A stretch of DNA of 64,000 bases, taken from positions 1 to 64,000 of IMG/VR virus record IMGVR_UViG_3300014208_000002; one strand, given 5' to 3'. A program made the translations under genes and the position numbers. This document shows, piece after piece, positions 1-64,000 of this stretch (positions are counted from its first letter, which is position 1; every line of letters begins with the position of its first letter). The notes below the pieces were generated by a model. The model worked only from the letters and a program-made list of their open reading frames with translations, had not been told where the DNA came from and did no database searches. Source of the stretch: a virus (lineage: Duplodnaviria; Caudoviricetes).

Positions 1-2
1 CC

Positions 3-104
3 TTCAAGATTATGAAAGTTCAGCAGAAAATCGGTAGTACAGTAATTATTGTTTTGGCAGTAATAGTAGTTGGTGAAACTATTTGGATTATTTATAGGAG
101 GTGA
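3..104 (+). CDS. 3' end of a truncated gene; C-terminal transmembrane segment
   Basis: Open frame FKIMKVQQKIGSTVIIVLAVIVVGETIWIIYRR ending TGA at 102-104, overlapping the AGGAGGTG RBS of the next gene. Confidence 0.55.
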   Translation, partial: FKIMKVQQKIGSTVIIVLAVIVVGETIWIIYRR

Positions 105-109
105 AATAG

Positions 110-670
110 ATGCAATTGATTAGAAATCTAAAAGAAAAATATGGTGTCTCTTATGATTATCACTCAGTTCAAATAAATATAAATAAGATGCTATCAGAGA
201 AAGATTATTTCTTTTATGATCTTCAAGCAAGAATTCAAGAAAAAAATCTGTATATTGATCCAGAAGATAATTCTTTAGGAAGAGAAAACCAACCTCATGT
301 TACTGTTCTCTATGGTCTAACAGATGACCGTGATTGTTTTAGAATTGGAAAGTTCCTTAAAAAAATTCCTTATTTTTATATTACATTGGGAAAGATTTCA
401 TTATTTACAAATGACCCTAATTATGATGTAGTAAAAGTAGAAATTATATCGCCGGAACTTGTACTAATTAGTAATAAAATTAGAGATAATTGTGATAATG
501 AAAATAAATATCCTGATTATCAACCTCATATGACTTTAGCCTATGTAAAAAAAGGAGCTTTAATAAATACAGAAAATAATATTTATGAGGGAAAAAAGAT
601 TTTAGTTAAAGAGTTTGAGTTCTCCCATAAAGAAAATATTTATGTAAGTTTAGAGTTAAAGAAGGAATAA
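110..670 (+). CDS. 2H phosphoesterase (2'-5' RNA ligase-like / T4 gp57B-Acb1-like fold)
   Basis: Two HxT motifs, QPHVTVLY and QPHMTLAY, about 75 aa apart; strong RBS. Confidence 0.8.
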   Translation: MQLIRNLKEKYGVSYDYHSVQININKMLSEKDYFFYDLQARIQEKNLYIDPEDNSLGRENQPHVTVLYGLTDDRDCFRIGKFLKKIPYFYITLGKISLFTNDPNYDVVKVEIISPELVLISNKIRDNCDNENKYPDYQPHMTLAYVKKGALINTENNIYEGKKILVKEFEFSHKENIYVSLELKKE

Positions 671-673
671 ACT

Positions 674-1219
674 ATGAAATATTTAAATCATGAAGTTATT
701 GATAATTCTATTCGGGTTGGAACTAAGTTTGATGATCCCAATACCCCTAGTCATGAAAAGGATTCTGTTATTACAGATGTTAGGGGTGGAGAAGTTAAAG
801 CTAAAGATATAAAAAATGATGACCCAATAAGCACTGTTCCCCGAAAAGATTTTGATAACTATCGAAGGGATCAGCAAGAAAGTACTGATATTCATAAAAA
901 TCTTGCTTCAAAAAAGGAAAATAGAATGAAAAAGATAATAGTTAAAAAAGCTGTTAGAGTAGAAGGTTATATTCTCGAAGCCGGGGATATTCTTATTCTT
1001 AAAGAAACTGCTACAGAGCGGGTCGAGGATGATAAGGAAAAAATTGAACGAACGAAAAAGGATTTAGAGATTGCCACAGAAAATGATGAAACTCAAAAAA
1101 TGGCAGATTTGAAAGCGGAGTTGAATAAACTAAAACTTCAACTCGCAAAGGATACTGTTGATCAAGATAAGGAAAAAGGCAATGAACCTCCAAAAGAGGA
1201 TTTAGAGAAAAAGGAATAA
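674..1219 (+). CDS. hypothetical charged protein, possibly virion-internal; possible internal start at 926
   Basis: 181-aa ORF, D/E/K-rich with coiled-coil-like C-terminus; AAGGA precedes ATG 926. Confidence 0.7.
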   Translation: MKYLNHEVIDNSIRVGTKFDDPNTPSHEKDSVITDVRGGEVKAKDIKNDDPISTVPRKDFDNYRRDQQESTDIHKNLASKKENRMKKIIVKKAVRVEGYILEAGDILILKETATERVEDDKEKIERTKKDLEIATENDETQKMADLKAELNKLKLQLAKDTVDQDKEKGNEPPKEDLEKKE

Positions 1220-1223
1220 TTTT

Positions 1224-1231
1224 TACTAATA
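1224..1231 (+). promoter_or_regulatory. candidate late promoter TACTAATA
   Basis: Intergenic copy of the recurring motif, 15 nt before ATG 1247. Confidence 0.65.
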
Positions 1232-1246
1232 GAAAAGGAGCATATT

Positions 1247-1618
1247 ATGAATAAGAGATATTTAGTTAAAGAAGAAACAAAGATTCCTGGAACAGATATA
1301 ATTCTTGAATCTGGAGATAGCTTTGAAGTGTTAGAGGAAAGCACACGAATATTTGATAAATATATTAACCCCTCTTTAAATAATCTTTTTGCTCATCCGA
1401 CGAATTGGATAAATAAATTAACCCTTCTTCTAAACGAAATTGATTTAGCTCTCCATGATGCGATAGAAGATAAAGAAACAATAAAGAAAGTAAAGAGTAA
1501 ATTTATTCTATTGCTCCGAGAGAATCTTAAAAATGAAATGCGAAATCCGGGGCTTGGAACTGAAATTGATACCCCTGCTTCAAGAGGTTATGGCGACAAT
1601 GTTCAAGTCTATCGATAA
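1247..1618 (+). CDS. hypothetical protein sharing a short module with 674..1219
   Basis: RYLVKEETKIPGTDIILESGDSFEVLEE resembles KIIVKKAVRVEGYILEAGDILILKE; AAGGAG RBS. Confidence 0.7.
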   Translation: MNKRYLVKEETKIPGTDIILESGDSFEVLEESTRIFDKYINPSLNNLFAHPTNWINKLTLLLNEIDLALHDAIEDKETIKKVKSKFILLLRENLKNEMRNPGLGTEIDTPASRGYGDNVQVYR

Positions 1619-1628
1619 GGAATAATAG

Positions 1629-2363
1629 ATGCCCAGTTTTTTTTCATACGACACAGCTTTCATAAATTCTTTTTATGCTATGGATATTGCTATAGAGAAC
1701 TATCTAAAAGAGTGGATATTTCCTAACGAGACTAATTTATCTCGGATAGAATATGCCAGCAACGAATATACTTTCCGCCAAAGAACAGCCAACAATAACG
1801 GCGTATTAAATCTTCCCTATATTAACTACCATGTTAAAGCTGGAGGGATAACTTACAACAATGATTTTAATTGGCGTAATTTCTCTGCTTATAATACTGG
1901 GATATTTGTAGATGAGCTTGGTAAAAATATTCAACTCATGCCAATTAGTGTAGATTATGAATGTACCTTTTGGTGTACTCGGGATGATGAAGCAAAATAC
2001 ATAAATAGTAAAGTTATTCATAATTTAGGAACTACCAGAACACCGCTTCCCTTTTCTGTAATGGTAAAAACTACCGAAATTCCATTATTCAATCGTCTTG
2101 TTTTTGATATGTCAGAAATAGATGGGCAGTATACAGAACGGGATTGGCTTGAAAGAAATAAAATTCATAGTGTAACTATGGATTTTCATGTTATGGGTTT
2201 TGCTCTACAAACAACTGCTGATGCTGATGACCCTGTTCTTCCTACCAGTATAATTTACGAATTTACCACAGCCCATGAAATAGATGAGGCATATACAGAG
2301 GCAGAAAGATACACTTTTATTATAGATCGTTTTAATGAGACTGTAACACCGGAAACCCCTTAG
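1629..2363 (+). CDS. probable tail completion / sheath-stabilising protein (T4 gp15-like position)
   Basis: 244 aa; LPYINYH and PISVDYECTFW segments typical of tail-terminator-like proteins; lies upstream of the sheath gene. Confidence 0.5.
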   Translation: MPSFFSYDTAFINSFYAMDIAIENYLKEWIFPNETNLSRIEYASNEYTFRQRTANNNGVLNLPYINYHVKAGGITYNNDFNWRNFSAYNTGIFVDELGKNIQLMPISVDYECTFWCTRDDEAKYINSKVIHNLGTTRTPLPFSVMVKTTEIPLFNRLVFDMSEIDGQYTERDWLERNKIHSVTMDFHVMGFALQTTADADDPVLPTSIIYEFTTAHEIDEAYTEAERYTFIIDRFNETVTPETP

Positions 2364-2375
2364 AGATTAAAAAGC

Positions 2376-2383
2376 TACTAATA
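2376..2383 (+). promoter_or_regulatory. candidate late promoter (C)TACTAATA
   Basis: Intergenic motif copy upstream of ATG 2402. Confidence 0.65.
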
Positions 2384-2401
2384 TATAGAAAGGAAGATTT
2401 T

Positions 2402-3178
2402 ATGAGTATAGGCATTTATAAAATAACAAATCTTCTCAATAATAAGGTCTATATTGGACAGTCTTGGAACATAGAAAAAAGATGGATAAATCATAAATGT
2501 AGTAAAACAAAAGACTATTTTTCTAGGGCCTTAAAAAAATATGGAACAGATAATTTTACTTTTGAAATTATTAGGGAAATAAAAGAAGGAAAATTAACCC
2601 AAATTCTTTTAGATTGTTTGGAAGAAAAATATATTAAGCAATTTAATAGTATAGATAGATCAAAAGGATACAACCTAAGAACAGGTGGAAATGGGGGAGG
2701 AAAACACTCTTCTGAGACAAAAAATCTTCTGTCCAGAATAAATTATGAAAGATTTTCTAATCCAAAAGAAATTGAAAAATTACGAAAGGCACATATTGGA
2801 AAAAAACAGTCTTTAATTACTATTGAAAAAAGAAAAAAAGCATTAAAAGGCAGAATCGTTTCAGATAAGACTAGAAAAAAAATATCAAAAAGTAACACTG
2901 GAAAAGTTTGTTCTGAGGAAGCAAAGGAAAAAAATAGACTTTGGCATTTAGGAAAAAAACCAACTAAAGAATCTAAAGAGAAAGCGGCTAAAATCCACTG
3001 TAAAAAAGTTAGATGTATAGAAACGGGCATTATTTATGATTCTATTGGAAAAGCTTGTTTAGAATCGGGAGCAAATAGAGATGGAATTGGTCTTTGCTGT
3101 AAAGGAAAAATAAAAACTTCTGGAAAGTTACATTGGGAATTTTATAATAGTCCTACTAATAAAGAAGAAGAGGTATAA
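2402..3178 (+). mobile_element. free-standing GIY-YIG homing endonuclease with NUMOD3-like repeats and NUMOD1-type HTH
   Basis: GIYKITNLLNNKVYIGQS...R; repeated H/K-S-x-E-T-K/R-x-K motifs; C-terminal KKVRCIETGIIYDSIGKA...CCKGK. Confidence 0.9.
3154..3161 (+). promoter_or_regulatory. candidate late promoter (C)TACTAATA for the sheath gene, inside the endonuclease 3' end
   Basis: Motif copy 20 nt before ATG 3182. Confidence 0.6.
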
Positions 3179-3181
3179 ATT

Positions 3182-5062
3182 ATGTCAAGCTATCGCATAA
3201 ATGTAAATTTGATAGATCAGTCACAAGTAGCAATTGGAGATAGTACAGTAACAGGAGCCATGGTTATTAAGGCTTCTAAAGGCCCAAAAACCCCTATTTA
3301 TATAAATAAAGGGGATACCAATAGACTTATTAGTCTTTATGGTGCGCCTTCTGTAACCCCCACTACTTCCTATACAGATATTTGGGAAGCCATTCAGTTT
3401 AATAATCAAGAAGGGCTTTGGGTTTGTTCCCCTTACGATGTCGCCGCCGATACTCATGGTGGTGTAATGGTAACGGCTTATGGTACAGCCAGTTTAACCG
3501 CAGGGCGATTGGATTCAGCTATTGCAACTCCTGATTTTACTGACGCTCTTCATGCGTGGGATACAGAAACAGTAGGATATGGAAATGCTTCTGATACAGT
3601 ATTTACTCTAACTTTAGCAAATACCCCAATATCAGTGATGACTGCTTCTTATATTAAACTTTATATTGCCGGAGTTGAACAAGCTACTCTTACCATTGCT
3701 GGTGCGGCTCCATATACAATTGCTTTGGCTGGTGTATTAGATGGAACAAACTCTACTCTTAATACTACAACAAAAGCCCTTTCTCTTGACTTTGCTTCTG
3801 CCCCTGCCGCTGGAGTAAAAATTGAAATTAGATATGCCTCCCCTACTACTCTTGCCGCAAGTACAAATTATTTTCAAGTTCTTGCAAAGAGTCCTTATGC
3901 TGATGACCTTGCTCTAAAGGTAACTTATAACTCTTCTGGAGCATATCCCTTCTGGTATCTTGAAGTTGCTCGTCTTACTCTTGGCGCTTGGGTTATCGTA
4001 AATGAATATACAATTTCCTTTACTCCTTTAGCAAAAGACGGATTTGGAAAAAGTATTTATTATGAAGATGTCCTAGAGGATAATGATTTTATTCAAGTTT
4101 TGTATAATTCTAATTGTTCAGTTACCGGTTTTCAGAATGATACAACTTTCACTGCTTTTGACGGTGGCGCACGAACGGTTCCGGGAAGTATTACTACAGC
4201 GATGGTTGTAACTGCTTGGCAACAATTCAGGGCATATCGAACATATCCCGCACAGATTTTTATGTCACCTTTGGCTGACCCCCTCGTTGTACAGGAATTT
4301 GATACACTACGGACGACTTATCAGACCTATGCGAAGTTTATTGTTCCTCTTCCGATAGATGATGATGAAACAGAATCCATTGCTACAAAAGCTGGATACA
4401 GTATAAATGATCGTGGCCTACGGTTCTATTGGAACTGGGGTTTAAATAAGACTCAATATGGTTCTTTCTGGTCTTCTCTTGTTGGGCGCATTGGTGTAAA
4501 ACACGCTCAGATGAAAGATGTATTCTTTGGAAAAGCTCCTGCTTGGATTGATGAACAAAATCACGGTGGACAGCTTGGAACAGGTGTTGTGGAGATGATG
4601 TATGATCCTACAGAGGATGAACTACAGGCACTTGACACCGCCGGAATAAATCCTATTGTATTTGATCCTGTTTATGGCGTAATGATTATGTCTCAAAAAA
4701 CAGCACAGAATCCAGTGCTTCTAAGTGATACTTCTTATATTGGACATAGTGATGTTATTGACTATCTTTTCAATAACATGATTACAAAGGTTCTTACCTA
4801 TCAGGTTTGTAAACTAAATGATGCCCCTCATAGAAGTCTTGCAGTTACTAAGGCATATCAAATTACAGACCCGATTGTATCCTCTGGAGTTCTTGCAGAG
4901 TGTATTCATAAGTGCGATGAGTTTAATAATACTTCCGCAACTATGGCTCAAAGAAAGTTCATTTTCTCTACAGCTATTAAGGTTACACCTTTCTCTGAAA
5001 GAATTGTATTCAACCTTATTGTTACTGAACAAGGTGCAGAGCTTACACAAGTATTGGCTTAA
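3182..5062 (+). CDS. contractile tail sheath protein (T4 gp18-like)
   Basis: 626 aa; N-terminal NLIDQS and ASKGP; C-terminal GINPIVF, CDEFNNT and FSTAIKVTPFSERIVF; followed by tube genes. Confidence 0.9.
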   Translation: MSSYRINVNLIDQSQVAIGDSTVTGAMVIKASKGPKTPIYINKGDTNRLISLYGAPSVTPTTSYTDIWEAIQFNNQEGLWVCSPYDVAADTHGGVMVTAYGTASLTAGRLDSAIATPDFTDALHAWDTETVGYGNASDTVFTLTLANTPISVMTASYIKLYIAGVEQATLTIAGAAPYTIALAGVLDGTNSTLNTTTKALSLDFASAPAAGVKIEIRYASPTTLAASTNYFQVLAKSPYADDLALKVTYNSSGAYPFWYLEVARLTLGAWVIVNEYTISFTPLAKDGFGKSIYYEDVLEDNDFIQVLYNSNCSVTGFQNDTTFTAFDGGARTVPGSITTAMVVTAWQQFRAYRTYPAQIFMSPLADPLVVQEFDTLRTTYQTYAKFIVPLPIDDDETESIATKAGYSINDRGLRFYWNWGLNKTQYGSFWSSLVGRIGVKHAQMKDVFFGKAPAWIDEQNHGGQLGTGVVEMMYDPTEDELQALDTAGINPIVFDPVYGVMIMSQKTAQNPVLLSDTSYIGHSDVIDYLFNNMITKVLTYQVCKLNDAPHRSLAVTKAYQITDPIVSSGVLAECIHKCDEFNNTSATMAQRKFIFSTAIKVTPFSERIVFNLIVTEQGAELTQVLA

Positions 5063-5079
5063 TTAAAAGGAGATAAGAA

Positions 5080-5607
5080 ATGCCTGTATCAGATATTTAT
5101 ACTTTAGCCGATGATGCTCTTCAAAACCTATTTGAAGCAAGTTTCACCGATGATGGAAATGTAAGTGAATTCGCTGGGGATATTGACCTCATAAATATGA
5201 AGCTTAGGGTTACTGAATTTACTAAGCCTGACGCTGGCTTTGATACTTATGAGGTACATTATAAAACTCTTAAAATTGTAAAACCTTCTGGAAAGACAGC
5301 TTTTGCTAATGAATTCTCATTTACAATGAGGATTGACAGAGACTATGCTTGGTATAAATTCTTTGAAAACTGGAATAGAGCAATTTTATCCACAAAGACT
5401 GGAGAATTAGCACTTGATTCTGACGAAAGCAACTATCGTGCGAATATAAAGATTTCTCCTGATGGGCTTGGCTCAGAAGGGTGGGAATTCTATCAGTGTT
5501 TCCCTAAAACTATACCAAGTATTTCTTTTACTCAAGATTCAGGAGAACCTGTTACTTGCGAAATTACTTTCGGGTGTAATAGAATGTCTACTCTTGAGAG
5601 AGAATAA
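5080..5607 (+). CDS. tail tube protein (gp19-like), paralog 1
   Basis: 175 aa after sheath; FSFTMRID...FFENW...F..CFPK.I.SI.F...S..PVTCEITF pattern. Confidence 0.8.
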   Translation: MPVSDIYTLADDALQNLFEASFTDDGNVSEFAGDIDLINMKLRVTEFTKPDAGFDTYEVHYKTLKIVKPSGKTAFANEFSFTMRIDRDYAWYKFFENWNRAILSTKTGELALDSDESNYRANIKISPDGLGSEGWEFYQCFPKTIPSISFTQDSGEPVTCEITFGCNRMSTLERE

Positions 5608-5621
5608 AGTTAGGATATAAA

Positions 5622-6164
5622 ATGCCCGTAACTGATATTTATAGTTTTAAAGATGACGCTCTTAGTAATCTCTTTGAAGCAGAATTCTTCATAGACCGAA
5701 GAGTAAGAAGTATAGCTGACCAAATAGGGTTGGATATTACTAATATGCGTTTAAGAGTAGTAGAGTTTACTAAGCCTGAAATAAGCATAGATACATATGA
5801 ACTTCATTATAAAGCAATGAAGGCCGTAAAAGTTGTTTCAAAAACAAGTTTTGCTAATGAGTTTTCTTTATCTATTCGTGTAGATAGAGATTTTCTTTGG
5901 TACAAATTCTTTGAAAATTGGCAAACAACCATTCTTTCTATGCGAACAGGGGATGTAGCAGGGGACACTGGAACAGTAGAGGACGGAGATAATTATAGAA
6001 CGAATATTCGGGTTATTCCAGATGGATTAGGTTCTACTGATTATTGGGATTTTTGGGAATGTTTTCCTAAGTCTGTTCCAAGTATAACTTTTTCTAATGA
6101 CTCAAGTGAACCAATTATTTGTGAAATAACTTTTGCTTGTAATTTTATGTCTACTCTTATGTAA
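5622..6164 (+). CDS. tail tube protein (gp19-like), paralog 2
   Basis: Colinear, highly similar to 5080..5607 (MPVTDIY, FANEFS, WYKFFENW, CFPK, CEITF). Confidence 0.8.
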   Translation: MPVTDIYSFKDDALSNLFEAEFFIDRRVRSIADQIGLDITNMRLRVVEFTKPEISIDTYELHYKAMKAVKVVSKTSFANEFSLSIRVDRDFLWYKFFENWQTTILSMRTGDVAGDTGTVEDGDNYRTNIRVIPDGLGSTDYWDFWECFPKSVPSITFSNDSSEPIICEITFACNFMSTLM

Positions 6165-6172
6165 GCTTACCT

Positions 6173-6224
6173 CAAAAAAGCTCCTTCTTACTTCTACTAA
6201 TATAGAAGAACTGAAGGAGTTTTT
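6173..6224 (+). promoter_or_regulatory. hairpin sequestering the RBS of 6225, with TACTAATA (6195-6202) at its apex
   Basis: AAAAAGCTCCTTC...GAAGGAGTTTTT outer stem and CTTCTA-ctaata-TAGAAG inner stem. Confidence 0.65.
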
Positions 6225-6749
6225 ATGCCTTTGCCGGAAAACAGAGAAAATCCATTCTTCTCCGCTATTCGTACAGTAAATGCTGTACATACAAATCAAT
6301 GGGAAATAGCAATAGGAAATGAGGGAGATAATATAATATATTTTTTAGCTCGTTCTGTTGGACTCCCTTTTTGGAAATTAGAAACAGAAATGCATCCTGG
6401 AACAGGAGTAACCTATTATACGGGAATGAATCGCTCCCTAGATTTTTCTATTGAGTTTACAGAGACAGAAAATTTTAATTGTTATAAGTATTTTTTAGCA
6501 TGGCAAGATTTGATATTTAATAGATCATCTATGCTTTTTCAAGACCCTGTAGAAGATACTAAAAGATTTTTTACTATAAAATTTGTAAAAATGACGGCGG
6601 CTAATTCAAGAACATCTATAGCAACTTTTAAGCTAGTAGGTGTTTTGATTCAAGGAATGGATGAATATTCTCTTTCTTATGATTCTGGAGAACCATTAGT
6701 AACTAAAGTTAATTTTACTTGTGATAAAGTAGAGATTACTTTCCCATAA
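6225..6749 (+). CDS. tube-like baseplate/tube initiator protein (gp19/gp54 fold), diverged paralog 3
   Basis: FSIEFTETENF...FLAWQ, LSYDSGEPLVTKVNFTCD tube-family pattern. Confidence 0.7.
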   Translation: MPLPENRENPFFSAIRTVNAVHTNQWEIAIGNEGDNIIYFLARSVGLPFWKLETEMHPGTGVTYYTGMNRSLDFSIEFTETENFNCYKYFLAWQDLIFNRSSMLFQDPVEDTKRFFTIKFVKMTAANSRTSIATFKLVGVLIQGMDEYSLSYDSGEPLVTKVNFTCDKVEITFP

Positions 6750-6767
6750 ATACAAAGGAGTTAATTT

Positions 6768-7799
6768 ATGAGTGATAAAATTTTTGTAAAAGATGAGGTT
6801 TCTCCTAGCATGGAGGAGGTAGAAAAGCGGGTAGATAAGAATCTAACTATCCCCCCAGAGTATAAGAAATTTACTTTATCCTCTAATGGAAAGTTATCTA
6901 TACCCGCACAGCTTCATTTTAAAGACTATAATTTTGATGATGCTTTGAAGCTAGGAATGACAGATGATGAAGATATGTTATCCAATCTTATTCAAATATT
7001 AAACGGGTGTGTATTTGAAGATATTGATTGCGCTAATTTTCATGAGAAAGAGATGGAAGAAGTTCTTCTAAATATGTTTTTTAATTTTTGGGGAAAGACA
7101 TTAGAGAAAGCATACCCCTATAAGGATGAAGAGTTAGAGTCCATCAAAAAGAAAAATCCTGAAAAGTATTCAATGATTGTATCTGGAAAAACTATTCCTA
7201 CGGTAGAATTATCTGTAAAGGACTTATCTGATTTTAGCTATCTACCCGATAATTTTAAAGAGCCAATTTGTATAAGAGATGATTTAACTGGAAATACTTA
7301 TAAGTTTATGTTCCCCCGATTAAAACACCTCCTTATTGCAAAGGAGCATTCCGATCAAAAGTTTTTTCAGGATCAAATGAAATTCGCTAAGTTAGAGGAA
7401 GACTTAAAATTTAATAGAAGGGTTGAAGAAGAAGGATTAACTCTTACACCAAAAGAAATAAATCAAGAGTTATATTCTGAATATAAAAAAATGTCTCAGG
7501 AAAAAGTAAATGATTTTCTTATGGTTAGACAGGCACTTCTAATTTCAGGAATGAATAGTAAGGAGTGTAATACTCTCAGTGAAAGGTTAGACGTATATCC
7601 TAAAATAGGTCTTCATGTGTGGCAGATTTTTAACAAGATTGTAGAGGATTATAGCTTTGGAGTAAAACAGGATATCCAAGTGATTTCTCCAATCACAGGT
7701 GAAAAAGTAACTTGTACCTTTCAACTTGAGTTCGTGGACCTCTTACCTTCTAATGACGTACAGCACAGCGATGGATACTCTGTTTCGTTTGGAAATTGA
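6768..7799 (+). CDS. baseplate hub assembly / tail assembly chaperone (gp26-like)
   Basis: Position between tube and tape-measure genes; ends ISPITGEKVTCTFQLEF. Confidence 0.6.
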   Translation: MSDKIFVKDEVSPSMEEVEKRVDKNLTIPPEYKKFTLSSNGKLSIPAQLHFKDYNFDDALKLGMTDDEDMLSNLIQILNGCVFEDIDCANFHEKEMEEVLLNMFFNFWGKTLEKAYPYKDEELESIKKKNPEKYSMIVSGKTIPTVELSVKDLSDFSYLPDNFKEPICIRDDLTGNTYKFMFPRLKHLLIAKEHSDQKFFQDQMKFAKLEEDLKFNRRVEEEGLTLTPKEINQELYSEYKKMSQEKVNDFLMVRQALLISGMNSKECNTLSERLDVYPKIGLHVWQIFNKIVEDYSFGVKQDIQVISPITGEKVTCTFQLEFVDLLPSNDVQHSDGYSVSFGN

Positions 7800-7959
7800 A
7801 ACGGGGATATCAAGAGAACACTATTTACGAAGACCTATGCATGAGATTTTGAGTACGATAAAAAGATTGAAAGAGCATATGAAGGAGAAAAATGAAAGGG
7901 AAAATAATCAATTGAGGGCCTTTGCAGGAATATTTAATTTTGGTGGGAAAAAGAGATAG
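7726..7959 (+). CDS. gp51-like / second tail-chaperone segment, possibly reached by +1 frameshift from 6768..7799
   Basis: +1 frame overlapping the upstream ORF by 74 nt; LKEHMKEKNERENNQ resembles gp51-type C-termini; no clear RBS. Confidence 0.55.
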   Translation: MSSWTSYLLMTYSTAMDTLFRLEIETGISREHYLRRPMHEILSTIKRLKEHMKEKNERENNQLRAFAGIFNFGGKKR

Positions 7960-7971
7960 GAGATTTTTTTC

Positions 7972-10341
7972 ATGGCAGATACAGCAACAATAGATGGAGT
8001 GACAAAAAGTACCTCAGCCTTAGACAGTTCTTTATCTGCCTCATTTGTTTCCGCTTTAACCCGTCTTGCGGATTTATTGGAAAAAGACATAGATGGAAGA
8101 AAAGAAGTTCAAAAAGAAGTTAAAAAAGTTGCTAAAGAAAAAAAGAAGACCGAGGATATTCTTGAGAAGTTTGTAGGGGAGACGGCGCTAAAAGAAATTC
8201 TTAGTGTCACTAAAAAAATAACAGATGAAGAAGATATGTTTCAAAAAGCCTATAAGCAACTTGAAAATACTAAGAAAGAATTATTAGGAACTCGGTCAAA
8301 ACAAAGCCAAAAAAAATTAGAAGAAGTATTCACCCAACAAAGAAAACTAATTGAACTTGCTAAAAAACAAGGGGTTAAAGTAAAAGGGGGGAGTACTTCT
8401 GTTTTAGGAATGTTGGCTGGTGGGATTAAAGGTAAAATAAGTGGTGCTATTCGAGGCGCAGGAAGTAAAATACTGGGGCTTGGTGGGTTGACTGAAAAAA
8501 TAACTGGTATAACTGGTGAAAATATCTATGATAAATTATCTGAAAATCGAAGACTTAGACGAGCTAAAAAAGCCTCTCTTTTCTCTGGGGATAAAGGAAC
8601 TGGAGGCGGTAGTACCGTTCCAGCTTTGTTAGGGGCTGGTGCTGGAAATAAACCCCCCGTAAAGAAAAAATTAACTAGCACAATTACGGAACAAAAAGTT
8701 AAACAAACAGATTCCGCCGCATTAGGAACTTTACTTCTCTATAGATTTTTTAAGAGACAAAAAGGTGGAGATGAAGATGAGGTAAGTGGCGGAAAAGGTT
8801 TTAATCTAAACTCTATTATGAATCTCCTCGGGGGTGGGGGTGGTGGCGGACTAATGGCTAAAGTTGGGCCTATGATTGCAAAAGCTGGCTTTATTGGAGC
8901 AATAGTCATAGGCGTTCTTTGGGCAGTAATAGATGGAATAGCAGGAATTTTTAAAGCAAAGGAATGGAAAACGGATAAAATCTCAGCCTTTTTTGGAGGA
9001 ATGCTTGGAGGAACGGGTGGGGGAGCAAAGGGGGCTTTAAAGAATGCTGGTAAGTGGGCGCTTGTAGGCGCTGGTATTGGTGGTTTAGCTGGAGGCCCTA
9101 TTGGGGCACTTATTGGAGCGGCCATTGGTGCAGTGATCGGCGGTGTACTTGGCTGGATAGGTGGAAAAAATATAGCTAAGTTCTTTTCTAATGCTTGGAA
9201 GGACTTTAATAAAAAACTGAAAGTAGGTTGGGCACTTACCAAAGTAGGCTGGGAATTATTTAAAGTAGGGTTGAATCAAGTAGGAAATTGGATAAATGAT
9301 AAAATATTTAAGCCAGTTGGAGATGCTTTTAATTTTGTAAAAAAAGGTGTTATGACTGTAATTAAAGACCCACAAGGCGCAATAGAAGCAGTTGCTACTT
9401 TTGTTAATGATAAAGTTTTTACTCCTATGGATAATTTTCTCATGGGTATTCCTGGTGTAAATAAAGTATGGGATGCTACAAAAAATTTCTTTAAAGACCC
9501 TACAGCGGGTTTAGAAAAAGTAGGAGATTTCTTAGGAACACATTTTGGACCAGTTGGAAAAATGGCAGATAGTATAATAGATGGTTCCCTCTCTAAATTA
9601 AAAGCTATTGCCGCAGACCCTATAGGTGCAGTTAAAGGATTCTTTGAGAGTGTAAAAAATAATGTTGCCGCCTTTGCTGAAGACCCCAAAGGTTTTATAA
9701 AAAGTATTTTTGATAAAATAACAGACGGAATAAAAAAATTCTTCCAACCTCTTTCCGATTTCTTTGGATATGCTGGGTCTCTCTTTGCAGGGGGAGATAT
9801 ATGGGGAGGAATAAAAGCCCTTACTGTTGAAGATGGGGGTATAAAAACTTTAGGTGCTCGTTCAGAACAATGGGGGCGGGTTAATAGGTTTAATGAGTGG
9901 TTTGCTGGGGTAAAACCAAAAGACGTAGCAGGGTGGCAAAATGTTACTTCTATAGTAAATGCTACAGGTACTTCTAAACCGGCTTTCGCTAAAGCCCCTA
10001 TTGAAGAACAGATAGCCCGTCTAGATGCACTTAATCAACTGAACGCAAAGAGCGGCGTTAAAATGCTTGATGGAACTTTTCAACAGTTCCATCAAGGCGG
10101 TCGCTCTTCTGTTAATCAAGTTGCTATGCTTCGTGAGGACGAAATGGTTATGCCTTCTTTAGCATCTAATAATTTTGCTATGGAACAACTAAAAATAAAT
10201 CATGCACTTCTTTCGGCCATAAAAGATTTAAATGACAAATTAAAATCAAACAATAGCTCTGGTGGAGGTTCTGTGATTCAGCAAACAATAATAAATAGAT
10301 ATTCTCCTGAGTCTATGATGAATGCAATGGGGGTAGTATAA
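7972..10341 (+). CDS. tape measure protein (gp29-like position)
   Basis: 789 aa; coiled-coil N-terminus, Gly/Ala-rich hydrophobic segments (GALIGAAIGAVIGG), periodic W/F helical repeats. Confidence 0.8.
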   Translation: MADTATIDGVTKSTSALDSSLSASFVSALTRLADLLEKDIDGRKEVQKEVKKVAKEKKKTEDILEKFVGETALKEILSVTKKITDEEDMFQKAYKQLENTKKELLGTRSKQSQKKLEEVFTQQRKLIELAKKQGVKVKGGSTSVLGMLAGGIKGKISGAIRGAGSKILGLGGLTEKITGITGENIYDKLSENRRLRRAKKASLFSGDKGTGGGSTVPALLGAGAGNKPPVKKKLTSTITEQKVKQTDSAALGTLLLYRFFKRQKGGDEDEVSGGKGFNLNSIMNLLGGGGGGGLMAKVGPMIAKAGFIGAIVIGVLWAVIDGIAGIFKAKEWKTDKISAFFGGMLGGTGGGAKGALKNAGKWALVGAGIGGLAGGPIGALIGAAIGAVIGGVLGWIGGKNIAKFFSNAWKDFNKKLKVGWALTKVGWELFKVGLNQVGNWINDKIFKPVGDAFNFVKKGVMTVIKDPQGAIEAVATFVNDKVFTPMDNFLMGIPGVNKVWDATKNFFKDPTAGLEKVGDFLGTHFGPVGKMADSIIDGSLSKLKAIAADPIGAVKGFFESVKNNVAAFAEDPKGFIKSIFDKITDGIKKFFQPLSDFFGYAGSLFAGGDIWGGIKALTVEDGGIKTLGARSEQWGRVNRFNEWFAGVKPKDVAGWQNVTSIVNATGTSKPAFAKAPIEEQIARLDALNQLNAKSGVKMLDGTFQQFHQGGRSSVNQVAMLREDEMVMPSLASNNFAMEQLKINHALLSAIKDLNDKLKSNNSSGGGSVIQQTIINRYSPESMMNAMGVV

Positions 10342-11099
10342 TGGCTCTTCCTCAAGATATAAGAGGCGGTCCTGGAGGGGGAATGGCAAGCCCAGGCCGC
10401 ATGACAATAAATAATTCTCGATTTAAGCATGTCTATATTTCCACTACAGGGATGGGTAGACGAAATCAGCTTGTAACTAATATCCCTCTTATATTAGATG
10501 AAGAATTAACTATGACTCTATCCTCTCAATTTTCTTCTGTTATGCAAAGTTCAGATTCTTTTCTATCAAGAGCTTTAACTATGCTTGGAACAATGACAAG
10601 AGATATAGGCTTTGGTTTTTCAGGACAATTTGACTGGCAAGGCTACCAGATGTGGACGGGTACGGACCCAATTTCTCTTACTCTTAATTTTACATTCCAT
10701 GTTGGTTGTGCAGGTTTAAATGATGCAAAAAAAGAAGTGTATGAACCAATTATTGCTCTTGCAAAACTTCCTCTTCCAAGAGCAGGAATTGGTGGAAACC
10801 TTACTCCTCCAGGTCCATCATTATTAACCCTTCTTTCTGGAACAGATGCACGCCAAACTACGGCAGGAATTATAACTTCTATAAGAATTGCTAATATATT
10901 AGCCTTGGCAAATGTTATAGTAAAAAGAGCAGAGCCAACTTTTTCTTCTGAATTTGATGTGAACGGTTATCCTATTTGGGGAAAGATTTCTATTGAAATA
11001 GAAACTCTTCATACCGCTTCTCAGCAACTTCTGGACTTTAATGAGTTTGGTTCAGGAAGTGCGGCAGACCAAGAATCTTCTGAGTGGGCAGATGTTTAG
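10341..11099 (+). CDS. baseplate tube-cap / tube initiator (gp48-like)
   Basis: WTGTDPISLTLNFTF and YPIWGKISIEIET tube-fold features; follows the tape measure gene. Confidence 0.6.
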   Translation: MALPQDIRGGPGGGMASPGRMTINNSRFKHVYISTTGMGRRNQLVTNIPLILDEELTMTLSSQFSSVMQSSDSFLSRALTMLGTMTRDIGFGFSGQFDWQGYQMWTGTDPISLTLNFTFHVGCAGLNDAKKEVYEPIIALAKLPLPRAGIGGNLTPPGPSLLTLLSGTDARQTTAGIITSIRIANILALANVIVKRAEPTFSSEFDVNGYPIWGKISIEIETLHTASQQLLDFNEFGSGSAADQESSEWADV

Positions 11100-11107
11100 G
11101 AGAAGAT

Positions 11108-11419
11108 ATGAGATCATACTATAATTTAATGAAACTTTCTGAAACAGAAATAGCAAGTGATGGATCATATTATCCTGATGTTATGACTCTTCCTACCTCT
11201 GATTTTGTTTTTAGTACTGTTCCTATAGAGTATTATCTAACCTCAAACGATATTGAGCGAATAGATATTTTTGTAGGAAATACATATGGGTCTTCTGAAT
11301 ACTATGATTTGATTTTAGATATAAATGAAATAGATCATGTAAAAAATAAGGCCACTGGTGATCCTTTATATCTTCCTACTCTTAGAGAGTTAGATGATTT
11401 TTTTCTTAGGAATCGTTAA
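11108..11419 (+). CDS. baseplate wedge protein (gp53/LysM-like)
   Basis: RIDIFVGNTYGSSEYYDLILDIN...GDPLYLP pattern; ATG 11108 with GGAG RBS preferred over 11084. Confidence 0.65.
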   Translation: MRSYYNLMKLSETEIASDGSYYPDVMTLPTSDFVFSTVPIEYYLTSNDIERIDIFVGNTYGSSEYYDLILDINEIDHVKNKATGDPLYLPTLRELDDFFLRNR

Positions 11420-12642
11420 TGATAATAGATGGTTTTTATACAATCAATATTTATTTCAATGGTACACCTATTGTAGAGATGGAGAAGCTTTTTTCTTTCT
11501 CTCTTAAAGAATCAATTTATTCAATTTATACAACAGGTGTTCTTACAATAAAAGACGTTTCTTCTCTTTTACAAGAGTCTTATCTTTTAGTGGAAGGCTC
11601 TATTATTGAAATGGAGTATGGTGTATCAGGAAGAGCTATAAATCGTTGTAAATATGTTATTACTCATGAACTCTTACAGAAAATAGAAAAACAAGGAAAT
11701 CTTGTAGGAGATGTAGAATATCAATTGAAACACTTTTGGTATTCAAAACAGAAACTAATCAGTGCCGCTTATTCGGGAAGAATAGATGAGATTGTCGGAA
11801 AGATAGTTAGTAAATATGAGTTCGCCTCTACAGATATAGATATGAATTCTACTGGTAATGAGGATATTCATTATCAGCCCTTAATAAATGATGTGGAGTT
11901 TATAGATAAAAAACTTTTGCCCATATCTTTTTCAAATAATGCAAATGGAACTTCTTTCTATTCTTTTGTTACCTCTGACAATGTTTTTCATTATCGAAGT
12001 GGGCAATCTATGATGAATGGTTCTATAGCAGGAGACTATACATATAGAAGAAGCTCTTTTGAAGAATCCTCTACAACAGACAATAATAATCTTATTCTAT
12101 CTATAAAGAGATGGAAAGAAGATATTGACTTTTTTAGAAAAAAATCTTTTTATTCTGTATTTAGGCTTGACAGGGAGAGCGGAGACCTTCTTGAAGAAAA
12201 AAATAATATATATACTCATGGAAGTAGTAGTGATGTAGAGCGGGTTCCTGTAATTATGGAAGATAGTACAACACAAAGTTATATTGATTTAAATTATAAA
12301 CAAACTTTGGGAGGGATATCAGAAATCGGGCGACAGGAAAATCAAGAAGGTTATAGAAATTTTTTAAATAGAACAACTGCTTTTGTAGATCGTTTTATAT
12401 GTATAGTGTTTTTTAATCCTTCTCTTCATGCAGGGAAACCTATAAAACTTAATATCTATACTGTACTAAATAATGAGGAAACACTCTCTTCTACTTATTC
12501 AGGGAAGTATCTAATTGAAGAGCTTGAGCATGTTTGGAATGGGTCCGATAGAAGAGGATTTACTATTATAAAAGTAGGTAGAAAATATGTAAGTACAATA
12601 GAAAGTAATGAAGTACAAACACAGAAGTTTATAAGAAGATAG
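11419..12642 (+). CDS. baseplate hub protein (gp27-like)
   Basis: FSLKESIYSIYTTGVLTIKD N-terminus; C-terminal YSGKYLIEELEHVW. Confidence 0.7.
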   Translation: MIIDGFYTINIYFNGTPIVEMEKLFSFSLKESIYSIYTTGVLTIKDVSSLLQESYLLVEGSIIEMEYGVSGRAINRCKYVITHELLQKIEKQGNLVGDVEYQLKHFWYSKQKLISAAYSGRIDEIVGKIVSKYEFASTDIDMNSTGNEDIHYQPLINDVEFIDKKLLPISFSNNANGTSFYSFVTSDNVFHYRSGQSMMNGSIAGDYTYRRSSFEESSTTDNNNLILSIKRWKEDIDFFRKKSFYSVFRLDRESGDLLEEKNNIYTHGSSSDVERVPVIMEDSTTQSYIDLNYKQTLGGISEIGRQENQEGYRNFLNRTTAFVDRFICIVFFNPSLHAGKPIKLNIYTVLNNEETLSSTYSGKYLIEELEHVWNGSDRRGFTIIKVGRKYVSTIESNEVQTQKFIRR

Positions 12643-12650
12643 GAGAAAAG

Positions 12651-13595
12651 ATGTTTATACCAGAAATATATAAAGGAGTGGTAGTCGATAATAAAGACCC
12701 AGTAGAAAAAGGGCGACTACAAATACAGGTTTTGCCTGAATTAAAGGATGTAAGCTCTTCCTTACTCCCTTGGATGCGCCCTTTTATGTATCAAGATGTA
12801 GTAAATACCCCTCTACCTATAGGAACACAAGTCTGGTGTTTTTTCATAGACCCATTTTGGAAAGACGGGTATTGGATTTCAAGTCAATTTATAGATGGAT
12901 TTTATGATTATGAAAGTGTTTTATCTAACGTATCAAATATAATTGAATTAGACTCCCCAGAATATCCTCAGCCATTTTTTAAAAAGTATGCGGATAATAC
13001 AGTTTTATTTCATAATGAATTGACAAAAGAGTCCGGCGTACTATCTCCTTTTGGGTCATATATTATTTTTAATAAAACAGGTAATATTGTTCTCTCTAAT
13101 TCAGGGAATACTCAAACAGTCTCTTCTGCTCTTTTTCAAATAAAAACCCCCAATATTATTGATATTTCTTCTGTAGATGGAATGAATTCTATAAAGCTTG
13201 ATGCCTCTACGAATTCGGTGAACATTGTTACAGCAAAACAAATATATAATAAAACTTCTTATTTTGCTATAGAAGCTTCTACTTTAAAAACTTCTATCGG
13301 ATCGGCAGAATTAAATTATACTTCTCTTATTGAAAGAACTACAGCGGGAAAAACAGAAACAGTCGGCGGAAATAAAATTACTACTATTACAGGAGATAAT
13401 CAAAACCTTGTACAAGGAAATTATGATTCTCTAAACTTTGGGGATTATAAGGTTTCAGTTAATATGCCTTTAAAAATGATAGAATTTAGTTATCTATTAG
13501 GTGCTATGAAAATACAAATAACATCATTAGGTATTACTATAGATGCTGGATTATTACCTGTATCCGTTAAAGGCTCTCTAGTATTTTTGGGGTAA
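12651..13595 (+). CDS. baseplate central spike (gp5/VgrG-like OB fold plus beta-helix, no lysozyme domain)
   Basis: YKGVVVDNKDPVEKGRLQIQV...LPW, PIGTQVWCFF. Confidence 0.85.
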   Translation: MFIPEIYKGVVVDNKDPVEKGRLQIQVLPELKDVSSSLLPWMRPFMYQDVVNTPLPIGTQVWCFFIDPFWKDGYWISSQFIDGFYDYESVLSNVSNIIELDSPEYPQPFFKKYADNTVLFHNELTKESGVLSPFGSYIIFNKTGNIVLSNSGNTQTVSSALFQIKTPNIIDISSVDGMNSIKLDASTNSVNIVTAKQIYNKTSYFAIEASTLKTSIGSAELNYTSLIERTTAGKTETVGGNKITTITGDNQNLVQGNYDSLNFGDYKVSVNMPLKMIEFSYLLGAMKIQITSLGITIDAGLLPVSVKGSLVFLG

Positions 13596-13598
13596 ATT

Positions 13599-13778
13599 AT
13601 GTGGGCTAAAACTACACTTAAATTGGTAGATAGAGAAAAAATGACTACAGCTAAAAACAGAATAGAAAAACAATTTAGAATTCTTTTAGATCAAGAGATT
13701 GAAAAATTAGATGAGTTTATGATGATACTAAGTGCTATGAAAGAAAAGCAAGATGGTCATCTTACAAAGAAGGAATAA
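13599..13778 (+). CDS. 59-aa hypothetical protein missed by the ORF track
   Basis: MWAKTTLKLVDREKMTTAKNRIEKQFRILLDQEIEKLDEFMMILSAMKEKQDGHLTKKE fills the gap exactly between 13595 and 13781. Confidence 0.65.
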   Translation: MWAKTTLKLVDREKMTTAKNRIEKQFRILLDQEIEKLDEFMMILSAMKEKQDGHLTKKE

Positions 13779-13780
13779 TA

Positions 13781-16700
13781 ATGGGCTGGGAAAAACAAGA
13801 AAACTTTACAATAAAAGCCCCTCAATTTGTTTATGATATGAAGACAAGTATTGAAGACTTTTATGATACAACAATAAAGCCTTATGTAGGAGAAAATTAT
13901 CCTCCTGAATTAGGGGGGTCTATTGGCAATATAATAAACATTATAAATACTGTTGCCGAAAACCTTACTACTCAAATAACTGATCCCTTTGCAAGTTTTA
14001 TAAAAGCATTCGGAAGTCAGCTAACAAGTACGGTTTCTAATATTGCGAATACTGGAGTAAGTGCTATAGTAGTTCACCCATACAATGTTGATGGCGCAGA
14101 TATGATTAGCGTTCCGGTAGACCCTATTCATTTACCCCCTAATTTTCAGTCTCTTTATTATTCTGCTATGGCGATAAGACAAGAAATGCTTGGGGTTTCC
14201 GAAAGTTTATCGGAGATACCTGTTGCAGAGTATACGGAGGCAATAAAAACAGCTTGGGTAGGTGTTACTGACAAAGACCTATCAGCTTTAAACATTGAAA
14301 ATTTATTTTCTATGAAATTAAAAAAACTTACCCCTATGGAAGCAGTAAATAAAGTAATAAATTCTCTTTATGATGACAGTGATGCGGAAAGACCTCAGAT
14401 AGGGCCTGGAGGGGCAGTTGCAGGATTTGGCATTCTAATAACTTCTGGGAACTACATTGAGTTTATGAGTGCTGTAAATATGATAAAAGAGTTTTTTAAT
14501 TTTAAAGATATAGTAGATTTTGCAGATTCCATAGATAAGAAAATAGATTCAAAAATAGCTCTTCTTGGAGAATGGGATGAAATATACGAGGAATGGAAAA
14601 ATGAAAATATAGAAAATAATCCTATAGTTGTAGCGTCTACTGCTCTGCTATTAGAACCTCAAACCGTAAAATTGTCCATGTCAGAATTAAGAGAACAATA
14701 TCTTATGTATAAAGAAGATGTTCCTCTTATTGAGGTGGATGGAGTTGAAGTAAGATCAATGGCGTTCCGATATTATCTTCAAACAGTTTTTGCTACGAAC
14801 GCCACCCGAAATCCTATTAAAGCTCAAAAACCCAATTGGTACTCTCTTACACTATCAAATTCTGTTACTTGCATTAAAGATATCTATGAGAGTATTGCTT
14901 TCTACTCAGAGCAAATAAATGGTTATGTAAAAGAAGCAAGCTCTACTCTTAAAGAAGCAATTTTTATTTTTCAGGCGAGGGTTCAGCAATTGATAGATGT
15001 AGTTGCCCGAATACTTTCAACCATAGAAACATTTGCTTCCTTACCAGAGCTATTAAGCGTGCATACTATTTCTTTTGCAGAGGATGGTGGTACTGATGTT
15101 ATTGCAGAGCAACTTGCTCTTTTTGATGATACTGGTATGGAAGATAATAATTTTACCCTCTTTGCTCTTTTTACAGCACAGTCAGTAGCAATAAATGATT
15201 TTAAAATGTTTTTTGAAATGTTCAACACCCTTGCCGATCAATGGTCGCAAGTAAATCTTTTAGATAATGGTGAATTAGTAAATGATTTAGACCAACTAAG
15301 TACAGAAGAAAACCCTGGCTCAACCTCTACTCTAGATGAGACTGTTCCTCTTAATGATGGAACAGCTTCTACCCCAACAGAGCCTCCTGCCCTATCCTCT
15401 GATATACAGAGTATGTTAGCAGTATATGCAAATGGTTCAGCACTTAATCCACCTATTGCTTTTAGTTCCGGCAGAATAGACAATAATGTTACTTATCCTC
15501 CTATTGCTCCCTATTGGGACAATGTAAGTGGAGTAACAATAACTGCCTATCTTCAAGAGTGTGATGGAGATTTTACAATACCCATTGAATCTTTTAGGCC
15601 CTTTACTAAGGGCACCTCTATAGATGGAAATGTAAATAATACTCCTACTTATTATAATTTAAAAGTTGATGCTTTAAGAGATAATAATAGCTTGGTTACA
15701 AGTATTACTTATAGTTTTATTATAGATTATACATTAAAAGTTCCCCCAAGAATATTCCCTTCAAATATAACAGAAGCAGGAGTATATACTGAAGACCCTG
15801 ATGGGGTGCGATGGGAAGAATACTCAGGATATAGTATTTCAGCCCATGTAGATAAAAACTTTGGTTCAGAAGTATCTCCTGATTGGAAAAATTGGGATTA
15901 TGTTGATCCTGGTCATCCAGGAACAGGAAGTTACTTAAAAGGTTATGAATTACCAAATGGTAGTTATAGAATAACTCTTAGGGCAACAAGCATCGCTGTC
16001 CCCGCTCTATATACAAATAATATAACGTCTTTTATTATTGATAGTACTGCTTATAAACCAAATGATAATATAGTCACAGGCATTACAAATAGACAAGTTT
16101 ATTCCGTTCCCACCTCCTTTTCTTGGAGTCCAGATTCCGCTTTAATAACTACCACAGCCACAATTAAAAGAAATGGTGGTATAGCTATCCCTATTACCTC
16201 GGCGGATATTCCCTATTCAGTCACAGATGATGGAACATACAAACTAAGGGTCACTACAATAAACTCTCAAAATACAACTTATACTTCTGTAAAAACCTAT
16301 ACTTTTGTAATAGATAAAGTTTACCCCTCATATGTTCCTGTTTTATATTGTTCTGAGATTCAGGATAATCAAGTATATCCTTCTGCTTTTAAGCTTTACT
16401 GGTCAAAGAATGAGAAAGCGGTTTCTGTTGCAGACCTCATAAACTATAGTAATACGATGGTTTATAATGATCGATACTCTCAACTTAGTTATGCAAATAT
16501 AGTCTATAGTGAATTACTTTATTGGGAGTTCAGTAGAAAAGAAAATACTTTGACTCTTTCTCTATATGAACGAGAAGAAGGAGACACAGCTTCTTTAGTG
16601 GCTATTGGAACAAGAGAAGGAAACGGGGTTGTATCTTTGGTTGCCCAAAATAACTCTGGAGTAACTGGAGAAATAACATTAGAATATAAACGAAAAATAA

Positions 16701-16993
16701 GTTTAAACTCAAGTAATATTATCGCCCCAAATGGAATAAGTGCTCCTGTCCCTATGGGAACAACAATTTCAACAAATGGTTCTTATGAACTGAACTTTAC
16801 ACTATCTTCTCTTACAGGGGATACAGAAAGCCGGAGAAAGTTAGAGTTTACCGTAAATATTCCTGATCTAAGAGTACAATATTTACGGATACTTCCTTAT
16901 AGTCCTTCTATTCAGGCAAATGTTAGAATTGTTAATCTAAATAGTCAATTAGGAAGTATAACTCCCTATTCAGTAATAGTTTCTACTCCATAG
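13781..16993 (+). CDS. large baseplate-region protein: helical N-half, Pro/Thr linker, beta-rich Ig-like C-half
   Basis: 1070-aa ORF between the spike and gp25-like genes. Confidence 0.75.
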   Translation: MGWEKQENFTIKAPQFVYDMKTSIEDFYDTTIKPYVGENYPPELGGSIGNIINIINTVAENLTTQITDPFASFIKAFGSQLTSTVSNIANTGVSAIVVHPYNVDGADMISVPVDPIHLPPNFQSLYYSAMAIRQEMLGVSESLSEIPVAEYTEAIKTAWVGVTDKDLSALNIENLFSMKLKKLTPMEAVNKVINSLYDDSDAERPQIGPGGAVAGFGILITSGNYIEFMSAVNMIKEFFNFKDIVDFADSIDKKIDSKIALLGEWDEIYEEWKNENIENNPIVVASTALLLEPQTVKLSMSELREQYLMYKEDVPLIEVDGVEVRSMAFRYYLQTVFATNATRNPIKAQKPNWYSLTLSNSVTCIKDIYESIAFYSEQINGYVKEASSTLKEAIFIFQARVQQLIDVVARILSTIETFASLPELLSVHTISFAEDGGTDVIAEQLALFDDTGMEDNNFTLFALFTAQSVAINDFKMFFEMFNTLADQWSQVNLLDNGELVNDLDQLSTEENPGSTSTLDETVPLNDGTASTPTEPPALSSDIQSMLAVYANGSALNPPIAFSSGRIDNNVTYPPIAPYWDNVSGVTITAYLQECDGDFTIPIESFRPFTKGTSIDGNVNNTPTYYNLKVDALRDNNSLVTSITYSFIIDYTLKVPPRIFPSNITEAGVYTEDPDGVRWEEYSGYSISAHVDKNFGSEVSPDWKNWDYVDPGHPGTGSYLKGYELPNGSYRITLRATSIAVPALYTNNITSFIIDSTAYKPNDNIVTGITNRQVYSVPTSFSWSPDSALITTTATIKRNGGIAIPITSADIPYSVTDDGTYKLRVTTINSQNTTYTSVKTYTFVIDKVYPSYVPVLYCSEIQDNQVYPSAFKLYWSKNEKAVSVADLINYSNTMVYNDRYSQLSYANIVYSELLYWEFSRKENTLTLSLYEREEGDTASLVAIGTREGNGVVSLVAQNNSGVTGEITLEYKRKISLNSSNIIAPNGISAPVPMGTTISTNGSYELNFTLSSLTGDTESRRKLEFTVNIPDLRVQYLRILPYSPSIQANVRIVNLNSQLGSITPYSVIVSTP

Positions 16994-17012
16994 AATAAGG
17001 GGGGAGAATTAT

Positions 17013-17020
17013 TACTAATA
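17013..17020 (+). promoter_or_regulatory. candidate late promoter TACTAATA
   Basis: Intergenic motif copy, only 4 nt before ATG 17025. Confidence 0.5.
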
Positions 17021-17024
17021 CAAT

Positions 17025-17414
17025 ATGAATATAGCTGAAGTACCTAAAATTTATGATATTCTTTATACCGGCGAAACTTCTGGCGCATTAGCGGAGTCTT
17101 GGAATAGAGATGCTTTTATTAATTCCTTAAAAATTTGGTTAGCATCCTTTTCCGGGGAGTCTATGCACGCCCCTTCTAGGGGGGGTTATTTAACTCAATT
17201 TTTAATGAAGCCTATGTCAGAAGCAAATCTTGAGCATATGAAGGATACTATCCGAGTAGGATTAACAAATGATTTTACCCCAAAGGTAAAAGTAAGTTAT
17301 GTTCAAGTAATTCCCCACTACAAAGAAAGATTTTGGGAAGTAAATGTTTCTGTTTATTCTCCTGACTTGAAGCAACAAATAGATATGAGTGAACAATTAA
17401 GAAGTTTAGTATAA
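17025..17414 (+). CDS. baseplate wedge protein (gp25-like)
   Basis: 129 aa; GESMHAPSRGGYLTQFLMKPM...FTPKVKVSYVQV pattern, directly before the gp6-like gene. Confidence 0.75.
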   Translation: MNIAEVPKIYDILYTGETSGALAESWNRDAFINSLKIWLASFSGESMHAPSRGGYLTQFLMKPMSEANLEHMKDTIRVGLTNDFTPKVKVSYVQVIPHYKERFWEVNVSVYSPDLKQQIDMSEQLRSLV

Positions 17415-17426
17415 GGAAGAAACCCT

Positions 17427-19181
17427 ATGCAGTTTGATTATGAAGCAGTCAGATTACGAATGATAAACAGTCTAAGATCAAAAGTATCTTGGGCAGAAAT
17501 ACTAGACTTCTCCTCTAATGCAAAGATTATAGAAGTCTTTGCTAAGGAAGTTTCCGAATTAGGAAATTTTGATATATATCTAACACGGGAGAATCAGTGG
17601 TCATTGGCAAAAAATATTTCTTCTCTACTCTCTTCTTCTGACATACTGTCTTATCGTGTTCATAGGAAAGTTGGTTCTGTCGGAGAATTAACTTTATCTC
17701 CTTCCTCCTCTTTTACCGGCACTCATCCTAATACAATCATGATTCCTAAATATACTATTTTTTCTTCTTCTGAAGATGCCGCCACGAAATTTTGTACAAC
17801 TGTAAATACAAGTATTCCAGCAAGTACAGCTTCCGTAGAAGTAGACGTGGTACAGGGAACACCTAAGAGCTATACTTATACGGCTCTTGGAAATAATTAT
17901 GAAGAGGTTCCTATATATAGTCAGAGCATAGAAGATTTAAATTATGAGGTCTATGTAAATGGTGTTCTTTGGACAGAAGTAGATAATCTATTAGAAGCCG
18001 CCGCTACCGCTACTTCCTATGAAATTAAAAATCTTTATAATTTCGCAGGGGTTCAGCTTAGATTTGGTAATGATATTTTTGGAAAAAAATTAGCCTCTGG
18101 AGATACGGTTGTTTTTTATTATATAGATACTCTAGGCGCCCTCGGTAATATTTCTCGGGCAAATATAGTTACTACAGTAGAAAGCACTATTTATGATACT
18201 GTTCCTGCCCCAGTAACAATTTATTGTAAAAATCTTGGTACTATGGATGGGGGTGACGGAATAGAATCAAAAGACAGTATTCGGCTAAATGCACCTAAGA
18301 TTTTTCAATCGGGTAACCGGGCTGTCACTAAAGATGACTACGCAACTATACTGGAAAACTCAAACCTTGTCTATAAAGTAAATGTTTGGGGAGAATATGA
18401 ATATCTTATTGATAATAATTTAACCCCCGGAGACCCAACTTCTTTTGTACCTCTCCAAGAAAATAAAGTAAATATAGCTGGACTAAAAAATACTGGGGAA
18501 CCTTTAGACGAAACAGATAAAGCAAATATAATTGCATACTTAGATAGTTATAAATCTCCTACTGATATTATCGCTTTTTATGATCCAGAGGTTGTTTACT
18601 TACATTTTATATGTACAGCATATGTTAGAGAAAGAAGCTATTCACTAACTACTGTAAAAATGAATATTTTACTCACTTTGGCAGATACATATTCTTTCCA
18701 AAATTTTAACTTCGGAACAAACATCTATGAAACAGATTATAAAACGCTGGTAGATGGAGTAGATGGAGTAGATCATAACTATACTCTTCTTAAAGCTTAT
18801 AATCTTATTCCTTTCGATCAAGCAAATAGTGCTTCTTTCACACTTTCATTGTACCCAGTAACCCCCTCGATTGGTTCAAATATTTCTATAAAAGTTTATT
18901 TAAAAGGACCAACTACAGATTATTTCCAGATTGGTCAAGATGATGGGAGTGGAAATATAGATGGATTAACGGTGGGCGGAGTACCTTATGATTTAACAGG
19001 AAGCGTAATAAATTATACTACGGGCATAGGTTTTATACAAATTACTTCTCCTGTTGTAAATTATCTTACTTATACTCTGAAAGTAGAGTATGCTATTGAT
19101 GATACAGACTTTGTATTAAAAACTCGTTCTCAAATCTTTAGGTATGGTGAAGCTGAAGTATCTACCCTTTATATGCAATAA
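17427..19181 (+). CDS. baseplate wedge protein (gp6 / baseplate J-like)
   Basis: MQFDYE, ESKDSIRLNAPKIFQSGNRAVTKDDY, VNVWG. Confidence 0.9.
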   Translation: MQFDYEAVRLRMINSLRSKVSWAEILDFSSNAKIIEVFAKEVSELGNFDIYLTRENQWSLAKNISSLLSSSDILSYRVHRKVGSVGELTLSPSSSFTGTHPNTIMIPKYTIFSSSEDAATKFCTTVNTSIPASTASVEVDVVQGTPKSYTYTALGNNYEEVPIYSQSIEDLNYEVYVNGVLWTEVDNLLEAAATATSYEIKNLYNFAGVQLRFGNDIFGKKLASGDTVVFYYIDTLGALGNISRANIVTTVESTIYDTVPAPVTIYCKNLGTMDGGDGIESKDSIRLNAPKIFQSGNRAVTKDDYATILENSNLVYKVNVWGEYEYLIDNNLTPGDPTSFVPLQENKVNIAGLKNTGEPLDETDKANIIAYLDSYKSPTDIIAFYDPEVVYLHFICTAYVRERSYSLTTVKMNILLTLADTYSFQNFNFGTNIYETDYKTLVDGVDGVDHNYTLLKAYNLIPFDQANSASFTLSLYPVTPSIGSNISIKVYLKGPTTDYFQIGQDDGSGNIDGLTVGGVPYDLTGSVINYTTGIGFIQITSPVVNYLTYTLKVEYAIDDTDFVLKTRSQIFRYGEAEVSTLYMQ

Positions 19182-19192
19182 GGAAATTATAA

Positions 19193-21901
19193 ATGGCTGA
19201 ATATAATTTAAGAAAACTCCTCCCAAAACTCATGGACATTGATCTTTGGAACGATCTTGCAGATACTTTGTCTGATGAATTAACTCTCATGAAAACGCAT
19301 ATAGATAAAAAAAGACATTTCTACGATGTAGTTTATCAAAGAGACTTGAATACCACTATTTATGTCAAAGGTCTAAACTCTTCCTATTTTGAAAATTTAG
19401 TAATATCCGGGATGAACACTTATAATACGGATAATTATACTCTTTACTGGGAAGTAACTAATTATAATGATAAACACCAAATAAATCTATACAAAGACTT
19501 TGCCAAAACCCAACTTGTTTTACAATCTCCTACTTGGATTGTTAATACTCCTGTATCTATAACTTTTGTAGAAAAGAATTCTTCGGGCTTATCAGGCACT
19601 ACAGATTTTACTTTTTATGCTGAAGACAAAGCCCGAACAAATTATATAGAATTACCATATGAAAACTTTTCTCCTCTCGTACTGATTGCCAATATGTTTG
19701 GTTTTTACCCCGACTTGTCTATTAACCCTGATATAAATTATCTTGAAAAAATAGTATACGCAATCCCTCTCTTTATTAACCAAAAAGGAATGTATTCTAA
19801 CTATGATATCATCTTCCGACTAAGCCGTCACTTAGGTGATATATTTATTCACTATTGGAATGGAACCGGTTTATTTCCCGCTATAGAGGATTACATTGAT
19901 GAACTAGAAACAAAAAGAATAGGTGGAGATTTAGGAGAGGGGATAAACTTAGCGGGCGTTAGAAACTATGATTCCTTTATCGAGGGCGACCAGTATCTTG
20001 ATACCGTACCTCCCCTAATTCTGGATGATGATGTTATGTGGTATCTTGACCAATCTTTTGCGAGACTAACTTCAAAACACTTAGGTATAGAGTTTTATAT
20101 TGGTTCATATGTAGATTCAAATATAAATAATACTTATAACTTAATTGAAAAAAGAAGTGATGTAGGAATAGGGGACGCCGCTACGGTAGCTTTTAGTTCT
20201 CTTATTGATAATATGCCTACTATCCCTCTGACTACTTTATTCTCAATCTATAATAATGGAACTAAATTAACAAGTTTGACAATTGCTCTTCCAGATATAA
20301 ATTATGATTGCGCCATTACTGCAACGGAATTAGTTAGTGGAAATTATAACACTATTACAAAAACAATAACTCTTGAGTTTGTTTCTGCCCCTATTCTTGG
20401 AGCAGTTATAGACTGTTCTTATTTACATTGTATGACAAAAGAATATATTAACTATCTTACAAATATGAGTCTCTATAATAAACGTGCAGTAGAAGTTCAG
20501 CATATTGGGGCGCAACTTTCTTTTATTATGGATATAACGGGGTATAAAGATTGTATTCTAACTGGTAGTGCTTATACTTTTCCAAACATAATGACCGACT
20601 GCGCCGTTACAACTCAATTCGTTCCTGGGGCCTCCCTATTTGATAATATAAAAGAAATTGTTCTTGGGGATGGAAATCTTTCTATTCCAGCAGTTATTTC
20701 GGGAACTCCATTATCAAGTAATGCTGTGTCTCATGCTGTTTTCTCTCAGTCAATCTCAAATGAGAATCTTAAACAATTTGGTGCAGAGCAATGGAACTCT
20801 ATAATCATTGCCGCTAATGCAAATAAAATAAAAGAAGATATAAATATTGGAGAAGCAGACGGAACACAAACTGTATTTACGGGTACATTAAGTCATACCC
20901 CTGTAAGACCTCGTTCGGTCGTTTTTAATTATGTTTTGGGGGGTTTAACAAAATCAGTTATTGATAGGTATCAAGACCCTATTGGTTTTTATACTACTAC
21001 TTTAGATGTAACAGCTTCAAAAACAGACCTCGCCGCAGTAGATAGAATTACCTCTTTTCAGTACACCCTCACAAAAACTGGTCTTATTATAACCACTATC
21101 GGCCTTACTTTTACAATAGGGGGGGTAGTTTATACAGTTTATGATTCTACTACAGATGGGGCTACTGGTGTATTTAATGGAAATATTGCTAATCCCGGCT
21201 CCGCTTTTATATCAATAGGAACAATAGACTATTCTTCCAGAGAAATTTCCCTTACCTTTACTCAAGCTACAGATTCCTTAACTCAAGTAACTTTTACCTA
21301 TTCCTATACCCAAGATGAAGTTGTTTCCTTAGATGAACAAGCTTATGCTGTAATAAATTATGATACTGGAGAATATACTTTAAATTGCTTCTATGATAAA
21401 GAAAAAACAGATGTTATATCCACCACTGCTATAAACAGCATTGTTAATTATGGTGTAGGAATTTCTTCTAGTGCAGAGCTTCAGCCAACAACATTAGAAT
21501 TATCCTTCTATCTATCAGATGGTAGTCATCTTACAGCCAAAGATGTTCAAACTATCGGCGACCCCACAACCGGATATTTTGAGGCTACCACAAATATAGC
21601 AAGTAGTAGTATAAATTACACTACTAAAGTTATAAATGTTACTTTTAATGACTACACCTCTTATTTTGAAAATGTAGAATTAACCTATACTTACCGAACA
21701 TTAAATCCCCCTGATAATGGTACTAATATAGAAGTAGAATATATTACTGAAAAAAATATAAAAATAACAGAAGTAGGAATAATGGACATATCAGATAATA
21801 TGATTGCTTATGCAACTTTCCCCCCAATAGAATTGGATGATGCGAAGTTACATACTTCTTATCAATTCTTTATTTATTATGGCGGGGCTTTTAATACTTA
21901 G
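19193..21901 (+). CDS. baseplate wedge protein (gp7/gp8-like) with several inserted beta-sandwich modules
   Basis: Follows the gp6-like gene; C-terminal ITEVGIMD...MIAYATFPPI typical of wedge/fibre-anchor domains. Confidence 0.7.
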   Translation: MAEYNLRKLLPKLMDIDLWNDLADTLSDELTLMKTHIDKKRHFYDVVYQRDLNTTIYVKGLNSSYFENLVISGMNTYNTDNYTLYWEVTNYNDKHQINLYKDFAKTQLVLQSPTWIVNTPVSITFVEKNSSGLSGTTDFTFYAEDKARTNYIELPYENFSPLVLIANMFGFYPDLSINPDINYLEKIVYAIPLFINQKGMYSNYDIIFRLSRHLGDIFIHYWNGTGLFPAIEDYIDELETKRIGGDLGEGINLAGVRNYDSFIEGDQYLDTVPPLILDDDVMWYLDQSFARLTSKHLGIEFYIGSYVDSNINNTYNLIEKRSDVGIGDAATVAFSSLIDNMPTIPLTTLFSIYNNGTKLTSLTIALPDINYDCAITATELVSGNYNTITKTITLEFVSAPILGAVIDCSYLHCMTKEYINYLTNMSLYNKRAVEVQHIGAQLSFIMDITGYKDCILTGSAYTFPNIMTDCAVTTQFVPGASLFDNIKEIVLGDGNLSIPAVISGTPLSSNAVSHAVFSQSISNENLKQFGAEQWNSIIIAANANKIKEDINIGEADGTQTVFTGTLSHTPVRPRSVVFNYVLGGLTKSVIDRYQDPIGFYTTTLDVTASKTDLAAVDRITSFQYTLTKTGLIITTIGLTFTIGGVVYTVYDSTTDGATGVFNGNIANPGSAFISIGTIDYSSREISLTFTQATDSLTQVTFTYSYTQDEVVSLDEQAYAVINYDTGEYTLNCFYDKEKTDVISTTAINSIVNYGVGISSSAELQPTTLELSFYLSDGSHLTAKDVQTIGDPTTGYFEATTNIASSSINYTTKVINVTFNDYTSYFENVELTYTYRTLNPPDNGTNIEVEYITEKNIKITEVGIMDISDNMIAYATFPPIELDDAKLHTSYQFFIYYGGAFNT

Positions 21902-21912
21902 GAGAAGGGCAA

Positions 21913-24900
21913 ATGGCTTCAATTGTAACAGACCAGATTGGACAAGGAAATGATGCTCAAACAACTTTTGAAAAATTTCTTTCCTATGCTCCCTCCTCAT
22001 TAACTGTAACTTATTTTACTATTTATATGAATAGTACAAATTTATCTATAGGGATTGGAACCCCGGTTGGGGGCGTTTATCCTCTTGTAAATGTTGCGGT
22101 AATTTCTGCTGGTAGTTATGACTCCAATACTAGACTACTTTCTTTAACGTTTATTACTCCCCCAACCCCTACTGATTTTATATCTATACAGTACCAAACA
22201 ACGGCTCAAACACTTTCTTTTCAATATCGTGGAGAAGGACGCTCTGCTTACTTTAATACAATTTTACATAAGTTACTTCCAATGGGAATATATTCTCAAG
22301 AATCTTTTTCAAGTTATGCATACTCCTATGCTGATGGAAATTTATCACGAGCAGATAATTCTACGGTAACTGTTTCTCCCTTTATTGCTTTATTGAGGGA
22401 TACAGAAAATAATCTTTCTGTTCGCCTTGAAGTAGCAAGCTCAGTAAATGTGGCAGTAACTCCTGCAACACCTTATATAATTTGTAGAATAAACTGGCAG
22501 AATACAGTAAATAATACAGCCGATGTTGTAGCAGTTGCCTCTGCCGCCATTCTTGATGACTATGTAGTTATTGGACGGGTAACTTTTGATATCAATGATT
22601 ATGTTACAACTGTTTTTGATTACTCACGAAGAGATCATATTGATATAAATCACCTTTATCAAAAACAAGCTGTTCCTTTTAGACTTAAACAAAATGATCC
22701 TCCCTCTGATACTTATTTAGTTATGAGTGGGGAAATAACTTTTTCTACTGGAAACTATGCTTTCCCAGATGATACTGTTACTCCAGTCTTTGCACCTACT
22801 ACTGCGGGACGAGTAGATTTATTATATATTGACCAAGCGGGCGCACTTCAAATTTCTTCTAGTGCGGAATCTGGAACTCCTGTTACTCCCTCATATGATG
22901 GGAAGTTTGTCATTGCAGAGATTCGTCGTATTGGGTCTTGGACAACTGTAGAAGGACAACATATTTGGCAAATAAATCCAGATAGATATTTTTCTTCTGA
23001 TACAAGTAACCCAACTTTTAATACGGTGACTATTCTTTCAGCTCCGACATTAGACTCTCATGCAGTTAGAAAAGATTATGTAGACAACCTTATTCATGGT
23101 ATTGATTGGCAAGAATCAGTAATCAATTTCTTAAACTTTGTTACAAGCGAACCTGCCGCTCCTTCTAATGGTGATAGATACATCGCTACCACAAGTGGGG
23201 TGTCCAGTGTAACAGGTCAAACTATAACTGCGGATTATATTTATCAGTGGAGCACTACAAATGCTATTTGGACAGAAATTGTTCCTGACAATGGTACAGT
23301 AACTTTAATAGAAGCAACAAGTGTTCAGTGGTTATTCAACGGTGCGATTTGGATTCAATTCTCTACAGTAATTCCTCACAATAATTTAAGTGGGTTAGAC
23401 GGCGGCTCTGTTGGAGAATATTTCCATTTGACTTCTTGTCAACACTCAAATGTATTCTATAAGCATATTGATACAACTGATCATATAACTCAAGGTATAA
23501 CAAATCTTTGGTATTCTGATATTCTTGTTAATAATAATGCTTATGTTTCTTGTGCTTATAATCATGCTATTATTCTCTCTGGAAATCCTCATGGGACTCT
23601 TCCTTCCCAAATAACAGGGTTTCAATCTTGTGTATCCGCTAATACAGATGTAGCGGCGGCATATGCTCACTCACAGATTATTTTAGGAAATCCGCATAAT
23701 ACTACAAAAACAGATATTGGCTTATCTAATGTAGATAACGTCCAGCAAATACCTTTATCTCAAAAAGGTGTTGCAAATGGTGTTGCCACTTTAGGCTCTG
23801 ATGGTTTAATTACCTCTTCTCAATTACCTACGGCTGTTCAACAATCTTTAAAATATATAGGTACTTGGGACGCCTCTACAAATACACCAACTCTTCCTGG
23901 CTCTCCTACAAAAGGTGATTATTATGTAGTTTCTGTTGCTGGTAATACAACCCTTGGGGTTTATTCTACTTGGTATGTAGCAGACTGGGCGGTATTTAAT
24001 GGTTCTTCTTGGGACAGGGTTAAATATGGAAATGACATACTCTCTATTAACGGATATAGCTCAGGTGCAATTATTCTTACAACTTCTGATATAGCTGAAG
24101 GAACAAATCTTTATTATACAGATGTTAGAGTTTCGGCAAATTTAGATGTTATAGCTTCCGTAGCCCATATCACGGCAGATGGGTCAAGCCATTCTTTAGT
24201 TGGAGTTATTCAAAATTCAATAAGTGATCTAAATAATACGGGGCTTGTTTCTTGGGAAGTTGGAACCCCACGATATTCTATTTTAGGAACAAATTTTAAT
24301 TTAGCTGTTGGTGGAACTGGTAGAATAAAAGGAGCGGAAGTAACCTTTGTTGGGGCGCAGAGTGTAACTATTGTTGATGGATTTAATTTAATTTATATAA
24401 ACTCTTTAGGAACTTTAGTAGCTTCAGCTATTTTTGATAGTTCCTACTATGAAGATTATATTGTTCTTTTCCGAGTTCATCATTCTACCAATGAAGATAT
24501 TGTAATGAAGGACTATGTATCTTATAAATATCCTGTAGCTTCAAGAACATATATTAGAAATAATGTTGGAAGCATTATCCGAGATGGTGGAGCAAATATT
24601 TATCAAGTAACTGTTGGGGATGGAACACTAACAACTGATAGAGGAGTTGGACTAAGTGGAAATGATATATTAGACTCTCTTTCTCTGGAAACTGTAATTT
24701 CCACTACCTCCCCAATATCTTTTGCATTCTATTATGATGCTGGAACAAACTGGGAAAGATATTCTACTGGGAACGAACTTCCTATGTATTATAATTCCGC
24801 TGGTACAATGACTGCTATGGCTAATGATGAAATATCTGTTTGGTCAATCTTTGTTTGTCCTGATGATGGAGATACATTAGGCGCAAAATATATTGGTATA

Positions 24901-25278
24901 GCAGATGAAAATTTATATGCTAACTCCGGTGCGGCAAAAGACGCAATAAAAAATCATACTATAAAAGCACCTACTGGTTCAATGTCTTATATGGGACTTG
25001 CACTTCTTGGGTATGTAGTAATTCATCAAAACGCTCTTGGTGGATATACTGAAAAATTATTTGCAGTAAAAGATTCTTTAGCCAATATAAATATTCCTCA
25101 AACTGGAAGTGATTTTATTACAGACGATGGGACATTAACTTACATTGCTTCTAACACTGAAATAGTTAGAGAAGATGATGACCCTTATATTATTCTCCGA
25201 AAGACAGGAACAAATGCAGGATATGTAAAATTATTATTTAATTCTACAGACCAGAATCTTGAAATTACTTATGGATAA
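21913..25278 (+). CDS. baseplate-attached tail fibre / fibre-anchor protein
   Basis: 1121 aa of fibre motifs: VRKDYVD, IDWQESV, NPHNTTKTDIGLSNVDN, KGVANGVATLGSDG, YIGTWDASTNTPTL. Confidence 0.8.
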   Translation: MASIVTDQIGQGNDAQTTFEKFLSYAPSSLTVTYFTIYMNSTNLSIGIGTPVGGVYPLVNVAVISAGSYDSNTRLLSLTFITPPTPTDFISIQYQTTAQTLSFQYRGEGRSAYFNTILHKLLPMGIYSQESFSSYAYSYADGNLSRADNSTVTVSPFIALLRDTENNLSVRLEVASSVNVAVTPATPYIICRINWQNTVNNTADVVAVASAAILDDYVVIGRVTFDINDYVTTVFDYSRRDHIDINHLYQKQAVPFRLKQNDPPSDTYLVMSGEITFSTGNYAFPDDTVTPVFAPTTAGRVDLLYIDQAGALQISSSAESGTPVTPSYDGKFVIAEIRRIGSWTTVEGQHIWQINPDRYFSSDTSNPTFNTVTILSAPTLDSHAVRKDYVDNLIHGIDWQESVINFLNFVTSEPAAPSNGDRYIATTSGVSSVTGQTITADYIYQWSTTNAIWTEIVPDNGTVTLIEATSVQWLFNGAIWIQFSTVIPHNNLSGLDGGSVGEYFHLTSCQHSNVFYKHIDTTDHITQGITNLWYSDILVNNNAYVSCAYNHAIILSGNPHGTLPSQITGFQSCVSANTDVAAAYAHSQIILGNPHNTTKTDIGLSNVDNVQQIPLSQKGVANGVATLGSDGLITSSQLPTAVQQSLKYIGTWDASTNTPTLPGSPTKGDYYVVSVAGNTTLGVYSTWYVADWAVFNGSSWDRVKYGNDILSINGYSSGAIILTTSDIAEGTNLYYTDVRVSANLDVIASVAHITADGSSHSLVGVIQNSISDLNNTGLVSWEVGTPRYSILGTNFNLAVGGTGRIKGAEVTFVGAQSVTIVDGFNLIYINSLGTLVASAIFDSSYYEDYIVLFRVHHSTNEDIVMKDYVSYKYPVASRTYIRNNVGSIIRDGGANIYQVTVGDGTLTTDRGVGLSGNDILDSLSLETVISTTSPISFAFYYDAGTNWERYSTGNELPMYYNSAGTMTAMANDEISVWSIFVCPDDGDTLGAKYIGIADENLYANSGAAKDAIKNHTIKAPTGSMSYMGLALLGYVVIHQNALGGYTEKLFAVKDSLANINIPQTGSDFITDDGTLTYIASNTEIVREDDDPYIILRKTGTNAGYVKLLFNSTDQNLEITYG

Positions 25279-25284
25279 TTCCTT

Positions 25285-25292
25285 TACTAATA
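25285..25292 (+). promoter_or_regulatory. candidate late promoter TACTAATA
   Basis: Intergenic motif copy 14 nt before ATG 25307. Confidence 0.65.
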
Positions 25293-25306
25293 GACTGAGG
25301 TAAGAA

Positions 25307-27265
25307 ATGCCCGATATTAAAAACACTGGTGGAATAATACTTGAATGTTCTACAAATCCTCAAGCAGGAATGTTATCATATTGTAATGGTCAATATTTTG
25401 GATATGATGGTTCTACTTGTAATAACATAATAACCTGTAAAGATAATGCAACATGCGCCGCACCTGGAATAATACAAATTGGTGCAGGACTATGTTTAGA
25501 TGGGTGTACTGTCTGTCTTGGGCCAACAGGAATAGGGGCGATAACTTGTGATTGCCAAATATTGATTGGGTGTTCTACTACTTGCAATACTAATTCATGC
25601 TATACTATTTATTTGGGGACTAGCGCAGGAAATGGAGCTAGTTTATCTTCAAAGTCTATTTTTATAGGTAGTGGCTCTGGATGTGGAGCGTGCTGTTCAT
25701 GCTATTCAAATTTTATAGGAACAGAGACAGGGTGTGATTCTTTATGTTCTCTTTATTCTAATTTTATAGGATATCAAGCAGGATATCGAGCCTGTGGAGC
25801 AAGTTGTTCTAACTATATAGGTATATATGCGGGAACTGCTACTATAGCCTCTCCGTATGGAAATTATATAGGATATCAAGCAGGACAGAATGCTAATTGT
25901 TCTATCAATTCTAATCTTATAGGAAACGGGGCTGGGTATTCGGTGTGTTGTGTTCAAAGATCAAATATAATAGGATATCAAGCGGGCTATCAGGCTGTAT
26001 TTTCTTTATGCCCAGTTTTTATTGGCACTGGTGCTGGTGGTAATTCTTACTTTACTCATAATAGTATTTTTATAGGAACAGGTGCAGGACAAAATACTTG
26101 TTGTTCCTGTAGTAATGTTTTTTTAGGAAAATGTTCTGGAAGCGGAAATATAAAAGTTTCTTATTCTGTAATGATTGGAGATGCGGTTGGGTATCTGTCT
26201 TGCAATAGCTACAACCAAGTTTTTATTGGTTGTGAAGCAGGAAGAGCGGCTATTTGTTCTAATAACTCAATATTCATAGGGCAAAGAACAGGGTATGCCA
26301 CTTGCTTTAGTCCAAGCTCTGTTTTTATTGGTCTTGAGGCTGGAAATCTTGCTTCTGCTACGGACGGAGGAGTATTTATAGGAACAAGCGCAGGAGATAG
26401 TTCCTGTTATTCTTCTTATGGAGTGTTCTTAGGAAGATTAGCAGGATATAGGTCTTGTTATTCTATTAGCTCTATTATGATGGGAACACAAGCCGGATAT
26501 AATGCCAACTGTGTACGCTGGTCAAATATATTTGGAATTTATGCTGGACAAGATACTTGTAATGTTAGAGATTCAAATTTCATTGGAACGGAGGCTGGTT
26601 GTGGAGCAATTTGTTCAAGCTGTTCAACTTTTATAGGAAGAAGTGCTGGAAAAGGAAATTGTTGTTCTGATTTTTCAAACTTTATTGGCCTAGAGGCAGG
26701 TTATGAATCATGCTGTTCATCCTCTTCTAATTTCTTAGGTAGAGCCGCTGGAAAAAATGCCGCTTATTCTTGTAAGTCTAATTTTATTGGGTACTTTGCG
26801 GGTTATCAAGCTTGCTATTCTTATGATTCTAATTTCATAGGAAACTTCGCTGGGGTAGGGGCGGCTTGTTCTCGTAGCTCTCATTTCATGGGAGAAAATG
26901 CCGGTTATTATGCTTGCTATACTTGTTACTCAGTTTTTATTGGAACAAGTAGTGGTAGCTGTGCCTCTTGTTCTTGTCAATCAATTTTCTTTGGCCATAA
27001 TGCTGGACTAAATGCATGTTGTTCCTCTTGTTCAATTTTTATTGGAGTATGCACTGGTATCAATATTTGTTGCTCCCCCAATACTTTAATGATCGGAAAT
27101 AACACAGGAATTATTCCTCTCCTTTGTGGAAATATGGCAACATGCGCTAATTGCTCATGCTTAACAATAAATGGTCATGTAAGGGCAGTATGTACTTTCT
27201 GTGCGAATACTCTCATTCTGGGTTGTACAGCTTCAACGGTAGCTGGGGCTATATGGGTGGTTTAA
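25307..27265 (+). CDS. Cys-rich tail fibre-like protein with ~17-aa SxFIGxxAG beta-roll repeats
   Basis: About 30 repeats such as SNFIGYQAGYRACGASC; about 65 Cys in 652 aa by manual count. Confidence 0.75.
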   Translation: MPDIKNTGGIILECSTNPQAGMLSYCNGQYFGYDGSTCNNIITCKDNATCAAPGIIQIGAGLCLDGCTVCLGPTGIGAITCDCQILIGCSTTCNTNSCYTIYLGTSAGNGASLSSKSIFIGSGSGCGACCSCYSNFIGTETGCDSLCSLYSNFIGYQAGYRACGASCSNYIGIYAGTATIASPYGNYIGYQAGQNANCSINSNLIGNGAGYSVCCVQRSNIIGYQAGYQAVFSLCPVFIGTGAGGNSYFTHNSIFIGTGAGQNTCCSCSNVFLGKCSGSGNIKVSYSVMIGDAVGYLSCNSYNQVFIGCEAGRAAICSNNSIFIGQRTGYATCFSPSSVFIGLEAGNLASATDGGVFIGTSAGDSSCYSSYGVFLGRLAGYRSCYSISSIMMGTQAGYNANCVRWSNIFGIYAGQDTCNVRDSNFIGTEAGCGAICSSCSTFIGRSAGKGNCCSDFSNFIGLEAGYESCCSSSSNFLGRAAGKNAAYSCKSNFIGYFAGYQACYSYDSNFIGNFAGVGAACSRSSHFMGENAGYYACYTCYSVFIGTSSGSCASCSCQSIFFGHNAGLNACCSSCSIFIGVCTGINICCSPNTLMIGNNTGIIPLLCGNMATCANCSCLTINGHVRAVCTFCANTLILGCTASTVAGAIWVV

Positions 27266-27266
27266 T

Positions 27267-27866
27267 ATGGCGTTAATGTCAGAAAAACTTTATTATTATA
27301 AAGGCGCTACTCAATACTCATGTGATGTTTATTCTGATTTAGCGGACATTGGAAGCCCGGCTCATTATCTTAAAATATATACTGCTTCCGGGGATGGATA
27401 TATTCCCGTTAGTACAACTTCTGATAGTGATGATTCTGATTTAAGAACATATATTGCAGGGGCAGTTTATTATGTTAAAAAAACTTATACTCCTCCTATT
27501 GATATTGTCGCAGGAACACGAACTGAGACTGATTTAGGAGCGTTACTTGATGCTTATATATCCGATGGAACTACTAGAGGGTGTGAATCTTTTACATTAG
27601 ATAGTACTACTGATACAAATATAAAAATAAGAAATATAACAGTTATAGGTAAATCGGCTATTACTTCCAACCCAAATAGTATGGGATTATCTTATTCATA
27701 TTCCTTTACTGGTGAATTGTCAGTAAACGGTGGAGGAAGCTGGGCAAACGTAACAGCGTCAATAGGATTTATGCCCTACTCTATGAATGATGCAAACGCC
27801 GCTTCTATACACCCTAGTAGAACTGTTCCGCATTCATTTACAAATAGTGATATTGTATTTACATAG
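27267..27866 (+). CDS. putative fibre tip/adhesin protein, paralog A
   Basis: N-terminal ~70 aa (MALMSEKLYYYKG...LRTYIAGAVYYV) paralogous to 32589; C-terminus unrelated. Confidence 0.6.
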   Translation: MALMSEKLYYYKGATQYSCDVYSDLADIGSPAHYLKIYTASGDGYIPVSTTSDSDDSDLRTYIAGAVYYVKKTYTPPIDIVAGTRTETDLGALLDAYISDGTTRGCESFTLDSTTDTNIKIRNITVIGKSAITSNPNSMGLSYSYSFTGELSVNGGGSWANVTASIGFMPYSMNDANAASIHPSRTVPHSFTNSDIVFT

Positions 27867-27874
27867 GAGATTTC

Positions 27875-28087
27875 ATGTTATATTTTTATGATTATGATGT
27901 GGAAAAATTTCCAGAGGACGCAACAGAAATTATTGATGTAAGAAAATGGGATTATTGGACAATAACTCCAGGAATGGATATTCAATTATATGTTCATGAA
28001 AATCATATTACCAATTGGAAAGTAATTAGCAATAACCCTGAAAAATATACAACTTTAATAAGTAAAAATAGATTTGTAAAAATATAG
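27875..28087 (+). CDS. hypothetical protein
   Basis: 70-aa ORF with GGAG RBS. Confidence 0.6.
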   Translation: MLYFYDYDVEKFPEDATEIIDVRKWDYWTITPGMDIQLYVHENHITNWKVISNNPEKYTTLISKNRFVKI

Positions 28088-28093
28088 ATTTCT

Positions 28094-28101
28094 TACTAAT
28101 G
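28094..28101 (+). promoter_or_regulatory. candidate late promoter TACTAATG
   Basis: Intergenic motif variant before ATG 28118. Confidence 0.5.
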
Positions 28102-28117
28102 AGATAGAAGGTATTGG

Positions 28118-28669
28118 ATGAATGATGTAAAGATTATAGGCTATATAGCTTGGCATGGAGGAAATCTCATCCCTGATACAAACGCTGTGGCGGATACTGT
28201 AGTAAAAAGAAATGCAACTGGCGGGGCAACGGTAACTGACTTAGAGTGTGATCGAGTATTTAATACAGGCGGCGCTGACTTTGCAGAAGGATTTAATTTT
28301 GATAAAAATGATAAGCCTCTATCTGGATTAGTTTATATTCAAACAGAAAATGGTCTTATTCCTTCTTCTAAACGGGCACAAAAAGGAACAATTGGAATAT
28401 ATTCTGATACCTATGCTCAATGTGTAAACTCCAAAGATTTAATTGACATAAATCCTAATGGGAGTAAAATTCCCATTTGTCTTGCTGGCCGAGTAAAGGT
28501 TTATGTAAAAGAAAAATTAGAAATTGGAGATGCCTTAGTCTCTGATGTTAAAGGTTTTGCTACTAAAGCCCGCTGGTATGAACGATTATTCTTCCGAGAA
28601 AGAATAATCGGAATAGTTTTTGAACCCTCAAAAGATAAAGAAATAAAAAGAATTTCTATTCTTAAATAA
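28118..28669 (+). CDS. stand-alone intramolecular-chaperone-like (Peptidase_G2-type) fibre domain
   Basis: GGADFAEGF...GIYSD...PICLAGRVKV...IGDALVS...RIIG; N-terminal WHGGN fibre motif. Confidence 0.6.
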   Translation: MNDVKIIGYIAWHGGNLIPDTNAVADTVVKRNATGGATVTDLECDRVFNTGGADFAEGFNFDKNDKPLSGLVYIQTENGLIPSSKRAQKGTIGIYSDTYAQCVNSKDLIDINPNGSKIPICLAGRVKVYVKEKLEIGDALVSDVKGFATKARWYERLFFRERIIGIVFEPSKDKEIKRISILK

Positions 28670-28691
28670 AGACATTCAAACTCAATAATCC

Positions 28692-28699
28692 TACTAATA
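28692..28699 (+). promoter_or_regulatory. candidate late promoter (C)TACTAATA
   Basis: Intergenic motif copy upstream of ATG 28733. Confidence 0.65.
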
Positions 28700-28732
28700 C
28701 TAAAAGACTCTCATTAAAAACAAGGAAAGCAA

Positions 28733-31700
28733 ATGGCATGGTATGATGGCTATGATGTATATGAGGATTTTGAAGACGCCACTTTAGCCTCTGGTTGGGC
28801 GGAAACTGATACCGGTGGAAATCTTACTATAAATTCTCCTACTCAATACTATGATGGTACTCACTCTCTTGAAATAAATCATACAAATAACACCGCTCAA
28901 TCTAATATAGAATATGATTTTGGTTATGGAACCCCTGTTGATAAAGTTGTTCTTTCTGGTAGGTTTAGACTCCCCTCTCCACAATCTGAATGGGATTATG
29001 GGGTCACAATATTTTATTTTTGGGATACTAGCTATTCCGGGGCTGTAGAACTTCATGCTTTCAGTACGGGCACGCCTACAATTGAAAGTGTTAATGCTAG
29101 TGATAGTTTTGTTTATACGCCGGATACTTGGTATGTTTTTCAAGTTTATTATAATCGTAATGGAGCTTCTTGGATAAAAATATGGAATGCTGACCATTCC
29201 TTATTATTAAAAACATTTACATGGGCGGCAAGTGATGTCCCTATTTACTTAGTCACTGTTGGAGGATATCATGATTGGACAGGACAGTATAGTTATTATG
29301 ACTCTTTAGCATTAGATGCCGGAGATATCCAATCAAGTATAAATCCTTGGGAAACTACTTCTTCTATAGACCTTTTTCAAATAAAAATGAGAAAAGGTCT
29401 ATCCTGTTTTACTGATGACTCATGTGGCATTCGTGATAGTATGTGTTGTTCTGGTTCAGCATTATCTATTGAAGGGGCTTGCTCTTCTCATGCTTATGTA
29501 ACTTTTGCGGATACTTGTACAAACGAAATTAAAGGATATATAAATCTTACTACAGGTGGATTAGTTACTCTTGGGAATATTTGTTCTTTAAATAAAATAA
29601 ATGCTACCGTCATAGAAGCTTCATGCTGTGTATGCTCTTCCTATATAAATGGATCATGCTGTATAACCTCTCCAATACTTTGTGGGCAATGTTGCGTAGT
29701 TACTCCATTATTTTCCTTGATTGGATTAGATAAAAATGGTTGTCCTTTCTGTTCTCAATCAAGTTGGAACCCTACTGAAGGAACAGTAGATATGACAGTG
29801 GATTGTGGAGTTACTATACAGTCTGGACAAGAACTACATTTTTATGGTAAAGCCCTGGAAAATATAAATAATGGTGAAGTAGTAATGTATGGTGGCCCCC
29901 AAGGTGACCATGTAACATTCTGTAAAAGTAATCTTTATGCTACTAATTTTAATCCTGGTTGGATTTTAGGAATTGCTACTCACAATATCTGTGCAAATGA
30001 ATATGGATATGTTACTTGGTATGGCAGAGTTCACGGTGTTTATACATACACTTGGCCGCAAGGAAGCCCACTATATATAAGTGAAACATGCGCTGGCTGT
30101 ATTAGATGCGGCCCACCATCAAGTCCTCATCCAAAATTTAGGTTGGGTATTGTAGAAAAAGAACAAGTAGGGGGGGCAGAAAATGGTGTTTATTATATTA
30201 AGCCACTTCAAAATAGAGCCTTAAATAGACTTGATGATGTTACACTTTGCAACTCTTGTGATTATCAAGTTTTAATGTTTCATGATGATACTTGTTGCAC
30301 TTGGTCAAATTGTTATATGAATCTATGTTGGGCAACAATTGGAGGAGCCACTACCTGTTGCCTTATCTGTGCGGCGGATTTTCAATCAGAACTTGGTGCC
30401 TCATTTAATTGTGTAAACGCCCTATTAAAAAATCCAACAGGTTTTGATAATCCAGCAAACGTAGTAGTTACTTATTGTAGTGACTGTAGACAGATTTATC
30501 TTTCAGGAAGCAACTATCAAGGTTATTGGAATGGTGCGCCTGTAGCCGGGTTAGCCCCTGGCTGGTGTTCATGTCAGCATGATACCCCAAAATGTTCTCC
30601 AATATATTTATATTATAATGGTAGCTTTTATGTTTGGTCAGATTCTTCTTGGTCTTTTGATATGCTTCAAATTGCTTCTGTAGGATTTGACTCATCTTGT
30701 GTTTTTAAATTTGCAGGGCGAGAACCCCATGGGTTTATGGATCATCTCGTTCACCAATCAGAGCATCAAACAATTGGTACATATTTAATGTCAGGAAATG
30801 TTTTCACTTCTTTAAGCTATGTTATAGGGTCTACTACGGCAACGGAAAGAAGACCACTTCTTGACGCAAATTATATTAAAGATGAAGATTTGATTACTTG
30901 TAATGCGGCCCTTACTACAAACGCTTATACTTGGGGTTGGCTTACTGGAGCGAGTAGTGAATTTACTTCTTCTGTAGACAATCCCGAAATTGTTTCAATC
31001 ACTGGTAGTCAACCTAATTGGAATCAGTATACAGGTGGAGCTTGGACACAAACGCCAATACCAGTAGGGTCATATATGACTATATGGGTTATTGCCGTTC
31101 CTACAACTAATGATACTGCTTCTCAAAAATATAGATATGTATTCTTACAAGGTCAATCAAATAGTAGTACTCTAACAATTGAAAGTTCTATTTCATTTAA
31201 TCAATTAAACCTTGGAACATTATCTGGACTTACTCCTGAAATGATTGCTATAGGTAGAATTATTATTCGATACATTGGTGGCAACTGGAGTATTTCTCAA
31301 GTAGACCGAATATCTGGTACACGCTTTACTCAAATAGCAAGTCCATCAGGAAATTTTCTTTCTGCGGTTACAACTGATTCAACTTTGGGGGGATCAGGTA
31401 CAGTTGCTAGTCCACTAACCGCTTGTCTTGCTACTTGTGATGCTCCTGGAATAGTAAGAATCGGAGAGGGATTAGGATTAAATGGATGTTGTATTTATAC
31501 TTGTTTAAAACCCACTGACTTCGCTACTTGTGATGTACCCGGTATTATTCAGGTAGGTGGGGGATTATGTATTACAAATTGTACCCTTAGTTTAAATCCT
31601 AACTGTGGTGGAACAGGTGGGGGAATAGGTTGTATAACAAGTGACTATCAAATACTTATTGGTTGTAATACTGCTTGTCAAGAATGTTCTGATTATTCAA

Positions 31701-32572
31701 ATTATTTTGGATTTTACGCTGGTGGTAGTTCCTGTTGTTCCCCTCTCTCCAATTTTATAGGATACTATGCTGGAGATGGGGCTAACAGTTCTTGTCATAC
31801 AAATTATATAGGTTTTTATTCGGGGCAAAGTGCAGTCTGTTCTGATTATTCAACTATAATAGGCTATTATGCTGGAAGATATGCTTCTTGTTCATCTTAT
31901 TCATTTTTTGTGGGGGTATGTTCAGGACATACTTCGTTCAATTCTCCTTATTCTAATATGATTGGTAATTCTGCTGGATATTGTTCGTGCTATTCATCAT
32001 ATTCTAATATGCTAGGGGCTAGTGCTGGATATAATTCTTGTTGTGTTTCTCATTCTGTTTTTATAGGAAGATCAGCGGGTGCTGTTTCCGATAACTCATG
32101 CTACGCAGTAATGATAGGTACTTGTGCTGGAAATGTATCAAGTAGTTCTTCTTATTCCACCTTTATTGGAACTTGTGCTGGTATTTGTACTATATGCGCC
32201 ATCAACTCTATTTTTATGGGATATGGTGCAGGATTTAATGCTGACTACTCTAATAATTCAATTTTTATAGGAAGAGCTACGGGTAATTATGCATGTTGTT
32301 CTTCTTGTTCTACTTATATAGGTTACTTTGCAGGAGTGTCGGCTTACTGTTCTTCATGTTCAATTTTCATTGGAGTGTGTACCGGATTTAATGTGTGTTC
32401 TTCCCCAAATACTTTAATGATCGGAAATAATACTGGCATAACCCCCCTTCTCTGCGGAATAATGGCTACTACTGCGGTGGCATCTAAACTTACTATAAAT
32501 GGTGCATTAGAACCAATTTATTTAATACTCCCTACTACTTGTGGTGGAGCGAATTCTATATGGCTAGTCTAA
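28733..32572 (+). CDS. mosaic Cys-rich tail fibre: N-terminal ConA/LamG-like domain, Cys-rich modules, C-terminal 17-aa repeats
   Basis: 1279 aa; first ~224 aa Cys-free and W/Y-rich; C-terminal ~370 aa paralogous to 25307..27265. Confidence 0.75.
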   Translation: MAWYDGYDVYEDFEDATLASGWAETDTGGNLTINSPTQYYDGTHSLEINHTNNTAQSNIEYDFGYGTPVDKVVLSGRFRLPSPQSEWDYGVTIFYFWDTSYSGAVELHAFSTGTPTIESVNASDSFVYTPDTWYVFQVYYNRNGASWIKIWNADHSLLLKTFTWAASDVPIYLVTVGGYHDWTGQYSYYDSLALDAGDIQSSINPWETTSSIDLFQIKMRKGLSCFTDDSCGIRDSMCCSGSALSIEGACSSHAYVTFADTCTNEIKGYINLTTGGLVTLGNICSLNKINATVIEASCCVCSSYINGSCCITSPILCGQCCVVTPLFSLIGLDKNGCPFCSQSSWNPTEGTVDMTVDCGVTIQSGQELHFYGKALENINNGEVVMYGGPQGDHVTFCKSNLYATNFNPGWILGIATHNICANEYGYVTWYGRVHGVYTYTWPQGSPLYISETCAGCIRCGPPSSPHPKFRLGIVEKEQVGGAENGVYYIKPLQNRALNRLDDVTLCNSCDYQVLMFHDDTCCTWSNCYMNLCWATIGGATTCCLICAADFQSELGASFNCVNALLKNPTGFDNPANVVVTYCSDCRQIYLSGSNYQGYWNGAPVAGLAPGWCSCQHDTPKCSPIYLYYNGSFYVWSDSSWSFDMLQIASVGFDSSCVFKFAGREPHGFMDHLVHQSEHQTIGTYLMSGNVFTSLSYVIGSTTATERRPLLDANYIKDEDLITCNAALTTNAYTWGWLTGASSEFTSSVDNPEIVSITGSQPNWNQYTGGAWTQTPIPVGSYMTIWVIAVPTTNDTASQKYRYVFLQGQSNSSTLTIESSISFNQLNLGTLSGLTPEMIAIGRIIIRYIGGNWSISQVDRISGTRFTQIASPSGNFLSAVTTDSTLGGSGTVASPLTACLATCDAPGIVRIGEGLGLNGCCIYTCLKPTDFATCDVPGIIQVGGGLCITNCTLSLNPNCGGTGGGIGCITSDYQILIGCNTACQECSDYSNYFGFYAGGSSCCSPLSNFIGYYAGDGANSSCHTNYIGFYSGQSAVCSDYSTIIGYYAGRYASCSSYSFFVGVCSGHTSFNSPYSNMIGNSAGYCSCYSSYSNMLGASAGYNSCCVSHSVFIGRSAGAVSDNSCYAVMIGTCAGNVSSSSSYSTFIGTCAGICTICAINSIFMGYGAGFNADYSNNSIFIGRATGNYACCSSCSTYIGYFAGVSAYCSSCSIFIGVCTGFNVCSSPNTLMIGNNTGITPLLCGIMATTAVASKLTINGALEPIYLILPTTCGGANSIWLV

Positions 32573-32588
32573 AAAGGAGAACAGATAA

Positions 32589-33221
32589 ATGGCTTTAGCG
32601 GCAGAAAAATTATGTTATAATCGTGGTGGAACAAACTACGCTATAAATACCTATACTGCTTTTGCCGATGTTCAGTGTGCTATAAAAGCTTTGTGTTTAA
32701 AAAATGCAAGTGGTGATTTTAGATATACTCCTATTGGTATTACTACTGACCCAAGAGCCGGATATCTTAGAGTAGGGATAGGAAGTACAGCTTATGCAGT
32801 AGAAAATACAGCAACTATTTCTTGGGCACGACAACTAATAAATTGTTCAATTCCTTCTTATAATAATACTTCACAGCCTATTGCAAGAATGTATTGTAGC
32901 TCTGTTACTAATCCTGTTGTTAGTTATTTTATTATAGATTTTTCCGCAGGATATAATATAAGATTTGATTGGAATGTTACTATTTCTTCTTCCCCCCAAG
33001 CGGCACGGTTTTATGTAGTAGACCCAATCGATTCAGTTATAATAGATACTGGGTGGAAAACTTCAACCTCTGGTGGGGCCAGCTTTACAAATGATTGTAC
33101 TGACTCCATTACTCAATGCTATAGGATTTGTGTTTTAACTTGTAGATATAGCACCACAGATGGATATACTACTTGGTATTGGCACCCAGCTTTTAATTTT
33201 CAAGTTTATACTCATGGATAA
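32589..33221 (+). CDS. putative fibre tip/adhesin protein, paralog B
   Basis: MALAAEKLCYNRGG...LRVGIGSTAYAV aligns with the N-terminus of 27267. Confidence 0.6.
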   Translation: MALAAEKLCYNRGGTNYAINTYTAFADVQCAIKALCLKNASGDFRYTPIGITTDPRAGYLRVGIGSTAYAVENTATISWARQLINCSIPSYNNTSQPIARMYCSSVTNPVVSYFIIDFSAGYNIRFDWNVTISSSPQAARFYVVDPIDSVIIDTGWKTSTSGGASFTNDCTDSITQCYRICVLTCRYSTTDGYTTWYWHPAFNFQVYTHG

Positions 33222-33232
33222 GGAGAAATAAT

Positions 33233-33907
33233 ATGGTAACTATTTGGTATAATTCAAAAGGTAAACCCTTTTTCTCAAAAGAATCTGCATTAAAGCAAGG
33301 AGAACAAGAAACTGATTTAAGTTCTGTTGAAGTAGAAAATATTCCTGATAGTTTTCCAATAAAATATTGTGGAAGACGCTATGTAGATAATATATCTCAA
33401 AGAATAATTGATGATGTAGAAATTGAATATCAATATATTGTGGATGTAATAAATAAGACTTTGAAAAAGCTTACTTGGGTAGATAGATTTTATCTAGGAG
33501 AGTTTACTCTCGCTGATTTTCAAGCAAAGGTGTTAAAGAAATTAAAAGTTGATTATTCTCTCATTACAAGAGAATCTGATTCAATTTTTTCTATGTACAC
33601 AAAACGAAAAAATCTTGACTTATTAGAAGAAGGGGATTTAGAAAAGTTCACCCTCTATATGACTGCATATAAAGACGCCACTATTCAATATCGAACGCTC
33701 CGAGATAGAGTAAAAAATGCTTCAACTATTGAAGAGCTTTATGAGGTTTGGGGAATACAATATTCTGTACTTGAGGGGGCGTATGTAAAACTTTCTGGAA
33801 TAGTTACTGAGCCTTCACAACTCATACTAACAGAAGAGGAAATAAATCAAATTACAAAAGAGTATGAATCTATTCTTACTGTACCAATGGAAGGAACAGG
33901 AGGTTAG
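33233..33907 (+). CDS. hypothetical protein, possibly tail-fibre assembly chaperone
   Basis: 224 aa after the fibre cassette; helical C-terminus (LRDRVKNASTIEEL) like fibre-assembly proteins. Confidence 0.5.
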   Translation: MVTIWYNSKGKPFFSKESALKQGEQETDLSSVEVENIPDSFPIKYCGRRYVDNISQRIIDDVEIEYQYIVDVINKTLKKLTWVDRFYLGEFTLADFQAKVLKKLKVDYSLITRESDSIFSMYTKRKNLDLLEEGDLEKFTLYMTAYKDATIQYRTLRDRVKNASTIEELYEVWGIQYSVLEGAYVKLSGIVTEPSQLILTEEEINQITKEYESILTVPMEGTGG

Positions 33908-33912
33908 CATTA

Positions 33913-34803
33913 GTGTTAGCTCTACATACCTTTGATACTTTATCCACAACTGGATTGAAGTTTACTGGCTTAAAAAAAGCTGATACTGTTACCATGATTT
34001 TATCGGCGCTCCAATGGCGAAAAATTAACGGGGATATTAAACTCTATTGTGATAAGATATTTTATTCGTGGTTAGATGAAATTGGCTTTACAGATATATA
34101 TTCAGAAATTGATAAAGAACTTTTAGATAAATCCCGTGATCCAAATATAAATATAAGTAAGCAATATGGTTTTTGGGCATCTTCTAAATTCTATGCAATG
34201 AAAGAACAAATATATCCCTTTTTTATGCTTGATATGGATTTGATTGTAAATCTTAATCTAAAATATTATACTGAACAGGATTTTGGTTTAATAGCTTTTG
34301 GACAAGAGCGAATTAGTAATTCTTGGAGAGATATTCCAGTATATCCCCCAAAAGAAAATATATGGACGCCAGACGGATATGTTTTTGATGAGAGATTAGA
34401 TTGGGAAACTCCTCCAGTAAATTGTGCGCTTACTTATTTTGAAGATTTGGAATTAAAAGATGAATATATAAATGAAGCGTTTAGATTTATGAAAAATAAT
34501 ACCCTCCCTGATTATTCTAATAATAGCAAATTTCCTCCAATGATGATGTGTTATATTGAACAGAGATTTTTACCTATGTTAGCTAAACTTCGTGGTGTAA
34601 AATATAGTACATTTCTTTCAGGATATCTTGGTGGAACTTCAGTAGAAGCTTTAAGCAGTACTCGCTTTTTTCATTTATGGTGTGCCAAACATATTCCTAC
34701 TCTTAGAATAAGAATGTATAAATCATTGATAAAGGATTTAGAAAAGCGATATCCAATATTTTACAATAGGTATCTACAAATTGAAAACAAACTTCAAGAT
34801 TGA
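33913..34803 (+). CDS. putative GT-A-fold glycosyltransferase-like protein (DUF6734-like)
   Basis: LSALQWRK...IKLYCD, FWASSKFY, MLDMDL (DxD), YIEQRFL, FFHLW; GTG start. Confidence 0.6.
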   Translation: MLALHTFDTLSTTGLKFTGLKKADTVTMILSALQWRKINGDIKLYCDKIFYSWLDEIGFTDIYSEIDKELLDKSRDPNINISKQYGFWASSKFYAMKEQIYPFFMLDMDLIVNLNLKYYTEQDFGLIAFGQERISNSWRDIPVYPPKENIWTPDGYVFDERLDWETPPVNCALTYFEDLELKDEYINEAFRFMKNNTLPDYSNNSKFPPMMMCYIEQRFLPMLAKLRGVKYSTFLSGYLGGTSVEALSSTRFFHLWCAKHIPTLRIRMYKSLIKDLEKRYPIFYNRYLQIENKLQD

Positions 34804-35704
34804 AAAAACTGGAATATCTGGCATCGCTCGATTACGAAATGAGGAAGAATATCTCCCTATTATTCTTGATAGATTCCTTCCATTCTTAGATGAAATTATT
34901 CTTGTTTGTGATAAAGGCAATACAGATAATACTCCTGATATTTGTGAAGACTATAGAAGGCGTTATCCAGACATAATTAAAACCTATTATTATCCTTATG
35001 AGGTATATCCTCCATTGTCCAAAGAAACTTTATTTTGTAAAGAAGCTGATCCAAGAGCTTTATGGAACTATAATAATTGGGCATTTAGTAAAGCTACTCG
35101 GTCATTCTCTATGAAGGTAGATGGCGACTTAATCCCTCGGGCTGATCTAATGAATTATAAAGACCTTATTTGGGATATAGTGAAAAAAAGTTATATTGTA
35201 GAATTACACGGTGCAAATTTAATTATTGATAATGATAAATTAAAAGTTTTTTCTCCTCCTGAATCTAACATTATTCTTTGTGGAATGAATGACCATTTTT
35301 TAAGACATAATGATATTTCTAATTTCTTTGGTAGACAAAAATCAAGCTCATGTGAAGTGTGGTGTGTTCCTTATCTTCCAAAAAAGTTTAATAAAGGATT
35401 CCCCTATTTCTTTTTTTATTATCATATGCGTTGGTGCAAAAAGGATATTTGCTCTAATCGAGGCAATATGGGAATTTCTAATTCTTATTATGACCATTAT
35501 GCTTATTATAAAGATTCATTAAAAATAGATGTGCCTGAAGCAAAAATAGATTGGGAAAGCTGGATTATCAGCTATAAAAATATTGTTGATACATACCGAG
35601 AAAACTACTATAATATAGATATAGGTATTCCTGATCCAAATATAGATACTGAGCTAATTAAATATATGAAGGATAAAAATCTATATAATGAAGCCAAATT
35701 ATAG
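34781..35704 (+). CDS. glycosyltransferase, GT2-like / Campylobacter CgtA-like, paralog 1
   Basis: ISGIARLRNEEEYL...TDNT...YPYEV...LWNYNNW...KVDGD. Confidence 0.75.
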   Translation: MKTNFKIEKTGISGIARLRNEEEYLPIILDRFLPFLDEIILVCDKGNTDNTPDICEDYRRRYPDIIKTYYYPYEVYPPLSKETLFCKEADPRALWNYNNWAFSKATRSFSMKVDGDLIPRADLMNYKDLIWDIVKKSYIVELHGANLIIDNDKLKVFSPPESNIILCGMNDHFLRHNDISNFFGRQKSSSCEVWCVPYLPKKFNKGFPYFFFYYHMRWCKKDICSNRGNMGISNSYYDHYAYYKDSLKIDVPEAKIDWESWIISYKNIVDTYRENYYNIDIGIPDPNIDTELIKYMKDKNLYNEAKL

Positions 35705-36581
35705 TATAGAACATCAGGGTATTTCAGGGATCGCTCGACTACGAAATGAAGAGGACTTTCTTCCTATAGTCTTAGAAAGGTTTCTCCCCTTTCTTGATGA
35801 AATTATTTTAGTTTATGACGCCGGAAGTATTGATAAGACAAAAGAAATATGCGAGGATTTCCAAAGAAAAAACCCTCATAAGGTAAAAGTTTACAATTAT
35901 CCCTATAGGGTATATCCTGCTAACTCAAGAGAACTTCTTGTTTGTGAAGAAAATGATCCTTGCGCTCTTTGGAATTATTATAATTGGTCATTTAGCAAGT
36001 CTACTTGTTCTCATTCAATGAAAATAGATGGTGATCTTGTTCCTAGAAAAGACTTGCTGAATTATAAAGAATTGATTTGGGAAGAACTAAATAATTCAAA
36101 ACCATTTATTGAAGTGCATGGGGCCAATCTATTTATTCAGGACAATGAATTAAAAGTATTTACAACAGAGCATGATTTTACTGTTTGTACTGGATTAGAG
36201 GATCATTTCATACGAAAAAATGATGTGGCAAATTTATTCTATCGAAAGAAAGATGAGCCTTGGGAAAAATGGTTTTATCCTAAATTTATTGGCTTATGTA
36301 TTCCCTCCACTTTTTTCTACTATCACATGAGGGGGTGTAAACAAAACAAGTTCATAAACTGGGGTTATGCACCAATAATGGCAGAATATAATACTTATAA
36401 AGAATTTTCTAAAATTGGAAGACCTGAGTATAATAAAGACTGGGTTAATTGGGAAAAATCCTATCGTCAATTTATTAAAAAGCATCATCGACTAGATAAC
36501 TATATTGAATTGGGACTTCCGAATCCTAATGAAGATAAAGAGTTTATTGAATATTTAAAAAAGTGGGGTTTTCTAAAATGA
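35688..36581 (+). CDS. glycosyltransferase, GT2-like / CgtA-like, paralog 2
   Basis: Tandem paralog of 34781 (ISGIARLRNEEDFL, LWNYYNW, KIDGD, FFYYHMR). Confidence 0.75.
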   Translation: MKPNYSIEHQGISGIARLRNEEDFLPIVLERFLPFLDEIILVYDAGSIDKTKEICEDFQRKNPHKVKVYNYPYRVYPANSRELLVCEENDPCALWNYYNWSFSKSTCSHSMKIDGDLVPRKDLLNYKELIWEELNNSKPFIEVHGANLFIQDNELKVFTTEHDFTVCTGLEDHFIRKNDVANLFYRKKDEPWEKWFYPKFIGLCIPSTFFYYHMRGCKQNKFINWGYAPIMAEYNTYKEFSKIGRPEYNKDWVNWEKSYRQFIKKHHRLDNYIELGLPNPNEDKEFIEYLKKWGFLK

Positions 36582-37399
36582 TGATTGAAATAACCACAAA
36601 TATATTAGATTGCGGCTGTATTATGAACTGTCTATTCTGCCCTCAGCCTACATTATTGAAAAATTATAAAAGTAATATACGAATGTTATCTTTCAATGAC
36701 TATAAAAAAGCAATAGATAAAATTCCTTCTAATATTGAAATTCGCTTTGCTGGATTTTCTGAACCCTGGCTTAATAAAAAAACTACAGATATGATTTTAT
36801 ATGCCCATGAAAAAGGACATAAGATTTATATTTTTACTACAGGGGTAGGACTATCAGCTGAGGCGTTTAAGCGAATAGAACATATAACCTTTGAAATGTT
36901 TGTTTTACACTTACCAGATAAGCAACAAAACGCCCATCATAATATTACTCCTGAATATATTGAAACAATTAAGTATCTAAAAGAAAATGTAAAAGTTTGT
37001 AGAAGCAGTACATGGACAAAAAGAAATCTTACTTTAGATACTATGCACATGGGGGTATTACATGATTCTGTAAAAGATATTTTTCCCGACTCTTTAAATT
37101 ATCAAATGTCCCCTCGGGCATATAACTTAAAAAACGAATATAATATAAAGCCGGAATTAAAAAAGAAGTTTCTCAGAGAAATAAATCATGGAGAAGGTAA
37201 TTATACTTGTAATTTTCCAGAAGGATTTCATAGAAATGTCATGCTCCCAAACGGGGATATGTATCTTTGCTGTATGGACTATGGGCTTGAACATAAATTA
37301 GGAAATATATTTGAAGAGGATTATTTAATTATAATAAATCGAACTAATAAAACCGACTGGCATCTCTGTCAATTTTGTGAGTGGGCTTGTAGGGTATAA
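36578..37399 (+). CDS. radical SAM protein with SPASM/twitch domain
   Basis: CIMNCLFC (CxxxCxxC), FAGFSEP, C-terminal C...PNGDMYLCCMD...LGNI...CQFC; ATG 36578 preferred over 36563. Confidence 0.85.
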   Translation: MMIEITTNILDCGCIMNCLFCPQPTLLKNYKSNIRMLSFNDYKKAIDKIPSNIEIRFAGFSEPWLNKKTTDMILYAHEKGHKIYIFTTGVGLSAEAFKRIEHITFEMFVLHLPDKQQNAHHNITPEYIETIKYLKENVKVCRSSTWTKRNLTLDTMHMGVLHDSVKDIFPDSLNYQMSPRAYNLKNEYNIKPELKKKFLREINHGEGNYTCNFPEGFHRNVMLPNGDMYLCCMDYGLEHKLGNIFEEDYLIIINRTNKTDWHLCQFCEWACRV

Positions 37400-37407
37400 A
37401 ATAAAGC

Positions 37408-37415
37408 TACTAACA
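37408..37415 (+). promoter_or_regulatory. candidate late promoter variant (C)TACTAACA
   Basis: Intergenic, upstream of ATG 37449. Confidence 0.55.
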
Positions 37416-37448
37416 TAAAACTAATAGAATATAAGGGAGAAATAAAAT

Positions 37449-38948
37449 ATGGACTACTATTTTAATAATTTATTTGGTGACGGGATTGGCTGGAACTTTG
37501 GCGTATCTACTTGGATTAAGAACACAAAAAAAGCATTAGAGTCTTTTGGTCTTAAAAATAAAATAGATGCAAAGTTAGCACTTTCTATTGGACTCCCCCG
37601 AGCGTTTAACCCAATACCTTCCCGATTTAATGTTTTCATGACCCTCTTTGAAACAGAGGATTTATTTGATGATGACTATGAAAAGTTAAATAAAGCCGAT
37701 GTAATTATTGTTCCTTGTCAAGCTAACCAAAAAGTATTAGAAAGAAACTTGAGAAAAGACATTCCCGTTTATGTAGCTATTGGGGGATTTGATCCTAAAA
37801 TCTTCAAATATAAAAAGAGAGAGAAAATTGACAAAGAGTTTATTTTCCTCTATGTCGGTGCGCTCAATCCCCGAAAGGGTTTTGACTTGGCGATTAAGGC
37901 GTTTAATAAATCAAAAGGATTATATCCTAAAGCAAAACTTTATATCAAGACGACTGAGGAAGGTAAAGATGGATTTGAATATAATTCCTTTGGAGATATT
38001 ATTTATGATTATCGAATACTCTCTACCAAAGAATTAGTGGATATTTACTATAAATCCCATTGTCTACTCCTCCCAAGCCACGGTGAAGGAATTGGTCTTA
38101 CTGCATTAGAAGCCGCCGCCACAGGTCTTCCTGTTATTCATACTGCATATGGTGGTACAGCAGAGTTTTTAGGTTTTCAAAATTCTCTTCCATTAAAATA
38201 TAGTCTTGAAGTAACTGAACTAACTTACCCCGGAGAACCAAAAAGAGTAAGAGCAACTAAGTGGGCAGAAGTCCACATTGATGAACTTATTTCTAAAATG
38301 GATTATGTATATGATAGATATGCACAAATAATTAAAGACTCTAAACCTTATTTATTAAATAATATAAAGCAATTCTCTTGGAAAAATTACGGAAAGAATC
38401 TTATTGCTATATTCAATAAATATAAAGAGGATATAGAACGAGCCATCCTCAAAAAAATACTTAATCTTGGTTGTGGAAATAGAAAATATCCAGGAACAGT
38501 CGGAGTGGATATTCGTAAAGATGTTGGCGCAGATATTGTATGGGACTTATCTAAGACTCCTTATAAGTTTGCTAAGGATGAATCATTTGATGAAGTAATT
38601 ATAATAAATACTCTTGAACACTTACTTGATCCCCTTCCCTTCATGAAAGAGGCTTATAGGATTTTGAAAACTGATGGACTACTTCATATACAGGTTCCTT
38701 ACTGGCGTTCAGAAAACTTTTTTATTGATCCAACTCATCATCATGCGTATCATGAACTGTCTATGGATTTTTTTGATCGGACTACTTTTCACGGAGGACT
38801 AAATAATTATATTCCCGTTAATTTCCGTATACTAAATAGACAGGTACTAGAGACTGGAGACATTTATTTTATTCTTCAAAAGAAATGTTATAATGATTTA
38901 GGAACTTGTGCTTGTTTAAATGGGGGTGGCTGTGACTGCAAAAAATAA
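37449..38948 (+). CDS. GT4-family glycosyltransferase fused to a class I SAM methyltransferase domain
   Basis: FLYVGALNPRKGFDL, PSHGEGIGLTALEAAATGLPVI; then ILNLGCG, GVDI, NTLEHL, GLLHIQVPY. Confidence 0.85.
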   Translation: MDYYFNNLFGDGIGWNFGVSTWIKNTKKALESFGLKNKIDAKLALSIGLPRAFNPIPSRFNVFMTLFETEDLFDDDYEKLNKADVIIVPCQANQKVLERNLRKDIPVYVAIGGFDPKIFKYKKREKIDKEFIFLYVGALNPRKGFDLAIKAFNKSKGLYPKAKLYIKTTEEGKDGFEYNSFGDIIYDYRILSTKELVDIYYKSHCLLLPSHGEGIGLTALEAAATGLPVIHTAYGGTAEFLGFQNSLPLKYSLEVTELTYPGEPKRVRATKWAEVHIDELISKMDYVYDRYAQIIKDSKPYLLNNIKQFSWKNYGKNLIAIFNKYKEDIERAILKKILNLGCGNRKYPGTVGVDIRKDVGADIVWDLSKTPYKFAKDESFDEVIIINTLEHLLDPLPFMKEAYRILKTDGLLHIQVPYWRSENFFIDPTHHHAYHELSMDFFDRTTFHGGLNNYIPVNFRILNRQVLETGDIYFILQKKCYNDLGTCACLNGGGCDCKK

Positions 38949-40917
38949 TCGTGCTTTTATCACGGGAATTTCAGGACAGGACGGAAGTTATCTAGCTGAA
39001 CTTCTTTTATCTAAAGGGTATGAAGTAGCTGGGTTTATTCGTCGAAGCTCTAATCCCAACACTGCCTCTCGTATATCTCATCTAATAAATAAGATAAAAT
39101 TATATCAAGGTGATCTACTAGATATGAATTCTTTATCTATTGCAATAAGGGATTTTCAACCAACAGAAATTTATAATCTTGCGGCACAGAGCTTTGTAGG
39201 TATGAGTTGGGAACAGCCTTTTTACACCTCTGAAGTAAATGCACTTGGGGCATTAAATATTCTTTCTGTAATAAAAGATGTAAATAAAAATATTCGATTT
39301 TACCAAGCGAGTACATCTGAATTATTTGGAAAGACAACCTCTTCTATACAAGATGAGTTTACACCTTTTACTCCACGAAGTCCTTATGGTATTGCAAAAC
39401 TATTTGCTCATTGGACAACAGTAAACTATCGAGAGTCTTATGGTATGTATGCTTGTAGTGGAATATTATTTAATCATGAAAGCCCTAGAAGAGGTTTAGA
39501 GTTTATTACTAAGAAAATAACAAACCATATTCAAGAGTTTGGAAATTCAAAACCTTTACTGATTGGTAATATGTCCGCTCGACGAGATTGGGGTTATGCA
39601 AAAGAATATTGTATAAATACAGATGTTCCTATTTTAACTCTTTCTGGATGGAAATATTGTGATGAAGTAAAAGAGGGAGATAGTATAATTAACTTTGACC
39701 CCATAAATAATAATTTATCTACTGATATAATAAATAAAATAATAGTAAAAGAGGATGAAAGAAATAGAATACATTTAAGTGGAAGGTCTTTTGATCTTAC
39801 TTGTACGCCTGAACATAGAATTTATTATCAAAAAAAGAGTAAAAATAGCAAGGGCGGCTGGTCAGATTGGAAAGTTATATCTGCTCAAGATTTCGCTGGT
39901 ATGTTACAAGATAAGGTAACTCGAACAAAATATGATTATAGATTACCTCACTTTCAAGATTATAATGCTAAGGAAAATAATAAATGGTCTGATGAAGAAA
40001 TTTATCTTTTAGGGGCTTTATTAGCAGAAGGGTGTATTTCAGAAAAAAATAGAATAACATCTGTTTCTATTTCTCAATCTTTTATTAAAAATGAACCTAC
40101 TCATAAAAAGATAAAGGATTGCCTAGATAGATTATGTTTAATTTATCATACTAGGAATACTAACTCTGGTGTTACAGAGTGGGTGTTAACCTCAGAGTCT
40201 AGTAAAAAAATATTAGAATTATTTGATTCTAATGATATTCATATAGCCCCTAACTGGATATATAGTTTATCAAGCAGACAAGCAAATATTTTATTTAATT
40301 CTTTAATGGACTGTGATGGACATTGGGGAAGCCTAACTTATATTTCCAAACGATACCAATTGGCAGTAGCGTTTCAAACTATTGCTATATTGGCTGGATA
40401 TGCTTCAACAAAGATACATCAGAGGAAGTGTGGTGTTTATAGTTCTACAGTAATATCAAAAAGAAAAAAATATCAGTATATTACTGACATAGAACTTATA
40501 GAACCAGTAACACCTACAGTTTGGTGTGTAAATACTAACAATGGAACAATTATATCCAGGGATAATGACAAAATTTCTATTTCTGGTAATTGTGAAGCCA
40601 TGTGGTTAATGCTTCAACAGGACAAGCCGAATGATTTTGTTATTGCTACAGGAGAAACGCATACAGTAAAAGAGTTTATTATTCAAGCATATAAATACAT
40701 AGGGGCTGAAATTATATTTGAAGGGCAAGGGTTAGATGAAATTGGGATAGATAATAATTCTCAAAGAACTCTTGTTAAAATTGATCCTCAATTCTATCGG
40801 CCCGCAGAGGTAGATTATCTTAGAGGAGATTCTTCTAAAGCCAAGAAGATACTTAATTGGGAACCAAAAGTAAAATTTGAACAGCTTGTAGAAATTATGA
40901 TGGAGGACGAAGCATAA
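38920..40917 (+). CDS. gmd: GDP-mannose 4,6-dehydratase interrupted by an intein
   Basis: AFITGISGQDGSYLAE, YNLAAQSFV, FYQASTSELFG, PRSPYGIAKL, FNHESPRRG, RDWGYAKEY...EAMWLMLQQDKP. Confidence 0.95.
   Translation: MGVAVTAKNNRAFITGISGQDGSYLAELLLSKGYEVAGFIRRSSNPNTASRISHLINKIKLYQGDLLDMNSLSIAIRDFQPTEIYNLAAQSFVGMSWEQPFYTSEVNALGALNILSVIKDVNKNIRFYQASTSELFGKTTSSIQDEFTPFTPRSPYGIAKLFAHWTTVNYRESYGMYACSGILFNHESPRRGLEFITKKITNHIQEFGNSKPLLIGNMSARRDWGYAKEYCINTDVPILTLSGWKYCDEVKEGDSIINFDPINNNLSTDIINKIIVKEDERNRIHLSGRSFDLTCTPEHRIYYQKKSKNSKGGWSDWKVISAQDFAGMLQDKVTRTKYDYRLPHFQDYNAKENNKWSDEEIYLLGALLAEGCISEKNRITSVSISQSFIKNEPTHKKIKDCLDRLCLIYHTRNTNSGVTEWVLTSESSKKILELFDSNDIHIAPNWIYSLSSRQANILFNSLMDCDGHWGSLTYISKRYQLAVAFQTIAILAGYASTKIHQRKCGVYSSTVISKRKKYQYITDIELIEPVTPTVWCVNTNNGTIISRDNDKISISGNCEAMWLMLQQDKPNDFVIATGETHTVKEFIIQAYKYIGAEIIFEGQGLDEIGIDNNSQRTLVKIDPQFYRPAEVDYLRGDSSKAKKILNWEPKVKFEQLVEIMMEDEA
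39610..40590 (+). mobile_element. 327-aa intein with LAGLIDADG homing endonuclease in gmd
   Basis: Starts CINTDVPIL, block B TCTPEHRIY, LGALLAEG and SLMDCDG motifs, ends VWCVNT...ISGN followed by +1 Cys; removal restores AKEY-CEAMWLM. Confidence 0.9.
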
Positions 40918-40918
40918 T

Positions 40919-41344
40919 ATGATAAAAGTAGCAATATCAGGTGGATTTGATCCCCTTCATGTAGGGCATATTAAATATATTCAAAATGCAATAGCCCTTG
41001 GCGATCATTTAATTGTTATTCTGAATGGTGATTCTTTTCTTATGCGAAAGAAAGGATTTATTTTCATGCCCGCAGAGGAACGAGTAGAGATTATTCGAGC
41101 AATTAGGGGAGTAGATGAGGTATGTTTATTTAATTCAGAAAAAGATGATGTTTGTGATGCTTTAGCAATGTTCAAACCCAATATTTTTGCAAAGGGTGGG
41201 GATCGTACTGGACCAGAGAATATTCCTGAATGGGATTTTTGTCAAAAAAATCATATTGATGTTGTAGTAGGAGTTGGAGGAGGAAAAATTCAGTCCTCTC
41301 AATGGCTTACTAAGAGTATTGAATTAAAGGAGAAAAATAAATGA
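40919..41344 (+). CDS. cytidylyltransferase-like nucleotidyltransferase (HxGH family)
   Basis: SGGFDPLHVGH, LNGD, ERVEII, FAKGGDR. Confidence 0.85.
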   Translation: MIKVAISGGFDPLHVGHIKYIQNAIALGDHLIVILNGDSFLMRKKGFIFMPAEERVEIIRAIRGVDEVCLFNSEKDDVCDALAMFKPNIFAKGGDRTGPENIPEWDFCQKNHIDVVVGVGGGKIQSSQWLTKSIELKEKNK

Positions 41345-41685
41345 TTTATTCTTCCGGGGATTTATTTGATAAATGCACAATTCTTGATATTAAGCTACGC
41401 AAGGGGCTTCATGTAGAGAATGAGTTTCAAGTGGTTTATAACGAAGTAAAAGAATTATTAAAAAAATATCCAAAGACAAAGGCTATTTACAAGAAACTTT
41501 TTGAATCCAATCTTGAACAGTATGATTTGGAGGATTTAATACGAACTGAGAAAGACCTTGCTGTAGTTGGAAATATTGCTCTTAATATTCGTAGTCATAA
41601 TGATGCAAGAGTGCTATTAAAAAATAAGATAAATGAAATTACACAGGAAGCTTTTAAGGAAGTTAAAGATTATAAGAGAAGTTAG
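41341..41685 (+). CDS. conserved phage protein (DUF6165-like)
   Basis: SSGDLFDKCTILDIK...N...DLED.IR...NDARVLLKNKIN. Confidence 0.6.
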   Translation: MIYSSGDLFDKCTILDIKLRKGLHVENEFQVVYNEVKELLKKYPKTKAIYKKLFESNLEQYDLEDLIRTEKDLAVVGNIALNIRSHNDARVLLKNKINEITQEAFKEVKDYKRS

Positions 41686-41688
41686 GTC

Positions 41689-41696
41689 TACTAACA
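41689..41696 (+). promoter_or_regulatory. candidate late promoter variant (C)TACTAACA
   Basis: Intergenic, upstream of ATG 41726. Confidence 0.55.
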
Positions 41697-41725
41697 TAAC
41701 GAATCAAATATAAGGAGATTTTTAT

Positions 41726-42643
41726 ATGGCAAGTAATACAACGGTCGTCCTCAGCGGGGGAATTGGAAAATGTGTAGCGTTCACAGCGGCAATCCCAAAG
41801 ATGGTAAAGAAATATGGTCCTATCACAATTATGTCCCCTTGGCCCGATTTGTTTACAGACCTTGAAGGTGTGTATCGTTCTATTAGTTTCGGCGTGGAAT
41901 ATGGCTACGAGTACTTTCAAGGAAAGAATCGCCTTTCACCCGAACCCTACAACCGCAATGACTTTTTTCAAAAGAAGATTCATTTGATTGACGGCTTCAT
42001 GAAAGAGTGCGGATTAGAAGAAAACTATGATTCATTAACTGATCTTCCTCTTGCCCCGTCCTTTCTTGATATAAATTCAAAGAATAAAATTGATGCTATT
42101 CGCCAAAATGGAAAGTATATCGTAGTACAGTTTATGGGTGGAAATCAGGCTCAAAATGGTAAGATGAATGATAAGTTTATGGCAAAGGATTACCCTCCTC
42201 AGCTTATTGAAAATTTGATTATTGCTATTGGAAAGAAATATGGTAGTAAAATCCAGATTGTCAATTATGGGCTTCCTTTTGAATTTAATATTGCAAATAC
42301 CATTTCTGCGGCAGACTTGCCCTATACTGCGGCGGCTTATTTATTGAAGAACTCTGAAACTTTTATTGCAATAGACTCTAATCTTCAGCATTTCTCTGCT
42401 TGCAAAGGAGTAGAGAAGAAGGGCATAGTCCTTTGGGCGGCAACGGACCCAATAAACTTTGGATATCCTCATAATATAAACCTCTCGGCAGAGTGCCCAT
42501 ATAATGACCTTCATTGCAACAGACCCTATTTTCAGCATACCTCTGATATAGTTGGTAAGGGCATTCCTTGGTCTTGTAAGACAAAAGATTGTCTAAATAT
42601 TTCCCCAGAGAAAGTTCTCTCCGAATTAGAAAAGATTATTTAA
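41726..42643 (+). CDS. GT9-like (heptosyltransferase-like) glycosyltransferase
   Basis: SGGIGKCVAFTAAIP; IAIDSNLQHFSA...GIVLWAATDP..FGYPHN. Confidence 0.7.
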   Translation: MASNTTVVLSGGIGKCVAFTAAIPKMVKKYGPITIMSPWPDLFTDLEGVYRSISFGVEYGYEYFQGKNRLSPEPYNRNDFFQKKIHLIDGFMKECGLEENYDSLTDLPLAPSFLDINSKNKIDAIRQNGKYIVVQFMGGNQAQNGKMNDKFMAKDYPPQLIENLIIAIGKKYGSKIQIVNYGLPFEFNIANTISAADLPYTAAAYLLKNSETFIAIDSNLQHFSACKGVEKKGIVLWAATDPINFGYPHNINLSAECPYNDLHCNRPYFQHTSDIVGKGIPWSCKTKDCLNISPEKVLSELEKII

Positions 42644-42660
42644 TAAGTTCTCTTAAATAT

Positions 42661-42704
42661 AAAGACTCGGAAGCTACTAATACAGTAGAATCCGAGTCTT
42701 TTTT
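42661..42704 (+). terminator. long hairpin plus T6 tract with TACTAATA (42675-42682) at its apex
   Basis: AAAGACTCGGA...TCCGAGTCTTT perfect 11-bp arms, inner CTACT-aatac-AGTAG stem. Confidence 0.7.
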
Positions 42705-42719
42705 ATTAGGGAAGATATA

Positions 42720-45425
42720 ATGGGAACAACTAATTACGGTACACAGACTACTACTTTTAAGTATAAGCAAGCGGCGTTATCCTCTACTTTCAATGCTTTA
42801 AATGATAGCCTTATTCCTACTGGGATATATTCCGGTGGGTTGCTATCCCGTGTATCTGATGGTTCTATACAAGTAGCCCCCCTTACTTGTTATATAAAAG
42901 ATACTACACCCAATTCCAATATTTCTCGAAGAGTACAGACAACATCGGCAGTTAGTATTGTTGGATTTACTTCCACCGATTGCTATTGTGTTTTAAGATA
43001 CTCTTGGGTTGCTTCTGAAACAGATTATATGGATATTTTAGCAGTAGACTATAATACTCTTTTTGCTACTGAAACTACATTAAATCAAGGTTATTTACTT
43101 TTAGGAAAAGCAATTTATGAAGGCGCTACTATGCTTTCTTATTTTGATTATACTTTCCGATCAGATGCCTCATTACAAGAGATAGAAGACGAAAAAAATA
43201 GTTTTTATGTAAAACCCTATAATGATCCTACTATACGCCGTATCTATGTTTATCCAGGAAAAGCCGTAGTAAATGGAAAATATATTGATTTTTCGGGAGA
43301 CACTTATCCCTCTGCCCCTAGTACCTTCGATAACACTACTCTTGGACGAATAGATGTAATTTATGTAGACGCCACGGGAACAATAAAAAAAGTTTCTTCA
43401 ACTGACCAAACATTAACAATAACGTATCCTTTAAATTTTAATACCTTTGAATCAGAAAATCCTGGAGCTATCCCTGATTTCCCAACAGACGGAATGGTTG
43501 TCGCTATTATTATTCGTGGTTTAACCCGAAATACAATTGAGGGAAGAGATATAATTCAAATTGAATATGAACGAAATAGTTTTACTGGCGCAGAAAATGA
43601 TATTACTTTTAAGGGCTGTGCTATTTTTGAACAAAATGTTCAAGTAGCTGGAAATCTTCATGTTCAAGGAAATATGATTATTGATGAAGGAACAATTACA
43701 GAATATGAAGATAATATAATAACACTCAATAAGCCCCCTACAGGATGTGCTTCACTCTATTCTACTTCAGGAATTGATTTTTATCAGGGTGGTCCAGCGT
43801 GTTGTACAACAGGATTTGGGCCTAATGATGCTCAGTTTCTATATGACTGTACTGTAGGATATTTCAAAGCGGGGGTAATGGATTGTTTTACTCCTCATCT
43901 TCAAAGAGTGGTAACCCAACAGCTTATTCCACAAGTATATGGTGTTCCTTTCTGGAGCGGAACAAAAGTTCCTAACTCAGATAGCATATTAGAATATGAC
44001 CAATTTTTTACTTTTAATAACGCTTGCAGTGCGAATAAAATTCTAAATATTGGAAATGTTACTTGTTCTGCCCCTGCTGATGTAAGAATATCCGGTGGAA
44101 TGACTATTGGACAATGCGCTCCAGGCGACTTTGATGTAAATATAAATCAATTTATTGTAAATGAAACTTCTGTCTTTAATAATAATGTAACAATAAAATG
44201 TGGATGCTCTATTCTATACCGAGAGCATGGGGTTCCTGAAGAATCTTTGGACACCCGCTATCTAAGAGCTTCAGCTTCAACTTATAATGTTGTTACACTA
44301 AATGATTTTTATATTGGAAATGGCTCAACTTCACAAAAAAGATTATTTGTCTATTTGAATGATGGTAGTGGTTGTGTTAATGCTACTCCTTTAGCACTTG
44401 AAGATGCATTCCTTTTTAAGAAATGTTGGGGGAGTGCTTTACCTGGATATATTCAACAATCTATTGAAACAAGTCTAATTATTTGCTGTGGTAAAACTCT
44501 TACTTATATGGGTGATGAATTAGATCAAAGGCATGTTAGAACCAACTATACTGCTATTGAGGGAAATACCCCGGCATTGGCTGTTACTATGTGGGGTGAC
44601 TATACCATTAAACAGGCGGGAAGTAATAATGCTTGTTTAAATATTCAGGGTACTCTTCGGTCTGGATTGTATAATACTTCTTGTTATCATTTACTTGCTA
44701 CTGAGGGTGGAACATTTACTTGGAATGGATGTAATATTATTTATGAAAATGGCTGTTCAGGAGCTTGTTGGAACGCCTTTGTTTCTCATGCTCAATATGC
44801 TTTACAAACTTGTGGAAACTCTACTACAGCCTCTAATTTTAATACTAATCGTTGCGCTCAAATAAATGGTGTAGGTGGAAGCTGTGCTTATTCTATCTGT
44901 GCTACAGGAGACTATGTTTGGGATATTTCCGCAGTAAAAATTAACCTTGCTACTTGCTCACAATATCTATATAGTTGCACTACACTAATTCCTCATGCAA
45001 AAATAGTTACAACAGATGGAACGGGAGGAACAACAAACTTAGCTACTACTCCTGTAGGAAATGCAGACATGGTAGATGGATATCACGCTAGTAGTAGTGC
45101 TACAGGTAATACCGTTGCTGTTAGAGATGGGGGAGGAATACTTCATGCTTATGGATTCAATGTTGTTTCCAAGAGAGCTTTGAAGGAAAATATAAAAGTA
45201 TTTAATAAATCTGCCCTTGGGTTAGTAAAAACGGTTGAAGTAGTAGAATACAATTATATTCTTGATCCAGAAAAATCATCTAAAATAGGGTTTATTGCAG
45301 ATGATACCAGAGAAGAATTTTCCACTTCCTGTCATAATACAATGGATGTTACTTCTTCCATTGGAATTTTATTAAAGGCCGTTCAAGAACTTGATAAAAA
45401 GATTTCTTGTTTGGAGAATAAGTAA
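42720..45425 (+). CDS. long tail fibre with C-terminal peptidase S74 intramolecular chaperone; Cys-rich distal two-thirds
   Basis: N-terminus paralogous to 21913 (FKYK...LIPTGIYS; GRIDVIYVD); NADMVDGYHAS; VSKRALKENIK...IGFIADD...AVQEL. Confidence 0.85.
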   Translation: MGTTNYGTQTTTFKYKQAALSSTFNALNDSLIPTGIYSGGLLSRVSDGSIQVAPLTCYIKDTTPNSNISRRVQTTSAVSIVGFTSTDCYCVLRYSWVASETDYMDILAVDYNTLFATETTLNQGYLLLGKAIYEGATMLSYFDYTFRSDASLQEIEDEKNSFYVKPYNDPTIRRIYVYPGKAVVNGKYIDFSGDTYPSAPSTFDNTTLGRIDVIYVDATGTIKKVSSTDQTLTITYPLNFNTFESENPGAIPDFPTDGMVVAIIIRGLTRNTIEGRDIIQIEYERNSFTGAENDITFKGCAIFEQNVQVAGNLHVQGNMIIDEGTITEYEDNIITLNKPPTGCASLYSTSGIDFYQGGPACCTTGFGPNDAQFLYDCTVGYFKAGVMDCFTPHLQRVVTQQLIPQVYGVPFWSGTKVPNSDSILEYDQFFTFNNACSANKILNIGNVTCSAPADVRISGGMTIGQCAPGDFDVNINQFIVNETSVFNNNVTIKCGCSILYREHGVPEESLDTRYLRASASTYNVVTLNDFYIGNGSTSQKRLFVYLNDGSGCVNATPLALEDAFLFKKCWGSALPGYIQQSIETSLIICCGKTLTYMGDELDQRHVRTNYTAIEGNTPALAVTMWGDYTIKQAGSNNACLNIQGTLRSGLYNTSCYHLLATEGGTFTWNGCNIIYENGCSGACWNAFVSHAQYALQTCGNSTTASNFNTNRCAQINGVGGSCAYSICATGDYVWDISAVKINLATCSQYLYSCTTLIPHAKIVTTDGTGGTTNLATTPVGNADMVDGYHASSSATGNTVAVRDGGGILHAYGFNVVSKRALKENIKVFNKSALGLVKTVEVVEYNYILDPEKSSKIGFIADDTREEFSTSCHNTMDVTSSIGILLKAVQELDKKISCLENK

Positions 45426-46523
45426 ATGAGTGGTTTTACTAATAATGGTATAGCAATTGAATCTTGCATCTGTCTCGCTCCTTCTGTTTTTTCATCTTGT
45501 CAGATTAGATTTTGTCAATTAGGTGTTGACTTAGGAAGACAATTTGTTTTAACCAATACTGCTCCTTATATAGGGCATCGTCCTAGTTTTCAAGCTAATT
45601 TAGGTTTTACCTCTTGTGGTGTAGCCGGAGGAGATTTAGGGTGGTGTGTTTCACATTGGCAAAGATCAGTTACTACAGGTGTCTCTTTAAGTAGATATAA
45701 AGAATATTCTACGCCTATGAATATTCAATACTCGTGTGACCTCTATGGATGTAGGTCTGTAGTAACAGTAGTTCTTATTGGCGGCGGCGGGGGTGGTGGA
45801 GGCGGTAAACAGACTTTATCAGATGACGGCGGCGGGGGCGGGGGTGGTGGAGGAACTACAGTTATAGCTCAATCTGTTTTTATTCCTAATTTGAGTATAA
45901 TATGTGTAGGTGCTGGTGGGGCGAGAGGGCTTGTAGGCTATAATGGTAGTAATGGTAGTAGTTCTTATATTCAGAATATAAGCTATGATTTATCAGGAAT
46001 TGGTTGTAGCGGTGGATATTATTATAATTTTTGTGTAGTAGCTCCCGGTGGTAGAGGTGGGGGTGTAGGAGGAGATGCGGGAAGTTGTCCTGGAAATGGG
46101 GGAGGAGCAGGAATTGTATCAGTAACTAATGGAGCTTGCTTTGCTGGAGCAACAGGTTGGACAAGTGGAGGAGCAGGAGGAGCGGGGACTAAAGAGAGTA
46201 GTCCCTCTCATCCTAATTCTTGTGGAATGCAAACGGGGCCTAGTATAACATTAGTAGACTACTACGGCAATAGTATAAGTACTTCTGCTAACTCCGGGAG
46301 AGCATTATTTGAAATAAGCGAAGCTGGAAATGGAGGACCGGGGGGGTCATCTACTTTCTGTAAGGGAGGAAGAGAGGGCTATAACTACGCAGGAGTACCA
46401 GCGGTAAATGGTAGTCCAGGGTGTTTTGGTTCGGGTGGTGGAGGAGGACATGGTGATTGGAATGAAGGAGAGTCTTCTAATGGTGGCAATGGTGGGGATG
46501 GTTATATAATTATTTATTGGTAA
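45426..46523 (+). CDS. glycine-rich fibre tip/adhesin (T2 gp38-like arrangement)
   Basis: VVLIGGGGGGGGG, VGAGGARG, GSGGGGG, GGNGGDGYIIIYW; directly after the S74 fibre. Confidence 0.7.
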   Translation: MSGFTNNGIAIESCICLAPSVFSSCQIRFCQLGVDLGRQFVLTNTAPYIGHRPSFQANLGFTSCGVAGGDLGWCVSHWQRSVTTGVSLSRYKEYSTPMNIQYSCDLYGCRSVVTVVLIGGGGGGGGGKQTLSDDGGGGGGGGGTTVIAQSVFIPNLSIICVGAGGARGLVGYNGSNGSSSYIQNISYDLSGIGCSGGYYYNFCVVAPGGRGGGVGGDAGSCPGNGGGAGIVSVTNGACFAGATGWTSGGAGGAGTKESSPSHPNSCGMQTGPSITLVDYYGNSISTSANSGRALFEISEAGNGGPGGSSTFCKGGREGYNYAGVPAVNGSPGCFGSGGGGGHGDWNEGESSNGGNGGDGYIIIYW

Positions 46524-46533
46524 GGAGTTTTAT

Positions 46534-47097
46534 ATGGGTTTTAGATTATCAAAAGAAGGATCAAAAAGATTTCCTTTGGGTGCAGAAATAGAAGGAATCT
46601 ATGGAAAAATAGACAAACTCATTTATGATGCTCAAGAAGAAACTTGGCAAGCAACTGTCATTTATTATATAAACGAACAAGCGGCAGAGAGAGCAAGGTT
46701 AATAAATTATTTAAGACAAACTTTTTTGGACTATTCAAAACCAAATAATAATCTACCTTTAGGATATGAGTTTATCCTGCGTCCTAAAAAATATTCTATA
46801 AATGAATGGGCTTTAATAATACAAACTGCTAACTCCCCTCTTCCAGCATCTATTTTTTCTTTTAAATACGGAGTATTAACAAAAATAATCGGTCCTATTG
46901 AATTAAAAAAAGCAAATGTTGTGGGAAAAATTTACAAAGACTTTATGGAACAATGCGAACCGGGGTCAGAATCTATATTAGAAGATCGGCCTATGGAGGG
47001 GATAAATGGTGTTCTAACGGAGCTTCTTCTCACTGTAAAAAAAGACAAACCAGTAAAAGAAGAGACAAATATTACTACTAATATAACGAACGGATAA
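46534..47097 (+). CDS. hypothetical protein
   Basis: 187-aa ORF with AAGGAG RBS. Confidence 0.7.
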   Translation: MGFRLSKEGSKRFPLGAEIEGIYGKIDKLIYDAQEETWQATVIYYINEQAAERARLINYLRQTFLDYSKPNNNLPLGYEFILRPKKYSINEWALIIQTANSPLPASIFSFKYGVLTKIIGPIELKKANVVGKIYKDFMEQCEPGSESILEDRPMEGINGVLTELLLTVKKDKPVKEETNITTNITNG

Positions 47098-47124
47098 AGA
47101 CTTTAATATATAAGGGGTTAATAA

Positions 47125-47508
47125 ATGAAGGTGTTTATTGGAGACATTGTAGGTGCTAAAGATGTATTCGCAAAGCTTATTCAGCTTGAATTTGGTGCAA
47201 AGACCGCACTAAAACTCATGCTCATTACCAATGAAATGCAACGGTATTTAGAGTCTTATGAAAAGACAAGAATCTCTCTTGTAAAGAAGTATGGACAAGA
47301 GGATGAAGCGGGACAGATTATTGTCAAGGCAGGAACAGAAGAATATGGAAAGTTCATTGATGAAATCAATTCTATCTCTACTGAAGCAGTTGAATTAAAT
47401 GTTCCTGAATTGACTCAAGATGAGTTGACAAAAGATGATTCTATTAAGTTCTCTGCGCTTGACCTGTTAAAGATTATGCCATTCTTGAAAAAGGATGATA
47501 CAATTTAA
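47125..47508 (+). CDS. conserved helical phage protein (DUF1617-like)
   Basis: LKLMLITNEMQRYLESYEKTRISLVKKYGQEDEAGQI pattern. Confidence 0.55.
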   Translation: MKVFIGDIVGAKDVFAKLIQLEFGAKTALKLMLITNEMQRYLESYEKTRISLVKKYGQEDEAGQIIVKAGTEEYGKFIDEINSISTEAVELNVPELTQDELTKDDSIKFSALDLLKIMPFLKKDDTI

Positions 47509-47600
47509 AAATGTGGTTTAATTTATTTAATAATAATGTAAAAAAGTTTTTTTTCTTTCCAAAGATTAAATTAGAAAATAAAAAGGAGGAGGAAGTTATT

Positions 47601-48209
47601 ATGGAAAATACATTATCTTTTGATTCTCTTCCTGTTATTGATGATTTTCTAACAATAAATAAATATAGTAGACCCGGTAGAAAGCGTCCTGAGACTCTTG
47701 CTGTTGTACTTCATTGGACAGCGAATCCAAACGCAAGTGCAAAAGCTAACCGTGACTTTTTTGAAAGTAAAAAAGATGGAAAAACAAGTTATGGTTCTAC
47801 AGAGTATATTGTAGGGTTAAAAGGTGAAATTATTCGATGTATGCCTGATGAAGAAATTTCATATAATTGTGGAACCTCTTCTGTCGATCCTATATCTGGA
47901 AAGATTTATACTGATTATGCAAGAGAAAAGTTTGGAAAGTATGTTTTAAGACCGGATATAGAATCTCCAAATAGCTGTACTGTAGCAATTGAAATGTGTC
48001 CTATTGATTGGAAAGGAAATTTTAAACCTGAAACATGGGAAAGTACAAAGAAGTTAGTTGTTTGTCTATTAAAAAAATATAATCTAGGTTTGAATGATAT
48101 TACTACGCACGAAAAAATTGTAGGATATAAGTTCTGTCCTCAATTATTTCACGATCATCCTGAAGAATTTGATAGGTTTGTAAAAGAAGTCGGAGAACTT
48201 CTTGTATAG
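47601..48209 (+). CDS. N-acetylmuramoyl-L-alanine amidase (Amidase_2), endolysin
   Basis: VVLHWTAN, STEYIVG, VAIEMC, ITTHEKIVGYKFCP; strong GGAGGAGG RBS favours ATG 47601 over 47511. Confidence 0.85.
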   Translation: MENTLSFDSLPVIDDFLTINKYSRPGRKRPETLAVVLHWTANPNASAKANRDFFESKKDGKTSYGSTEYIVGLKGEIIRCMPDEEISYNCGTSSVDPISGKIYTDYAREKFGKYVLRPDIESPNSCTVAIEMCPIDWKGNFKPETWESTKKLVVCLLKKYNLGLNDITTHEKIVGYKFCPQLFHDHPEEFDRFVKEVGELLV

Positions 48210-48218
48210 GAGATTTTT

Positions 48219-48554
48219 ATGTCTACTTCACTAAGACTTAGAACGCATGTTCTCACAACTTCTGATACAGTAAATGGTCACCTTGTCACACCTCTACTTT
48301 TTGATGCGGATTTTACTGCAACACGATATAGATTTAAGACTTTAACTCTTTCTTGCATGACCGCTCCTGCTACTCGCATCTATGTAAAAGGTGCTTTGAC
48401 AGACCCTTGGGTAGAAGTAACACAACTTCTTGCGAACGGAGCGGCTGGATGGATAATCTACGCAATAGATCAAATTTATATTAAAACAAATAGTGCCACA
48501 GGAACAATCGGATTAGTTGCGTATATTTCCGATGCTCAAGGCTCTGGATATTAG
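48219..48554 (+). CDS. hypothetical beta-rich protein, paralog 1
   Basis: 111 aa, colinear with 48564..48896. Confidence 0.7.
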   Translation: MSTSLRLRTHVLTTSDTVNGHLVTPLLFDADFTATRYRFKTLTLSCMTAPATRIYVKGALTDPWVEVTQLLANGAAGWIIYAIDQIYIKTNSATGTIGLVAYISDAQGSGY

Positions 48555-48563
48555 GAGATTATC

Positions 48564-48896
48564 ATGGCATCAGCTATAAGGTTTAGGACTCTTGTACTCA
48601 CTACAGATGACAACACAGACGGGGTACTTGTAACTCCAACACTCTTTGATGCTACTTTTTTAGCAGGGCAACACCGCTTTCGGAGTATAACTTTTGCGAC
48701 CCTTACTACTGCAACAACTCTTTCCATGAAAGGTGATGTAGCAGACGATTGGGTAGATATTACTGAGCTTCTTACTAATGGGGCGGCAACTTGGCTTGTA
48801 AATGGGATTGATAGTTTCTATATAAAATCAAATAACCTAGCCGGAACTATAGGCATTATAGCCTATGTCACTGACGCTAGGCAAAGTGGGTATTAA
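48564..48896 (+). CDS. hypothetical beta-rich protein, paralog 2
   Basis: 110 aa; shares RxRTxVLTT, LVTPxLFDA, LxNGAA, GTIGxxAYxxDAxxSGY. Confidence 0.7.
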   Translation: MASAIRFRTLVLTTDDNTDGVLVTPTLFDATFLAGQHRFRSITFATLTTATTLSMKGDVADDWVDITELLTNGAATWLVNGIDSFYIKSNNLAGTIGIIAYVTDARQSGY

Positions 48897-48916
48897 ATAA
48901 TAGTGGAGATAAACAA

Positions 48917-49267
48917 ATGGAAGGCGACGAAGTAAATACAAACGAAGAAACTTATGATAACCCTATTCCAATTCCACAATATCATATTGGAAAAACAGAG
49001 AAAAAGCCCACAAGCTTTTTAGATGATGGAGAAGGAAACGCCTCTTCGGGACGACTAATAAAAGTAATGGCGTTTATTCTTTCTTGTGTTGTAACAATTA
49101 CTGGGTTAACAATTGCAGGATTTTTACTATTTACTCCTAAGCCAATTGATACAACTTCTATGCTTATGGATGGCACTACCTTTGTTTCTCTTATTTTAGG
49201 TCTAGTTGGACTTCTTTCCTCTATAGCTCTTGGTGCAGAAATAACTCAGAAAATAACTAAGCAATAA
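48917..49267 (+). CDS. holin-like membrane protein
   Basis: 116 aa with two hydrophobic helices, close to the amidase; SSGRLI precedes TM1. Confidence 0.55.
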   Translation: MEGDEVNTNEETYDNPIPIPQYHIGKTEKKPTSFLDDGEGNASSGRLIKVMAFILSCVVTITGLTIAGFLLFTPKPIDTTSMLMDGTTFVSLILGLVGLLSSIALGAEITQKITKQ

Positions 49268-49281
49268 TTTGCAGTCTTCCC

Positions 49282-49289
49282 TACTAATA
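49282..49289 (+). promoter_or_regulatory. candidate late promoter (C)TACTAATA
   Basis: Intergenic motif copy before TTG 49313. Confidence 0.6.
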
Positions 49290-49312
49290 CATTATATAAA
49301 AGTTTCTCAATT

Positions 49313-50185
49313 TTGGGGGATACTGTGTTTTCAAACTTCAACTGGTGGCAATTAGCAATAACTTTTTCTGTAATTACTCTTTGTATAATAAGTATAATTA
49401 TTGCATTAAAAAAAACAAAAACTTCTGTAAAGGTAGAAGACAGTAAGGGAAATAAAATTCAAGTAGGGGATAACTCTGATCCTCAGAAACCTACTATTGA
49501 AGCCGTTACCACTTTTGAACCCGTTCCTGAAAAAGAAGAATCTTTTATTCCAGCACAAGAAGAAATAGCGCATTTGATTCCTTATTGCGATCAAACACTT
49601 CTCGCTCTTGTAATAAAAAAATCAATTCTCTTTGGTAATAAACAAACAGAAATTTCCATGGTGCTAAAAGTTCAAGATCAAATGAACTCTGCCCAAATAA
49701 AAATAAACCTATTTAAGGGACACCTAATGAAGGTTTATCAAGATTTAATTATAGAGAAGAAAGGCAACAATGCTAATCTTTTACATGACACAGCATATAT
49801 AATTTTTTCCAGTGTAGTTCATAATCAAGCGGAACAAATACTATTAAATTTAAAACAACGATTTAGAGAAAATCATTTTACAGATAAACATGAAGAAGAA
49901 TTTGAAGAATATGTAGAAGGTTATATTTCTTTTTATATGGATGACTGGTATAGTGCTTTATCTACATTTTATCCCGCCGCTCTTGATCCATCCCGAGAAG
50001 AAATTCGTAATACTATAACAAGAAATGATGATAATATATTACGAGAATTTTTAAGAGATTGTTTTTTTCAAGCAAGAACAATCTCTATGCGTAACAAAAC
50101 TGCATTACAGCTTATGGAAGCCAAATTTGATAAAGATATTGAAGACATTATTAAAGCACATGAAACAAATAGGCTTAATATATAA
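49313..50185 (+). CDS. N-terminally anchored membrane protein (second holin/lysis-accessory candidate)
   Basis: One N-terminal TM segment, then a soluble helical domain. Confidence 0.55.
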   Translation: MGDTVFSNFNWWQLAITFSVITLCIISIIIALKKTKTSVKVEDSKGNKIQVGDNSDPQKPTIEAVTTFEPVPEKEESFIPAQEEIAHLIPYCDQTLLALVIKKSILFGNKQTEISMVLKVQDQMNSAQIKINLFKGHLMKVYQDLIIEKKGNNANLLHDTAYIIFSSVVHNQAEQILLNLKQRFRENHFTDKHEEEFEEYVEGYISFYMDDWYSALSTFYPAALDPSREEIRNTITRNDDNILREFLRDCFFQARTISMRNKTALQLMEAKFDKDIEDIIKAHETNRLNI

Positions 50186-50819
50186 TTTTCTTTACATACT
50201 CATATGTTCTCTCTGGTATTTGATTATTCTTTACAGCATTGTATCCACAGTTATAAGCCATAAATGCTTCAGGCCAATTACCAAATGTTTCGTATAAATC
50301 TTCAATATAATTCATACTTACTTGAAGATTATGTTGCCAATTAAATACATCAAAAACTTCTCCTTCGTATGAAGGAATAAAAAAGAGTAAAGCTAAATCT
50401 TTTTCATATTTTGAGTTTATCTGTCCAAGCCCTCTATCATAGGAAACTATTTTTCCTTTATAATAATTTTTTCCAACTGCCCACCAACGCCAACGAGATT
50501 CATTCCATATCATACGATAATAATAGGTAATGGGAATATTTCTTTTAACACAATTTTCATATACATAGTCTCTATATTCTTCAGGTACTAAAGTAAGATA
50601 GTAAGCATCCTGAAGGCTTATAGTAAGGGCAGGGCTTCTTGAGACATTTTTATTAGAAGGAGGAAAAACAGCACTGGAGAATATAAAAATAGAAAAAATA
50701 GGGAGAAACAAAAAAAAGAGCATTGTCTTTCGTCTTGTTTTCTTTTTTTGAATCATTATCTCCTGTTTCTTTCTGTGGCTATAGATAAAATCTTCTATAC
50801 CCTTATGATTAGTCTTCAT
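50175..50819 (-). CDS. membrane-anchored lytic transglycosylase (SLT family)
   Basis: TM FFLFLPIFSIFIF; IWNESRW catalytic ES, GLGQIN, AFMAYNCG, TYEYVKKI. Confidence 0.85.
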   Translation of the reverse strand: MKTNHKGIEDFIYSHRKKQEIMIQKKKTRRKTMLFFLFLPIFSIFIFSSAVFPPSNKNVSRSPALTISLQDAYYLTLVPEEYRDYVYENCVKRNIPITYYYRMIWNESRWRWWAVGKNYYKGKIVSYDRGLGQINSKYEKDLALLFFIPSYEGEVFDVFNWQHNLQVSMNYIEDLYETFGNWPEAFMAYNCGYNAVKNNQIPERTYEYVKKIIY

Positions 50820-50928
50820 GGAAAACTCCTTTAGATAGACTAATTTTTAAATATTGGGGATAGGCTTTGGTTGTAGGTAGGAAATATCCTATATACAATT
50901 AGTACCTCTTTTTCATAAAAGCTAAATA

Positions 50929-50957
50929 AAATAGGGGGAATTATCTTCCCCCTATTT
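50929..50957 (-). terminator. intrinsic terminator after rIIB (possibly bidirectional)
   Basis: AAATAGGGGGAA-ttatc-TTCCCCCTATTT perfect 12-bp inverted repeat with A/T tails. Confidence 0.8.
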
Positions 50958-50979
50958 CTTATCTAACCTTTGATTTTAA

Positions 50980-51933
50980 TTAACAGGACAGACCATTATG
51001 GCTATCTTCCCTATCAGGACAATCGGGGGCATCACAATCTCCACATGATCCCATACAATCGTCATCATCATCATCGTCGTCAAAATCATCATCCCTGTCC
51101 GAGCAATCATAGTCATCACAGTCCGGGCAACAGCCAGGGCAGGAGTTGTCTTCTCCATCTACTTCATCTTCCTCATCCTCTGGCGAAGAATAAGAATTAG
51201 GTGCATACTTGGAAGGAATACTGTAATCAGCAACTTCCATAATTACTTCATAAGCGCACACCCTCATCTTCGTAAAGTTGCACTCCTCGGGGACAGAAAC
51301 TACATCCTCGGGATTTACCTTCACCACGATAAGACGGTTTCCATCGCCTGAGCCATAGCCAGACTCATTGTAGTATTCCTTGGATGCGACATGATAGCCC
51401 TTAGAACACCCTACCCGAAAATCATCATCTACCTTATTGCGAGACATTCGGGGCTTGGCTCCAATAACATTGGAGACTGTACCGGAGTATAAATCCATCC
51501 AATCCTCACGAACCTTCTTGTATGCCAAGAAATAACCGTCCTCAGTAATGGGGAGATTACACTTTTCCAAGAAAGTATAAAGCTCCTCCACCGAGCGGCG
51601 GGAGGGATTCTTTTCCAGGTTTACAAGGAAGTTTTCAATGGGGGATAGATCAATTCCTTCATCTGCCATGAAGAGAATTCTATCTACAATTGGCCCTTCA
51701 CACTTGTACCCATTGAAGAAAACTTCTCCATACTGAATTTCGATTTTCCCGTGCGCCCTCTTAATAAGCGCCTGAGCCTTATCTACAATATCATAGATGA
51801 AATCTTCATCTTGATTGTTTTTTATTGCCTCCTTAATGTCCTCGTACTCCGGGGAATCCTTACGGATATTGTACATCTTTCCCTTGAGCATGACATTCAA
51901 GGAATCCTGCAAGAACATGAACGGTACTGCCAT
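50980..51933 (-). CDS. rIIB: rIIB-like protein with Asp/Cys-rich C-terminal tail
   Basis: FLVNLEKNPSRRSVEELYTFL, LPITEDGYFLAYKKV, CSKGYHV, VKVNPEDVVSVP...KMRVCAYEV; next to rIIA. Confidence 0.9.
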   Translation of the reverse strand: MAVPFMFLQDSLNVMLKGKMYNIRKDSPEYEDIKEAIKNNQDEDFIYDIVDKAQALIKRAHGKIEIQYGEVFFNGYKCEGPIVDRILFMADEGIDLSPIENFLVNLEKNPSRRSVEELYTFLEKCNLPITEDGYFLAYKKVREDWMDLYSGTVSNVIGAKPRMSRNKVDDDFRVGCSKGYHVASKEYYNESGYGSGDGNRLIVVKVNPEDVVSVPEECNFTKMRVCAYEVIMEVADYSIPSKYAPNSYSSPEDEEDEVDGEDNSCPGCCPDCDDYDCSDRDDDFDDDDDDDDCMGSCGDCDAPDCPDREDSHNGLSC

Positions 51934-51953
51934 AATGCGCTCCTTTCTTTACG

Positions 51954-54089
51954 CTATATAGAATGTTGATCCACAAAGTTAATATAGTCTACAAGTTCCT
52001 TATTTGCATTATTTATTTCCCAAGGCGATAAATAAGACAACATAGGGTAGCAATCTTTTAAAAGTTTTATATTATATTTTTTCTTCAAATTTATAGCAGA
52101 AAAAGGAATATCAATATAAAACATATTGCGAAGACTATCTAGCACTCTATTCTTTTTATCTATTATTTCTTCGTTTTTCTTAAAATCCTCCCATAAGGCT
52201 TTATAGGCTTCTATTGTAGCATATCCTTTGCCTTTTGTGTCAAGTTTTTTCTGAAGAGTAATAATTTCATCATTATAAGGAACTAAGTCAGAGCGATAAG
52301 ATTTCTTAAAGCATAGTGCTTCAAAATAGTCTGGTCTATTTTTTATCTCCTTCTCTACATATTTTTTCATATACTCTTGGAATTCTTGTAGGTGGGTTGC
52401 TTTTTGAAACTTCTTAGAATTAAGAATTGTATTTTTTGTAAAATGATAAATGACTAATTCTTCTGTTTGAGGAATTATTTTAAGTTCATCTAAAAAAGAG
52501 CAAACAAAATCTTTTATATTCTCAGTAGCGTTGGTAAGATAATATTTTATGTCATCTAATTGAGAAAGGTTAACCTCGGCATTTTCTGAGCCAAAGTCCC
52601 AAATATTCTTTTTATCATTATAAAAATAAGTATATTTGATTGCGGGCTGAGTAGTAGCACGGGCATATTTTACAACATTTCCCGTAGTATCTTTTAGAAC
52701 AATAGAAGAACAGTAGGTAACTGGGGGATTTCCTATGAGAGAAAGAAATATTTTCATATAAGCTTCATCAGTAAAAGCTAATATATTTACTCTTGATCCT
52801 TTGTCCGCCGCATATTGTTTCATTTTCTTGCTACAGAGAGAGGATTTTTCATCAAGATAAATATAATGTAAACCGTAGATTGGAACCTCTATTCCTTTAT
52901 CATGATAGGAAATATCTGCTTTGTGTCGAGTACTTTTCTTTGTGCATTTTTCTGTTGCCACATAGTATATGGTTTTTTCTTCATGCTCTGATTTTTTTAC
53001 CACTAAACGAAAATGAGAAAAATTACTATCAAACTTATAGTTGGGAACCAGAGTTTTAAATTCTTCAAAGAAAGGGTCCCTTGCATTCCAATGAAGAGTT
53101 CTAATTAACTCTAATCCAAAACATATTTTTTCATAATCAGTATCAAAATGAGTGGAGGTTATTTTTCCTATAAACTGATTCTTAAATTCATCAAATACTT
53201 TTTCACAAATCTTTACTATAGATTTTAATGCGGGAGCCGTCATGGAAATTTCTTCCCTAGAAGGAGTAACTTCAAATGTCCCAATAGGAACTGTGATCAA
53301 AAAATTATTGTTAATTATAAAGGTTGCTTTATTATTCTTTTGGAAAACCTCTGCTGATTTAACATCATAGTCAGTAAGAGGATAAGCAATATTTCCTTGA
53401 ATAAGAGTAGTTCCAATACTCGCACTATAAACCCAATTACCCCCTTTCATATCAGAAGAGGAGGTTATCTTTGGAATATCAAGATTAACCCCTACTACAA
53501 TTGGTTTCTTTTCAAAATACATAAATACTGATTTTGCTTCTTCTTTGAATGAATAAAAATCACTTTGACTAACATTGAAAGAAACCTCAAGACCATCTGC
53601 CTCTTTCGTTTCTTCAGAGGAAAGCCGCATTATTTGGGGTTCATGGGAAGCAGATAAGAAACAAGTATAATTTGATTTCTTTCCCTTGAAATGAGAAACT
53701 ACATTGAAAGAGTCTGTATAGGAAAAAGGAGTCTTTGAACCAAGACCTAATGCTCCAATAAGATCATTGGAATTAGTTTTATTGGATTCAAAAAAAGTAG
53801 TATAAAGATTCATTACATCATCATCGGAAAGCCCAGTGCCAAAATCTTTTACAGAAAAGAAAGGTTCAAGGGAATTAGGCAAGTGAACAATGAAAGGTTC
53901 AGAATTATTTGCTATTACATGGGCGTCAATTGCATTACAGGATAATTCACGGATAATTGCTTTGATTTTATTTTTATAGAGATTAGAGGTAAGAATCTTA
54001 AATGCTTTCCCAGTAGTTTTTATCCTAAAGGTGGTAGGAGTAGCATCAATGTTTGATTCAAACTCTCGGGTATTTTCGTGCAATATCAT
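51954..54089 (-). CDS. rIIA: rIIA-like protein (GHKL/HSP90-type ATPase N-terminus)
   Basis: IIRELSCNAIDAH, FSVKDFGTGLS, GALGLGSKTPFSYTDSF. Confidence 0.9.
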   Translation of the reverse strand: MILHENTREFESNIDATPTTFRIKTTGKAFKILTSNLYKNKIKAIIRELSCNAIDAHVIANNSEPFIVHLPNSLEPFFSVKDFGTGLSDDDVMNLYTTFFESNKTNSNDLIGALGLGSKTPFSYTDSFNVVSHFKGKKSNYTCFLSASHEPQIMRLSSEETKEADGLEVSFNVSQSDFYSFKEEAKSVFMYFEKKPIVVGVNLDIPKITSSSDMKGGNWVYSASIGTTLIQGNIAYPLTDYDVKSAEVFQKNNKATFIINNNFLITVPIGTFEVTPSREEISMTAPALKSIVKICEKVFDEFKNQFIGKITSTHFDTDYEKICFGLELIRTLHWNARDPFFEEFKTLVPNYKFDSNFSHFRLVVKKSEHEEKTIYYVATEKCTKKSTRHKADISYHDKGIEVPIYGLHYIYLDEKSSLCSKKMKQYAADKGSRVNILAFTDEAYMKIFLSLIGNPPVTYCSSIVLKDTTGNVVKYARATTQPAIKYTYFYNDKKNIWDFGSENAEVNLSQLDDIKYYLTNATENIKDFVCSFLDELKIIPQTEELVIYHFTKNTILNSKKFQKATHLQEFQEYMKKYVEKEIKNRPDYFEALCFKKSYRSDLVPYNDEIITLQKKLDTKGKGYATIEAYKALWEDFKKNEEIIDKKNRVLDSLRNMFYIDIPFSAINLKKKYNIKLLKDCYPMLSYLSPWEINNANKELVDYINFVDQHSI

Positions 54090-54262
54090 CTATTATTCCT
54101 TCTCTCAATTTTTTCTTCTATTCTAGCAAGAACTTCCTCTTGCTTTTCCGATAATTCTCTACCATTTAAAGCCCATTCATGTATTGATTGGAGAAAGTCA
54201 TCTTCCCATTCAGAGGTATAGACAGAGTTTATACAGTTTTCAATTCTATCTAAATCATCCAT
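54086..54262 (-). CDS. 58-aa hypothetical protein missed by the ORF track
   Basis: MDDLDRIENC...SEWEDDFLQSI...LSEKQEEVLARIEEKIERRNNR; GAGGA RBS; ATGA overlap with rIIA. Confidence 0.7.
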   Translation of the reverse strand: MDDLDRIENCINSVYTSEWEDDFLQSIHEWALNGRELSEKQEEVLARIEEKIERRNNR

Positions 54263-54288
54263 TTCATCCTCTTAAAAATAAATTTTAA

Positions 54289-54306
54289 GGGGGAATTTCT
54301 TCCCCC
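54289..54306 (-). terminator. intrinsic terminator
   Basis: Minus-strand GGGGGAA-GAAA-TTCCCCC (GNRA loop) followed by a T-rich tract. Confidence 0.65.
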
Positions 54307-54317
54307 ATTACTATGTC

Positions 54318-54605
54318 TTAATAGTTTTCCGTGTCAATGATAGGCTCTACTGGAAGGAAATCCTCCAAACGGCTGTTGACTGTATGGAAGAACTTCCGAA
54401 TATACTTGGGAATCCAGATCGTGTTCCTGACCGGGATTTCAAGGTCAGTGTAATTGAAATGAAGGTTATAAACCCTCACCCCTTCGTCATTCTTGTGAAT
54501 GCTCTTACGGTTGACCCACAGGGCCTTACCGTTCAAGTCCTCGAACCAAGACCCCTCTTTGGCTCCCACAACGAGTACCTTACGCCTACGGCTAATATGG
54601 AACAT
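54318..54605 (-). CDS. 95-aa early hypothetical protein (likely start MFHISRR)
   Basis: GGAGG RBS before ATG 54605; the longer ORF call to 54659 runs through the promoter. Confidence 0.7.
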   Translation of the reverse strand: MFHISRRRKVLVVGAKEGSWFEDLNGKALWVNRKSIHKNDEGVRVYNLHFNYTDLEIPVRNTIWIPKYIRKFFHTVNSRLEDFLPVEPIIDTENY

Positions 54606-54630
54606 ATTTGTCCTCCCTGTCCTATAATTA

Positions 54631-54659
54631 AGTATACCCGAAGAAATGCTCCCTGTCAA
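54631..54659 (-). promoter_or_regulatory. sigma70-type early promoter
   Basis: TTGACA-17 nt-TATACT on the minus strand. Confidence 0.85.
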
Positions 54660-54672
54660 GAAATATTTATGA

Positions 54673-55740
54673 TTATTTATCTAAAGAATTAAGGAAAACT
54701 TTTCCTGGGGATATTTCATCTTTTCTGTCAAAAGGATCAACTTTGTCATAATTGTAGTCATTATAAGGAATTACATTCAATAAAAAATTATCTATTTCTT
54801 CGGCTGTAAAATCTCCAAGGTCAAGAGCCTTACCTTTATCATTTAAAATATATGGAAGTTTGCAGATAAATAGAGAGTCCTTATTTAGCCCTTTAATTAT
54901 TGTTTCTATTGCTCTCTCCCCCGCATCATCATTATCAGGAAAATAAATTATCTCTTTGAATTTTTTAAGTATTGATATTTGTTTAGCAGAGACGCTTGCC
55001 CCAAAAGTACAAGATATATTCCTTCGCCCAGTATTGAAAAGGGAAGGAAGATGAAATACACCTTCTGCAAGGTATAAGGGTTCATCAGGATTTAAATTAT
55101 CAATGTTTAATAAAGTATCTACACAGCTATTTTTTGGATAAAGGACTTTTGGACTTCCTCCATTATAACTTCGTCCCTCAAGCCCTACCAACACTTTGTT
55201 TTCAATAATGGGAACAGTCAAACGATGATTAAAGAATGTTCCTCGCTCTTTAGAATCTTTTGGGCGGTTTATCTCGGCTTGAATCGTATACTTAATCCCA
55301 TAGTAATCCAGAAATTCTCTCGATATCGGCTCTTTAGTATTACGACTCAATAAATAGTTCATGACCTCTTGATTGTCGTATGGGAGAAGTAATGCCCCAT
55401 CTATAGAATCAATTTTTCGTGATCGTATCTCTCCAAATACTCTTGGTTGCGATTTAGCCGTAAAAAATGAATAGGACTCTTGATTTATTCCATAATCCTT
55501 ATAAAAACTGCGCCCAGTCATTCTAAAATAAAGAGAAAAAATAGTTCCAGATTCCCCACAACCGAAACAATTAAAACGATATGGCTCCTCTGTTTCAATA
55601 TACCAAGAAGGAGTTTTTTCATCATGAAAAGGACAACGGGCTTTTAGTCGTCCAGCCATATTTTTAGCTTCTATACCAAGAGAGGCAACTATAGATGGAA
55701 CATCTATTAAAAAATTATCCATTAGATATATTTTATCCAC
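54673..55740 (-). CDS. dnaG: DnaG-type DNA primase (CHC2 zinc finger plus TOPRIM)
   Basis: CPFHDEKTPSW...FNCFGCG; YLAEGVFH; FPDNDDAG. Confidence 0.9.
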   Translation of the reverse strand: MDKIYLMDNFLIDVPSIVASLGIEAKNMAGRLKARCPFHDEKTPSWYIETEEPYRFNCFGCGESGTIFSLYFRMTGRSFYKDYGINQESYSFFTAKSQPRVFGEIRSRKIDSIDGALLLPYDNQEVMNYLLSRNTKEPISREFLDYYGIKYTIQAEINRPKDSKERGTFFNHRLTVPIIENKVLVGLEGRSYNGGSPKVLYPKNSCVDTLLNIDNLNPDEPLYLAEGVFHLPSLFNTGRRNISCTFGASVSAKQISILKKFKEIIYFPDNDDAGERAIETIIKGLNKDSLFICKLPYILNDKGKALDLGDFTAEEIDNFLLNVIPYNDYNYDKVDPFDRKDEISPGKVFLNSLDK

Positions 55741-55919
55741 TTCAAAAAATAAAATATAAATCTACTCTTTGTATAAATTAGGTCTAAAGCTCTTTGATAA
55801 GAGAAATAATTAGTATCTTCATTTATAGACCAAACATAGCCATTTCCTCTTTTTTCTACATATAGGGGGCGATTTTTTATACTATGCGCTAATTTTATTG
55901 CTTTAATTAGTTTATTCAT
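55722..55919 (-). CDS. hypothetical protein
   Basis: 65-aa ORF with GAGG RBS. Confidence 0.5.
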   Translation of the reverse strand: MNKLIKAIKLAHSIKNRPLYVEKRGNGYVWSINEDTNYFSYQRALDLIYTKSRFIFYFLKWIKYI

Positions 55920-55928
55920 TTTCCTCTC

Positions 55929-56099
55929 CTAGTCTCTCCAATGCCTCATTACCCCTAGAACGATTATAGCATTCGTAATTAAATAAATCAAGGTAATTCC
56001 TGTGCGAATAAGAGCAATGATATTCGCCTCTCTACTATCATCGCTGGCTTTTGCTCCCAGTGCTTTTGCCCATAGACGCCAAAGATTTATAAACTTCAA
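55929..56099 (-). CDS. 56-aa small membrane protein of a type recurrent in T4-like phages; missed by the ORF track
   Basis: TTG start; MKFINLWRLWAKALGAKASDDSREANIIALIRTGITLIYLITNAIIVLGVMRHWRD. Confidence 0.7.
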   Translation of the reverse strand: MKFINLWRLWAKALGAKASDDSREANIIALIRTGITLIYLITNAIIVLGVMRHWRD

Positions 56100-56108
56100 A
56101 CTATCCCC

Positions 56109-56588
56109 CTATGCTGGATAATAAGTAAATACATTCTTAAAATTCTTTCTACAAAGCTCAAGACTGTCCTCTTCATACCACGGGGGGACATAAGAGCAAA
56201 TAGCAAAGGTTGTATTTAAGTCTAATTGAGAATATAATTCACTACCAATAAACATTCCCGTAGTTCCCTTAAATCTTTCACAATTAGGGGTCATGAATAT
56301 ATTCTCTATATGAGGCTGAACTGCAATATATTTTTTGTATTTAAGGAAATAGAATGATTGTGCATTATACGCCGAGCCTAAGTCTACAATAGTAAAATGG
56401 TAAGGAATCAATTCTGCTAATCTTTTGTAAATAGATACAAAACCTAAAAATTCTGGTTCAATATCTGCATCTACCATATAGCCCGACATTACTTTTTCAA
56501 TTTGATCTTTAGGGAGAATATCCCACAATGCTAAAGAGTCAGCTTCCCAATCTGTAGGTGGATACTCACGAATATTGGTAGGTATCAT
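56109..56588 (-). CDS. hypothetical protein, possibly methyltransferase-like Rossmann fold
   Basis: TIVDLGSAY motif-I-like segment. Confidence 0.45.
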   Translation of the reverse strand: MIPTNIREYPPTDWEADSLALWDILPKDQIEKVMSGYMVDADIEPEFLGFVSIYKRLAELIPYHFTIVDLGSAYNAQSFYFLKYKKYIAVQPHIENIFMTPNCERFKGTTGMFIGSELYSQLDLNTTFAICSYVPPWYEEDSLELCRKNFKNVFTYYPA

Positions 56589-56593
56589 TTTCT

Positions 56594-57751
56594 CTACTTT
56601 CTGCCTCTTATAGGCAAGGGGGGTTTTGTTTCAACAGGGGGTTTGGATACTCCATTAGGCATAGGCTTGTAGAATTTTAATAATATATTCGTCATAAAGA
56701 AATTATAAGTAATATTCCCTGAGCTTGCATTGAACATATTAGAGTAAATTTCCAATAGCTCTTTTACATTCCCCGTATTATTCAATGAGGAATAAAAATT
56801 TTCATAGAAGGGGCTTTTAGCAGTATCAGGGTTCATTTCAAATAGTGCGGATTTGTATAATGCGTCCCAAGAAATTCCTAAGAAGGAGTTAAAAATGCGC
56901 TCCTGATTATTTTCTTTTTTCTTATAATTTTCAAAATCTTCAAAGAATTTCTTATTCTTCTTTACAAGGAGTGATAATGTTTCATAGGCAGTTTTTTCAT
57001 CCATTACTCCCATATAAGAGATTAGTTCTTCTTTTGTAGTTATAGGAGTTGTTATACATTGTTCATATAATTGAACCGCCTCACGAAGAGAACCACAAGC
57101 GAGAGTAGCAACAGTATAGAGAACTTCAATCATTGTGTCGGGCAATTCACTCTTTGGGTCGTGGGTTGGAAGAAGAGTGTTAATAAGATAATCAGCTATA
57201 TCATCTTCTTTTATTGCCTTGAAGGAATATCTTTGTGTTCGGCCAATGATGGAAGTATCAAATTTAGATATATCCATCGTATTCATAATAATATAAGCAT
57301 GCTTATATACTTTTTCCAAGAGAAGAAGTAATGCACCTTTTGTAGTTGCATTTCCAAGATTTTGTGCTTCATCTAATATGAATATCTTGTTCTTATCATA
57401 CATAGGGGAAACAGAAAGTTTTTGTTTTAGCCCCAATACATCTTCTTTTACCATGCCCGCACAATCAAAAACTCGTGTGTCCCGACCAAATTTTCCAGAA
57501 ATTATATCTTTACAAGAAGGACACTCCTGACAAGCTTCATGAGTTCCATCTTCTTTAGTTATTGGAGCTTGACAGTTTAATAATTGTGCAATGATCTGAG
57601 CGGTTGTAGTTTTTCCCGATCCAGTACTTCCCTCCAACAAGATAACTTGAGGAAAATCCATAGTCTTAGACCTATTTTTAAGATTTTGAATAATTAGTTT
57701 TTGTCCTACTATATCATTAAAATTTCTCGGTCGTAAATCAAGACTATACAT
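56594..57751 (-). CDS. dnaX: DNA polymerase III gamma/tau-like clamp-loader AAA+ ATPase
   Basis: RPRNFNDIVGQ, GSTGSGKTT, CQAP...CQECPSC, IFILDEAQNL, SIIGR. Confidence 0.85.
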   Translation of the reverse strand: MYSLDLRPRNFNDIVGQKLIIQNLKNRSKTMDFPQVILLEGSTGSGKTTTAQIIAQLLNCQAPITKEDGTHEACQECPSCKDIISGKFGRDTRVFDCAGMVKEDVLGLKQKLSVSPMYDKNKIFILDEAQNLGNATTKGALLLLLEKVYKHAYIIMNTMDISKFDTSIIGRTQRYSFKAIKEDDIADYLINTLLPTHDPKSELPDTMIEVLYTVATLACGSLREAVQLYEQCITTPITTKEELISYMGVMDEKTAYETLSLLVKKNKKFFEDFENYKKKENNQERIFNSFLGISWDALYKSALFEMNPDTAKSPFYENFYSSLNNTGNVKELLEIYSNMFNASSGNITYNFFMTNILLKFYKPMPNGVSKPPVETKPPLPIRGRK

Positions 57752-57768
57752 GAGGACTCCTTATATTA

Positions 57769-57797
57769 AGTATACCTGGATTTTATGATAAGGTCAA
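57769..57797 (-). promoter_or_regulatory. sigma70-type early promoter
   Basis: TTGACC-17 nt-TATACT, followed by TAAT as at 54631. Confidence 0.8.
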
Positions 57798-57807
57798 TAT
57801 TAAAAAA

Positions 57808-58422
57808 CTACCTATGATCCCCTGAGCCGGTAATTACCCCCCGCTCTTTGCGAGAGTTTAATTTTTCAATATTCATTCGGAAGATGTCTTCAAGCGGAAA
57901 ACTAATATCAAGACAATAAGTTCTCAATGCTATAAAAATGCGAGAGAGGTGGGTTTGTAATTCAAATATTTTTTCTACAGAGAATGTTCTATTAGAGTCT
58001 CGTAGCCACTTCTTTATAATTCCTGCGATAACAGATGCTTCAAAATACATTGAATCTAATTCACAAAAATCATCACCTTCTAGAGAAGACATATTTAATC
58101 CTAAATCAGTACATAATGCGGCGATATACCACATTACATCCCCCACCTCATAAAGGACTTCATCTATTTTATATTTATCAGGATCAACATATTTTTCAGA
58201 TATTTCCCCTATTTCATTTATTAGTCCTAAAGTAGGATAAATTACTTTATCAGTATAGATTGCTGTTTTATATGCCTCTAATTGATATTCATTTATTTTC
58301 ATACCGCTTCCTCCACAATGGATGATACCTACAGAAGTAATATGTTTTATTACCTTACTATTAAAATCGGCTACCCAGTCTTTACATGCTCCCTTTCTAA
58401 ATTCTTTTTCAGCATCTATCAT
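57808..58422 (-). CDS. MazG-like nucleotide pyrophosphohydrolase (start at 58422 or 58302)
   Basis: EYQLEAYKTAIY, LGLINEIGEI, EVGDVMWYIA, NIEKLNSRKERGVITGSGDHR; GGAGG RBS before 58302. Confidence 0.85.
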   Translation of the reverse strand: MIDAEKEFRKGACKDWVADFNSKVIKHITSVGIIHCGGSGMKINEYQLEAYKTAIYTDKVIYPTLGLINEIGEISEKYVDPDKYKIDEVLYEVGDVMWYIAALCTDLGLNMSSLEGDDFCELDSMYFEASVIAGIIKKWLRDSNRTFSVEKIFELQTHLSRIFIALRTYCLDISFPLEDIFRMNIEKLNSRKERGVITGSGDHR

Positions 58423-58423
58423 A

Positions 58424-59425
58424 TTACCCCTTTTCCCGTTTGGGGAAATTAAAAAGCCTACCGTCTGAGGGAACAATCTTTGGAATTAGAGGAATTTCCT
58501 CCCTCACTTCATTAGTAGGAATAATTTCGGGGGGAGTTATTTCTTCCTCTTTCTCTTCTTCAAAATCCTCTTCTAACATTTCCGTTACTGGATTTTCCGC
58601 AGGGGTTATTATATTAGGATTAGAAGTATACTTTTCTTTCTGCCCTCTTTTTTGTTTCTTTCGTATTATTCTTGGAGAAGTATTAGGATGAACAGAAGTA
58701 ACAACTAATCCAGCCTCTACAATGATAACTAAAAGTGCAAAAGAAATAATAGTTACTACAGTTATATTCCACTTAAACAAATCTGCAATAAGAGTATACA
58801 TAGTTTTTTCAATAGCTATGTTTTCTACTTTTGCCTTTTTATGTAGCTCTGTTATTTCTGATCGAATTGTAGCAATCTCACCATTTAACTTGTCAATTTC
58901 TCTTTGAGTTATATCAATAGTTCTCTGAATTCGTTCTATCTCTGTAAGTTTTTCAGGAGGTAGCAAGTCCCGAGCGGCTTTACGCTTTTCAATAATTTCT
59001 AATCTATCAGCTATTTTTCCCTGTGCTACAACTATTGCGGCATTTTTATTAGCTATGTCTTCTTCGTATGAAACTGTAGCAGATATAGCGGTTTTCTTAT
59101 CTACAATGACAAGCCCCGAGCCTAATCCAGATACTAACGAAGCAATAAGAGCAAAGGCATAGACAGCAAAGTAAGCAGTAGCCTTTTTCTTAAACCCATA
59201 GTCCCAAGCAAAATTGCCTTTAGTTAAAGTAAATGCTTTAATGATCTCTTGAATGATTGCTACCGCCAACATGATATAAAAATCAAGTCGGGTGATAGCA
59301 AGGTTTAGATAGAAATTAAGTGCAAGAGAAAATGATACTGCCAAGCATAATCCAAATGCGAGAAAACCAATAAAATTTATTATTTTCATTCCTATAGATT
59401 GGTTTGGATCATAAGTAGTTACCAT
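58424..59425 (-). CDS. multi-pass membrane protein with central coiled coil and acidic/Pro-rich tail
   Basis: Three N-terminal TM segments, a coiled coil, one further TM. Confidence 0.65.
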   Translation of the reverse strand: MVTTYDPNQSIGMKIINFIGFLAFGLCLAVSFSLALNFYLNLAITRLDFYIMLAVAIIQEIIKAFTLTKGNFAWDYGFKKKATAYFAVYAFALIASLVSGLGSGLVIVDKKTAISATVSYEEDIANKNAAIVVAQGKIADRLEIIEKRKAARDLLPPEKLTEIERIQRTIDITQREIDKLNGEIATIRSEITELHKKAKVENIAIEKTMYTLIADLFKWNITVVTIISFALLVIIVEAGLVVTSVHPNTSPRIIRKKQKRGQKEKYTSNPNIITPAENPVTEMLEEDFEEEKEEEITPPEIIPTNEVREEIPLIPKIVPSDGRLFNFPKREKG

Positions 59426-59434
59426 TAAAGCCCC

Positions 59435-60013
59435 CTAAAAGGAATAATCTTTTTTCATATAAGAAAATACTAAGTCCACATTTGTTTTTAAATCCATAAG
59501 AGTTCCATCGTTTTCAATAATATATTGTGCTGGAATAGAAGATATATATTTTTCACTTTCGTGTACTTCTCCAGTTGGAATCTTTTCCTTTCTCACCACT
59601 TTAATAATAGGAAAATTATTTTTACTAAAAAATTCAATTTCGTGGGGAAAACGAACATCCGGTATTATCCAATTATTAGTAGGGTATTCTTGTAGTTTCT
59701 TCTCAAATAATCGAACCCATAGCGTTCGTCCTGTAATCTTTTTAAATGCTTCAGATTTTTCACAGAGAAGATATTGAGAAAACTCCGTTCCAAGAAGCTG
59801 AAGAACCAACCGAGGAGAAATTCCCCAATAAGGGTCTACAACATCTTTAAGCTCCCCATAGGTATATTTATAATCCCAGCCAAACATTACTTCAGCGGCG
59901 TGTTTAATAGGGTCGGCAAAACTATAGCGAGAAAAAGAAGGGTCAAGTCCCATTAACATATTTGCTACGGTGTCTTTACCAGAGCGTAAAAAACCAGTTA
60001 TACCAATTACCAT
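59435..60013 (-). CDS. deoxynucleoside monophosphate kinase (T4 gp1-like)
   Basis: GITGFLRSGKDT, SFADPIK, PRLVLQLLGTE, IIPDVRFPHE, HESE. Confidence 0.9.
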   Translation of the reverse strand: MVIGITGFLRSGKDTVANMLMGLDPSFSRYSFADPIKHAAEVMFGWDYKYTYGELKDVVDPYWGISPRLVLQLLGTEFSQYLLCEKSEAFKKITGRTLWVRLFEKKLQEYPTNNWIIPDVRFPHEIEFFSKNNFPIIKVVRKEKIPTGEVHESEKYISSIPAQYIIENDGTLMDLKTNVDLVFSYMKKDYSF

Positions 60014-60229
60014 TTATTTCTCCAGCCTAGAATAGTGTTTTATGGATAAGCTATAGTCCCCCGCAGGGAGTTTTAATAGATTCTTTTTTAGAATACTGTA
60101 GGTAGTTTCAGTATCTCCATTCCATAAGTCAATAAAAGATTCTGATACTACTGAGCCATATTCAGAATGTTCTTCATATATAGTAATTTTAATCAAATCA
60201 GGAGAATTATCAGATTCAATCTTAGCCAT
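60014..60229 (-). CDS. hypothetical protein
   Basis: 71-aa ORF in a tightly packed operon. Confidence 0.6.
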   Translation of the reverse strand: MAKIESDNSPDLIKITIYEEHSEYGSVVSESFIDLWNGDTETTYSILKKNLLKLPAGDYSLSIKHYSRLEK

Positions 60230-60230
60230 T

Positions 60231-60422
60231 TTATTCCTCTCCTAATATAACTCGCTTAGTAGCCCTAGCTTCAGACGCTCCACATATTACAAAAACTTTA
60301 TCAAAAGCCTGATTAGATGCCTGTTCAAGAATTTCTTTACGCCAACTCTCTAATGCTATTTCTATAGATTTAGCATTGGGACATCCTACAAGACAATTAG
60401 AAAGTTCTTTAGCAGTAGTCAT
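60231..60422 (-). CDS. hypothetical protein
   Basis: 63-aa ORF, abutting neighbours. Confidence 0.55.
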   Translation of the reverse strand: MTTAKELSNCLVGCPNAKSIEIALESWRKEILEQASNQAFDKVFVICGASEARATKRVILGEE

Positions 60423-60653
60423 TTATTTATGTTCTCCCCCATCACAAAAAATATCTAAGGCTAAATCAATTTCAATCTTTGTAGTTCTTAGCGCCGCTAA
60501 GTCTTCTTTCTTTACTTTTCCTTCACTGACAAGTTTTATAGCATAAGTTCTTATATGGTCAAAAGAATTATTGGAACCCAATACATACCATTCATTTGAC
60601 CCATCAGCTAAATGAACATTTTGTTTAAGCTCATATATAATCCATTCTTTCAT
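60423..60653 (-). CDS. hypothetical protein
   Basis: 76-aa ORF, ATGA overlap with upstream gene. Confidence 0.6.
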   Translation of the reverse strand: MKEWIIYELKQNVHLADGSNEWYVLGSNNSFDHIRTYAIKLVSEGKVKKEDLAALRTTKIEIDLALDIFCDGGEHK

Positions 60654-61453
60654 AGATATTCCTCCGTTACTATTCTTACTGGATACCCACCTTGGAAAGT
60701 TCCGGGGAGGGGCACCATTTCATTTTTATTTTGTTTAATTTCTCCCCCAACTTCGGAGGCAATTCTGTCAAAAACTTCCAAAGTTTTTAAGTAGTTATAT
60801 TTTATTGTTTCTCTTTTTAGAAGAATATGGTATCCTGAGTGAGTATCTATCACTTCAAACTTTATTTGATTTTCCTTTAGTTCCTTAATATATTCAGAAA
60901 GAAGAGGACTATTTTTAGGTACATCAAAGTCAATGTCTATCCATACTCTTCGACCCCGAGCTTTTTGAATCTTGTCTAAAAGAAGTCGATCTATTCGAGA
61001 GAGCCTATCTGATATATCATCCAAGCTTCTACCATTTAAGGCATTTAGAGAGAGTTCAAGAATATATTCCTGCATAACATAATTAAACTCAGTGTATGCC
61101 TTTAACATATTGGAGGGATTTATATTGACATAACAAATAATACACTTTGATGGAATAATTGAATTATTCTTTGTAGTGTAGGCGGCTGGATTACATTCAA
61201 ATTTATGAATCAGTCTAATAAACTTTTGATAATCATAAGTACGAAGAGTGCGCCTTTCAAACATTTCAGTACGACCTAAACAAAGCTCTTCTCGTTCTTC
61301 CTCTGTTAAATATTTATTTCGTGCTGAAAGAGAAAAGAAATAAGTTTCCTGACTTTCAAGAGGAGGCATAATTTCCTCAAAATACCGAGTAAGTTCTTTT
61401 TCATCTGATATTAAATTAAAATATTCACCCATACTTAGCTCCCCACTCCCCAA
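60650..61453 (-). CDS. conserved phage protein with AEP/PrimPol-like motifs
   Basis: WIDIDFD (DxD), DTHSGYHILL, VPLPGT. Confidence 0.5.
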   Translation of the reverse strand: MGSGELSMGEYFNLISDEKELTRYFEEIMPPLESQETYFFSLSARNKYLTEEEREELCLGRTEMFERRTLRTYDYQKFIRLIHKFECNPAAYTTKNNSIIPSKCIICYVNINPSNMLKAYTEFNYVMQEYILELSLNALNGRSLDDISDRLSRIDRLLLDKIQKARGRRVWIDIDFDVPKNSPLLSEYIKELKENQIKFEVIDTHSGYHILLKRETIKYNYLKTLEVFDRIASEVGGEIKQNKNEMVPLPGTFQGGYPVRIVTEEYL

Positions 61454-61749
61454 CCTAAATCTTGAGCTTCAGAGATTGCTTTATAATTAGCTTTTATATA
61501 GTCGTGGATACCTACTCCAAAGATATAATATTTTTGTTTTGTATCACTAATTATTCTTATATTTCTATTACGATTTGCAAGTATTCTTGTTTCTGCCATT
61601 TGAACTAAACCCACTTCATCATTAGGGCTTAATGCTACAATTGATAAAATAGTTAATCCTATAAGCTGTTCTCCTCTTGTTACCTCTTTTATTACAAATT
61701 CATTTAATTTCTTATGAGTTATATTTGAAGAGTCTATAATTACGAGCAT
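61435..61749 (-). CDS. hypothetical protein
   Basis: 104-aa ORF overlapping both neighbours. Confidence 0.55.
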   Translation of the reverse strand: MLVIIDSSNITHKKLNEFVIKEVTRGEQLIGLTILSIVALSPNDEVGLVQMAETRILANRNRNIRIISDTKQKYYIFGVGIHDYIKANYKAISEAQDLGWGVGS

Positions 61750-62297
61750 TTATTTATCTCCTCAAGAATAGAGGGAACAACCCCCCAATTATTTATTGAA
61801 TATTCTGTTTCAATATGAGCATTATATGGGTAGAAAAATTTAATCCTTGTCATCGGCGCTCGTTCTAACACCTCTGGCTTATCATCTATAATTATGTCTC
61901 CAGGGATTTCCCATTTTTCTTTCTTAAAGATTACTTCAGTAAAAGGAATTGAAGGGAAGTTAGTCTCTAGCCAAGTCTTTTTTGTCTGCTTGAATCGTTC
62001 CTCATCCTTCCAAGGGATAGTTACAATAACTAATTCATAATCTAAAATAAGAAGATATTCTAAAATTGTATTGACACTTTTCTTTGGGGGGATGGTCAAC
62101 CAAAAATCATCAGAGTCCATTATCTCTGCCATTATTTTCTTTTGTTCTTTTTTAGATAGAAGAATACAGGTTTCAATATGGTAAGTCTCATCAGAGTAAT
62201 TAGGGTCTATTGGATACCCTAACTTTTTTGCATAGGTAATGAAATGATTAGAGAAACAATTTATGGTATTGTCCATATCTATGAGAATTCTTTTCAA
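61740..62297 (-). CDS. 5'(3')-deoxyribonucleotidase, HAD family
   Basis: ILIDMDNTI, LVIVT, KKTWL, IIIDDKP, YNAH. Confidence 0.85.
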   Translation of the reverse strand: MKRILIDMDNTINCFSNHFITYAKKLGYPIDPNYSDETYHIETCILLSKKEQKKIMAEIMDSDDFWLTIPPKKSVNTILEYLLILDYELVIVTIPWKDEERFKQTKKTWLETNFPSIPFTEVIFKKEKWEIPGDIIIDDKPEVLERAPMTRIKFFYPYNAHIETEYSINNWGVVPSILEEINKCS

Positions 62298-62315
62298 TTT
62301 TTTGCTCCTCTATAG

Positions 62316-62344
62316 AGTATACCCGAGAATAGTAAAACTATCAA
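62316..62344 (-). promoter_or_regulatory. sigma70-type early promoter
   Basis: TTGATA-17 nt-TATACT with GGG before the -10, as at 54631. Confidence 0.7.
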
Positions 62345-62691
62345 TCTGTTTTTTTAACTTTATGTCCCCTCGGGCGACCAACTGGACCAGAAGTAATTCG
62401 TTCAAAAGGCTCATTAAAAGCTTTTTCAAGGGCCTCTTTTATATGGAGGGTAAGTGTTCTAATGTCAAAATCATCTTCTACGCCATGAACCTGAACAAGC
62501 ATCATATCTGGTTTGACAAGAACAAAAACAAATAAAGGATGCTCCGGGTCATTACAGGATTTCTTAAATGAAAAACTATCTCCTGTCTGTTCCAATAATT
62601 CAAGATCAAAATTAGAATACGCCATAGACAGCTTTAACATAACCTTTGTGGCCTCATAGGGTATAGTAAATTCAGCATCAAGAGATTTCAT
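62341..62691 (-). CDS. hypothetical protein
   Basis: 116-aa ORF. Confidence 0.65.
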   Translation of the reverse strand: MKSLDAEFTIPYEATKVMLKLSMAYSNFDLELLEQTGDSFSFKKSCNDPEHPLFVFVLVKPDMMLVQVHGVEDDFDIRTLTLHIKEALEKAFNEPFERITSGPVGRPRGHKVKKTD

Positions 62692-62927
62692 TTAAAATGC
62701 TTCATTTTTATTACAGTATTCCAAGCCCTATTCATCCTTTTTTTATTAAACCATTCAATATGCTTTCCAGGATGCCCTTTTGCCCTCATGCAACAACTAC
62801 CTGTTGCATGAGGTTTCTCTGTCCATCTGTATTGAAATGATAGTGTACATTCATTTACAAAAGGACACTGATGACCATGATAGCCCTTTATATGCCACAT
62901 GAAAAAATGATAAAACCATTTAAACAT
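62688..62927 (-). CDS. small Cys/His protein, possible metal binding (likely start MFKWF)
   Basis: HGHQCP..C...CC...HPGKH; GAGGAG RBS before ATG 62927. Confidence 0.55.
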   Translation of the reverse strand: MFKWFYHFFMWHIKGYHGHQCPFVNECTLSFQYRWTEKPHATGSCCMRAKGHPGKHIEWFNKKRMNRAWNTVIKMKHFK

Positions 62928-63039
62928 TTCTATCTCCTCTATTTTCACAAATCTGTATATAATACTTTTTCAACTTGAATATAAAAATTGAAGGAAAAAA
63001 TATTAAACAAATGGTTGCTATAGTATAAACAATTGTCAC
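62920..63039 (-). CDS. 39-aa putative membrane peptide missed by the ORF track
   Basis: GTG start in a GTGA overlap, AGGAG RBS; MTIVYTIATICLIFFPSIFIFKLKKYYIQICENRGDRNV. Confidence 0.45.
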   Translation of the reverse strand: MTIVYTIATICLIFFPSIFIFKLKKYYIQICENRGDRNV

Positions 63040-63575
63040 CTTATTGCTCCTCTTCTACTACCAATAATTATAAGAATAAATCTTAAAAAAGCAATATAAA
63101 AATCATTGAAGTATTCTTTCATCGTCATTTTGTATTTAGAACAATTAGTAGTTGGAAATTCTTTATCAAGCCAATCTTGTGCCTCTATCAGATCACTTTC
63201 TTCTTTTGTAATGGAAGAGTAAAGATAAGGAGAAACATATGGAGCGCAAAACCACGGAGAATCTACTTCTTTATCTTTATCCAACTTTTGTCTTATTTCA
63301 GCAAGCATATCTTTTGCACGATCTTGACTTGATCTAATTTCAGAAATCATGAGATCAATATGGTTTACATCCTGTATTTCATTATATAAATCAGCATCCA
63401 CAGTATTTGTAGAATAAAACTCTACCGGTAGCGAATTAAGAATTCCACAACTATTTGGTGGGGAAGGGATTAACATTCGGATATGAATAGGGCCTTCTCC
63501 ATCTTTTACTTCTACTTGAATATTCTCTAGGCCAAAAAGAGGAGAACTTGGAAGTACCATGTCACTCATCCTCAT
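63036..63575 (-). CDS. hypothetical protein
   Basis: 179-aa ORF. Confidence 0.6.
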   Translation of the reverse strand: MRMSDMVLPSSPLFGLENIQVEVKDGEGPIHIRMLIPSPPNSCGILNSLPVEFYSTNTVDADLYNEIQDVNHIDLMISEIRSSQDRAKDMLAEIRQKLDKDKEVDSPWFCAPYVSPYLYSSITKEESDLIEAQDWLDKEFPTTNCSKYKMTMKEYFNDFYIAFLRFILIIIGSRRGAIR

Positions 63576-63855
63576 ATTCCGCTATATTTTTTATATAAGA
63601 TATACAAACATTTTGAGCATGGAGAGCTTCTATTTTTTTCTCTATCATTTTTTTCTCTTCATACTCTTTTAATATTTCATCAATTTCAATGTTAGCTTCG
63701 TCGGCTCCACAGGTACATTCATAAAATTCATCGTATCTTGGATCACAGCACCCGCCCTCTGCTTTAGGGCATGAATAGAAATAGTCTTCACAAGAATAAT
63801 GTTTTCTTCTATTTTTGAGAAGAATAGCCGCAAGTCTGTCTTCCAAATTTGTCAT
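63562..63855 (-). CDS. small Cys-rich hypothetical protein
   Basis: HYSCEDYFYSCPKAEGGCC...CTCGAD. Confidence 0.65.
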   Translation of the reverse strand: MTNLEDRLAAILLKNRRKHYSCEDYFYSCPKAEGGCCDPRYDEFYECTCGADEANIEIDEILKEYEEKKMIEKKIEALHAQNVCISYIKNIAEYEDE

Positions 63856-63858
63856 TTA

Positions 63859-63999
63859 CTATTCCTCAAAATTAGGGGCTTTATCGTAATAGATAGAACC
63901 ATCATGAGACACATAAGCATACCATGTATCTCCATTAAAGTCAAAGGAAAAAACACCAGAAGTTACAAATTCTATATTTGTAGATGTCGGGGGGAAAAG
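63859..63999 (-). CDS. 3' end of a truncated gene
   Basis: Open frame LFPPTSTNIEF...DKAPNFEE ending TAG at 63861-63859. Confidence 0.55.
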   Translation of the reverse strand, partial: LFPPTSTNIEFVTSGVFSFDFNGDTWYAYVSHDGSIYYDKAPNFEE

Positions 64000-64000
64000 G

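Follow-up and report, generated by a model that had tools for sequence, protein, structure and literature searches.

A -10-type box as the probable late promoter core of an uncultured phage with T4-like virion genes, and a two-domain phage sigma factor as its likely reader

Introduction

How are the late genes of a phage transcribed when its virion genes resemble those of T4 and the box recurring in front of them differs from that of T4? The T4 late promoter, TATAAATA, is read by gp55 together with gp33 and the gp45 clamp (Geiduschek and Kassavetis, 2010, PMC2988020). In the first 64 kb (the window) of the 200.7-kb genome of an uncultured phage from groundwater (assembly ERZ27249449), a sequence-only reading had noted copies of TACTAA(T/C)(A/G) ahead of late genes, and took them for a single-box late promoter resembling that of T4 but with another consensus and a phage sigma factor of its own. 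This interpretation is supported wherever it can be tested in silico, with the type of sigma factor as the one correction. Judged from sequence, the recurring word TACTAATA is almost certainly this phage's late-gene promoter, and its reader is probably a sigma factor encoded by the phage itself, one that is not of the T4 type.

Results and discussion

All 12 plus-strand copies described earlier are present (Table 1). Eleven are intergenic, the exception being the copy at 3154, which overlaps the final codons of a gene for a GIY-YIG endonuclease. The distance from the end of the box to the next start codon is 4 to 37 nt, within the 4 to 40 nt originally given, and 8 of the 12 carry the preceding C that had been attributed to most of them. 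The minus-strand copy assigned to the SLT gene is likewise in place. Absent from the earlier list were a copy at 47076, 41 nt before the gene starting at 47125, and six same-sense copies located inside genes.

Table 1. Box copies in the window, with predicted transcription starts and the genes that follow (distances from the end of the box; PWM, score with a matrix trained on relatives)
Feature	Position	Strand	Predicted start	Gene downstream	Remarks
TACTAATA box	1224..1231	+	1236	1247-1618, 15 nt	
CTACTAATA box	2376..2383	+	2388	GIY-YIG homing endonuclease 2402-3178, 18 nt	PWM 12.0
CTACTAATA box	3154..3161	+	3166	tail sheath 3182-5062, 20 nt	in 3' end of endonuclease gene
CTACTAATA box	6195..6202	+	6207	tail-tube paralogue 6225-6749, 22 nt	
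TACTAATA box	17013..17020	+	17025	17025-17414, ATG 4 nt	PWM 18.5; predicted leaderless mRNA; next gene gp6-like baseplate wedge
TACTAATA box	25285..25292	+	25297	25307-27265 (652 aa), 14 nt	
TACTAATG variant box	28094..28101	+	28106	28118-28669, 16 nt	
CTACTAATA box	28692..28699	+	28704	28733-32572 (1279 aa), 33 nt	
CTACTAACA variant box	37408..37415	+	37420	glycosyltransferase/radical-SAM-like 37449-38948, 33 nt	
CTACTAACA variant box	41689..41696	+	41701	41726-42643, 29 nt	
CTACTAATA box	42675..42682	+	42687	tail fibre 42720-45425, 37 nt	box at tip of terminator-like hairpin 42661-42706; predicted start within 3' arm
CTACTAATA box	47076..47083	+	47088	47125-47508, then amidase 47511-48209	in last codons of gene 46534-47097
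CTACTAATA box	49282..49289	+	49294	49313-50185, 23 nt	
TACTAATT candidate box, one-mismatch variant	50897..50904	-		SLT transglycosylase 50175-50819, 77 nt	directly after bidirectional terminator
Same-sense TACTAATA within gene 19193-21901	21721..21728	+		gene 21913, 184 nt	PWM 14.5
Further in-gene sense copies	5738, 33825, 40533, 45437, 48773	+			

The window contains 25 TACTAAYR words compared with 13.6 +/- 4.0 in shuffled sequence, a count attained by none of 100 shuffles. Genome-wide, the strongest enrichment of any 8-mer upstream of genes is that of TACTAATA, with 30 of its 44 copies lying in sense no more than 70 nt upstream of a start codon where 2.3 are expected (p=3e-28). Of the 44, 43 are co-oriented with the local genes; the reversed word has 14 of 43 in that orientation. 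The genes that follow encode tail, head and lysis functions and homing endonucleases. The box occurs within 100 nt before 30 of 116 late-class genes compared with 9 of 188 early-class genes (odds ratio 6.9, p=2e-7), in line with the predicted late role. Perfect host-type promoters (TTGACA, 17-nt spacer, TATAAT) are found at 78374, 93652, 100815 and 181205, all preceding early-class genes; for sigma70-type promoters these four are the only informative part of the comparison by gene class, a lax threshold having given no significant difference. Sigma70-type matches in the 36-52 kb region were not above shuffles. The box itself does not fit a promoter of the host primary sigma factor, since it has no -35 element and has TACTAA in the place of the -10 hexamer. 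Enrichment of upstream words revealed no second motif class of similar strength besides the host-type promoters, and our literature search found no paper tying TACTAATA to a phage promoter.

The motif consists of one element, yTACTAATA, which runs on into a weaker t-a-a-t-A; relative to the predicted start, conservation is limited to -13 to +1 and the ACTA core lies at -11 to -8. The reported absence of a -35 element holds in a logo of 40 sites and in pooled logos of 95, 30 and 17 sites; in the two larger groups, no position from -45 through -13 reaches 0.25 bits of information content. Across 137 sites in six genomes (the phage and five relatives), the start codon lies exactly 11 nt past the A of ACTA in 22 cases (p=2e-14), while spacings of 8 to 10 nt do not occur and there is a gap at 16 to 17 nt. 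At that same position, the 110 sites with a leader have an A in 82 cases (75%) and a purine in 97, and the preceding base is T in 74; in this genome alone the preference for A is weaker (14 of 28, purine in 22 of 28). Together, the 22 start codons and the A found there at other sites suggest that transcription starts 5 nt past the box, which would place the box at -12 to -5. This would be the layout of a bacterial -10 element, and an A at -11 with a purine start would be as in sigma70-family promoters. Counting against such a reading, position -7 is A in this phage rather than the T usual in -10 elements. In one predicted leaderless gene the GIY-YIG domain begins at residue 5, indicating that its start codon is real. 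Beyond the window, starts are predicted at 144690 and 165145, among others, and the promoter region of the capsid gene lies at about 165050-165300.

Relatives were obtained through a capsid alignment search. In those with capsid proteins 51-57% identical, the box is again a top upstream 8-mer and, 140-156 nt ahead of the capsid gene, stands out as an island of identity; more distant relatives have ACTATATA or AACTATTT in place of TACTAATA. A matrix trained on the relatives alone found 32 sites in this phage, 28 of them before genes. Megablast gave no match to cultured phages, tblastn recovered structural proteins at 22-29% identity only and no sigma factor, and single-protein searches for related loci with gp6, the sigma factor and a 650-aa protein discussed below returned no relatives.

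The sequence-only reading had predicted a phage sigma factor encoded elsewhere, to be sought as a gp55-like protein. A sigma gene is indeed present outside the window (70486-71055, minus strand), but its product is a two-domain sigma70/ECF-like protein rather than a gp55 type. This protein of 189 aa was found by scanning open reading frames against PHROGs and matches PHROG sigma families. The profile of its family aligns over the full length with sigma-E, sigma-H, FliA and SigA, Pfam sigma regions 2 and 4 were detected in family members, and the predicted structure (pLDDT 91) has sigma factors as its fold matches. There is one copy per genome, and the gene occurs in 9 of the 12 relatives' records, all five near-complete ones among them. 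The six orthologues are ~25-40% identical, too diverged to read covariation with the box variants. We consider this sigma factor the likely reader of the box, the link being their co-presence across the lineage. Region 4 of a sigma factor normally reads a -35 element, and its presence here with no conserved -35 counts against the assignment.

Searches for T4-type late transcription machinery were negative. No match to T4 gp55, phrog_234 or phrog_12791 was found in the six-frame translated genome, nor did an unfiltered HMM built from more than 100 gp55 sequences, all close to T4, match any six-frame open reading frame. The gp45 clamp was likewise not detected in six frames with either the T4 gp45 protein or phrog_223 as query. 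Such fast searches are insensitive, since PF04542 in six frames missed even the real sigma factor; phrog_234 also gave no match in the relatives or even in the control genomes. A very diverged gp55-like protein could have escaped them. A clamp-loader-like gene is present at 56594-57751.

Our preferred reading, to which we assign a probability of roughly 0.6, is that yTACTAATA is a -10-type late promoter core lacking a -35 element and read by the host RNA polymerase core carrying the phage two-domain sigma70-family factor. The core would span about -12 to -5, with the weak t-a-a-t leading up to an A at +1. The sigma factor would be made earlier, from one operon with topoisomerase genes that has a TTGACA/TATAAT-type promoter in front. 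Most late transcripts would then begin with a short leader (11-40 nt) that contains a Shine-Dalgarno site, and about one sixth would be leaderless, starting at the A of the ATG.

The box could instead be a late promoter read by another factor, be it a diverged gp55-like protein, a host alternative sigma factor or a host sigma factor redirected by the phage, leaving the two-domain sigma to serve a different gene class. Consistent with this, six of the eight box positions agree with T4 TATAAATA and, as in gp55 promoters, there is no -35 element (PMC2988020). The virion genes, with sheath, gp6 and a Gp23-type capsid, are also T4-like, rIIA and rIIB are encoded, and many small early open reading frames have no annotation. 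The negative gp55 and gp45 searches argue against it, as does a replicative polymerase of family A where that of T4 is of family B, and there is no comparably strong second motif class for the phage sigma to serve; we regard it as unlikely, though the most serious competitor. Action of the box in RNA, as an endonuclease processing site or translation signal of a polycistronic late mRNA with no promoter involved, would fit its position on the sense strand directly before ribosome-binding sites, and in T4 primer-extension 5' ends do not always decide between processing and initiation (PMC2988020). However, the -10 layout with T at -1 and A at +1, the near-total avoidance of antisense copies (43:1) and the copies that head transcription units after terminators would all go unexplained, and the logos show no conserved RNA structure beside the box, making a purely RNA-level role improbable.

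We largely rejected a phage single-subunit RNA polymerase as the reader, and give it the least credence of all. The candidate is a 650-aa protein (128459-130411) whose translation contains motifs like those of T7 and mitochondrial RNA polymerases (DFGGRFY, LDFSSFG, R-x3-K..FG, RHDAF), and whose nearest Atlas cluster, by language-model features, is automatically named 'DNA-directed RNA polymerase family protein'. In its favour, ACTA(A)TA resembles the stretch from -6 to -1 in T7-class promoters, and short promoters of 9 nt exist for mitochondrial polymerases. No Pfam or PDB entry matches the protein in sequence, though. Homologues are missing from the 12 relatives' records, and unfiltered phmmer together with a motif search found none in five whole genomes, of which three have the same box. 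The start geometry also argues against it, the predicted start lying 11 nt past the A of ACTA as against 6 in T7-type promoters, and there is no conservation from -17 to -13.

Among the known systems, the T4 late promoter is similar in architecture: each has one AT-rich box of 8 bp, roughly a helical turn ahead of the start, and no -35 element. Placement would agree within one base, the T4 box occupying -13 to -6 compared with a predicted -12 to -5 here, where the start was placed in silico from the A at +1 and the 22 genes predicted to be leaderless. As in T4, boxes precede virion genes and stand directly before homing endonuclease genes, and promoters of neighbouring genes are embedded in endonuclease reading frames (PMC2988022). 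The differences lie in box positions 3-4 (CT here, TA in T4), in a candidate reader with sigma domains 2 and 4, in the negative searches for gp55 and gp45 homologues, in the family A replicative polymerase, and in the many predicted leaderless transcripts. Enrichment of TATAAATA upstream of genes was seen neither in this phage nor in its relatives.

The proposed reader has a precedent in phiEco32 and phage 7-11, which encode sigma70-family proteins with domains 2 and 4 (PMC12276001, PMC8948821). In phiEco32 this protein is gp36, whose target is a single AATGTA box with its centre at -11.5 (PMC12276001); a lone -10-like element with no -35 consensus characterises the middle and late promoters, an arrangement matched here at the level of sequence. 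The consensus is different, and phiEco32 is a small podovirus unlike the 200-kb T4-like myovirus studied here. Sigma factors of Bacillus phage SPO1 (gp28, gp33/gp34) displace the host sigma on the host core and thereby switch gene classes, and its middle and late promoters carry a -35 as well as a -10 element; the present phage differs in having one sigma and one box. The likeness to T7-class systems is confined to the ACTA(A)TA-like core and the polymerase-like protein, as the conserved -17 to -8 part is missing and no conserved stretch of ~17-23 bp ends at +1 here.

We tentatively suggest, at somewhat less than even odds, that these phages form a widespread uncultured lineage in which T4-type virions are combined with a two-domain sigma, its region 4 having no target, in place of gp55, gp33 and the clamp, and in which a -10-only box drifts between TACTAATA, ACTATATA and AACTATTT and about one sixth of late transcripts are leaderless. 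If so, T4-type virion modules need not come with T4's clamp-coupled late transcription, and a conventional-looking sigma may suffice with a -10-only promoter. For a lineage known only from metagenomes, the predicted promoter code, with start sites to the base, would help to annotate late operons and leaderless genes and to identify true start codons. The box variants of sister phages, each with an orthologous sigma, would offer a compact system for the evolution of sigma specificity and, if the -10-only reading is true, a natural series for joint change of sigma and promoter; the sigma/box pairs could also serve as orthogonal sigma/promoter parts. Among the in-gene copies, that at 21721 is a possible internal promoter.

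Distribution of the box in the genome

The window is the opening 64 kb of a phage record of 200,726 bp that has direct repeats at its ends and a G+C content of 34.7%. The phage encodes distantly T4-like virion proteins (sheath, tail tube, gp6-type wedge and Gp23-type capsid) together with rIIA and rIIB, the best identity of the T4-like proteins to cultured phages being 22-29%, and its replicative polymerase is of family A. On the plus strand, structural, packaging and lysis genes run from ~142 kb to the end of the record and on from its start to 50 kb, interrupted by a small-ORF array at 181-191 kb, while replication, nucleotide and small unknown genes occupy a minus-strand block (50-123 kb) and a plus-strand stretch (123-142 kb).

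The twelve plus-strand TACTAAYR copies reported in the sequence-only reading are all present in the window and end 4-37 nt ahead of a start codon; 11 are in intergenic gaps, as had been proposed, the exception being the copy at 3154, which lies within the final codons of a gene for a GIY-YIG endonuclease, and eight are preceded by C. The minus-strand variant TACTAATT at 50904-50897 also stands, 77 nt ahead of the transglycosylase (SLT) gene, and a further copy at 47076, absent from the earlier list, precedes gene 47125 and the amidase gene. In total the window contains 25 copies versus 13.6 +/- 4.0 in dinucleotide shuffles, none of 100 of which reached 25. Genome-wide, and leaving Shine-Dalgarno words aside, no 8-mer is more enriched than TACTAATA in the 70-nt stretches ahead of genes, where 30 of its 44 copies on both strands are located (2.3 expected, p=3e-28). 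Its orientation matches the local genes in 43 of the 44 copies, whereas the reversed word agrees with them in 14 copies and opposes them in 29; the window has four antisense TACTAAYR copies, every one of them a G- or C-variant. An active promoter would be expected to lead to antisense copies being avoided in this way.

We found the box within 100 nt of 30 of 116 late-class genes versus 9 of 188 other genes (odds ratio 6.9, p=2e-7), in agreement with the proposed late-gene association. In the window it stands ahead of the genes for the sheath, a tail-tube paralogue and fibres, of a glycosylation cluster, and of the genes that come before those of the wedge and the amidase; outside the window it is present ahead of the capsid gene, others of the head region and the gene preceding that of the large terminase. 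In the early block on the minus strand, the clear intergenic boxes are those ahead of two HNH endonuclease genes and one phosphoesterase gene. T4 late promoters likewise lie directly before endonuclease ORFs, and neighbours' promoters may be embedded in such ORFs (PMC2988022), as is the box at 3154 ahead of the sheath gene. The array of small ORFs that covers ten kb of the plus strand (181-191 kb) holds a single copy, inside an ORF, and the box is therefore not merely a plus-strand feature. Perfect TTGACA-17-TATAAT sites (78374, 93652, 100815 and 181205) are all ahead of early-class genes, and sigma70-type matches show no excess in the 36-52 kb region (67 versus 64 +/- 7 in shuffles). The box observation is real, and on sequence evidence the box almost certainly serves this phage lineage as its late promoter.

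Conservation in relatives

Relatives were located through capsid homologues (23 IMG/VR loci). Where capsid proteins are 51-57% identical, TACTAATA is again among the top upstream 8-mers, with 14 of 21, 17 of 24 and 26 of 51 copies upstream in three whole genomes (p from 1e-14 to 1e-21). It lies 140-156 nt ahead of the capsid gene in five relatives of this group and 152 nt here, forming the main identity island in an alignment of the region. Applied to this genome, a weight matrix built from three relatives only recovers 32 sites, of which 28 are followed within 160 nt by a start codon in sense. Remoter relatives (capsid 44-50%) have a related box in place of TACTAATA, either ACTATATA (23 of 32 copies upstream, p=4e-22) or AACTATTT, in which the ACTA core, spacing and A at the predicted +1 are unchanged. 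A second conserved block, approximately AACTTTTTAGAAAA, ends 4-6 nt before the box at capsid-gene promoters and also precedes a box in the AACTATT-type relative; a possible role is as an upstream enhancer or a factor's binding site peculiar to the strongest late promoter.

Box anatomy and predicted transcription start

The logo of 40 sites comprises a pyrimidine (C in 23, T in 13) followed by TACTAATA, with no conservation on the upstream side. Pooling 95 sites from the phage and three relatives reveals a weak downstream extension to T-A-A-T-A, and information content stays at or below 0.2 bits throughout -45 to -14; there is therefore no -35 element, as originally noted.

Distances to the start codon are bimodal, in this genome 4, 4, 4, 4, 6 and 7 nt with a next value of 14 nt. 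Measured from the A of ACTA in six genomes, the start-codon distance is exactly 11 nt for 22 of 137 sites (spike p=2e-14); no site falls at 8-10, ten fall at 12-15, none at 16-17 and five at 18-21, with the main distribution from 22 onwards. The gap would be explained by leaders beginning at 11 nt, the minimum for a Shine-Dalgarno site plus spacer. All six genomes contribute to the spike, including those with ACTATATA or AACTATTA boxes, in which the ACTA spacing is equal. Spike genes have no space for a ribosome-binding site, and the simplest reading is a leaderless mRNA beginning at the A of ATG. This class occurs in all five relatives examined. Homing endonucleases make up two of the four genes with 4-nt spacing here, and one predicted leaderless endonuclease has its catalytic domain from residue 5 onwards, which confirms its start codon. 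With a leaderless start, ACTA would have its A at -11 and the box would span -12 to -5, compared with -13 to -6 for the T4 late box (PMC2988020). As an independent check, 110 sites with leaders have A at the same position in 82 cases and a purine in 97, preceded by T in 74. An A at -11 with the predicted pyrimidine-purine start is the geometry of a sigma70-family -10 element.

Locations of predicted and observed features
Feature	Location	Box to start codon	Remarks
Sigma gene (189 aa)	genome 70486-71055 (-)
Polymerase-like 650-aa protein	genome 128459-130411 (+); L014:2459-4411		outside window
Box variant before sigma gene, CACTAATAT	relative G001, ~63610-63650
Box variant before sigma gene, GACTAATAT	relative G002, ~104490-104530
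Second block AACTTTTTAGAAAA	locus L016:1120-1145; aligned stretch in loci L026, L027, L029, L032		alignment A3
Predicted leaderless late gene	window 17025	4 nt	no ribosome-binding site
Predicted leaderless late gene	genome 144690	4 nt	no ribosome-binding site
Predicted leaderless late gene	genome 145411	4 nt	no ribosome-binding site
Predicted leaderless late gene	genome 166864	4 nt	no ribosome-binding site
Predicted leaderless late gene	genome 123553	6-7 nt	no ribosome-binding site
Predicted leaderless late gene	genome 195185	6-7 nt	no ribosome-binding site

Candidate reader of the box

A phage sigma factor of a specificity different from that of T4 sigma55, encoded elsewhere, had been anticipated. 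A phage-encoded sigma is indeed present, a 189-aa protein matching phage sigma families in a comparison of early ORFs with PHROGs, but sequence and profile searches of the genome gave no match to gp55, nor to gp45. A library-wide HMMER search yielded 57 relatives of the protein; members contain Pfam sigma regions 2 and 4, and the family profile gives full-length PDB matches to sigma-E, sigma-H, FliA and SigA, down to 1e-9. The AlphaFold model (pLDDT 91) has sigma factors as Foldseek matches. By these homology and fold predictions, a sigma of the phage's own is encoded, and it is the only one detectable in the genome. The family is found in 9 of 12 relatives' records, including all five that are at least 90% complete, and its gene is located after those for topoisomerase II in this phage and in two relatives. 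In this phage the gene stands behind a sigma70-type promoter at 74300, and one relative has such a promoter directly ahead of it. An nACTAATAT box variant precedes the gene in relatives G001 and G002, which hints at positive autoregulation; G005, another relative, and this genome have a host-type promoter instead.

We infer that this sigma reads the box, based on their co-occurrence and the lack of another candidate or other strong motif class. A predicted phage sigma acting at a -10-only promoter would be a mechanism of a kind already known, with phiEco32 gp36 as a precedent, a two-domain phage sigma with a single box centred at -11.5 (PMC12276001). New here are the consensus, the occurrence of this sigma type alongside T4-type virions, the frequency of predicted leaderless late genes and the drift of the box among relatives.

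The main alternative is that an undetected gp55-like or host factor reads the box. Recognition by a single-subunit polymerase would draw on the 650-aa protein, which has T7/mitochondrial-RNAP-like motifs and an Atlas neighbour auto-named RNA polymerase; however, this protein has no Pfam or PDB sequence match, every relative tested lacks it, among them three complete genomes that share the box, and the predicted start geometry differs from that of T7-type promoters. It has no homologue in five related genomes and carries G at the site of the steric-gate E of family-A DNA polymerases; it may be a primase-like or orphan polymerase. An RNA processing or translation signal would leave the antisense avoidance, the -10-like layout and the post-terminator copies unexplained.

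Neighbouring elements

A strong hairpin at window 42661-42706 (-28.5 kcal/mol, z=-6.9) is followed by a T run and is therefore a terminator of the upstream gene. The box at 42675 is at its tip, and RNA from the predicted +1 at 42687 would miss the 5' arm, reading on into the tail-fibre gene. The rIIB-like gene (50980-51933) is separated from the minus-strand SLT gene by a bidirectional terminator (window 50928-50958), a G+C-rich inverted repeat whose two strands each carry T runs; it lies just upstream of the variant box of the SLT gene. A clamp-loader-like gene (DNA_pol3_delta2; window 56594-57751, minus strand) is present despite no gp45-type or other clamp gene being detected; the adjoining 222-aa gene is MazG-like, not a clamp. 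Several long leaders after boxes outside the window (genome 167528, 192896 and 194532) contain a small hairpin and then CTAATAA just before the ribosome-binding site, which may be a second recurring leader element.

Follow-up and report, generated by a model that had tools for sequence, protein, structure and literature searches.

SunS and ThuS are GT2 enzymes with a GT-A fold that S-glycosylate Cys residues of ribosomal peptides; they need a leader peptide, and their targets are small secreted peptides. TibC, a WaaC-like GT-B enzyme, uses ADP-heptose to glycosylate a beta-helix adhesin many times over (PMC4358343). Virions can also be modified. In the work of Freeman et al. 2023 (PMC10527164), as it is cited in PMC12619734, mycobacteriophage virions are glycosylated by phage-encoded enzymes, with O-linked glycans at the C-termini of capsid and tail-tube subunits. 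For the host recognition clusters of pelagimyophages and cyanomyophages, Zaragoza-Solas et al. 2020 (PMC7029224) proposed modification of the host O-chain and did not report a link between GT9-like genes, repeat fibres and cysteine. We found no published description of a GT9-like gene paired with a Cys-rich fibre.

The DNA analyzed here (the window) comprises positions 1 to 64,000 of a 200,726-bp IMG/VR record of an uncultured phage with direct terminal repeats. Between its tail fibre genes lies a block of nine genes (33913-42643). Judging from the sequence, we think that this block is probably expressed late and serves to glycosylate the tail fibres of the phage itself, a reading in which confidence and doubt are about evenly balanced.

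Fibre module and its cysteines

The window holds a myovirus tail module with sheath (3182), tube (6225), tape measure (7972), hub (12651) and wedge (17427) genes, followed by the fibres and the enzyme block (Table 1). The first-pass annotation had placed the block on the structural strand, and indeed every gene of the block and the fibres is on the plus strand. It had also assigned to the block the same candidate late promoter as the structural genes. The motif TACTAATA is found 10-40 nt 5' of the sheath, the tube, a baseplate-region ORF (17025) and the fibre genes. The block does carry a late-type motif at 37407 and 41688, but it is not the identical one: CTACTAACATAA is a one-base variant of TACTAATA which occurs in the whole genome only at these two positions. 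The cluster is closed by a strong terminator-like hairpin, the loop of which holds the TACTAATA motif of the next gene, fibre 3. None of the cluster proteins has transmembrane-like segments, and the cluster contains no membrane protein, flippase or polymerase.

Table 1. Positions in the window of the fibre genes, the enzyme block and associated signals.
Feature	Position	Strand	Details
Fibre 1, 652 aa	25307..27265	+	65 Cys (10.0%); about 30 rungs of 17-residue beta-solenoid repeat xSNFIGxxAGxxACCSx
Two ORFs, 199 and 183 aa	27267..28669	+	Between fibres 1 and 2; no Pfam or PHROG match
Fibre 2, 1279 aa	28733..32572	+	77 Cys (6.0%); 17-residue repeat of fibre 1 in C-terminal third
Two ORFs, 210 and 224 aa	32589..33907	+	3' of fibre 2
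210-aa ORF of this pair	32589..33221	+	9 Cys (4.3%)
DUF6734 protein	33913..34803	+	PF20508, E 2.6e-8, 34.1 bits, above cut-off
Two tandem paralogous GT2-like glycosyltransferases, 307 and 297 aa	34781..36581	+	PF00535, E 4e-4 and 3e-5
Small radical SAM enzyme, 278 aa	36563..37399	+	Pfam Radical_SAM and SPASM; sole radical SAM gene of genome
Late-promoter-like motif variant CTACTAACATAA	37407..37418	+	Differs from TACTAATA by one base
GT4 and class-I SAM methyltransferase fusion	37449..38948	+	Orthologues in L090 (67% identity) and L092 (36%)
Gmd, GDP-mannose 4,6-dehydratase, 665 aa	38920..40917	+	TIGR01472, 423.4 bits (cut-off 415); sole SDR in genome
Intein, LAGLIDADG-type endonuclease, 327 aa	39610..40590	+	Gmd residues 231-557; LAGLIDADG_3 E 0.006, weak
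Cytidylyl/adenylyltransferase-family nucleotidyltransferase	40919..41344	+	Best specific models RfaE domain II and TagD, both below cut-offs
Conserved 114-aa protein	41341..41685	+	Orthologues in L090 and L091 (55-69% identity) and L092 (48%)
CTACTAACATAA, second copy	41688..41699	+	Same one-base variant
GT9-like (heptosyltransferase-like) glycosyltransferase	41726..42643	+	Candidate fibre modifier; one copy in genome
Terminator-like hairpin and U-run, strong	42661..42707	+	-28.6 kcal/mol, z -7.35; closes cluster
Fibre 3, 901 aa	42720..45425	+	31 Cys (3.4%); C-terminal S74 intramolecular chaperone domain; without repeat
Glycine-rich-domain tail protein, 365 aa	45426..46523	+	16 Cys (4.4%); PF21722, phrog_863; without repeat

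The three fibres had been described as Cys-rich, which the counts bear out when they are set against a genome median of 0.77% (53 ORFs of at least 300 aa). The upstream tail and baseplate proteins contain 0-0.7% Cys. The AF2 model of fibre 1 has a pLDDT above 90 across approximately residues 100-580 and repeats a set of strands every 17 residues, and among the best 120 of its 474 homologues the median Cys content is 0.3%. Of two fibre 3 orthologues, the one in contig L091 (75% identity) has 3.2% Cys and the one in L090 (41% identity) 0.2%. The repeat cysteines fall at variable rung positions (8, 11-12 and 17-1) in both repeat subtypes, and these positions we read as outward corners. Cysteines at the same position in neighbouring rungs are not in excess over expectation (z 0.2-0.4), and there is therefore no sign of stacked disulfide staples.

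The GT9-like gene and its repeat fibres

The GT9-like protein of the window scores 16.3 bits against PF01075, below the cut-off of 22, while 16 of the 22 aligned members of its family match the model at E <=0.01 (best 1.5e-6). When the family was searched as a profile against the PDB, the best matches were WaaC and WaaF, both weak (E 0.06), and the invariant D217-S218-x-x-Q221-H222 of the family aligns with WaaC residues 244-294. The Atlas neighbours of the protein are viral GT9 clusters (0.98), and one source labels a relative 'ADP-heptose:LPS heptosyltransferase'. No NCBIfam model, that for BAHT included, matches the window protein at E <=0.01, and the PDB profile search with the family did not find TibC at E <=10.

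Relatives of the gene are found on at least 555 IMG/VR contigs. In our locus surveys, for which ORF calling and repeat detection were crude, a 17-residue repeat fibre is present in 64 of 78 GT9-like loci and directly adjoins the gene in 52, nearly always just upstream. The control set of 80 radical SAM loci has such a fibre in three cases and adjoining in none. The window gene itself adjoins neither repeat fibre, lying 9 kb 3' of fibre 2 and just 5' of the S74 fibre 3.

For the comparison of cysteine content, loci were picked solely by the repeat motif SNF[IF]GxxAG[YN] and distinct fibres were counted. All seven fibres with a GT9-like gene downstream contain 2.6-5.0% Cys, whereas all 61 without one are below 1.5%, with a median of 0.10% (Fisher p = 1e-9 for 7 versus 61 fibres, from contigs that are not phylogenetically independent). 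Two apparent exceptions stop at a contig edge. The seven associated enzymes fall into three groups with a mutual identity of 45-61%, and are 23-26% identical to the window enzyme. Among GT9-associated fibres the rung motif N-T-T-G is 80-89% conserved. In this phage even its conserved Thr and Asn are replaced, with Cys up to 10%. These Thr and Asn could equally be acceptors, or could be structural only.

At the least, surface cysteines co-evolve with the GT9-like enzyme. The earlier proposal that the Cys-rich fibres belong with the cluster is thus supported through the GT9-like gene (seven of seven against none of 61) and not through the radical SAM gene. As the GT9-like gene accompanies every Cys-rich fibre in the motif sample, it probably puts sugars on the fibres.

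Other enzymes of the block

Eight of the nine enzyme labels in the first-pass annotation hold up, those of the two 'CgtA-like' genes at the level of GT2-like. The exception is the 114-aa ORF, where 'DUF6165-like' finds no support: no family match is significant, and the sole Pfam match is to DUF6664 at E 0.09. This ORF is beside or near the GT9-like gene in the relatives seen. The GT2-like paralogues have similar N-terminal segments, score 20.7 and 24.3 bits against a PF00535 cut-off of 23.3, and have a weak PDB match to a GT2 protein. The best specific model for the nucleotidyltransferase is heptose-1-phosphate adenylyltransferase (RfaE domain II), at a score below its cut-off. Gmd owes its length to an intein, overlooked in the first-pass annotation, that splits the TIGR01472 match into two stretches. 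The intein is in frame, has Cys1, a C-terminal Asn and Cys+1 (CINTDVP...ISGN/CEAMW), and is predicted to splice; the Gmd orthologues of L090, L091 and L092 have no intein.

Contig L090 keeps the order GT4-methyltransferase, Gmd, nucleotidyltransferase, 114-aa ORF, GT9-like gene and S74 fibre, and parts of it recur in L091, L092 and a further contig known as a gene list only. Relatives have other genes in place of the left half of the cluster. Five block genes have orthologues in L090, yet the S74 fibre of that contig contains only 0.2% Cys, so the gene set does not need every neighbouring fibre to be Cys-rich.

The radical SAM protein matches PF04055 above the cut-off, and C19, C23 and C26 (CX3CX2C) are invariant in 33 family members. 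A full SPASM domain has seven Cys for two auxiliary clusters; here PF13186 is matched only at model positions 5-46 of 67, and in the C-terminal half only five Cys are invariant among the 33 members (C216, C236, C237, C269 and C272). The best match in the sequence-profile search is BtrN (hmmsearch E 4e-6), with no peptide maturase at E <=1. BtrN is also the top structural match (Foldseek E 1e-8; VIA Z 18.1, rmsd 3.4, 218/246 residues, 20% identity), 3.3 Z units above all others; the peptide maturases have Z <=14.8. The model and BtrN align from residue 1 of each, whereas in CteB and SuiB the alignment starts at residues 91-103. With a length of 278 aa and the CX3CX2C motif starting at residue 19, the protein has no N-terminal leader-recognition domain (RRE). 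The family is present on at least 387 viral contigs and lies there in fibre modules. Fusions to FkbM methyltransferases are frequent, fusions to TPR segments also occur, and DUF6445 and glycosyltransferase domains flank the family. Among the 80 best loci a Cys-rich fibre is a neighbour in two. One distant relative sits in a cluster with a T4-type alpha-glucosyltransferase (AGT) gene.

Proposed fibre glycosylation, its alternatives and known systems

In the mechanism we propose, the 17-residue rungs of the beta-solenoid fibres would receive a sugar at their exposed corners from the GT9-like enzyme (41726-42643), much as TibA and AIDA-I, both beta-helical adhesins, receive heptose from TibC and Aah. 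Heptose could be the sugar here too, in which case the RfaE-II-like nucleotidyltransferase encoded nearby would activate it. With less certainty, the acceptors may be the marker cysteines of the fibres, which would give an S-linked sugar. The remaining genes of the block would provide donors and extend and decorate the glycan: Gmd would make GDP-4-keto-6-deoxymannose, the GT4-methyltransferase fusion, the two GT2s and the DUF6734 protein would add and methylate further sugars, and the BtrN-like radical SAM enzyme would alter a sugar, for example by oxidizing a hydroxyl, rather than a peptide. In its fullest form, the proposal is that the GT9-like enzyme S-glycosylates the surface cysteines of beta-solenoid fibres at rung after rung, and that the nine-gene pathway here extends and methylates the glycan. 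From the genes we regard this as a tentative idea, on the doubtful side. An S-linked sugar on Cys had been suggested before with the GT2s as the enzymes; the sugar is still a possibility, and the candidate enzyme is now the GT9-like protein in place of the GT2s.

Several other explanations have to be considered. The cluster might change the lipopolysaccharide or capsule of the host, for example to block superinfection or to keep progeny from sticking to debris, its location being merely that of a hypervariable host recognition cluster. Such clusters in pelagimyophages and cyanomyophages mix fibres with glycosyltransferases, rfaE-type genes and radical SAM cassettes, with O-chain modification proposed (PMC7029224); GT9, RfaE-II and Gmd are classic lipopolysaccharide functions, and the exchange of the left half of the cluster fits as well. 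Envelope remodelling would leave unexplained why the GT9-like gene adjoins a repeat fibre in so many loci and why the associated fibres are Cys-rich. Additionally, the cluster has none of the membrane-bound components named above, and late-type motifs would be odd timing for exclusion. We consider this explanation unlikely. A different problem arises with DNA hypermodification, in which the sugars would be placed on phage DNA bases. Phage glycosyltransferases often glycosylate DNA (reviewed in PMC12619734), and the distant radical SAM relative found with the AGT gene points the same way. However, the genome has no thymidylate-synthase-family hydroxymethylase, the block with its late-type motifs is inside the fibre module, and the adjacency of GT9-like gene and fibre would go unexplained. 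The earlier view that the block builds a glycan and does not modify DNA therefore stands, and we give the DNA explanation next to no weight.

The cysteines could instead serve the fibre directly, by forming disulfide or metal-thiolate cross-links that make it stiffer outside the cell, with only an indirect link to the GT9-like enzyme (Thr/Ser/Asn glycosylation or a fibre-specific assembly factor). Disulfide-rich beta-solenoid proteins do exist, such as the insect antifreeze proteins, the N-T-T-G motif offers O- or N-acceptors, and two of the Cys-rich proteins, fibre 3 and the Gly-rich one, lack the repeat. Against this, adjacent rungs have no excess of same-position Cys, the genome has neither an Erv1-type sulfhydryl oxidase nor a glutaredoxin and only one thioredoxin, which is far away, and cross-linking gives no reason for an all-or-none coupling to an enzyme. 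This makes it rather improbable in our view. Far less credible is a RiPP-like modification, in which the radical SAM/SPASM enzyme would form thioether (sactionine or ranthionine) cross-links on the fibres as in sactipeptides and ranthipeptides. The first-pass annotation had raised this role as a possibility, citing the SPASM assignment. The Pfam Radical_SAM and SPASM matches, the structural matches to CteB, SuiB and SkfB (Z ~14.5) and a relative near a fibre of 5% Cys in L016 and L017 are in keeping with it. It is disfavoured by the closer match to BtrN in both profile and structure, the small size without a leader-binding domain, the few invariant C-terminal Cys, the FkbM fusions and DUF6445/glycosyltransferase flanks, and the 78 of 80 loci without a Cys-rich neighbour.

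Glycosylation of the fibres would matter because tail fibres decide which bacteria a phage infects. If many environmental phages coat their fibres with sugar, then fibre sequence alone would fail to predict receptor binding, stability or antigenicity, and fibres produced in the absence of the partner enzyme might not behave properly. The tie between GT9-like genes and fibres suggests that some marine-phage 'LPS genes' may be genes for virion maturation rather than host manipulation. With surface cysteines coupled almost perfectly to a single enzyme family, a possibly new modification, an S-linked virion sugar, can be approached by simple tests. If true, it would be spread across hundreds of uncultured phage lineages, with an extreme form in this phage. 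We know of no earlier S-linked glycosylation of a virus structural protein and no earlier GT9-type S-glycosyltransferase, and this would be the first of each.

Compared with known systems, the GT9-like family appears to resemble BAHT (TibC/Aah with TibA/AIDA-I) in being encoded beside a long beta-helical repeat protein (52 of 78 loci), and a heptose-1-phosphate-adenylyltransferase-like gene two genes 5' of the window GT9-like gene would match the BAHT donor. It is unlike BAHT in the NCBIfam and PDB profile results, and in that the candidate substrate is a tail fibre of a phage, built of 17-residue rungs, and the marker residue is Cys, not Ser. Among families and PDB entries, WaaC and WaaF (LPS inner-core, CAZy GT9) match best, albeit weakly, and do so over the C-terminal nucleotide-sugar-binding region; the phage gene context is a fibre gene and not a core-oligosaccharide operon. 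BtrN (PDB 4M7T), the twitch radical SAM dehydrogenase of butirosin biosynthesis, is similar in size and aligns end to end with the phage enzyme; it is a one-cluster twitch enzyme acting on an aminocyclitol, whereas the phage family has FkbM and TPR fusions and lies in fibre modules. SunS and ThuS would have S-linked chemistry in common with the phage candidate, which differs in being GT9-like and in having a large structural protein as its target. As in the host recognition clusters, fibres are interleaved with glycosyltransferase, rfaE-type and radical SAM genes that are swapped between close relatives. As proposed here, phage glycosyltransferases, and in some phages methyltransferases, decorate the phage's own structural proteins as in the mycobacteriophage system; the enzyme families, hosts and targets (fibres here) differ, and the present system is proposed from its genes.

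Cysteine in the fibres and the adjoining GT9-like gene

The proposal that the fibres of this phage are unusually rich in Cys holds for all three fibre genes and extends to two of their neighbours (see the table). The tail and baseplate proteins encoded upstream contain 0-0.7% Cys, the genome-wide median is 0.77% (ORFs of at least 300 aa), and the large Cys-rich ORFs all lie in the fibre module except for two 317-aa proteins (50980 and 120794). Fibres 1 and 2 are built of 17-residue rungs, xSNFIGxxAGxxA(T)(N)Ax, and AF2 models fibre 1 with confidence as a beta-solenoid, with pLDDT above 90 over approximately residues 100-580. A Foldseek match of the fibre model to the hyperglycosylated TibA (4q1q; E 1e-4, TM ~0.1) is a generic solenoid match and was kept as a lead only. 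The fibre family is normally near Cys-free: for the top 120 of 474 database matches the median is 0.3% Cys, and 103 of these 120 fall below 1%. In this phage's fibres Cys stands in place of the conserved Thr14 (47% of rungs) and Asn15 (49%), and also occupies the variable rung positions 1, 8 and 17.

Positions of features in the phage record
Feature	Position	Strand	Remark
GIY-YIG-type homing endonuclease	2402-3178		phrog_314, E 4e-37
Tail sheath	3182	+	PHROG match
Tail tube	6225	+	PHROG match
Tape measure	7972	+	PHROG match
Hub	12651	+	PHROG match
Wedge	17427	+	PHROG match
ORF before fibre 1	21913-25278
Fibre 1	25307-27265	+	Cys 65/652 (10.0%)
Fibre 2	28733-32572	+	Cys 77/1279 (6.0%)
Neighbouring ORF	32589		Cys 4.3%
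Nine-gene block	33913-42643
Two GT2-like genes	34781-36581
Radical SAM gene	36563-37399
Gmd	38920-40917
Intein in Gmd	39610-40590		327 residues
GT9-like gene	41726-42643
Hairpin with U-run	42661-42707		-28.6 kcal/mol, z -7.35
Fibre 3 (S74 domain)	42720-45425	+	Cys 31/901 (3.4%)
ORF with Gly-rich domain	45426		Cys 4.4%
Amidase	47511
Thioredoxin	106917-107207

The first-pass annotation had tied these fibres to the whole gene set of the block. This stands for the GT9-like gene but not for the radical SAM enzyme, for which only two of 80 loci (L016 and L017) have Cys-rich neighbours. Relatives of the GT9-like protein are encoded on at least 555 IMG/VR contigs; PF01075 is matched by 16 of 22 aligned relatives, their profile matches WaaC and WaaF in the PDB, and Atlas neighbours are viral GT9 clusters. 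A motif of four Cys at the C-terminus of the window's own protein is not invariant across the family and was given no weight. A 17-residue repeat fibre with the consensus N-T-A-V-G-x-x-A-L-x-x-N-T-T-G-x-x is present in 64 of 78 GT9-like loci and directly adjacent to the gene in 52, nearly always just upstream, while in the radical SAM loci used as a control it is present in 3/80 and adjacent in none. The repeat fibres of the GT9-like loci have a median of 2.24% Cys, and several that were inspected have a coiled-coil C-terminus resembling that of S74-domain fibres. The N-T-T-G of each rung (N 80%, T 89%, T 84% in loci L093-L172) fits the pattern of an N-x-T sequon, occurs in dozens of copies per fibre and could be structural or an acceptor site.

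To avoid selecting on the enzyme, a second sample was drawn on the fibre motif alone, using an alignment of eight repeats in phase (A4), because whole fibres aligned over their full length (A2) diverged too far to serve as a query. Simple methods of calling ORFs and detecting repeats yielded 68 distinct fibres for which at least 1.5 kb of sequence was available downstream. All seven with a GT9-like gene downstream have 2.6-5.0% Cys, whereas all 61 without one fall below 1.5% (median 0.10%; Fisher p = 1e-9, with contigs that are not independent of one another). The two Cys-rich fibres lacking a GT9-like gene end at a contig edge. Three groups can be distinguished among the seven enzymes, with 45-61% identity between groups but no more than 23-26% to the enzyme of the window, which marks the pairing as either old or recurrent. 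The Cys of both repeat subtypes falls at variable rung positions, which we read, from the variability of the repeat, as the outward corners of the rung.

The block enzymes and their relatives

Family matches bore out eight of the nine enzyme labels first assigned to the block; 'DUF6165-like', for the 114-aa ORF, found no support. Gmd passes its equivalog cut-off despite being split by an intein with a LAGLIDADG-type endonuclease, inserted immediately ahead of the conserved (V)EAMW segment. The intein segment has no phmmer match in the PDB, and the Gmd orthologues of all three related loci (L090, L091 and L092) have no insert. A search of the whole genome for partners of Gmd found neither a second SDR nor a DegT aminotransferase, so the fate of the 4-keto sugar may depend on the host. 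The two GT2-like genes lie in tandem and are paralogous, their N-terminal segments being almost the same, and each overlaps the gene upstream by ~20 nt.

Comparison of the three loci indicates that the right half of the block is a conserved unit and the left half a swappable cassette. L090 retains GT4-MT (67% identity), Gmd (65%), the nucleotidyltransferase (61%), the 114-aa ORF (55%) and the GT9-like gene (70%), with other genes in place of the radical SAM/GT2/DUF6734 half; its S74 fibre has merely 0.2% Cys. In L091 the GT9-like protein is 84% identical and the S74 fibre 75% identical and still Cys-rich (3.2%); L092 has a GT9-like protein of 58% identity and a 5.8%-Cys fibre fragment upstream of its GT4-MT gene. 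When sampling is widened, no more than 2 or 3 of 87 loci combine the GT9-like gene with the other enzymes of the window. The minimal unit is the fibre plus the GT9-like gene, presumably using host sugar nucleotides.

The radical SAM/SPASM enzyme had been proposed as a possible RiPP-type Cys crosslinker, which it does not resemble. As a single-sequence query the protein found no related loci; relatives of its family occur on at least 387 viral contigs. In the PDB the family profile finds BtrN first (E 4e-6), followed by GDGT-MAS and DesII, with no peptide maturases among the matches. The AF2 model (pLDDT 88.7) can be aligned with BtrN from one end to the other (Z 18.1), compared with at most 14.8 for SuiB, CteB, SkfB, EpeE and anSME. 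The protein is too short to include a domain that binds a leader peptide, and just five of its C-terminal Cys are invariant in the family. Together with its Cys-poor loci, these features lead us to infer a sugar-tailoring enzyme.

In the best 80 radical SAM loci the enzyme sits in a recurrent module adjoining fibre genes. Its partners there are a protein of 325 aa, a TPR-FkbM methyltransferase that is frequently fused to the radical SAM domain and otherwise adjacent to it, and DUF6445, in some loci with GT2, GT17 or GT25 domains (for example L006 7693-11409, L037 1095-4899 and L045 6018-10714, within L006-L085). This module is widespread in phages, on at least 387 IMG/VR contigs. In a T4-like marine phage (L003 2772-10858; also L004, L005 and L038) a collagen-repeat fibre of 1044 aa that has an S74 domain precedes genes for Laminin_G_3 proteins, a 2OG-Fe(II) oxygenase, two uncharacterised proteins and the radical SAM enzyme; this group resembles a set for hydroxylating or otherwise modifying the fibre. 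In L016 (3074-6932) and L017 (6672-10483) the neighbours of a 5%-Cys repeat fibre are a sulfotransferase, DUF7936, a GT9-like gene and a carbamoyltransferase of the NodU/CmcH type. The MT-radical SAM module is close by, and together these would make a very elaborate glycan-tailoring set.

Genome setting and late-type motifs

The phage record is 200,726 bp long with direct terminal repeats, and the window is its first 64 kb, in which a myovirus tail module is followed by the fibre region and then an amidase. Megablast of 33000-43000 found no near relative among GenBank phages, and the ORF before fibre 1, as a query, found no related loci. The block was said to carry the candidate late promoter of the structural genes. 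TACTAATA does lie a short way 5' of the sheath, tube and fibre genes and of one ORF in the baseplate region; the two cluster sites are a one-base variant, CTACTAACATAA, restricted to these two sites genome-wide. The homing endonuclease gene directly 5' of the sheath has its own TACTAATA motif. Scans for sigma-70 promoters (88 vs 86) and simple terminators (10 vs 10.3) gave counts at chance level. A terminator-like hairpin 3' of the GT9-like gene closes the cluster, and its loop contains the TACTAATA motif belonging to the fibre gene that follows, so termination and late initiation may be coupled there.

Possible roles of the pairing

Several other roles could be proposed for these genes. Remodelling of the host envelope is the published reading of such clusters (PMC7029224), to be set against the adjacency and Cys content of the fibres. 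Thioether crosslinking of the fibres by the radical SAM enzyme is countered by the enzyme's likeness to BtrN. Glycosylation of DNA by the block is disfavoured because the genome has no hydroxymethylase. Alternatively, the Cys could be structural, with the GT9-like enzyme acting on Thr or Asn. Against this, the genome has no sulfhydryl oxidase or glutaredoxin and a single thioredoxin, and Cys at the same position in adjacent rungs is not above chance (z 0.43, 0.18, -1.16), which leaves a disulfide-staple design unsupported.

Full-text literature searches found no paper describing the pairing of GT9 with Cys-rich fibres. The reading with the most support is that of a glycosylation system directed at the fibres, with Cys as a possible acceptor of the sugar. 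The model for such a system is TibC, which acts on TibA (PMC4358343), and the GT9-like enzyme would glycosylate the phage's fibres in the same manner.

Follow-up and report, generated by a model that had tools for sequence, protein, structure and literature searches.

The fibres of phages set the host range, have to persist outside cells and very rarely contain much cysteine. In a 64,000-nucleotide stretch of DNA from a Caudoviricetes virus (positions 1 to 64,000 of IMG/VR record IMGVR_UViG_3300014208_000002, here called the window), one fibre gene encodes a protein in which one residue in ten is cysteine, and a paralog lies close behind it. This raises the question of whether the cysteines are genuine, how they came to occupy their positions, and what they may do for the fibre.

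25307..27265, plus strand: Cys-rich fibre 1 (652 aa, 65 Cys, 10.0%)
25610..27088, plus strand: the 29 predicted beta-roll coils of fibre 1 (residues 102-594, gap-free 17-residue units)
28733..32572, plus strand: Cys-rich fibre 2, a paralog of fibre 1 (1279 aa, 77 Cys)

The phage genome is complete at 200.7 kb with direct terminal repeats, and its habitat is groundwater in two studies. The second, independent study contained the same DNA with zero differences across the covered part of 25307-32572 (28 of 30 bins, on short, low-depth contigs), and on the basis of this identity we rejected assembly error as the source of the Cys excess. No RNA data set was listed as carrying this DNA. The reading frame of fibre 1 is fixed by homology (E = 1e-76 and better). 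We found no DNA match among deposited phages and no close relatives among the viral contigs searched with fibre 1; protein matches elsewhere were distant, at only 27-37% identity. We take the Cys-rich fibres to be authentic late structural proteins, encoded by a phage whose genome is complete.

Cysteine content and repeat structure of fibre 1

Cysteine accounts for 1.5% of residues in the ORFs of the phage genome versus 10.0% in fibre 1; at the genomic frequency, the probability of 65 or more cysteines in this protein is 2e-32. The ORF coordinates, length and approximate cysteine count given in an earlier, sequence-only reading of the window were right. Fibre 1 comprises an N-terminal part (residues 1-101, 13 Cys), the 29 coils and a short C-terminal cap, which is common to fibres 1 and 2. 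The Cys-substituted fibre motif that the same reading had pointed to lies near the N-terminus (N-A-T-C-A-A-P-G-I-I-Q-I-G-A-G-L-C-L-D-G), and the array that it had put at about 30 repeats of 17 residues is stricter in fact, with 29 units of exactly 17 residues and no indel. The coil consensus is F-I-G-x-x-A-G-x-x-A-C-C-S-x-x-S-N, with Gly3 and Gly7 invariant and Ala6, Ala10, Ser16 and Asn17 dominant.

The clustering of cysteine at the turn, also proposed from the sequence, is pronounced: 22 of 29 coils carry Cys at position 11 or 12, in runs of up to 7 consecutive coils, and these two of the 17 positions hold 29 of the 45 within-unit cysteines (P = 1e-16). Paired Cys-Cys turns sit on adjacent coils at residues 442/459 and 561/578. 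Many coils hold one Cys only, and second sites (positions 8, 14 and 15) are irregular. His makes up 0.6% of fibre 1, and acidic residues are few.

Comparison with the fibre family

Homology searches with fibre 1 at E ≤ 0.001 returned 474 matches in one search and 5076 in the other. The best homologs reached E values of 1e-76 to 1e-110 and many of them carry an S74 chaperone, in agreement with the tail-fibre repeat scaffold first suggested for this gene. Pfam and PHROGs held no family for fibres 1 and 2, and the Pfam copy searched had no model for the 17-residue repeat. Peptidase_S74 had no Pfam match in the 25307 or 28733 proteins and was present in the 42720 protein; since many homologs also lack the domain, the chaperone is common but not obligatory in the family. 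Judged by sequence, fibres 1 and 2 can be assigned to the 17-residue-repeat phage tail fibres, whose S74/PTL_trimer architectures have thousands of metagenomic members. Fibre 1 resembles these in repeat length, register, consensus and predicted solenoid (E to 1e-110), whereas median Cys content is 0.33% among the relatives against 10% here, their coils carry Thr-Asn at positions 11-12, and fibres 1 and 2 are without the S74 domain.

Across 235 homologs, Cys content had a median of 0.33% and a maximum of 3.1%, a 30-fold excess for fibre 1. The expectation that such fibres are normally Cys-poor thus holds for the relatives, and Cys content is lineage-specific rather than equal across the family. 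Among 1808 homolog repeats the consensus is F-[ILF]-G-x-x-A-G-x-x-A-T-N-A-x-x-S-N; Ser is second commonest at both positions 11 and 12, Tyr, Asp, Gly and Glu are also accepted there, and the flanking Ala10 and Ala13 are conserved. This tolerance of substitution in homologs suggests that positions 11-12 are solvent-exposed.

Fibre 2 carries the same 17-mer coils with Cys at the same repeat positions. It has no Cys in residues 1-200 and is Cys-rich in residues 200-700 and 900-1279; in its non-repeat domains, Cys takes the place of Thr, Ala, Ser or Asn in homologs of 46% identity, the aligned residues ranking Thr > Ala > Ser/Asn/Val/Asp. Cys therefore does replace the residues usual in the family, as had been claimed, both in these domains and at the Thr-Asn turn. 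The paralogs have 11 of 26 and 14 of 30 Cys sites in common, against 2-3 expected (4-5 times above expectation), which is not the pattern of scattered, unconserved cysteines. Only about half of the Cys sites are common in this way; the others swap, mainly with Tyr, Ser and Asn. The Cys replacement in these fibres is genuine and a product of selection, and there is almost nothing like it in thousands of relatives. A search of the full-text literature found nothing on Cys-rich beta-roll fibres or radical SAM-modified fibres.

The gene contexts of three moderately Cys-enriched homologs were examined. No 2OG-Fe(II) oxygenase like the one encoded upstream of homolog P0058, beyond which the contig ends, was found in the window's genome; homologs P0027 and P0219 sit on contigs that are too short to be informative.

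Age and origin of the cysteine pattern

The fibre 1 repeat units have a mean pairwise nucleotide identity of 51% with TGT and TGC mixed, and Tandem Repeats Finder found no 51-nt array. The units are therefore old and their cysteines have been kept unit by unit; recent repeat amplification was rejected on account of the diverged units and missing array. A diversity-generating retroelement was rejected because the complete genome has no RVT_1 match, and no near-identical repeat pair (template/variable) was found in 25000-33300. Wholesale codon reassignment was rejected because eight invariant radical SAM cysteines are TGY codons in the same gene block.

Ambiguous decoding, in which the phage tRNA(GCA) might be serine-charged and many fibre TGY codons read as Ser, is hardly credible. 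At genome position 109363-109447, ARAGORN predicted an 85-nt tRNA(GCA) whose extra arm has 4 bp, this long variable arm is like those of class II tRNAs, and Ser is the runner-up residue at positions 11 and 12 in homologs. However, this tRNA has discriminator U73 and anticodon GCA, which are CysRS identity elements in E. coli, the invariant radical SAM cysteines (CX3CX2C included) would be decoded from the same TGY codons, and a Cys-rich phage of lineage B (G002) has five tRNAs, none of which reads Cys codons.

The remaining genes of the fibre module are listed below.

27267..27866, plus strand: gene directly behind fibre 1 (199 aa; N-terminus paralogous to the 32589 gene, 38% over 76 aa)
32589..33221, plus strand: paralog of the 27267 gene, behind fibre 2 (210 aa, 9 Cys)
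33913..42643, plus strand: glycan-building island between fibre cassettes
42720..45425, plus strand: fibre 3 with C-terminal S74 chaperone (901 aa, 31 Cys, 3.4%)
45426..46523, plus strand: glycine-rich fibre-tip or assembly-like protein (365 aa, 16 Cys, 4.4%)

Enrichment is found in distal fibre domains and not in N-terminal anchor parts. The cysteines of fibre 3 are concentrated in residues 350-800, and its terminus reads I-S-C-L-E-N-K, as noted from the sequence. We regard the product of the 27267 gene as a putative accessory or assembly factor for the fibre cassette. Fibre 21913, a neighbour in the same phage, has only 0.4% Cys.

Cysteine is near-isosteric for Ser, Thr and Ala, and it might simply be tolerated in a reducing habitat with no thiol-specific role, diversifying selection or drift having let it build up on receptor-binding surfaces that evolve fast. 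The replaced residues are indeed small (Thr, Ala, Ser, Asn, Val), Cys sites of the paralogs turn over via single-base neighbours (Tyr TAT, Ser TCT/AGT), and the N-terminal anchor parts are spared. We nevertheless regard this account as improbable: an undirected origin is hard to reconcile with a 30-fold excess on two of 17 positions (P = 1e-16), Cys has been maintained over old, diverged units, the neighbouring fibre of the same phage is Cys-poor, and the enrichment recurs convergently in another lineage. In that lineage, a separate freshwater T4-like one from a sample labelled freshwater metagenome, fibres have 4.5-5.3% Cys on variable positions of the same scaffold. Selection put Cys on turn positions 11-12 and on small-residue sites of the distal domains in the lineage studied here. 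A row of thiols replaces the Thr-Asn turn of most relatives' coils, with something similar on the same scaffold in a second lineage, and this points to an unrecognised tuning of fibre chemistry, whether redox-locked stiffness, metal bridging or unusual modification.

Predicted fold and stacking of the cysteines

AlphaFold2 modelled the repeat as a solenoid with pLDDT > 90 over most of residues 380-590, with strands at positions 17-1-2 and a DSSP bridge at position 11 in successive coils. Neither the single protein nor a repeat profile had a sequence match among solved structures, and a Foldseek search of the PDB yielded no match with E below 0.001; VIA-align 2 gave Z = 14-20 to autotransporter and phage beta-helices, and the structural neighbours in the ESM Atlas were S74/PTL_trimer phage proteins and YadA-head adhesins (TM 0.66-0.76). 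The repeat is predicted to form a beta-roll like that of YadA heads, as is typical of S74-type phage fibres, with one coil per 17 residues. Because the predicted solenoid stacks position 11 of successive coils, the "ladder" of cysteines envisaged in the sequence-only reading is a fair word. By analogy with relatives that carry the S74 trimerisation chaperone, the fibre may be homotrimeric.

The YadA head, a left-handed parallel beta-roll, likewise belongs to an adhesive fibre and likewise has one coil per short Gly/Ala/Ser/Asn-rich repeat (TM 0.70-0.76, ESM Atlas), with a repeat length of 14 residues. Fibre 1 differs from the YadA adhesins, which are trimeric autotransporters, in lacking a membrane anchor, and its sequence matches no solved chain. 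Disulfide-braced beta-helices of the insect antifreeze type have two fixed Cys per coil, which is not so in fibre 1 (45 Cys in 29 coils).

A proposed thiol ridge that oxidises outside the cell

As our preferred though tentative explanation, the exposed thiol ridge may oxidise or bridge metals outside the cell and so staple the fibre. Cys at turn positions 11-12 would form a ridge of thiols one coil (about 4.8 Å) apart along the fibre. In the cytoplasm, which is reducing, the fibre would fold with its thiols free. Once the cell has lysed, adjacent thiols could oxidise to inter-coil or inter-chain disulfides, and metal ions might bridge some of them; a fibre stapled in this way would be stiffer and more resistant to unfolding and proteolysis. 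There is a precedent in the freshwater cyanophage Pam3, whose fibres are attached to the baseplate through disulfides and come off with dithiothreitol (PMC9942802). Pam3 is likewise a freshwater phage with Cys in the tail apparatus and a redox-sensitive fibre, but it uses a few specific cysteines at the fibre-baseplate joint (PMC9942802), against a ladder along the shaft here. Such a solenoid, with gap-free 17-residue coils and a thiol ridge that can be programmed, may be of use in protein engineering as well.

Several points speak against such stapling. In a parallel stack, a disulfide that joins in-register neighbours is under strain. The turnover of Cys sites between paralogs (to Tyr, Ser and Asn) is unlike obligatory disulfide pairs, and some thiols would stay unpaired because several single-Cys coils adjoin Cys-free coils. 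The thiols may also never oxidise in groundwater, given that it is often anoxic. On the supporting side, a thioredoxin is encoded by the phage, but this is weak evidence for disulfides since phage thioredoxins usually serve ribonucleotide reductase. Neither DsbA nor glutaredoxin is encoded in the phage genome, and Erv1/ALR sulfhydryl oxidase had no match there; it had none in the control genomes either, which gives this negative no weight.

Alternatively, the exposed thiolates might remain unoxidised where groundwater is anoxic and act as ligands for Fe, Zn, Cu or Ni ions or for metal-sulfide surfaces, which would stabilise the fibre or aid adsorption to a metal-coated host surface. The groundwater habitat in both studies fits this, as do the Cys-Cys turns at 442/459 and 561/578, which would bring four thiols within one coil spacing, and metal ladders are known in fibres, T4 gp37 binding iron via His-x-His motifs. 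Yet metallothionein-like metal binders are enriched in CC, CxC and CxxC, none of which exceeds shuffled expectation in fibre 1, His and acidic residues are scarce, and the sample behind the other lineage with Cys enrichment is labelled as freshwater rather than groundwater. We consider metal or mineral binding fairly unlikely.

The glycan-building island as a possible source of cysteine modification

The fibre cysteines could instead be substrates of enzymes encoded in the island at 33913-42643, through S-linked glycosylation (heptose or hexose) or radical-SAM thioether formation. The island lies inside the fibre module and encodes a DUF6734 protein, two GT2-like proteins, a radical SAM/SPASM protein (36563-37399), a GT4-methyltransferase, a GDP-mannose dehydratase, a sugar-phosphate nucleotidyltransferase and a weak GT9-like protein (E = 0.0065, below Pfam's cut-off). 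All three 17-mer fibres found beside homologs of the radical SAM gene (L004, L018 and L019) are Cys-rich, although they are all of one lineage and therefore count as one event, and lineage-B fibres are flanked by sulfotransferase and carbamoyltransferase genes. The predicted fold also resembles the heptosylated autotransporter TibA (4q1q, Z = 14.4). TibA/AIDA-I with TibC/AAH is similarly a beta-helix repeat adhesin whose neighbouring genes include those for a glycosyltransferase and a sugar-nucleotide enzyme, but its acceptors are Ser, unlike the Cys proposed here, and the GT9-like match in the island is sub-threshold; the TibA/AIDA-I repeat length is 19 residues.

Against solved chains, the two GT2-like proteins gave weak matches only, to the flagellin glycosyltransferase GmaR and to an unnamed GT, and none to an S-glycosyltransferase; glycocin-type S-glycosylation has a SunS/ThuS-like enzyme encoded beside its Cys-bearing substrate, and sequence by itself does not reveal which acceptor a glycosyltransferase uses. 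The radical SAM gene is the only one in the genome, with best scores to TIGR04317 and TIGR04321 far below cut-offs. CXXX-repeat target systems (TIGR04114/TIGR04115) have a period of 4 against 17 in fibre 1, in which CxxxC is not enriched (7 versus 6.4 in shuffles); unlike those systems, the radical SAM protein here has no match to the maturase TIGR04115, and members of its family are found beside sugar genes and Cys-free neighbours. Most loci with a homolog have sugar genes and Cys-free structural neighbours, fusions to FkbM-type methyltransferases point to glycan chemistry, and no homolog occurs anywhere in the records of two relatives that are close to complete (87% and 90%) and whose fibres have 4.5% Cys. 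We therefore rejected the radical SAM enzyme as a general Cys maturase, given the Cys-free neighbours and its absence from the 4.5%-Cys relatives, and the radical SAM/SPASM enzyme encoded near these fibres probably does not modify their cysteines.

Taken as a whole, modification of the fibre cysteines by island enzymes is unlikely, and we treat the glycan island as genomic context of the fibre genes. In its most specific form, with the Cys ridge as acceptor for island-built sugars and S-linked glycans on the fibres, it is a long shot. To our knowledge, S-linked glycans are so far known only from small bacteriocins, and this would be the first S-glycosylated virion protein; Cys would have been chosen over Thr or Asn because thioglycosides resist glycosidases. 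On the strength of these comparisons, a radical SAM gene near a Cys-rich fibre should not be presumed to encode its maturase. The minus-strand "Cys-rich ORFs" in radical SAM loci were rejected as antisense artefacts of Thr/Ala-rich genes.

A cysteine-rich tail fibre built from 17-residue units

The source genome is a complete phage of 200,726 bp with direct terminal repeats, and the window comprises its initial 64 kb. A sequence-only reading of the fibre gene at 25307-27265 had estimated about 65 cysteines in 652 residues, and some 30 repeats of 17 residues with Cys clustered at the turn; our count agreed on both points, and the interpretation given in that reading is supported in part.

Features of the fibre module
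25307..27265, plus strand: fibre 1, 652 aa, 65 Cys (10.0%)
Residues 102-594 of fibre 1: array of 29 consecutive units, each exactly 17 residues, with no insertions or deletions
28733..32572: fibre 2, paralog of fibre 1, 1279 aa, 77 Cys; same units, same Cys positions
42720 protein: 901 aa, 31 Cys, S74 chaperone; moderate enrichment
45426 protein: 365 aa, 16 Cys, glycine-rich; moderate enrichment

Cysteine averages 1.5% across the genome (all ORFs of at least 120 aa), and at that frequency the probability of 65 or more Cys in fibre 1 is 2e-32. With positions numbered from the first Phe, the unit consensus is F-I-G-x-x-A-G-x-x-A-C-C-S-x-x-S-N; positions 11 and 12 hold 29 of the 45 in-unit Cys (P = 1e-16), and 22 of the 29 units carry Cys at one or the other. 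The remaining Cys lie in the N-terminal 101 residues (13) and the C-terminal 58 (7). The N-terminal 200 residues of fibre 2 contain none, and the large fibre-like neighbour at 21913 has just 5 in 1121 aa.

The repeat units of fibre 1 are old. Pairwise nucleotide identity between units averages 51% (maximum 69%), synonymous codons are mixed among them (GGA, GGT, GGG and GGC for Gly; TGT and TGC for Cys), and Tandem Repeats Finder detected no 51-nt array in the gene. Recent amplification of one unit is therefore excluded as the source of the Cys, which were kept or gained unit by unit. Units without Cys at position 12 have TAT, TTT or AAT there, codons that differ from TGT by one or two changes.

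Authenticity of the sequence

Homology searches with fibre 1 returned 474 matches (word-indexed) and 5076 (exhaustive), with best E values of 1e-76 to 1e-110; many of these homologs have the Peptidase_S74 chaperone known from phage fibres, and homology fixes the reading frame. A second groundwater study, done in another year, has contigs that span most of 25307-32572 with zero base differences, which excludes an assembly or base-calling artefact. In one low-depth contig of that study 25772 runs straight on to 26770, and 997 bases of the repeat array are missing; only 21 bases support one side of the join, which is probably a repeat-induced assembly slip rather than a real deletion. A diversity-generating retroelement was rejected because the genome has no reverse transcriptase and no template/variable repeat pair was found in 25000-33300.

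Any ORF on the opposite strand of 25307-27265 is shorter than 80 aa. At five loci on other phage contigs (L028, L029, L044, L046 and L059), the minus strand across giant plus-strand genes contains long ORFs with 8-17% Cys. We rejected these as antisense artefacts, since ACA and GCA codons read backwards as TGT and TGC; they are a trap for composition-based screens.

Comparison with homologs and predicted fold

We pooled the best matches from both searches, leaving out the same-genome paralog, and obtained 235 homologs with a median Cys content of 0.33% (maximum 3.1%). Their unit consensus, from 1808 in-register 17-mers, is F-[ILF]-G-x-x-A-G-x-x-A-T-N-A-x-x-S-N; relative to it, the phage has Cys for Thr11 and Asn12 and Ser for Ala13. 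In the globular middle of fibre 2, none of the Cys is present in homologs at 46-47% identity, whose residues at those sites are most often Thr, next Ala, and less often Ser, Asn, Val and Asp; by this alignment, the Cys shift extends beyond the repeat. The proposals that Cys replaces the usual Thr, Asn or Ser and that relatives are Cys-poor thus both stood. Nor are the sites scattered between the paralogs, a check the same reading had suggested: 11 of 26 and 14 of 30 coincide, against 2-3 expected, and a Cys not in common is mostly Tyr, Ser or Asn in the other paralog. Apart from the paralog, nothing comparable appeared among the 150 best matches listed when 1.84 billion representative proteins were searched, and the literature searched contained no description of such a fibre. 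The fibre itself is of a known kind and its Cys-rich form is new; a Cys-laddered fibre is rare.

The AlphaFold2 model of fibre 1 was built on a 47-sequence alignment; its pLDDT averages 74 and exceeds 90 for most of residues 380-590. In it the chain winds as a single solenoid, and each unit makes one coil. By DSSP, positions 17-1-2 form a strand and position 11 an isolated bridge in successive coils; in the model, position 11 residues therefore stack along the fibre, and the proposed ladder of Cys holds in this predicted solenoid. VIA-align 2 matched the model to autotransporter and phage beta-helices, including Vag8 (Z = 20.4), phage Andhra, pertactin and the similar beta-helix of the heptosylated autotransporter TibA (Z = 14.4). 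ESM Atlas neighbours were S74/PTL_trimer phage proteins and YadA-family adhesin heads (TM 0.66-0.76); no solved chain matched by sequence. Because homologs tolerate varied residues at positions 11 (Thr, Ser, Ile, Asn, Tyr, Asp) and 12 (Asn, Ser, Gly, Asp, Tyr, Glu), flanked by conserved small Ala10 and Ala13, we infer an exposed two-residue turn there.

A second Cys-enriched lineage

Three further 17-mer-family fibres (loci L004, L018 and L019) contain 4.9-5.3% Cys and adjoin homologs of the radical SAM gene at 36563-37399. They belong to one lineage of T4-like phages (neck protein and gp15 nearby), with radical SAM identity of 66-70% and fibre identity of 36-54%; one member sits in a run labelled freshwater metagenome. 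With L089, L090 and L092 included, the fibres have 4.5-5.3% Cys at variable repeat positions. They retain the N-T-T-G turn and carry Cys at variable positions 9, 4/5 and 14/15. Sulfotransferase and carbamoyltransferase genes follow them, and at L018 and L019 an open frame of 710-947 aa has the radical SAM as its C-terminal part.

The two lineages thus appear to enrich Cys convergently, at different and probably exposed positions of one scaffold, which suggests that thiols on the fibre surface were selected, and not any one structural pair. Mere tolerance of Cys on fast-evolving surfaces, ranked last of four readings, is rather improbable, being hard to reconcile with a 30-fold, position-focused and convergent excess.

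Possible roles of the thiols

Redox stapling ranks first, as a tentative reading that falls somewhat short of an even chance: thiols would stay free while the fibre assembles in the cytoplasm and, once outside the cell, would pair as disulfides between coils or between chains. The modelled stacking at position 11, runs of up to seven Cys-bearing coils and the enrichment in the freshwater lineage speak for it, as does the precedent of Pam3, whose fibres are held by disulfides and released by DTT (PMC9942802). However, individual Cys sites turn over, some coils are unpaired, the disulfide geometry would be strained and the groundwater is possibly anoxic. Metal or mineral binding by the Cys ridge ranks second and is unlikely: a groundwater habitat suits it, but metal-type motifs are not enriched and His is almost absent.

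The glycan island and its radical SAM enzyme

A glycan island separates fibre 2 from the 42720 fibre.

Genes of the glycan island
33913-42643: DUF6734, two GT2-like genes, radical SAM/SPASM (36563-37399), GT4-methyltransferase fusion, GDP-mannose 4,6-dehydratase, sugar-phosphate nucleotidyltransferase, weak GT9-like gene

The island is suggestive of Cys as a modification acceptor, yet no link between island and Cys was found, and this third-ranked reading is rather improbable. The radical SAM, the only one in the genome, does not match the CXXX maturase model. The Cys-rich 17-mer fibres beside its homologs at L004, L018 and L019 speak for a tie between enzyme and Cys, but these loci are a single lineage. 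We rejected it as a requirement for Cys enrichment: two nearly complete relatives from the T4-like lineage (149 kb, 87%; 156 kb, 90%) have no homolog in their records while their fibres have 4.5% Cys and 41 coils, and of 80 viral loci with this family, the remaining 78 have no 17-mer fibre within the stretches fetched. Inspected loci among those 78 had Cys-free structural neighbours or sugar genes, and fusions to FkbM-type methyltransferases occur in part of the family. Taken together, the relatives lacking the enzyme, the Cys-free neighbours, the fusions and the missing maturase match make it more likely that the enzyme acts on a glycan and that Cys enrichment is independent of it.

At least 436 viral contigs carry a member of this short radical SAM/SPASM family. 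At the inspected loci, from the window and from L001-L087, the gene belongs to a tail or fibre module and has glycosyltransferases, FkbM methyltransferases, sugar-nucleotide enzymes or 2OG-Fe(II) oxygenases as neighbours.

Decoding of Cys codons

The phage has 20 tRNA genes, one of which bears on the TGY codons.

tRNA with anticodon GCA
Genome 109363-109447 (outside the window), minus strand: 85 nt, 4-bp extra (variable) arm

Its class II-like arm, A1-U72 acceptor end and discriminator U73 form an architecture unusual for a Cys tRNA. In bacteria serine identity depends mainly on a long variable arm, and this arm is what raises the idea of ambiguous decoding, with Ser inserted at TGY codons. 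We consider this very improbable: U73 and anticodon GCA are CysRS identity elements, TGY codons in the same gene block specify the eight Cys that are invariant in the radical SAM family, CX3CX2C included, and a Cys-rich phage of the T4-like lineage has no tRNA for Cys codons. A thioredoxin gene (106917-107207, minus strand; Pfam E = 5e-23) lies between genes of the tRNA cluster; DsbA and glutaredoxin were not found in the genome.

Other genes near the fibres

A gene of about 200 aa directly follows each Cys-rich fibre gene (27267-27866 and 32589-33221). Because these small genes behind paralogous fibres have paralogous N-termini themselves (38% identity over 76 aa), fibre and small gene are, by sequence comparison, a single duplicated cassette; the copy behind fibre 1 has 2 Cys, the one behind fibre 2 has 9. 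Between the cassettes, 28118-28669 encodes a 183-aa protein that matched nothing in Pfam or PHROGs; its G-G-A-D-F-A-E-G-F stretch is reminiscent of autoproteolytic chaperone domains known from certain tailspikes. Among the head genes lies a GIY-YIG/NUMOD3 homing-endonuclease-like gene (2402-3178).
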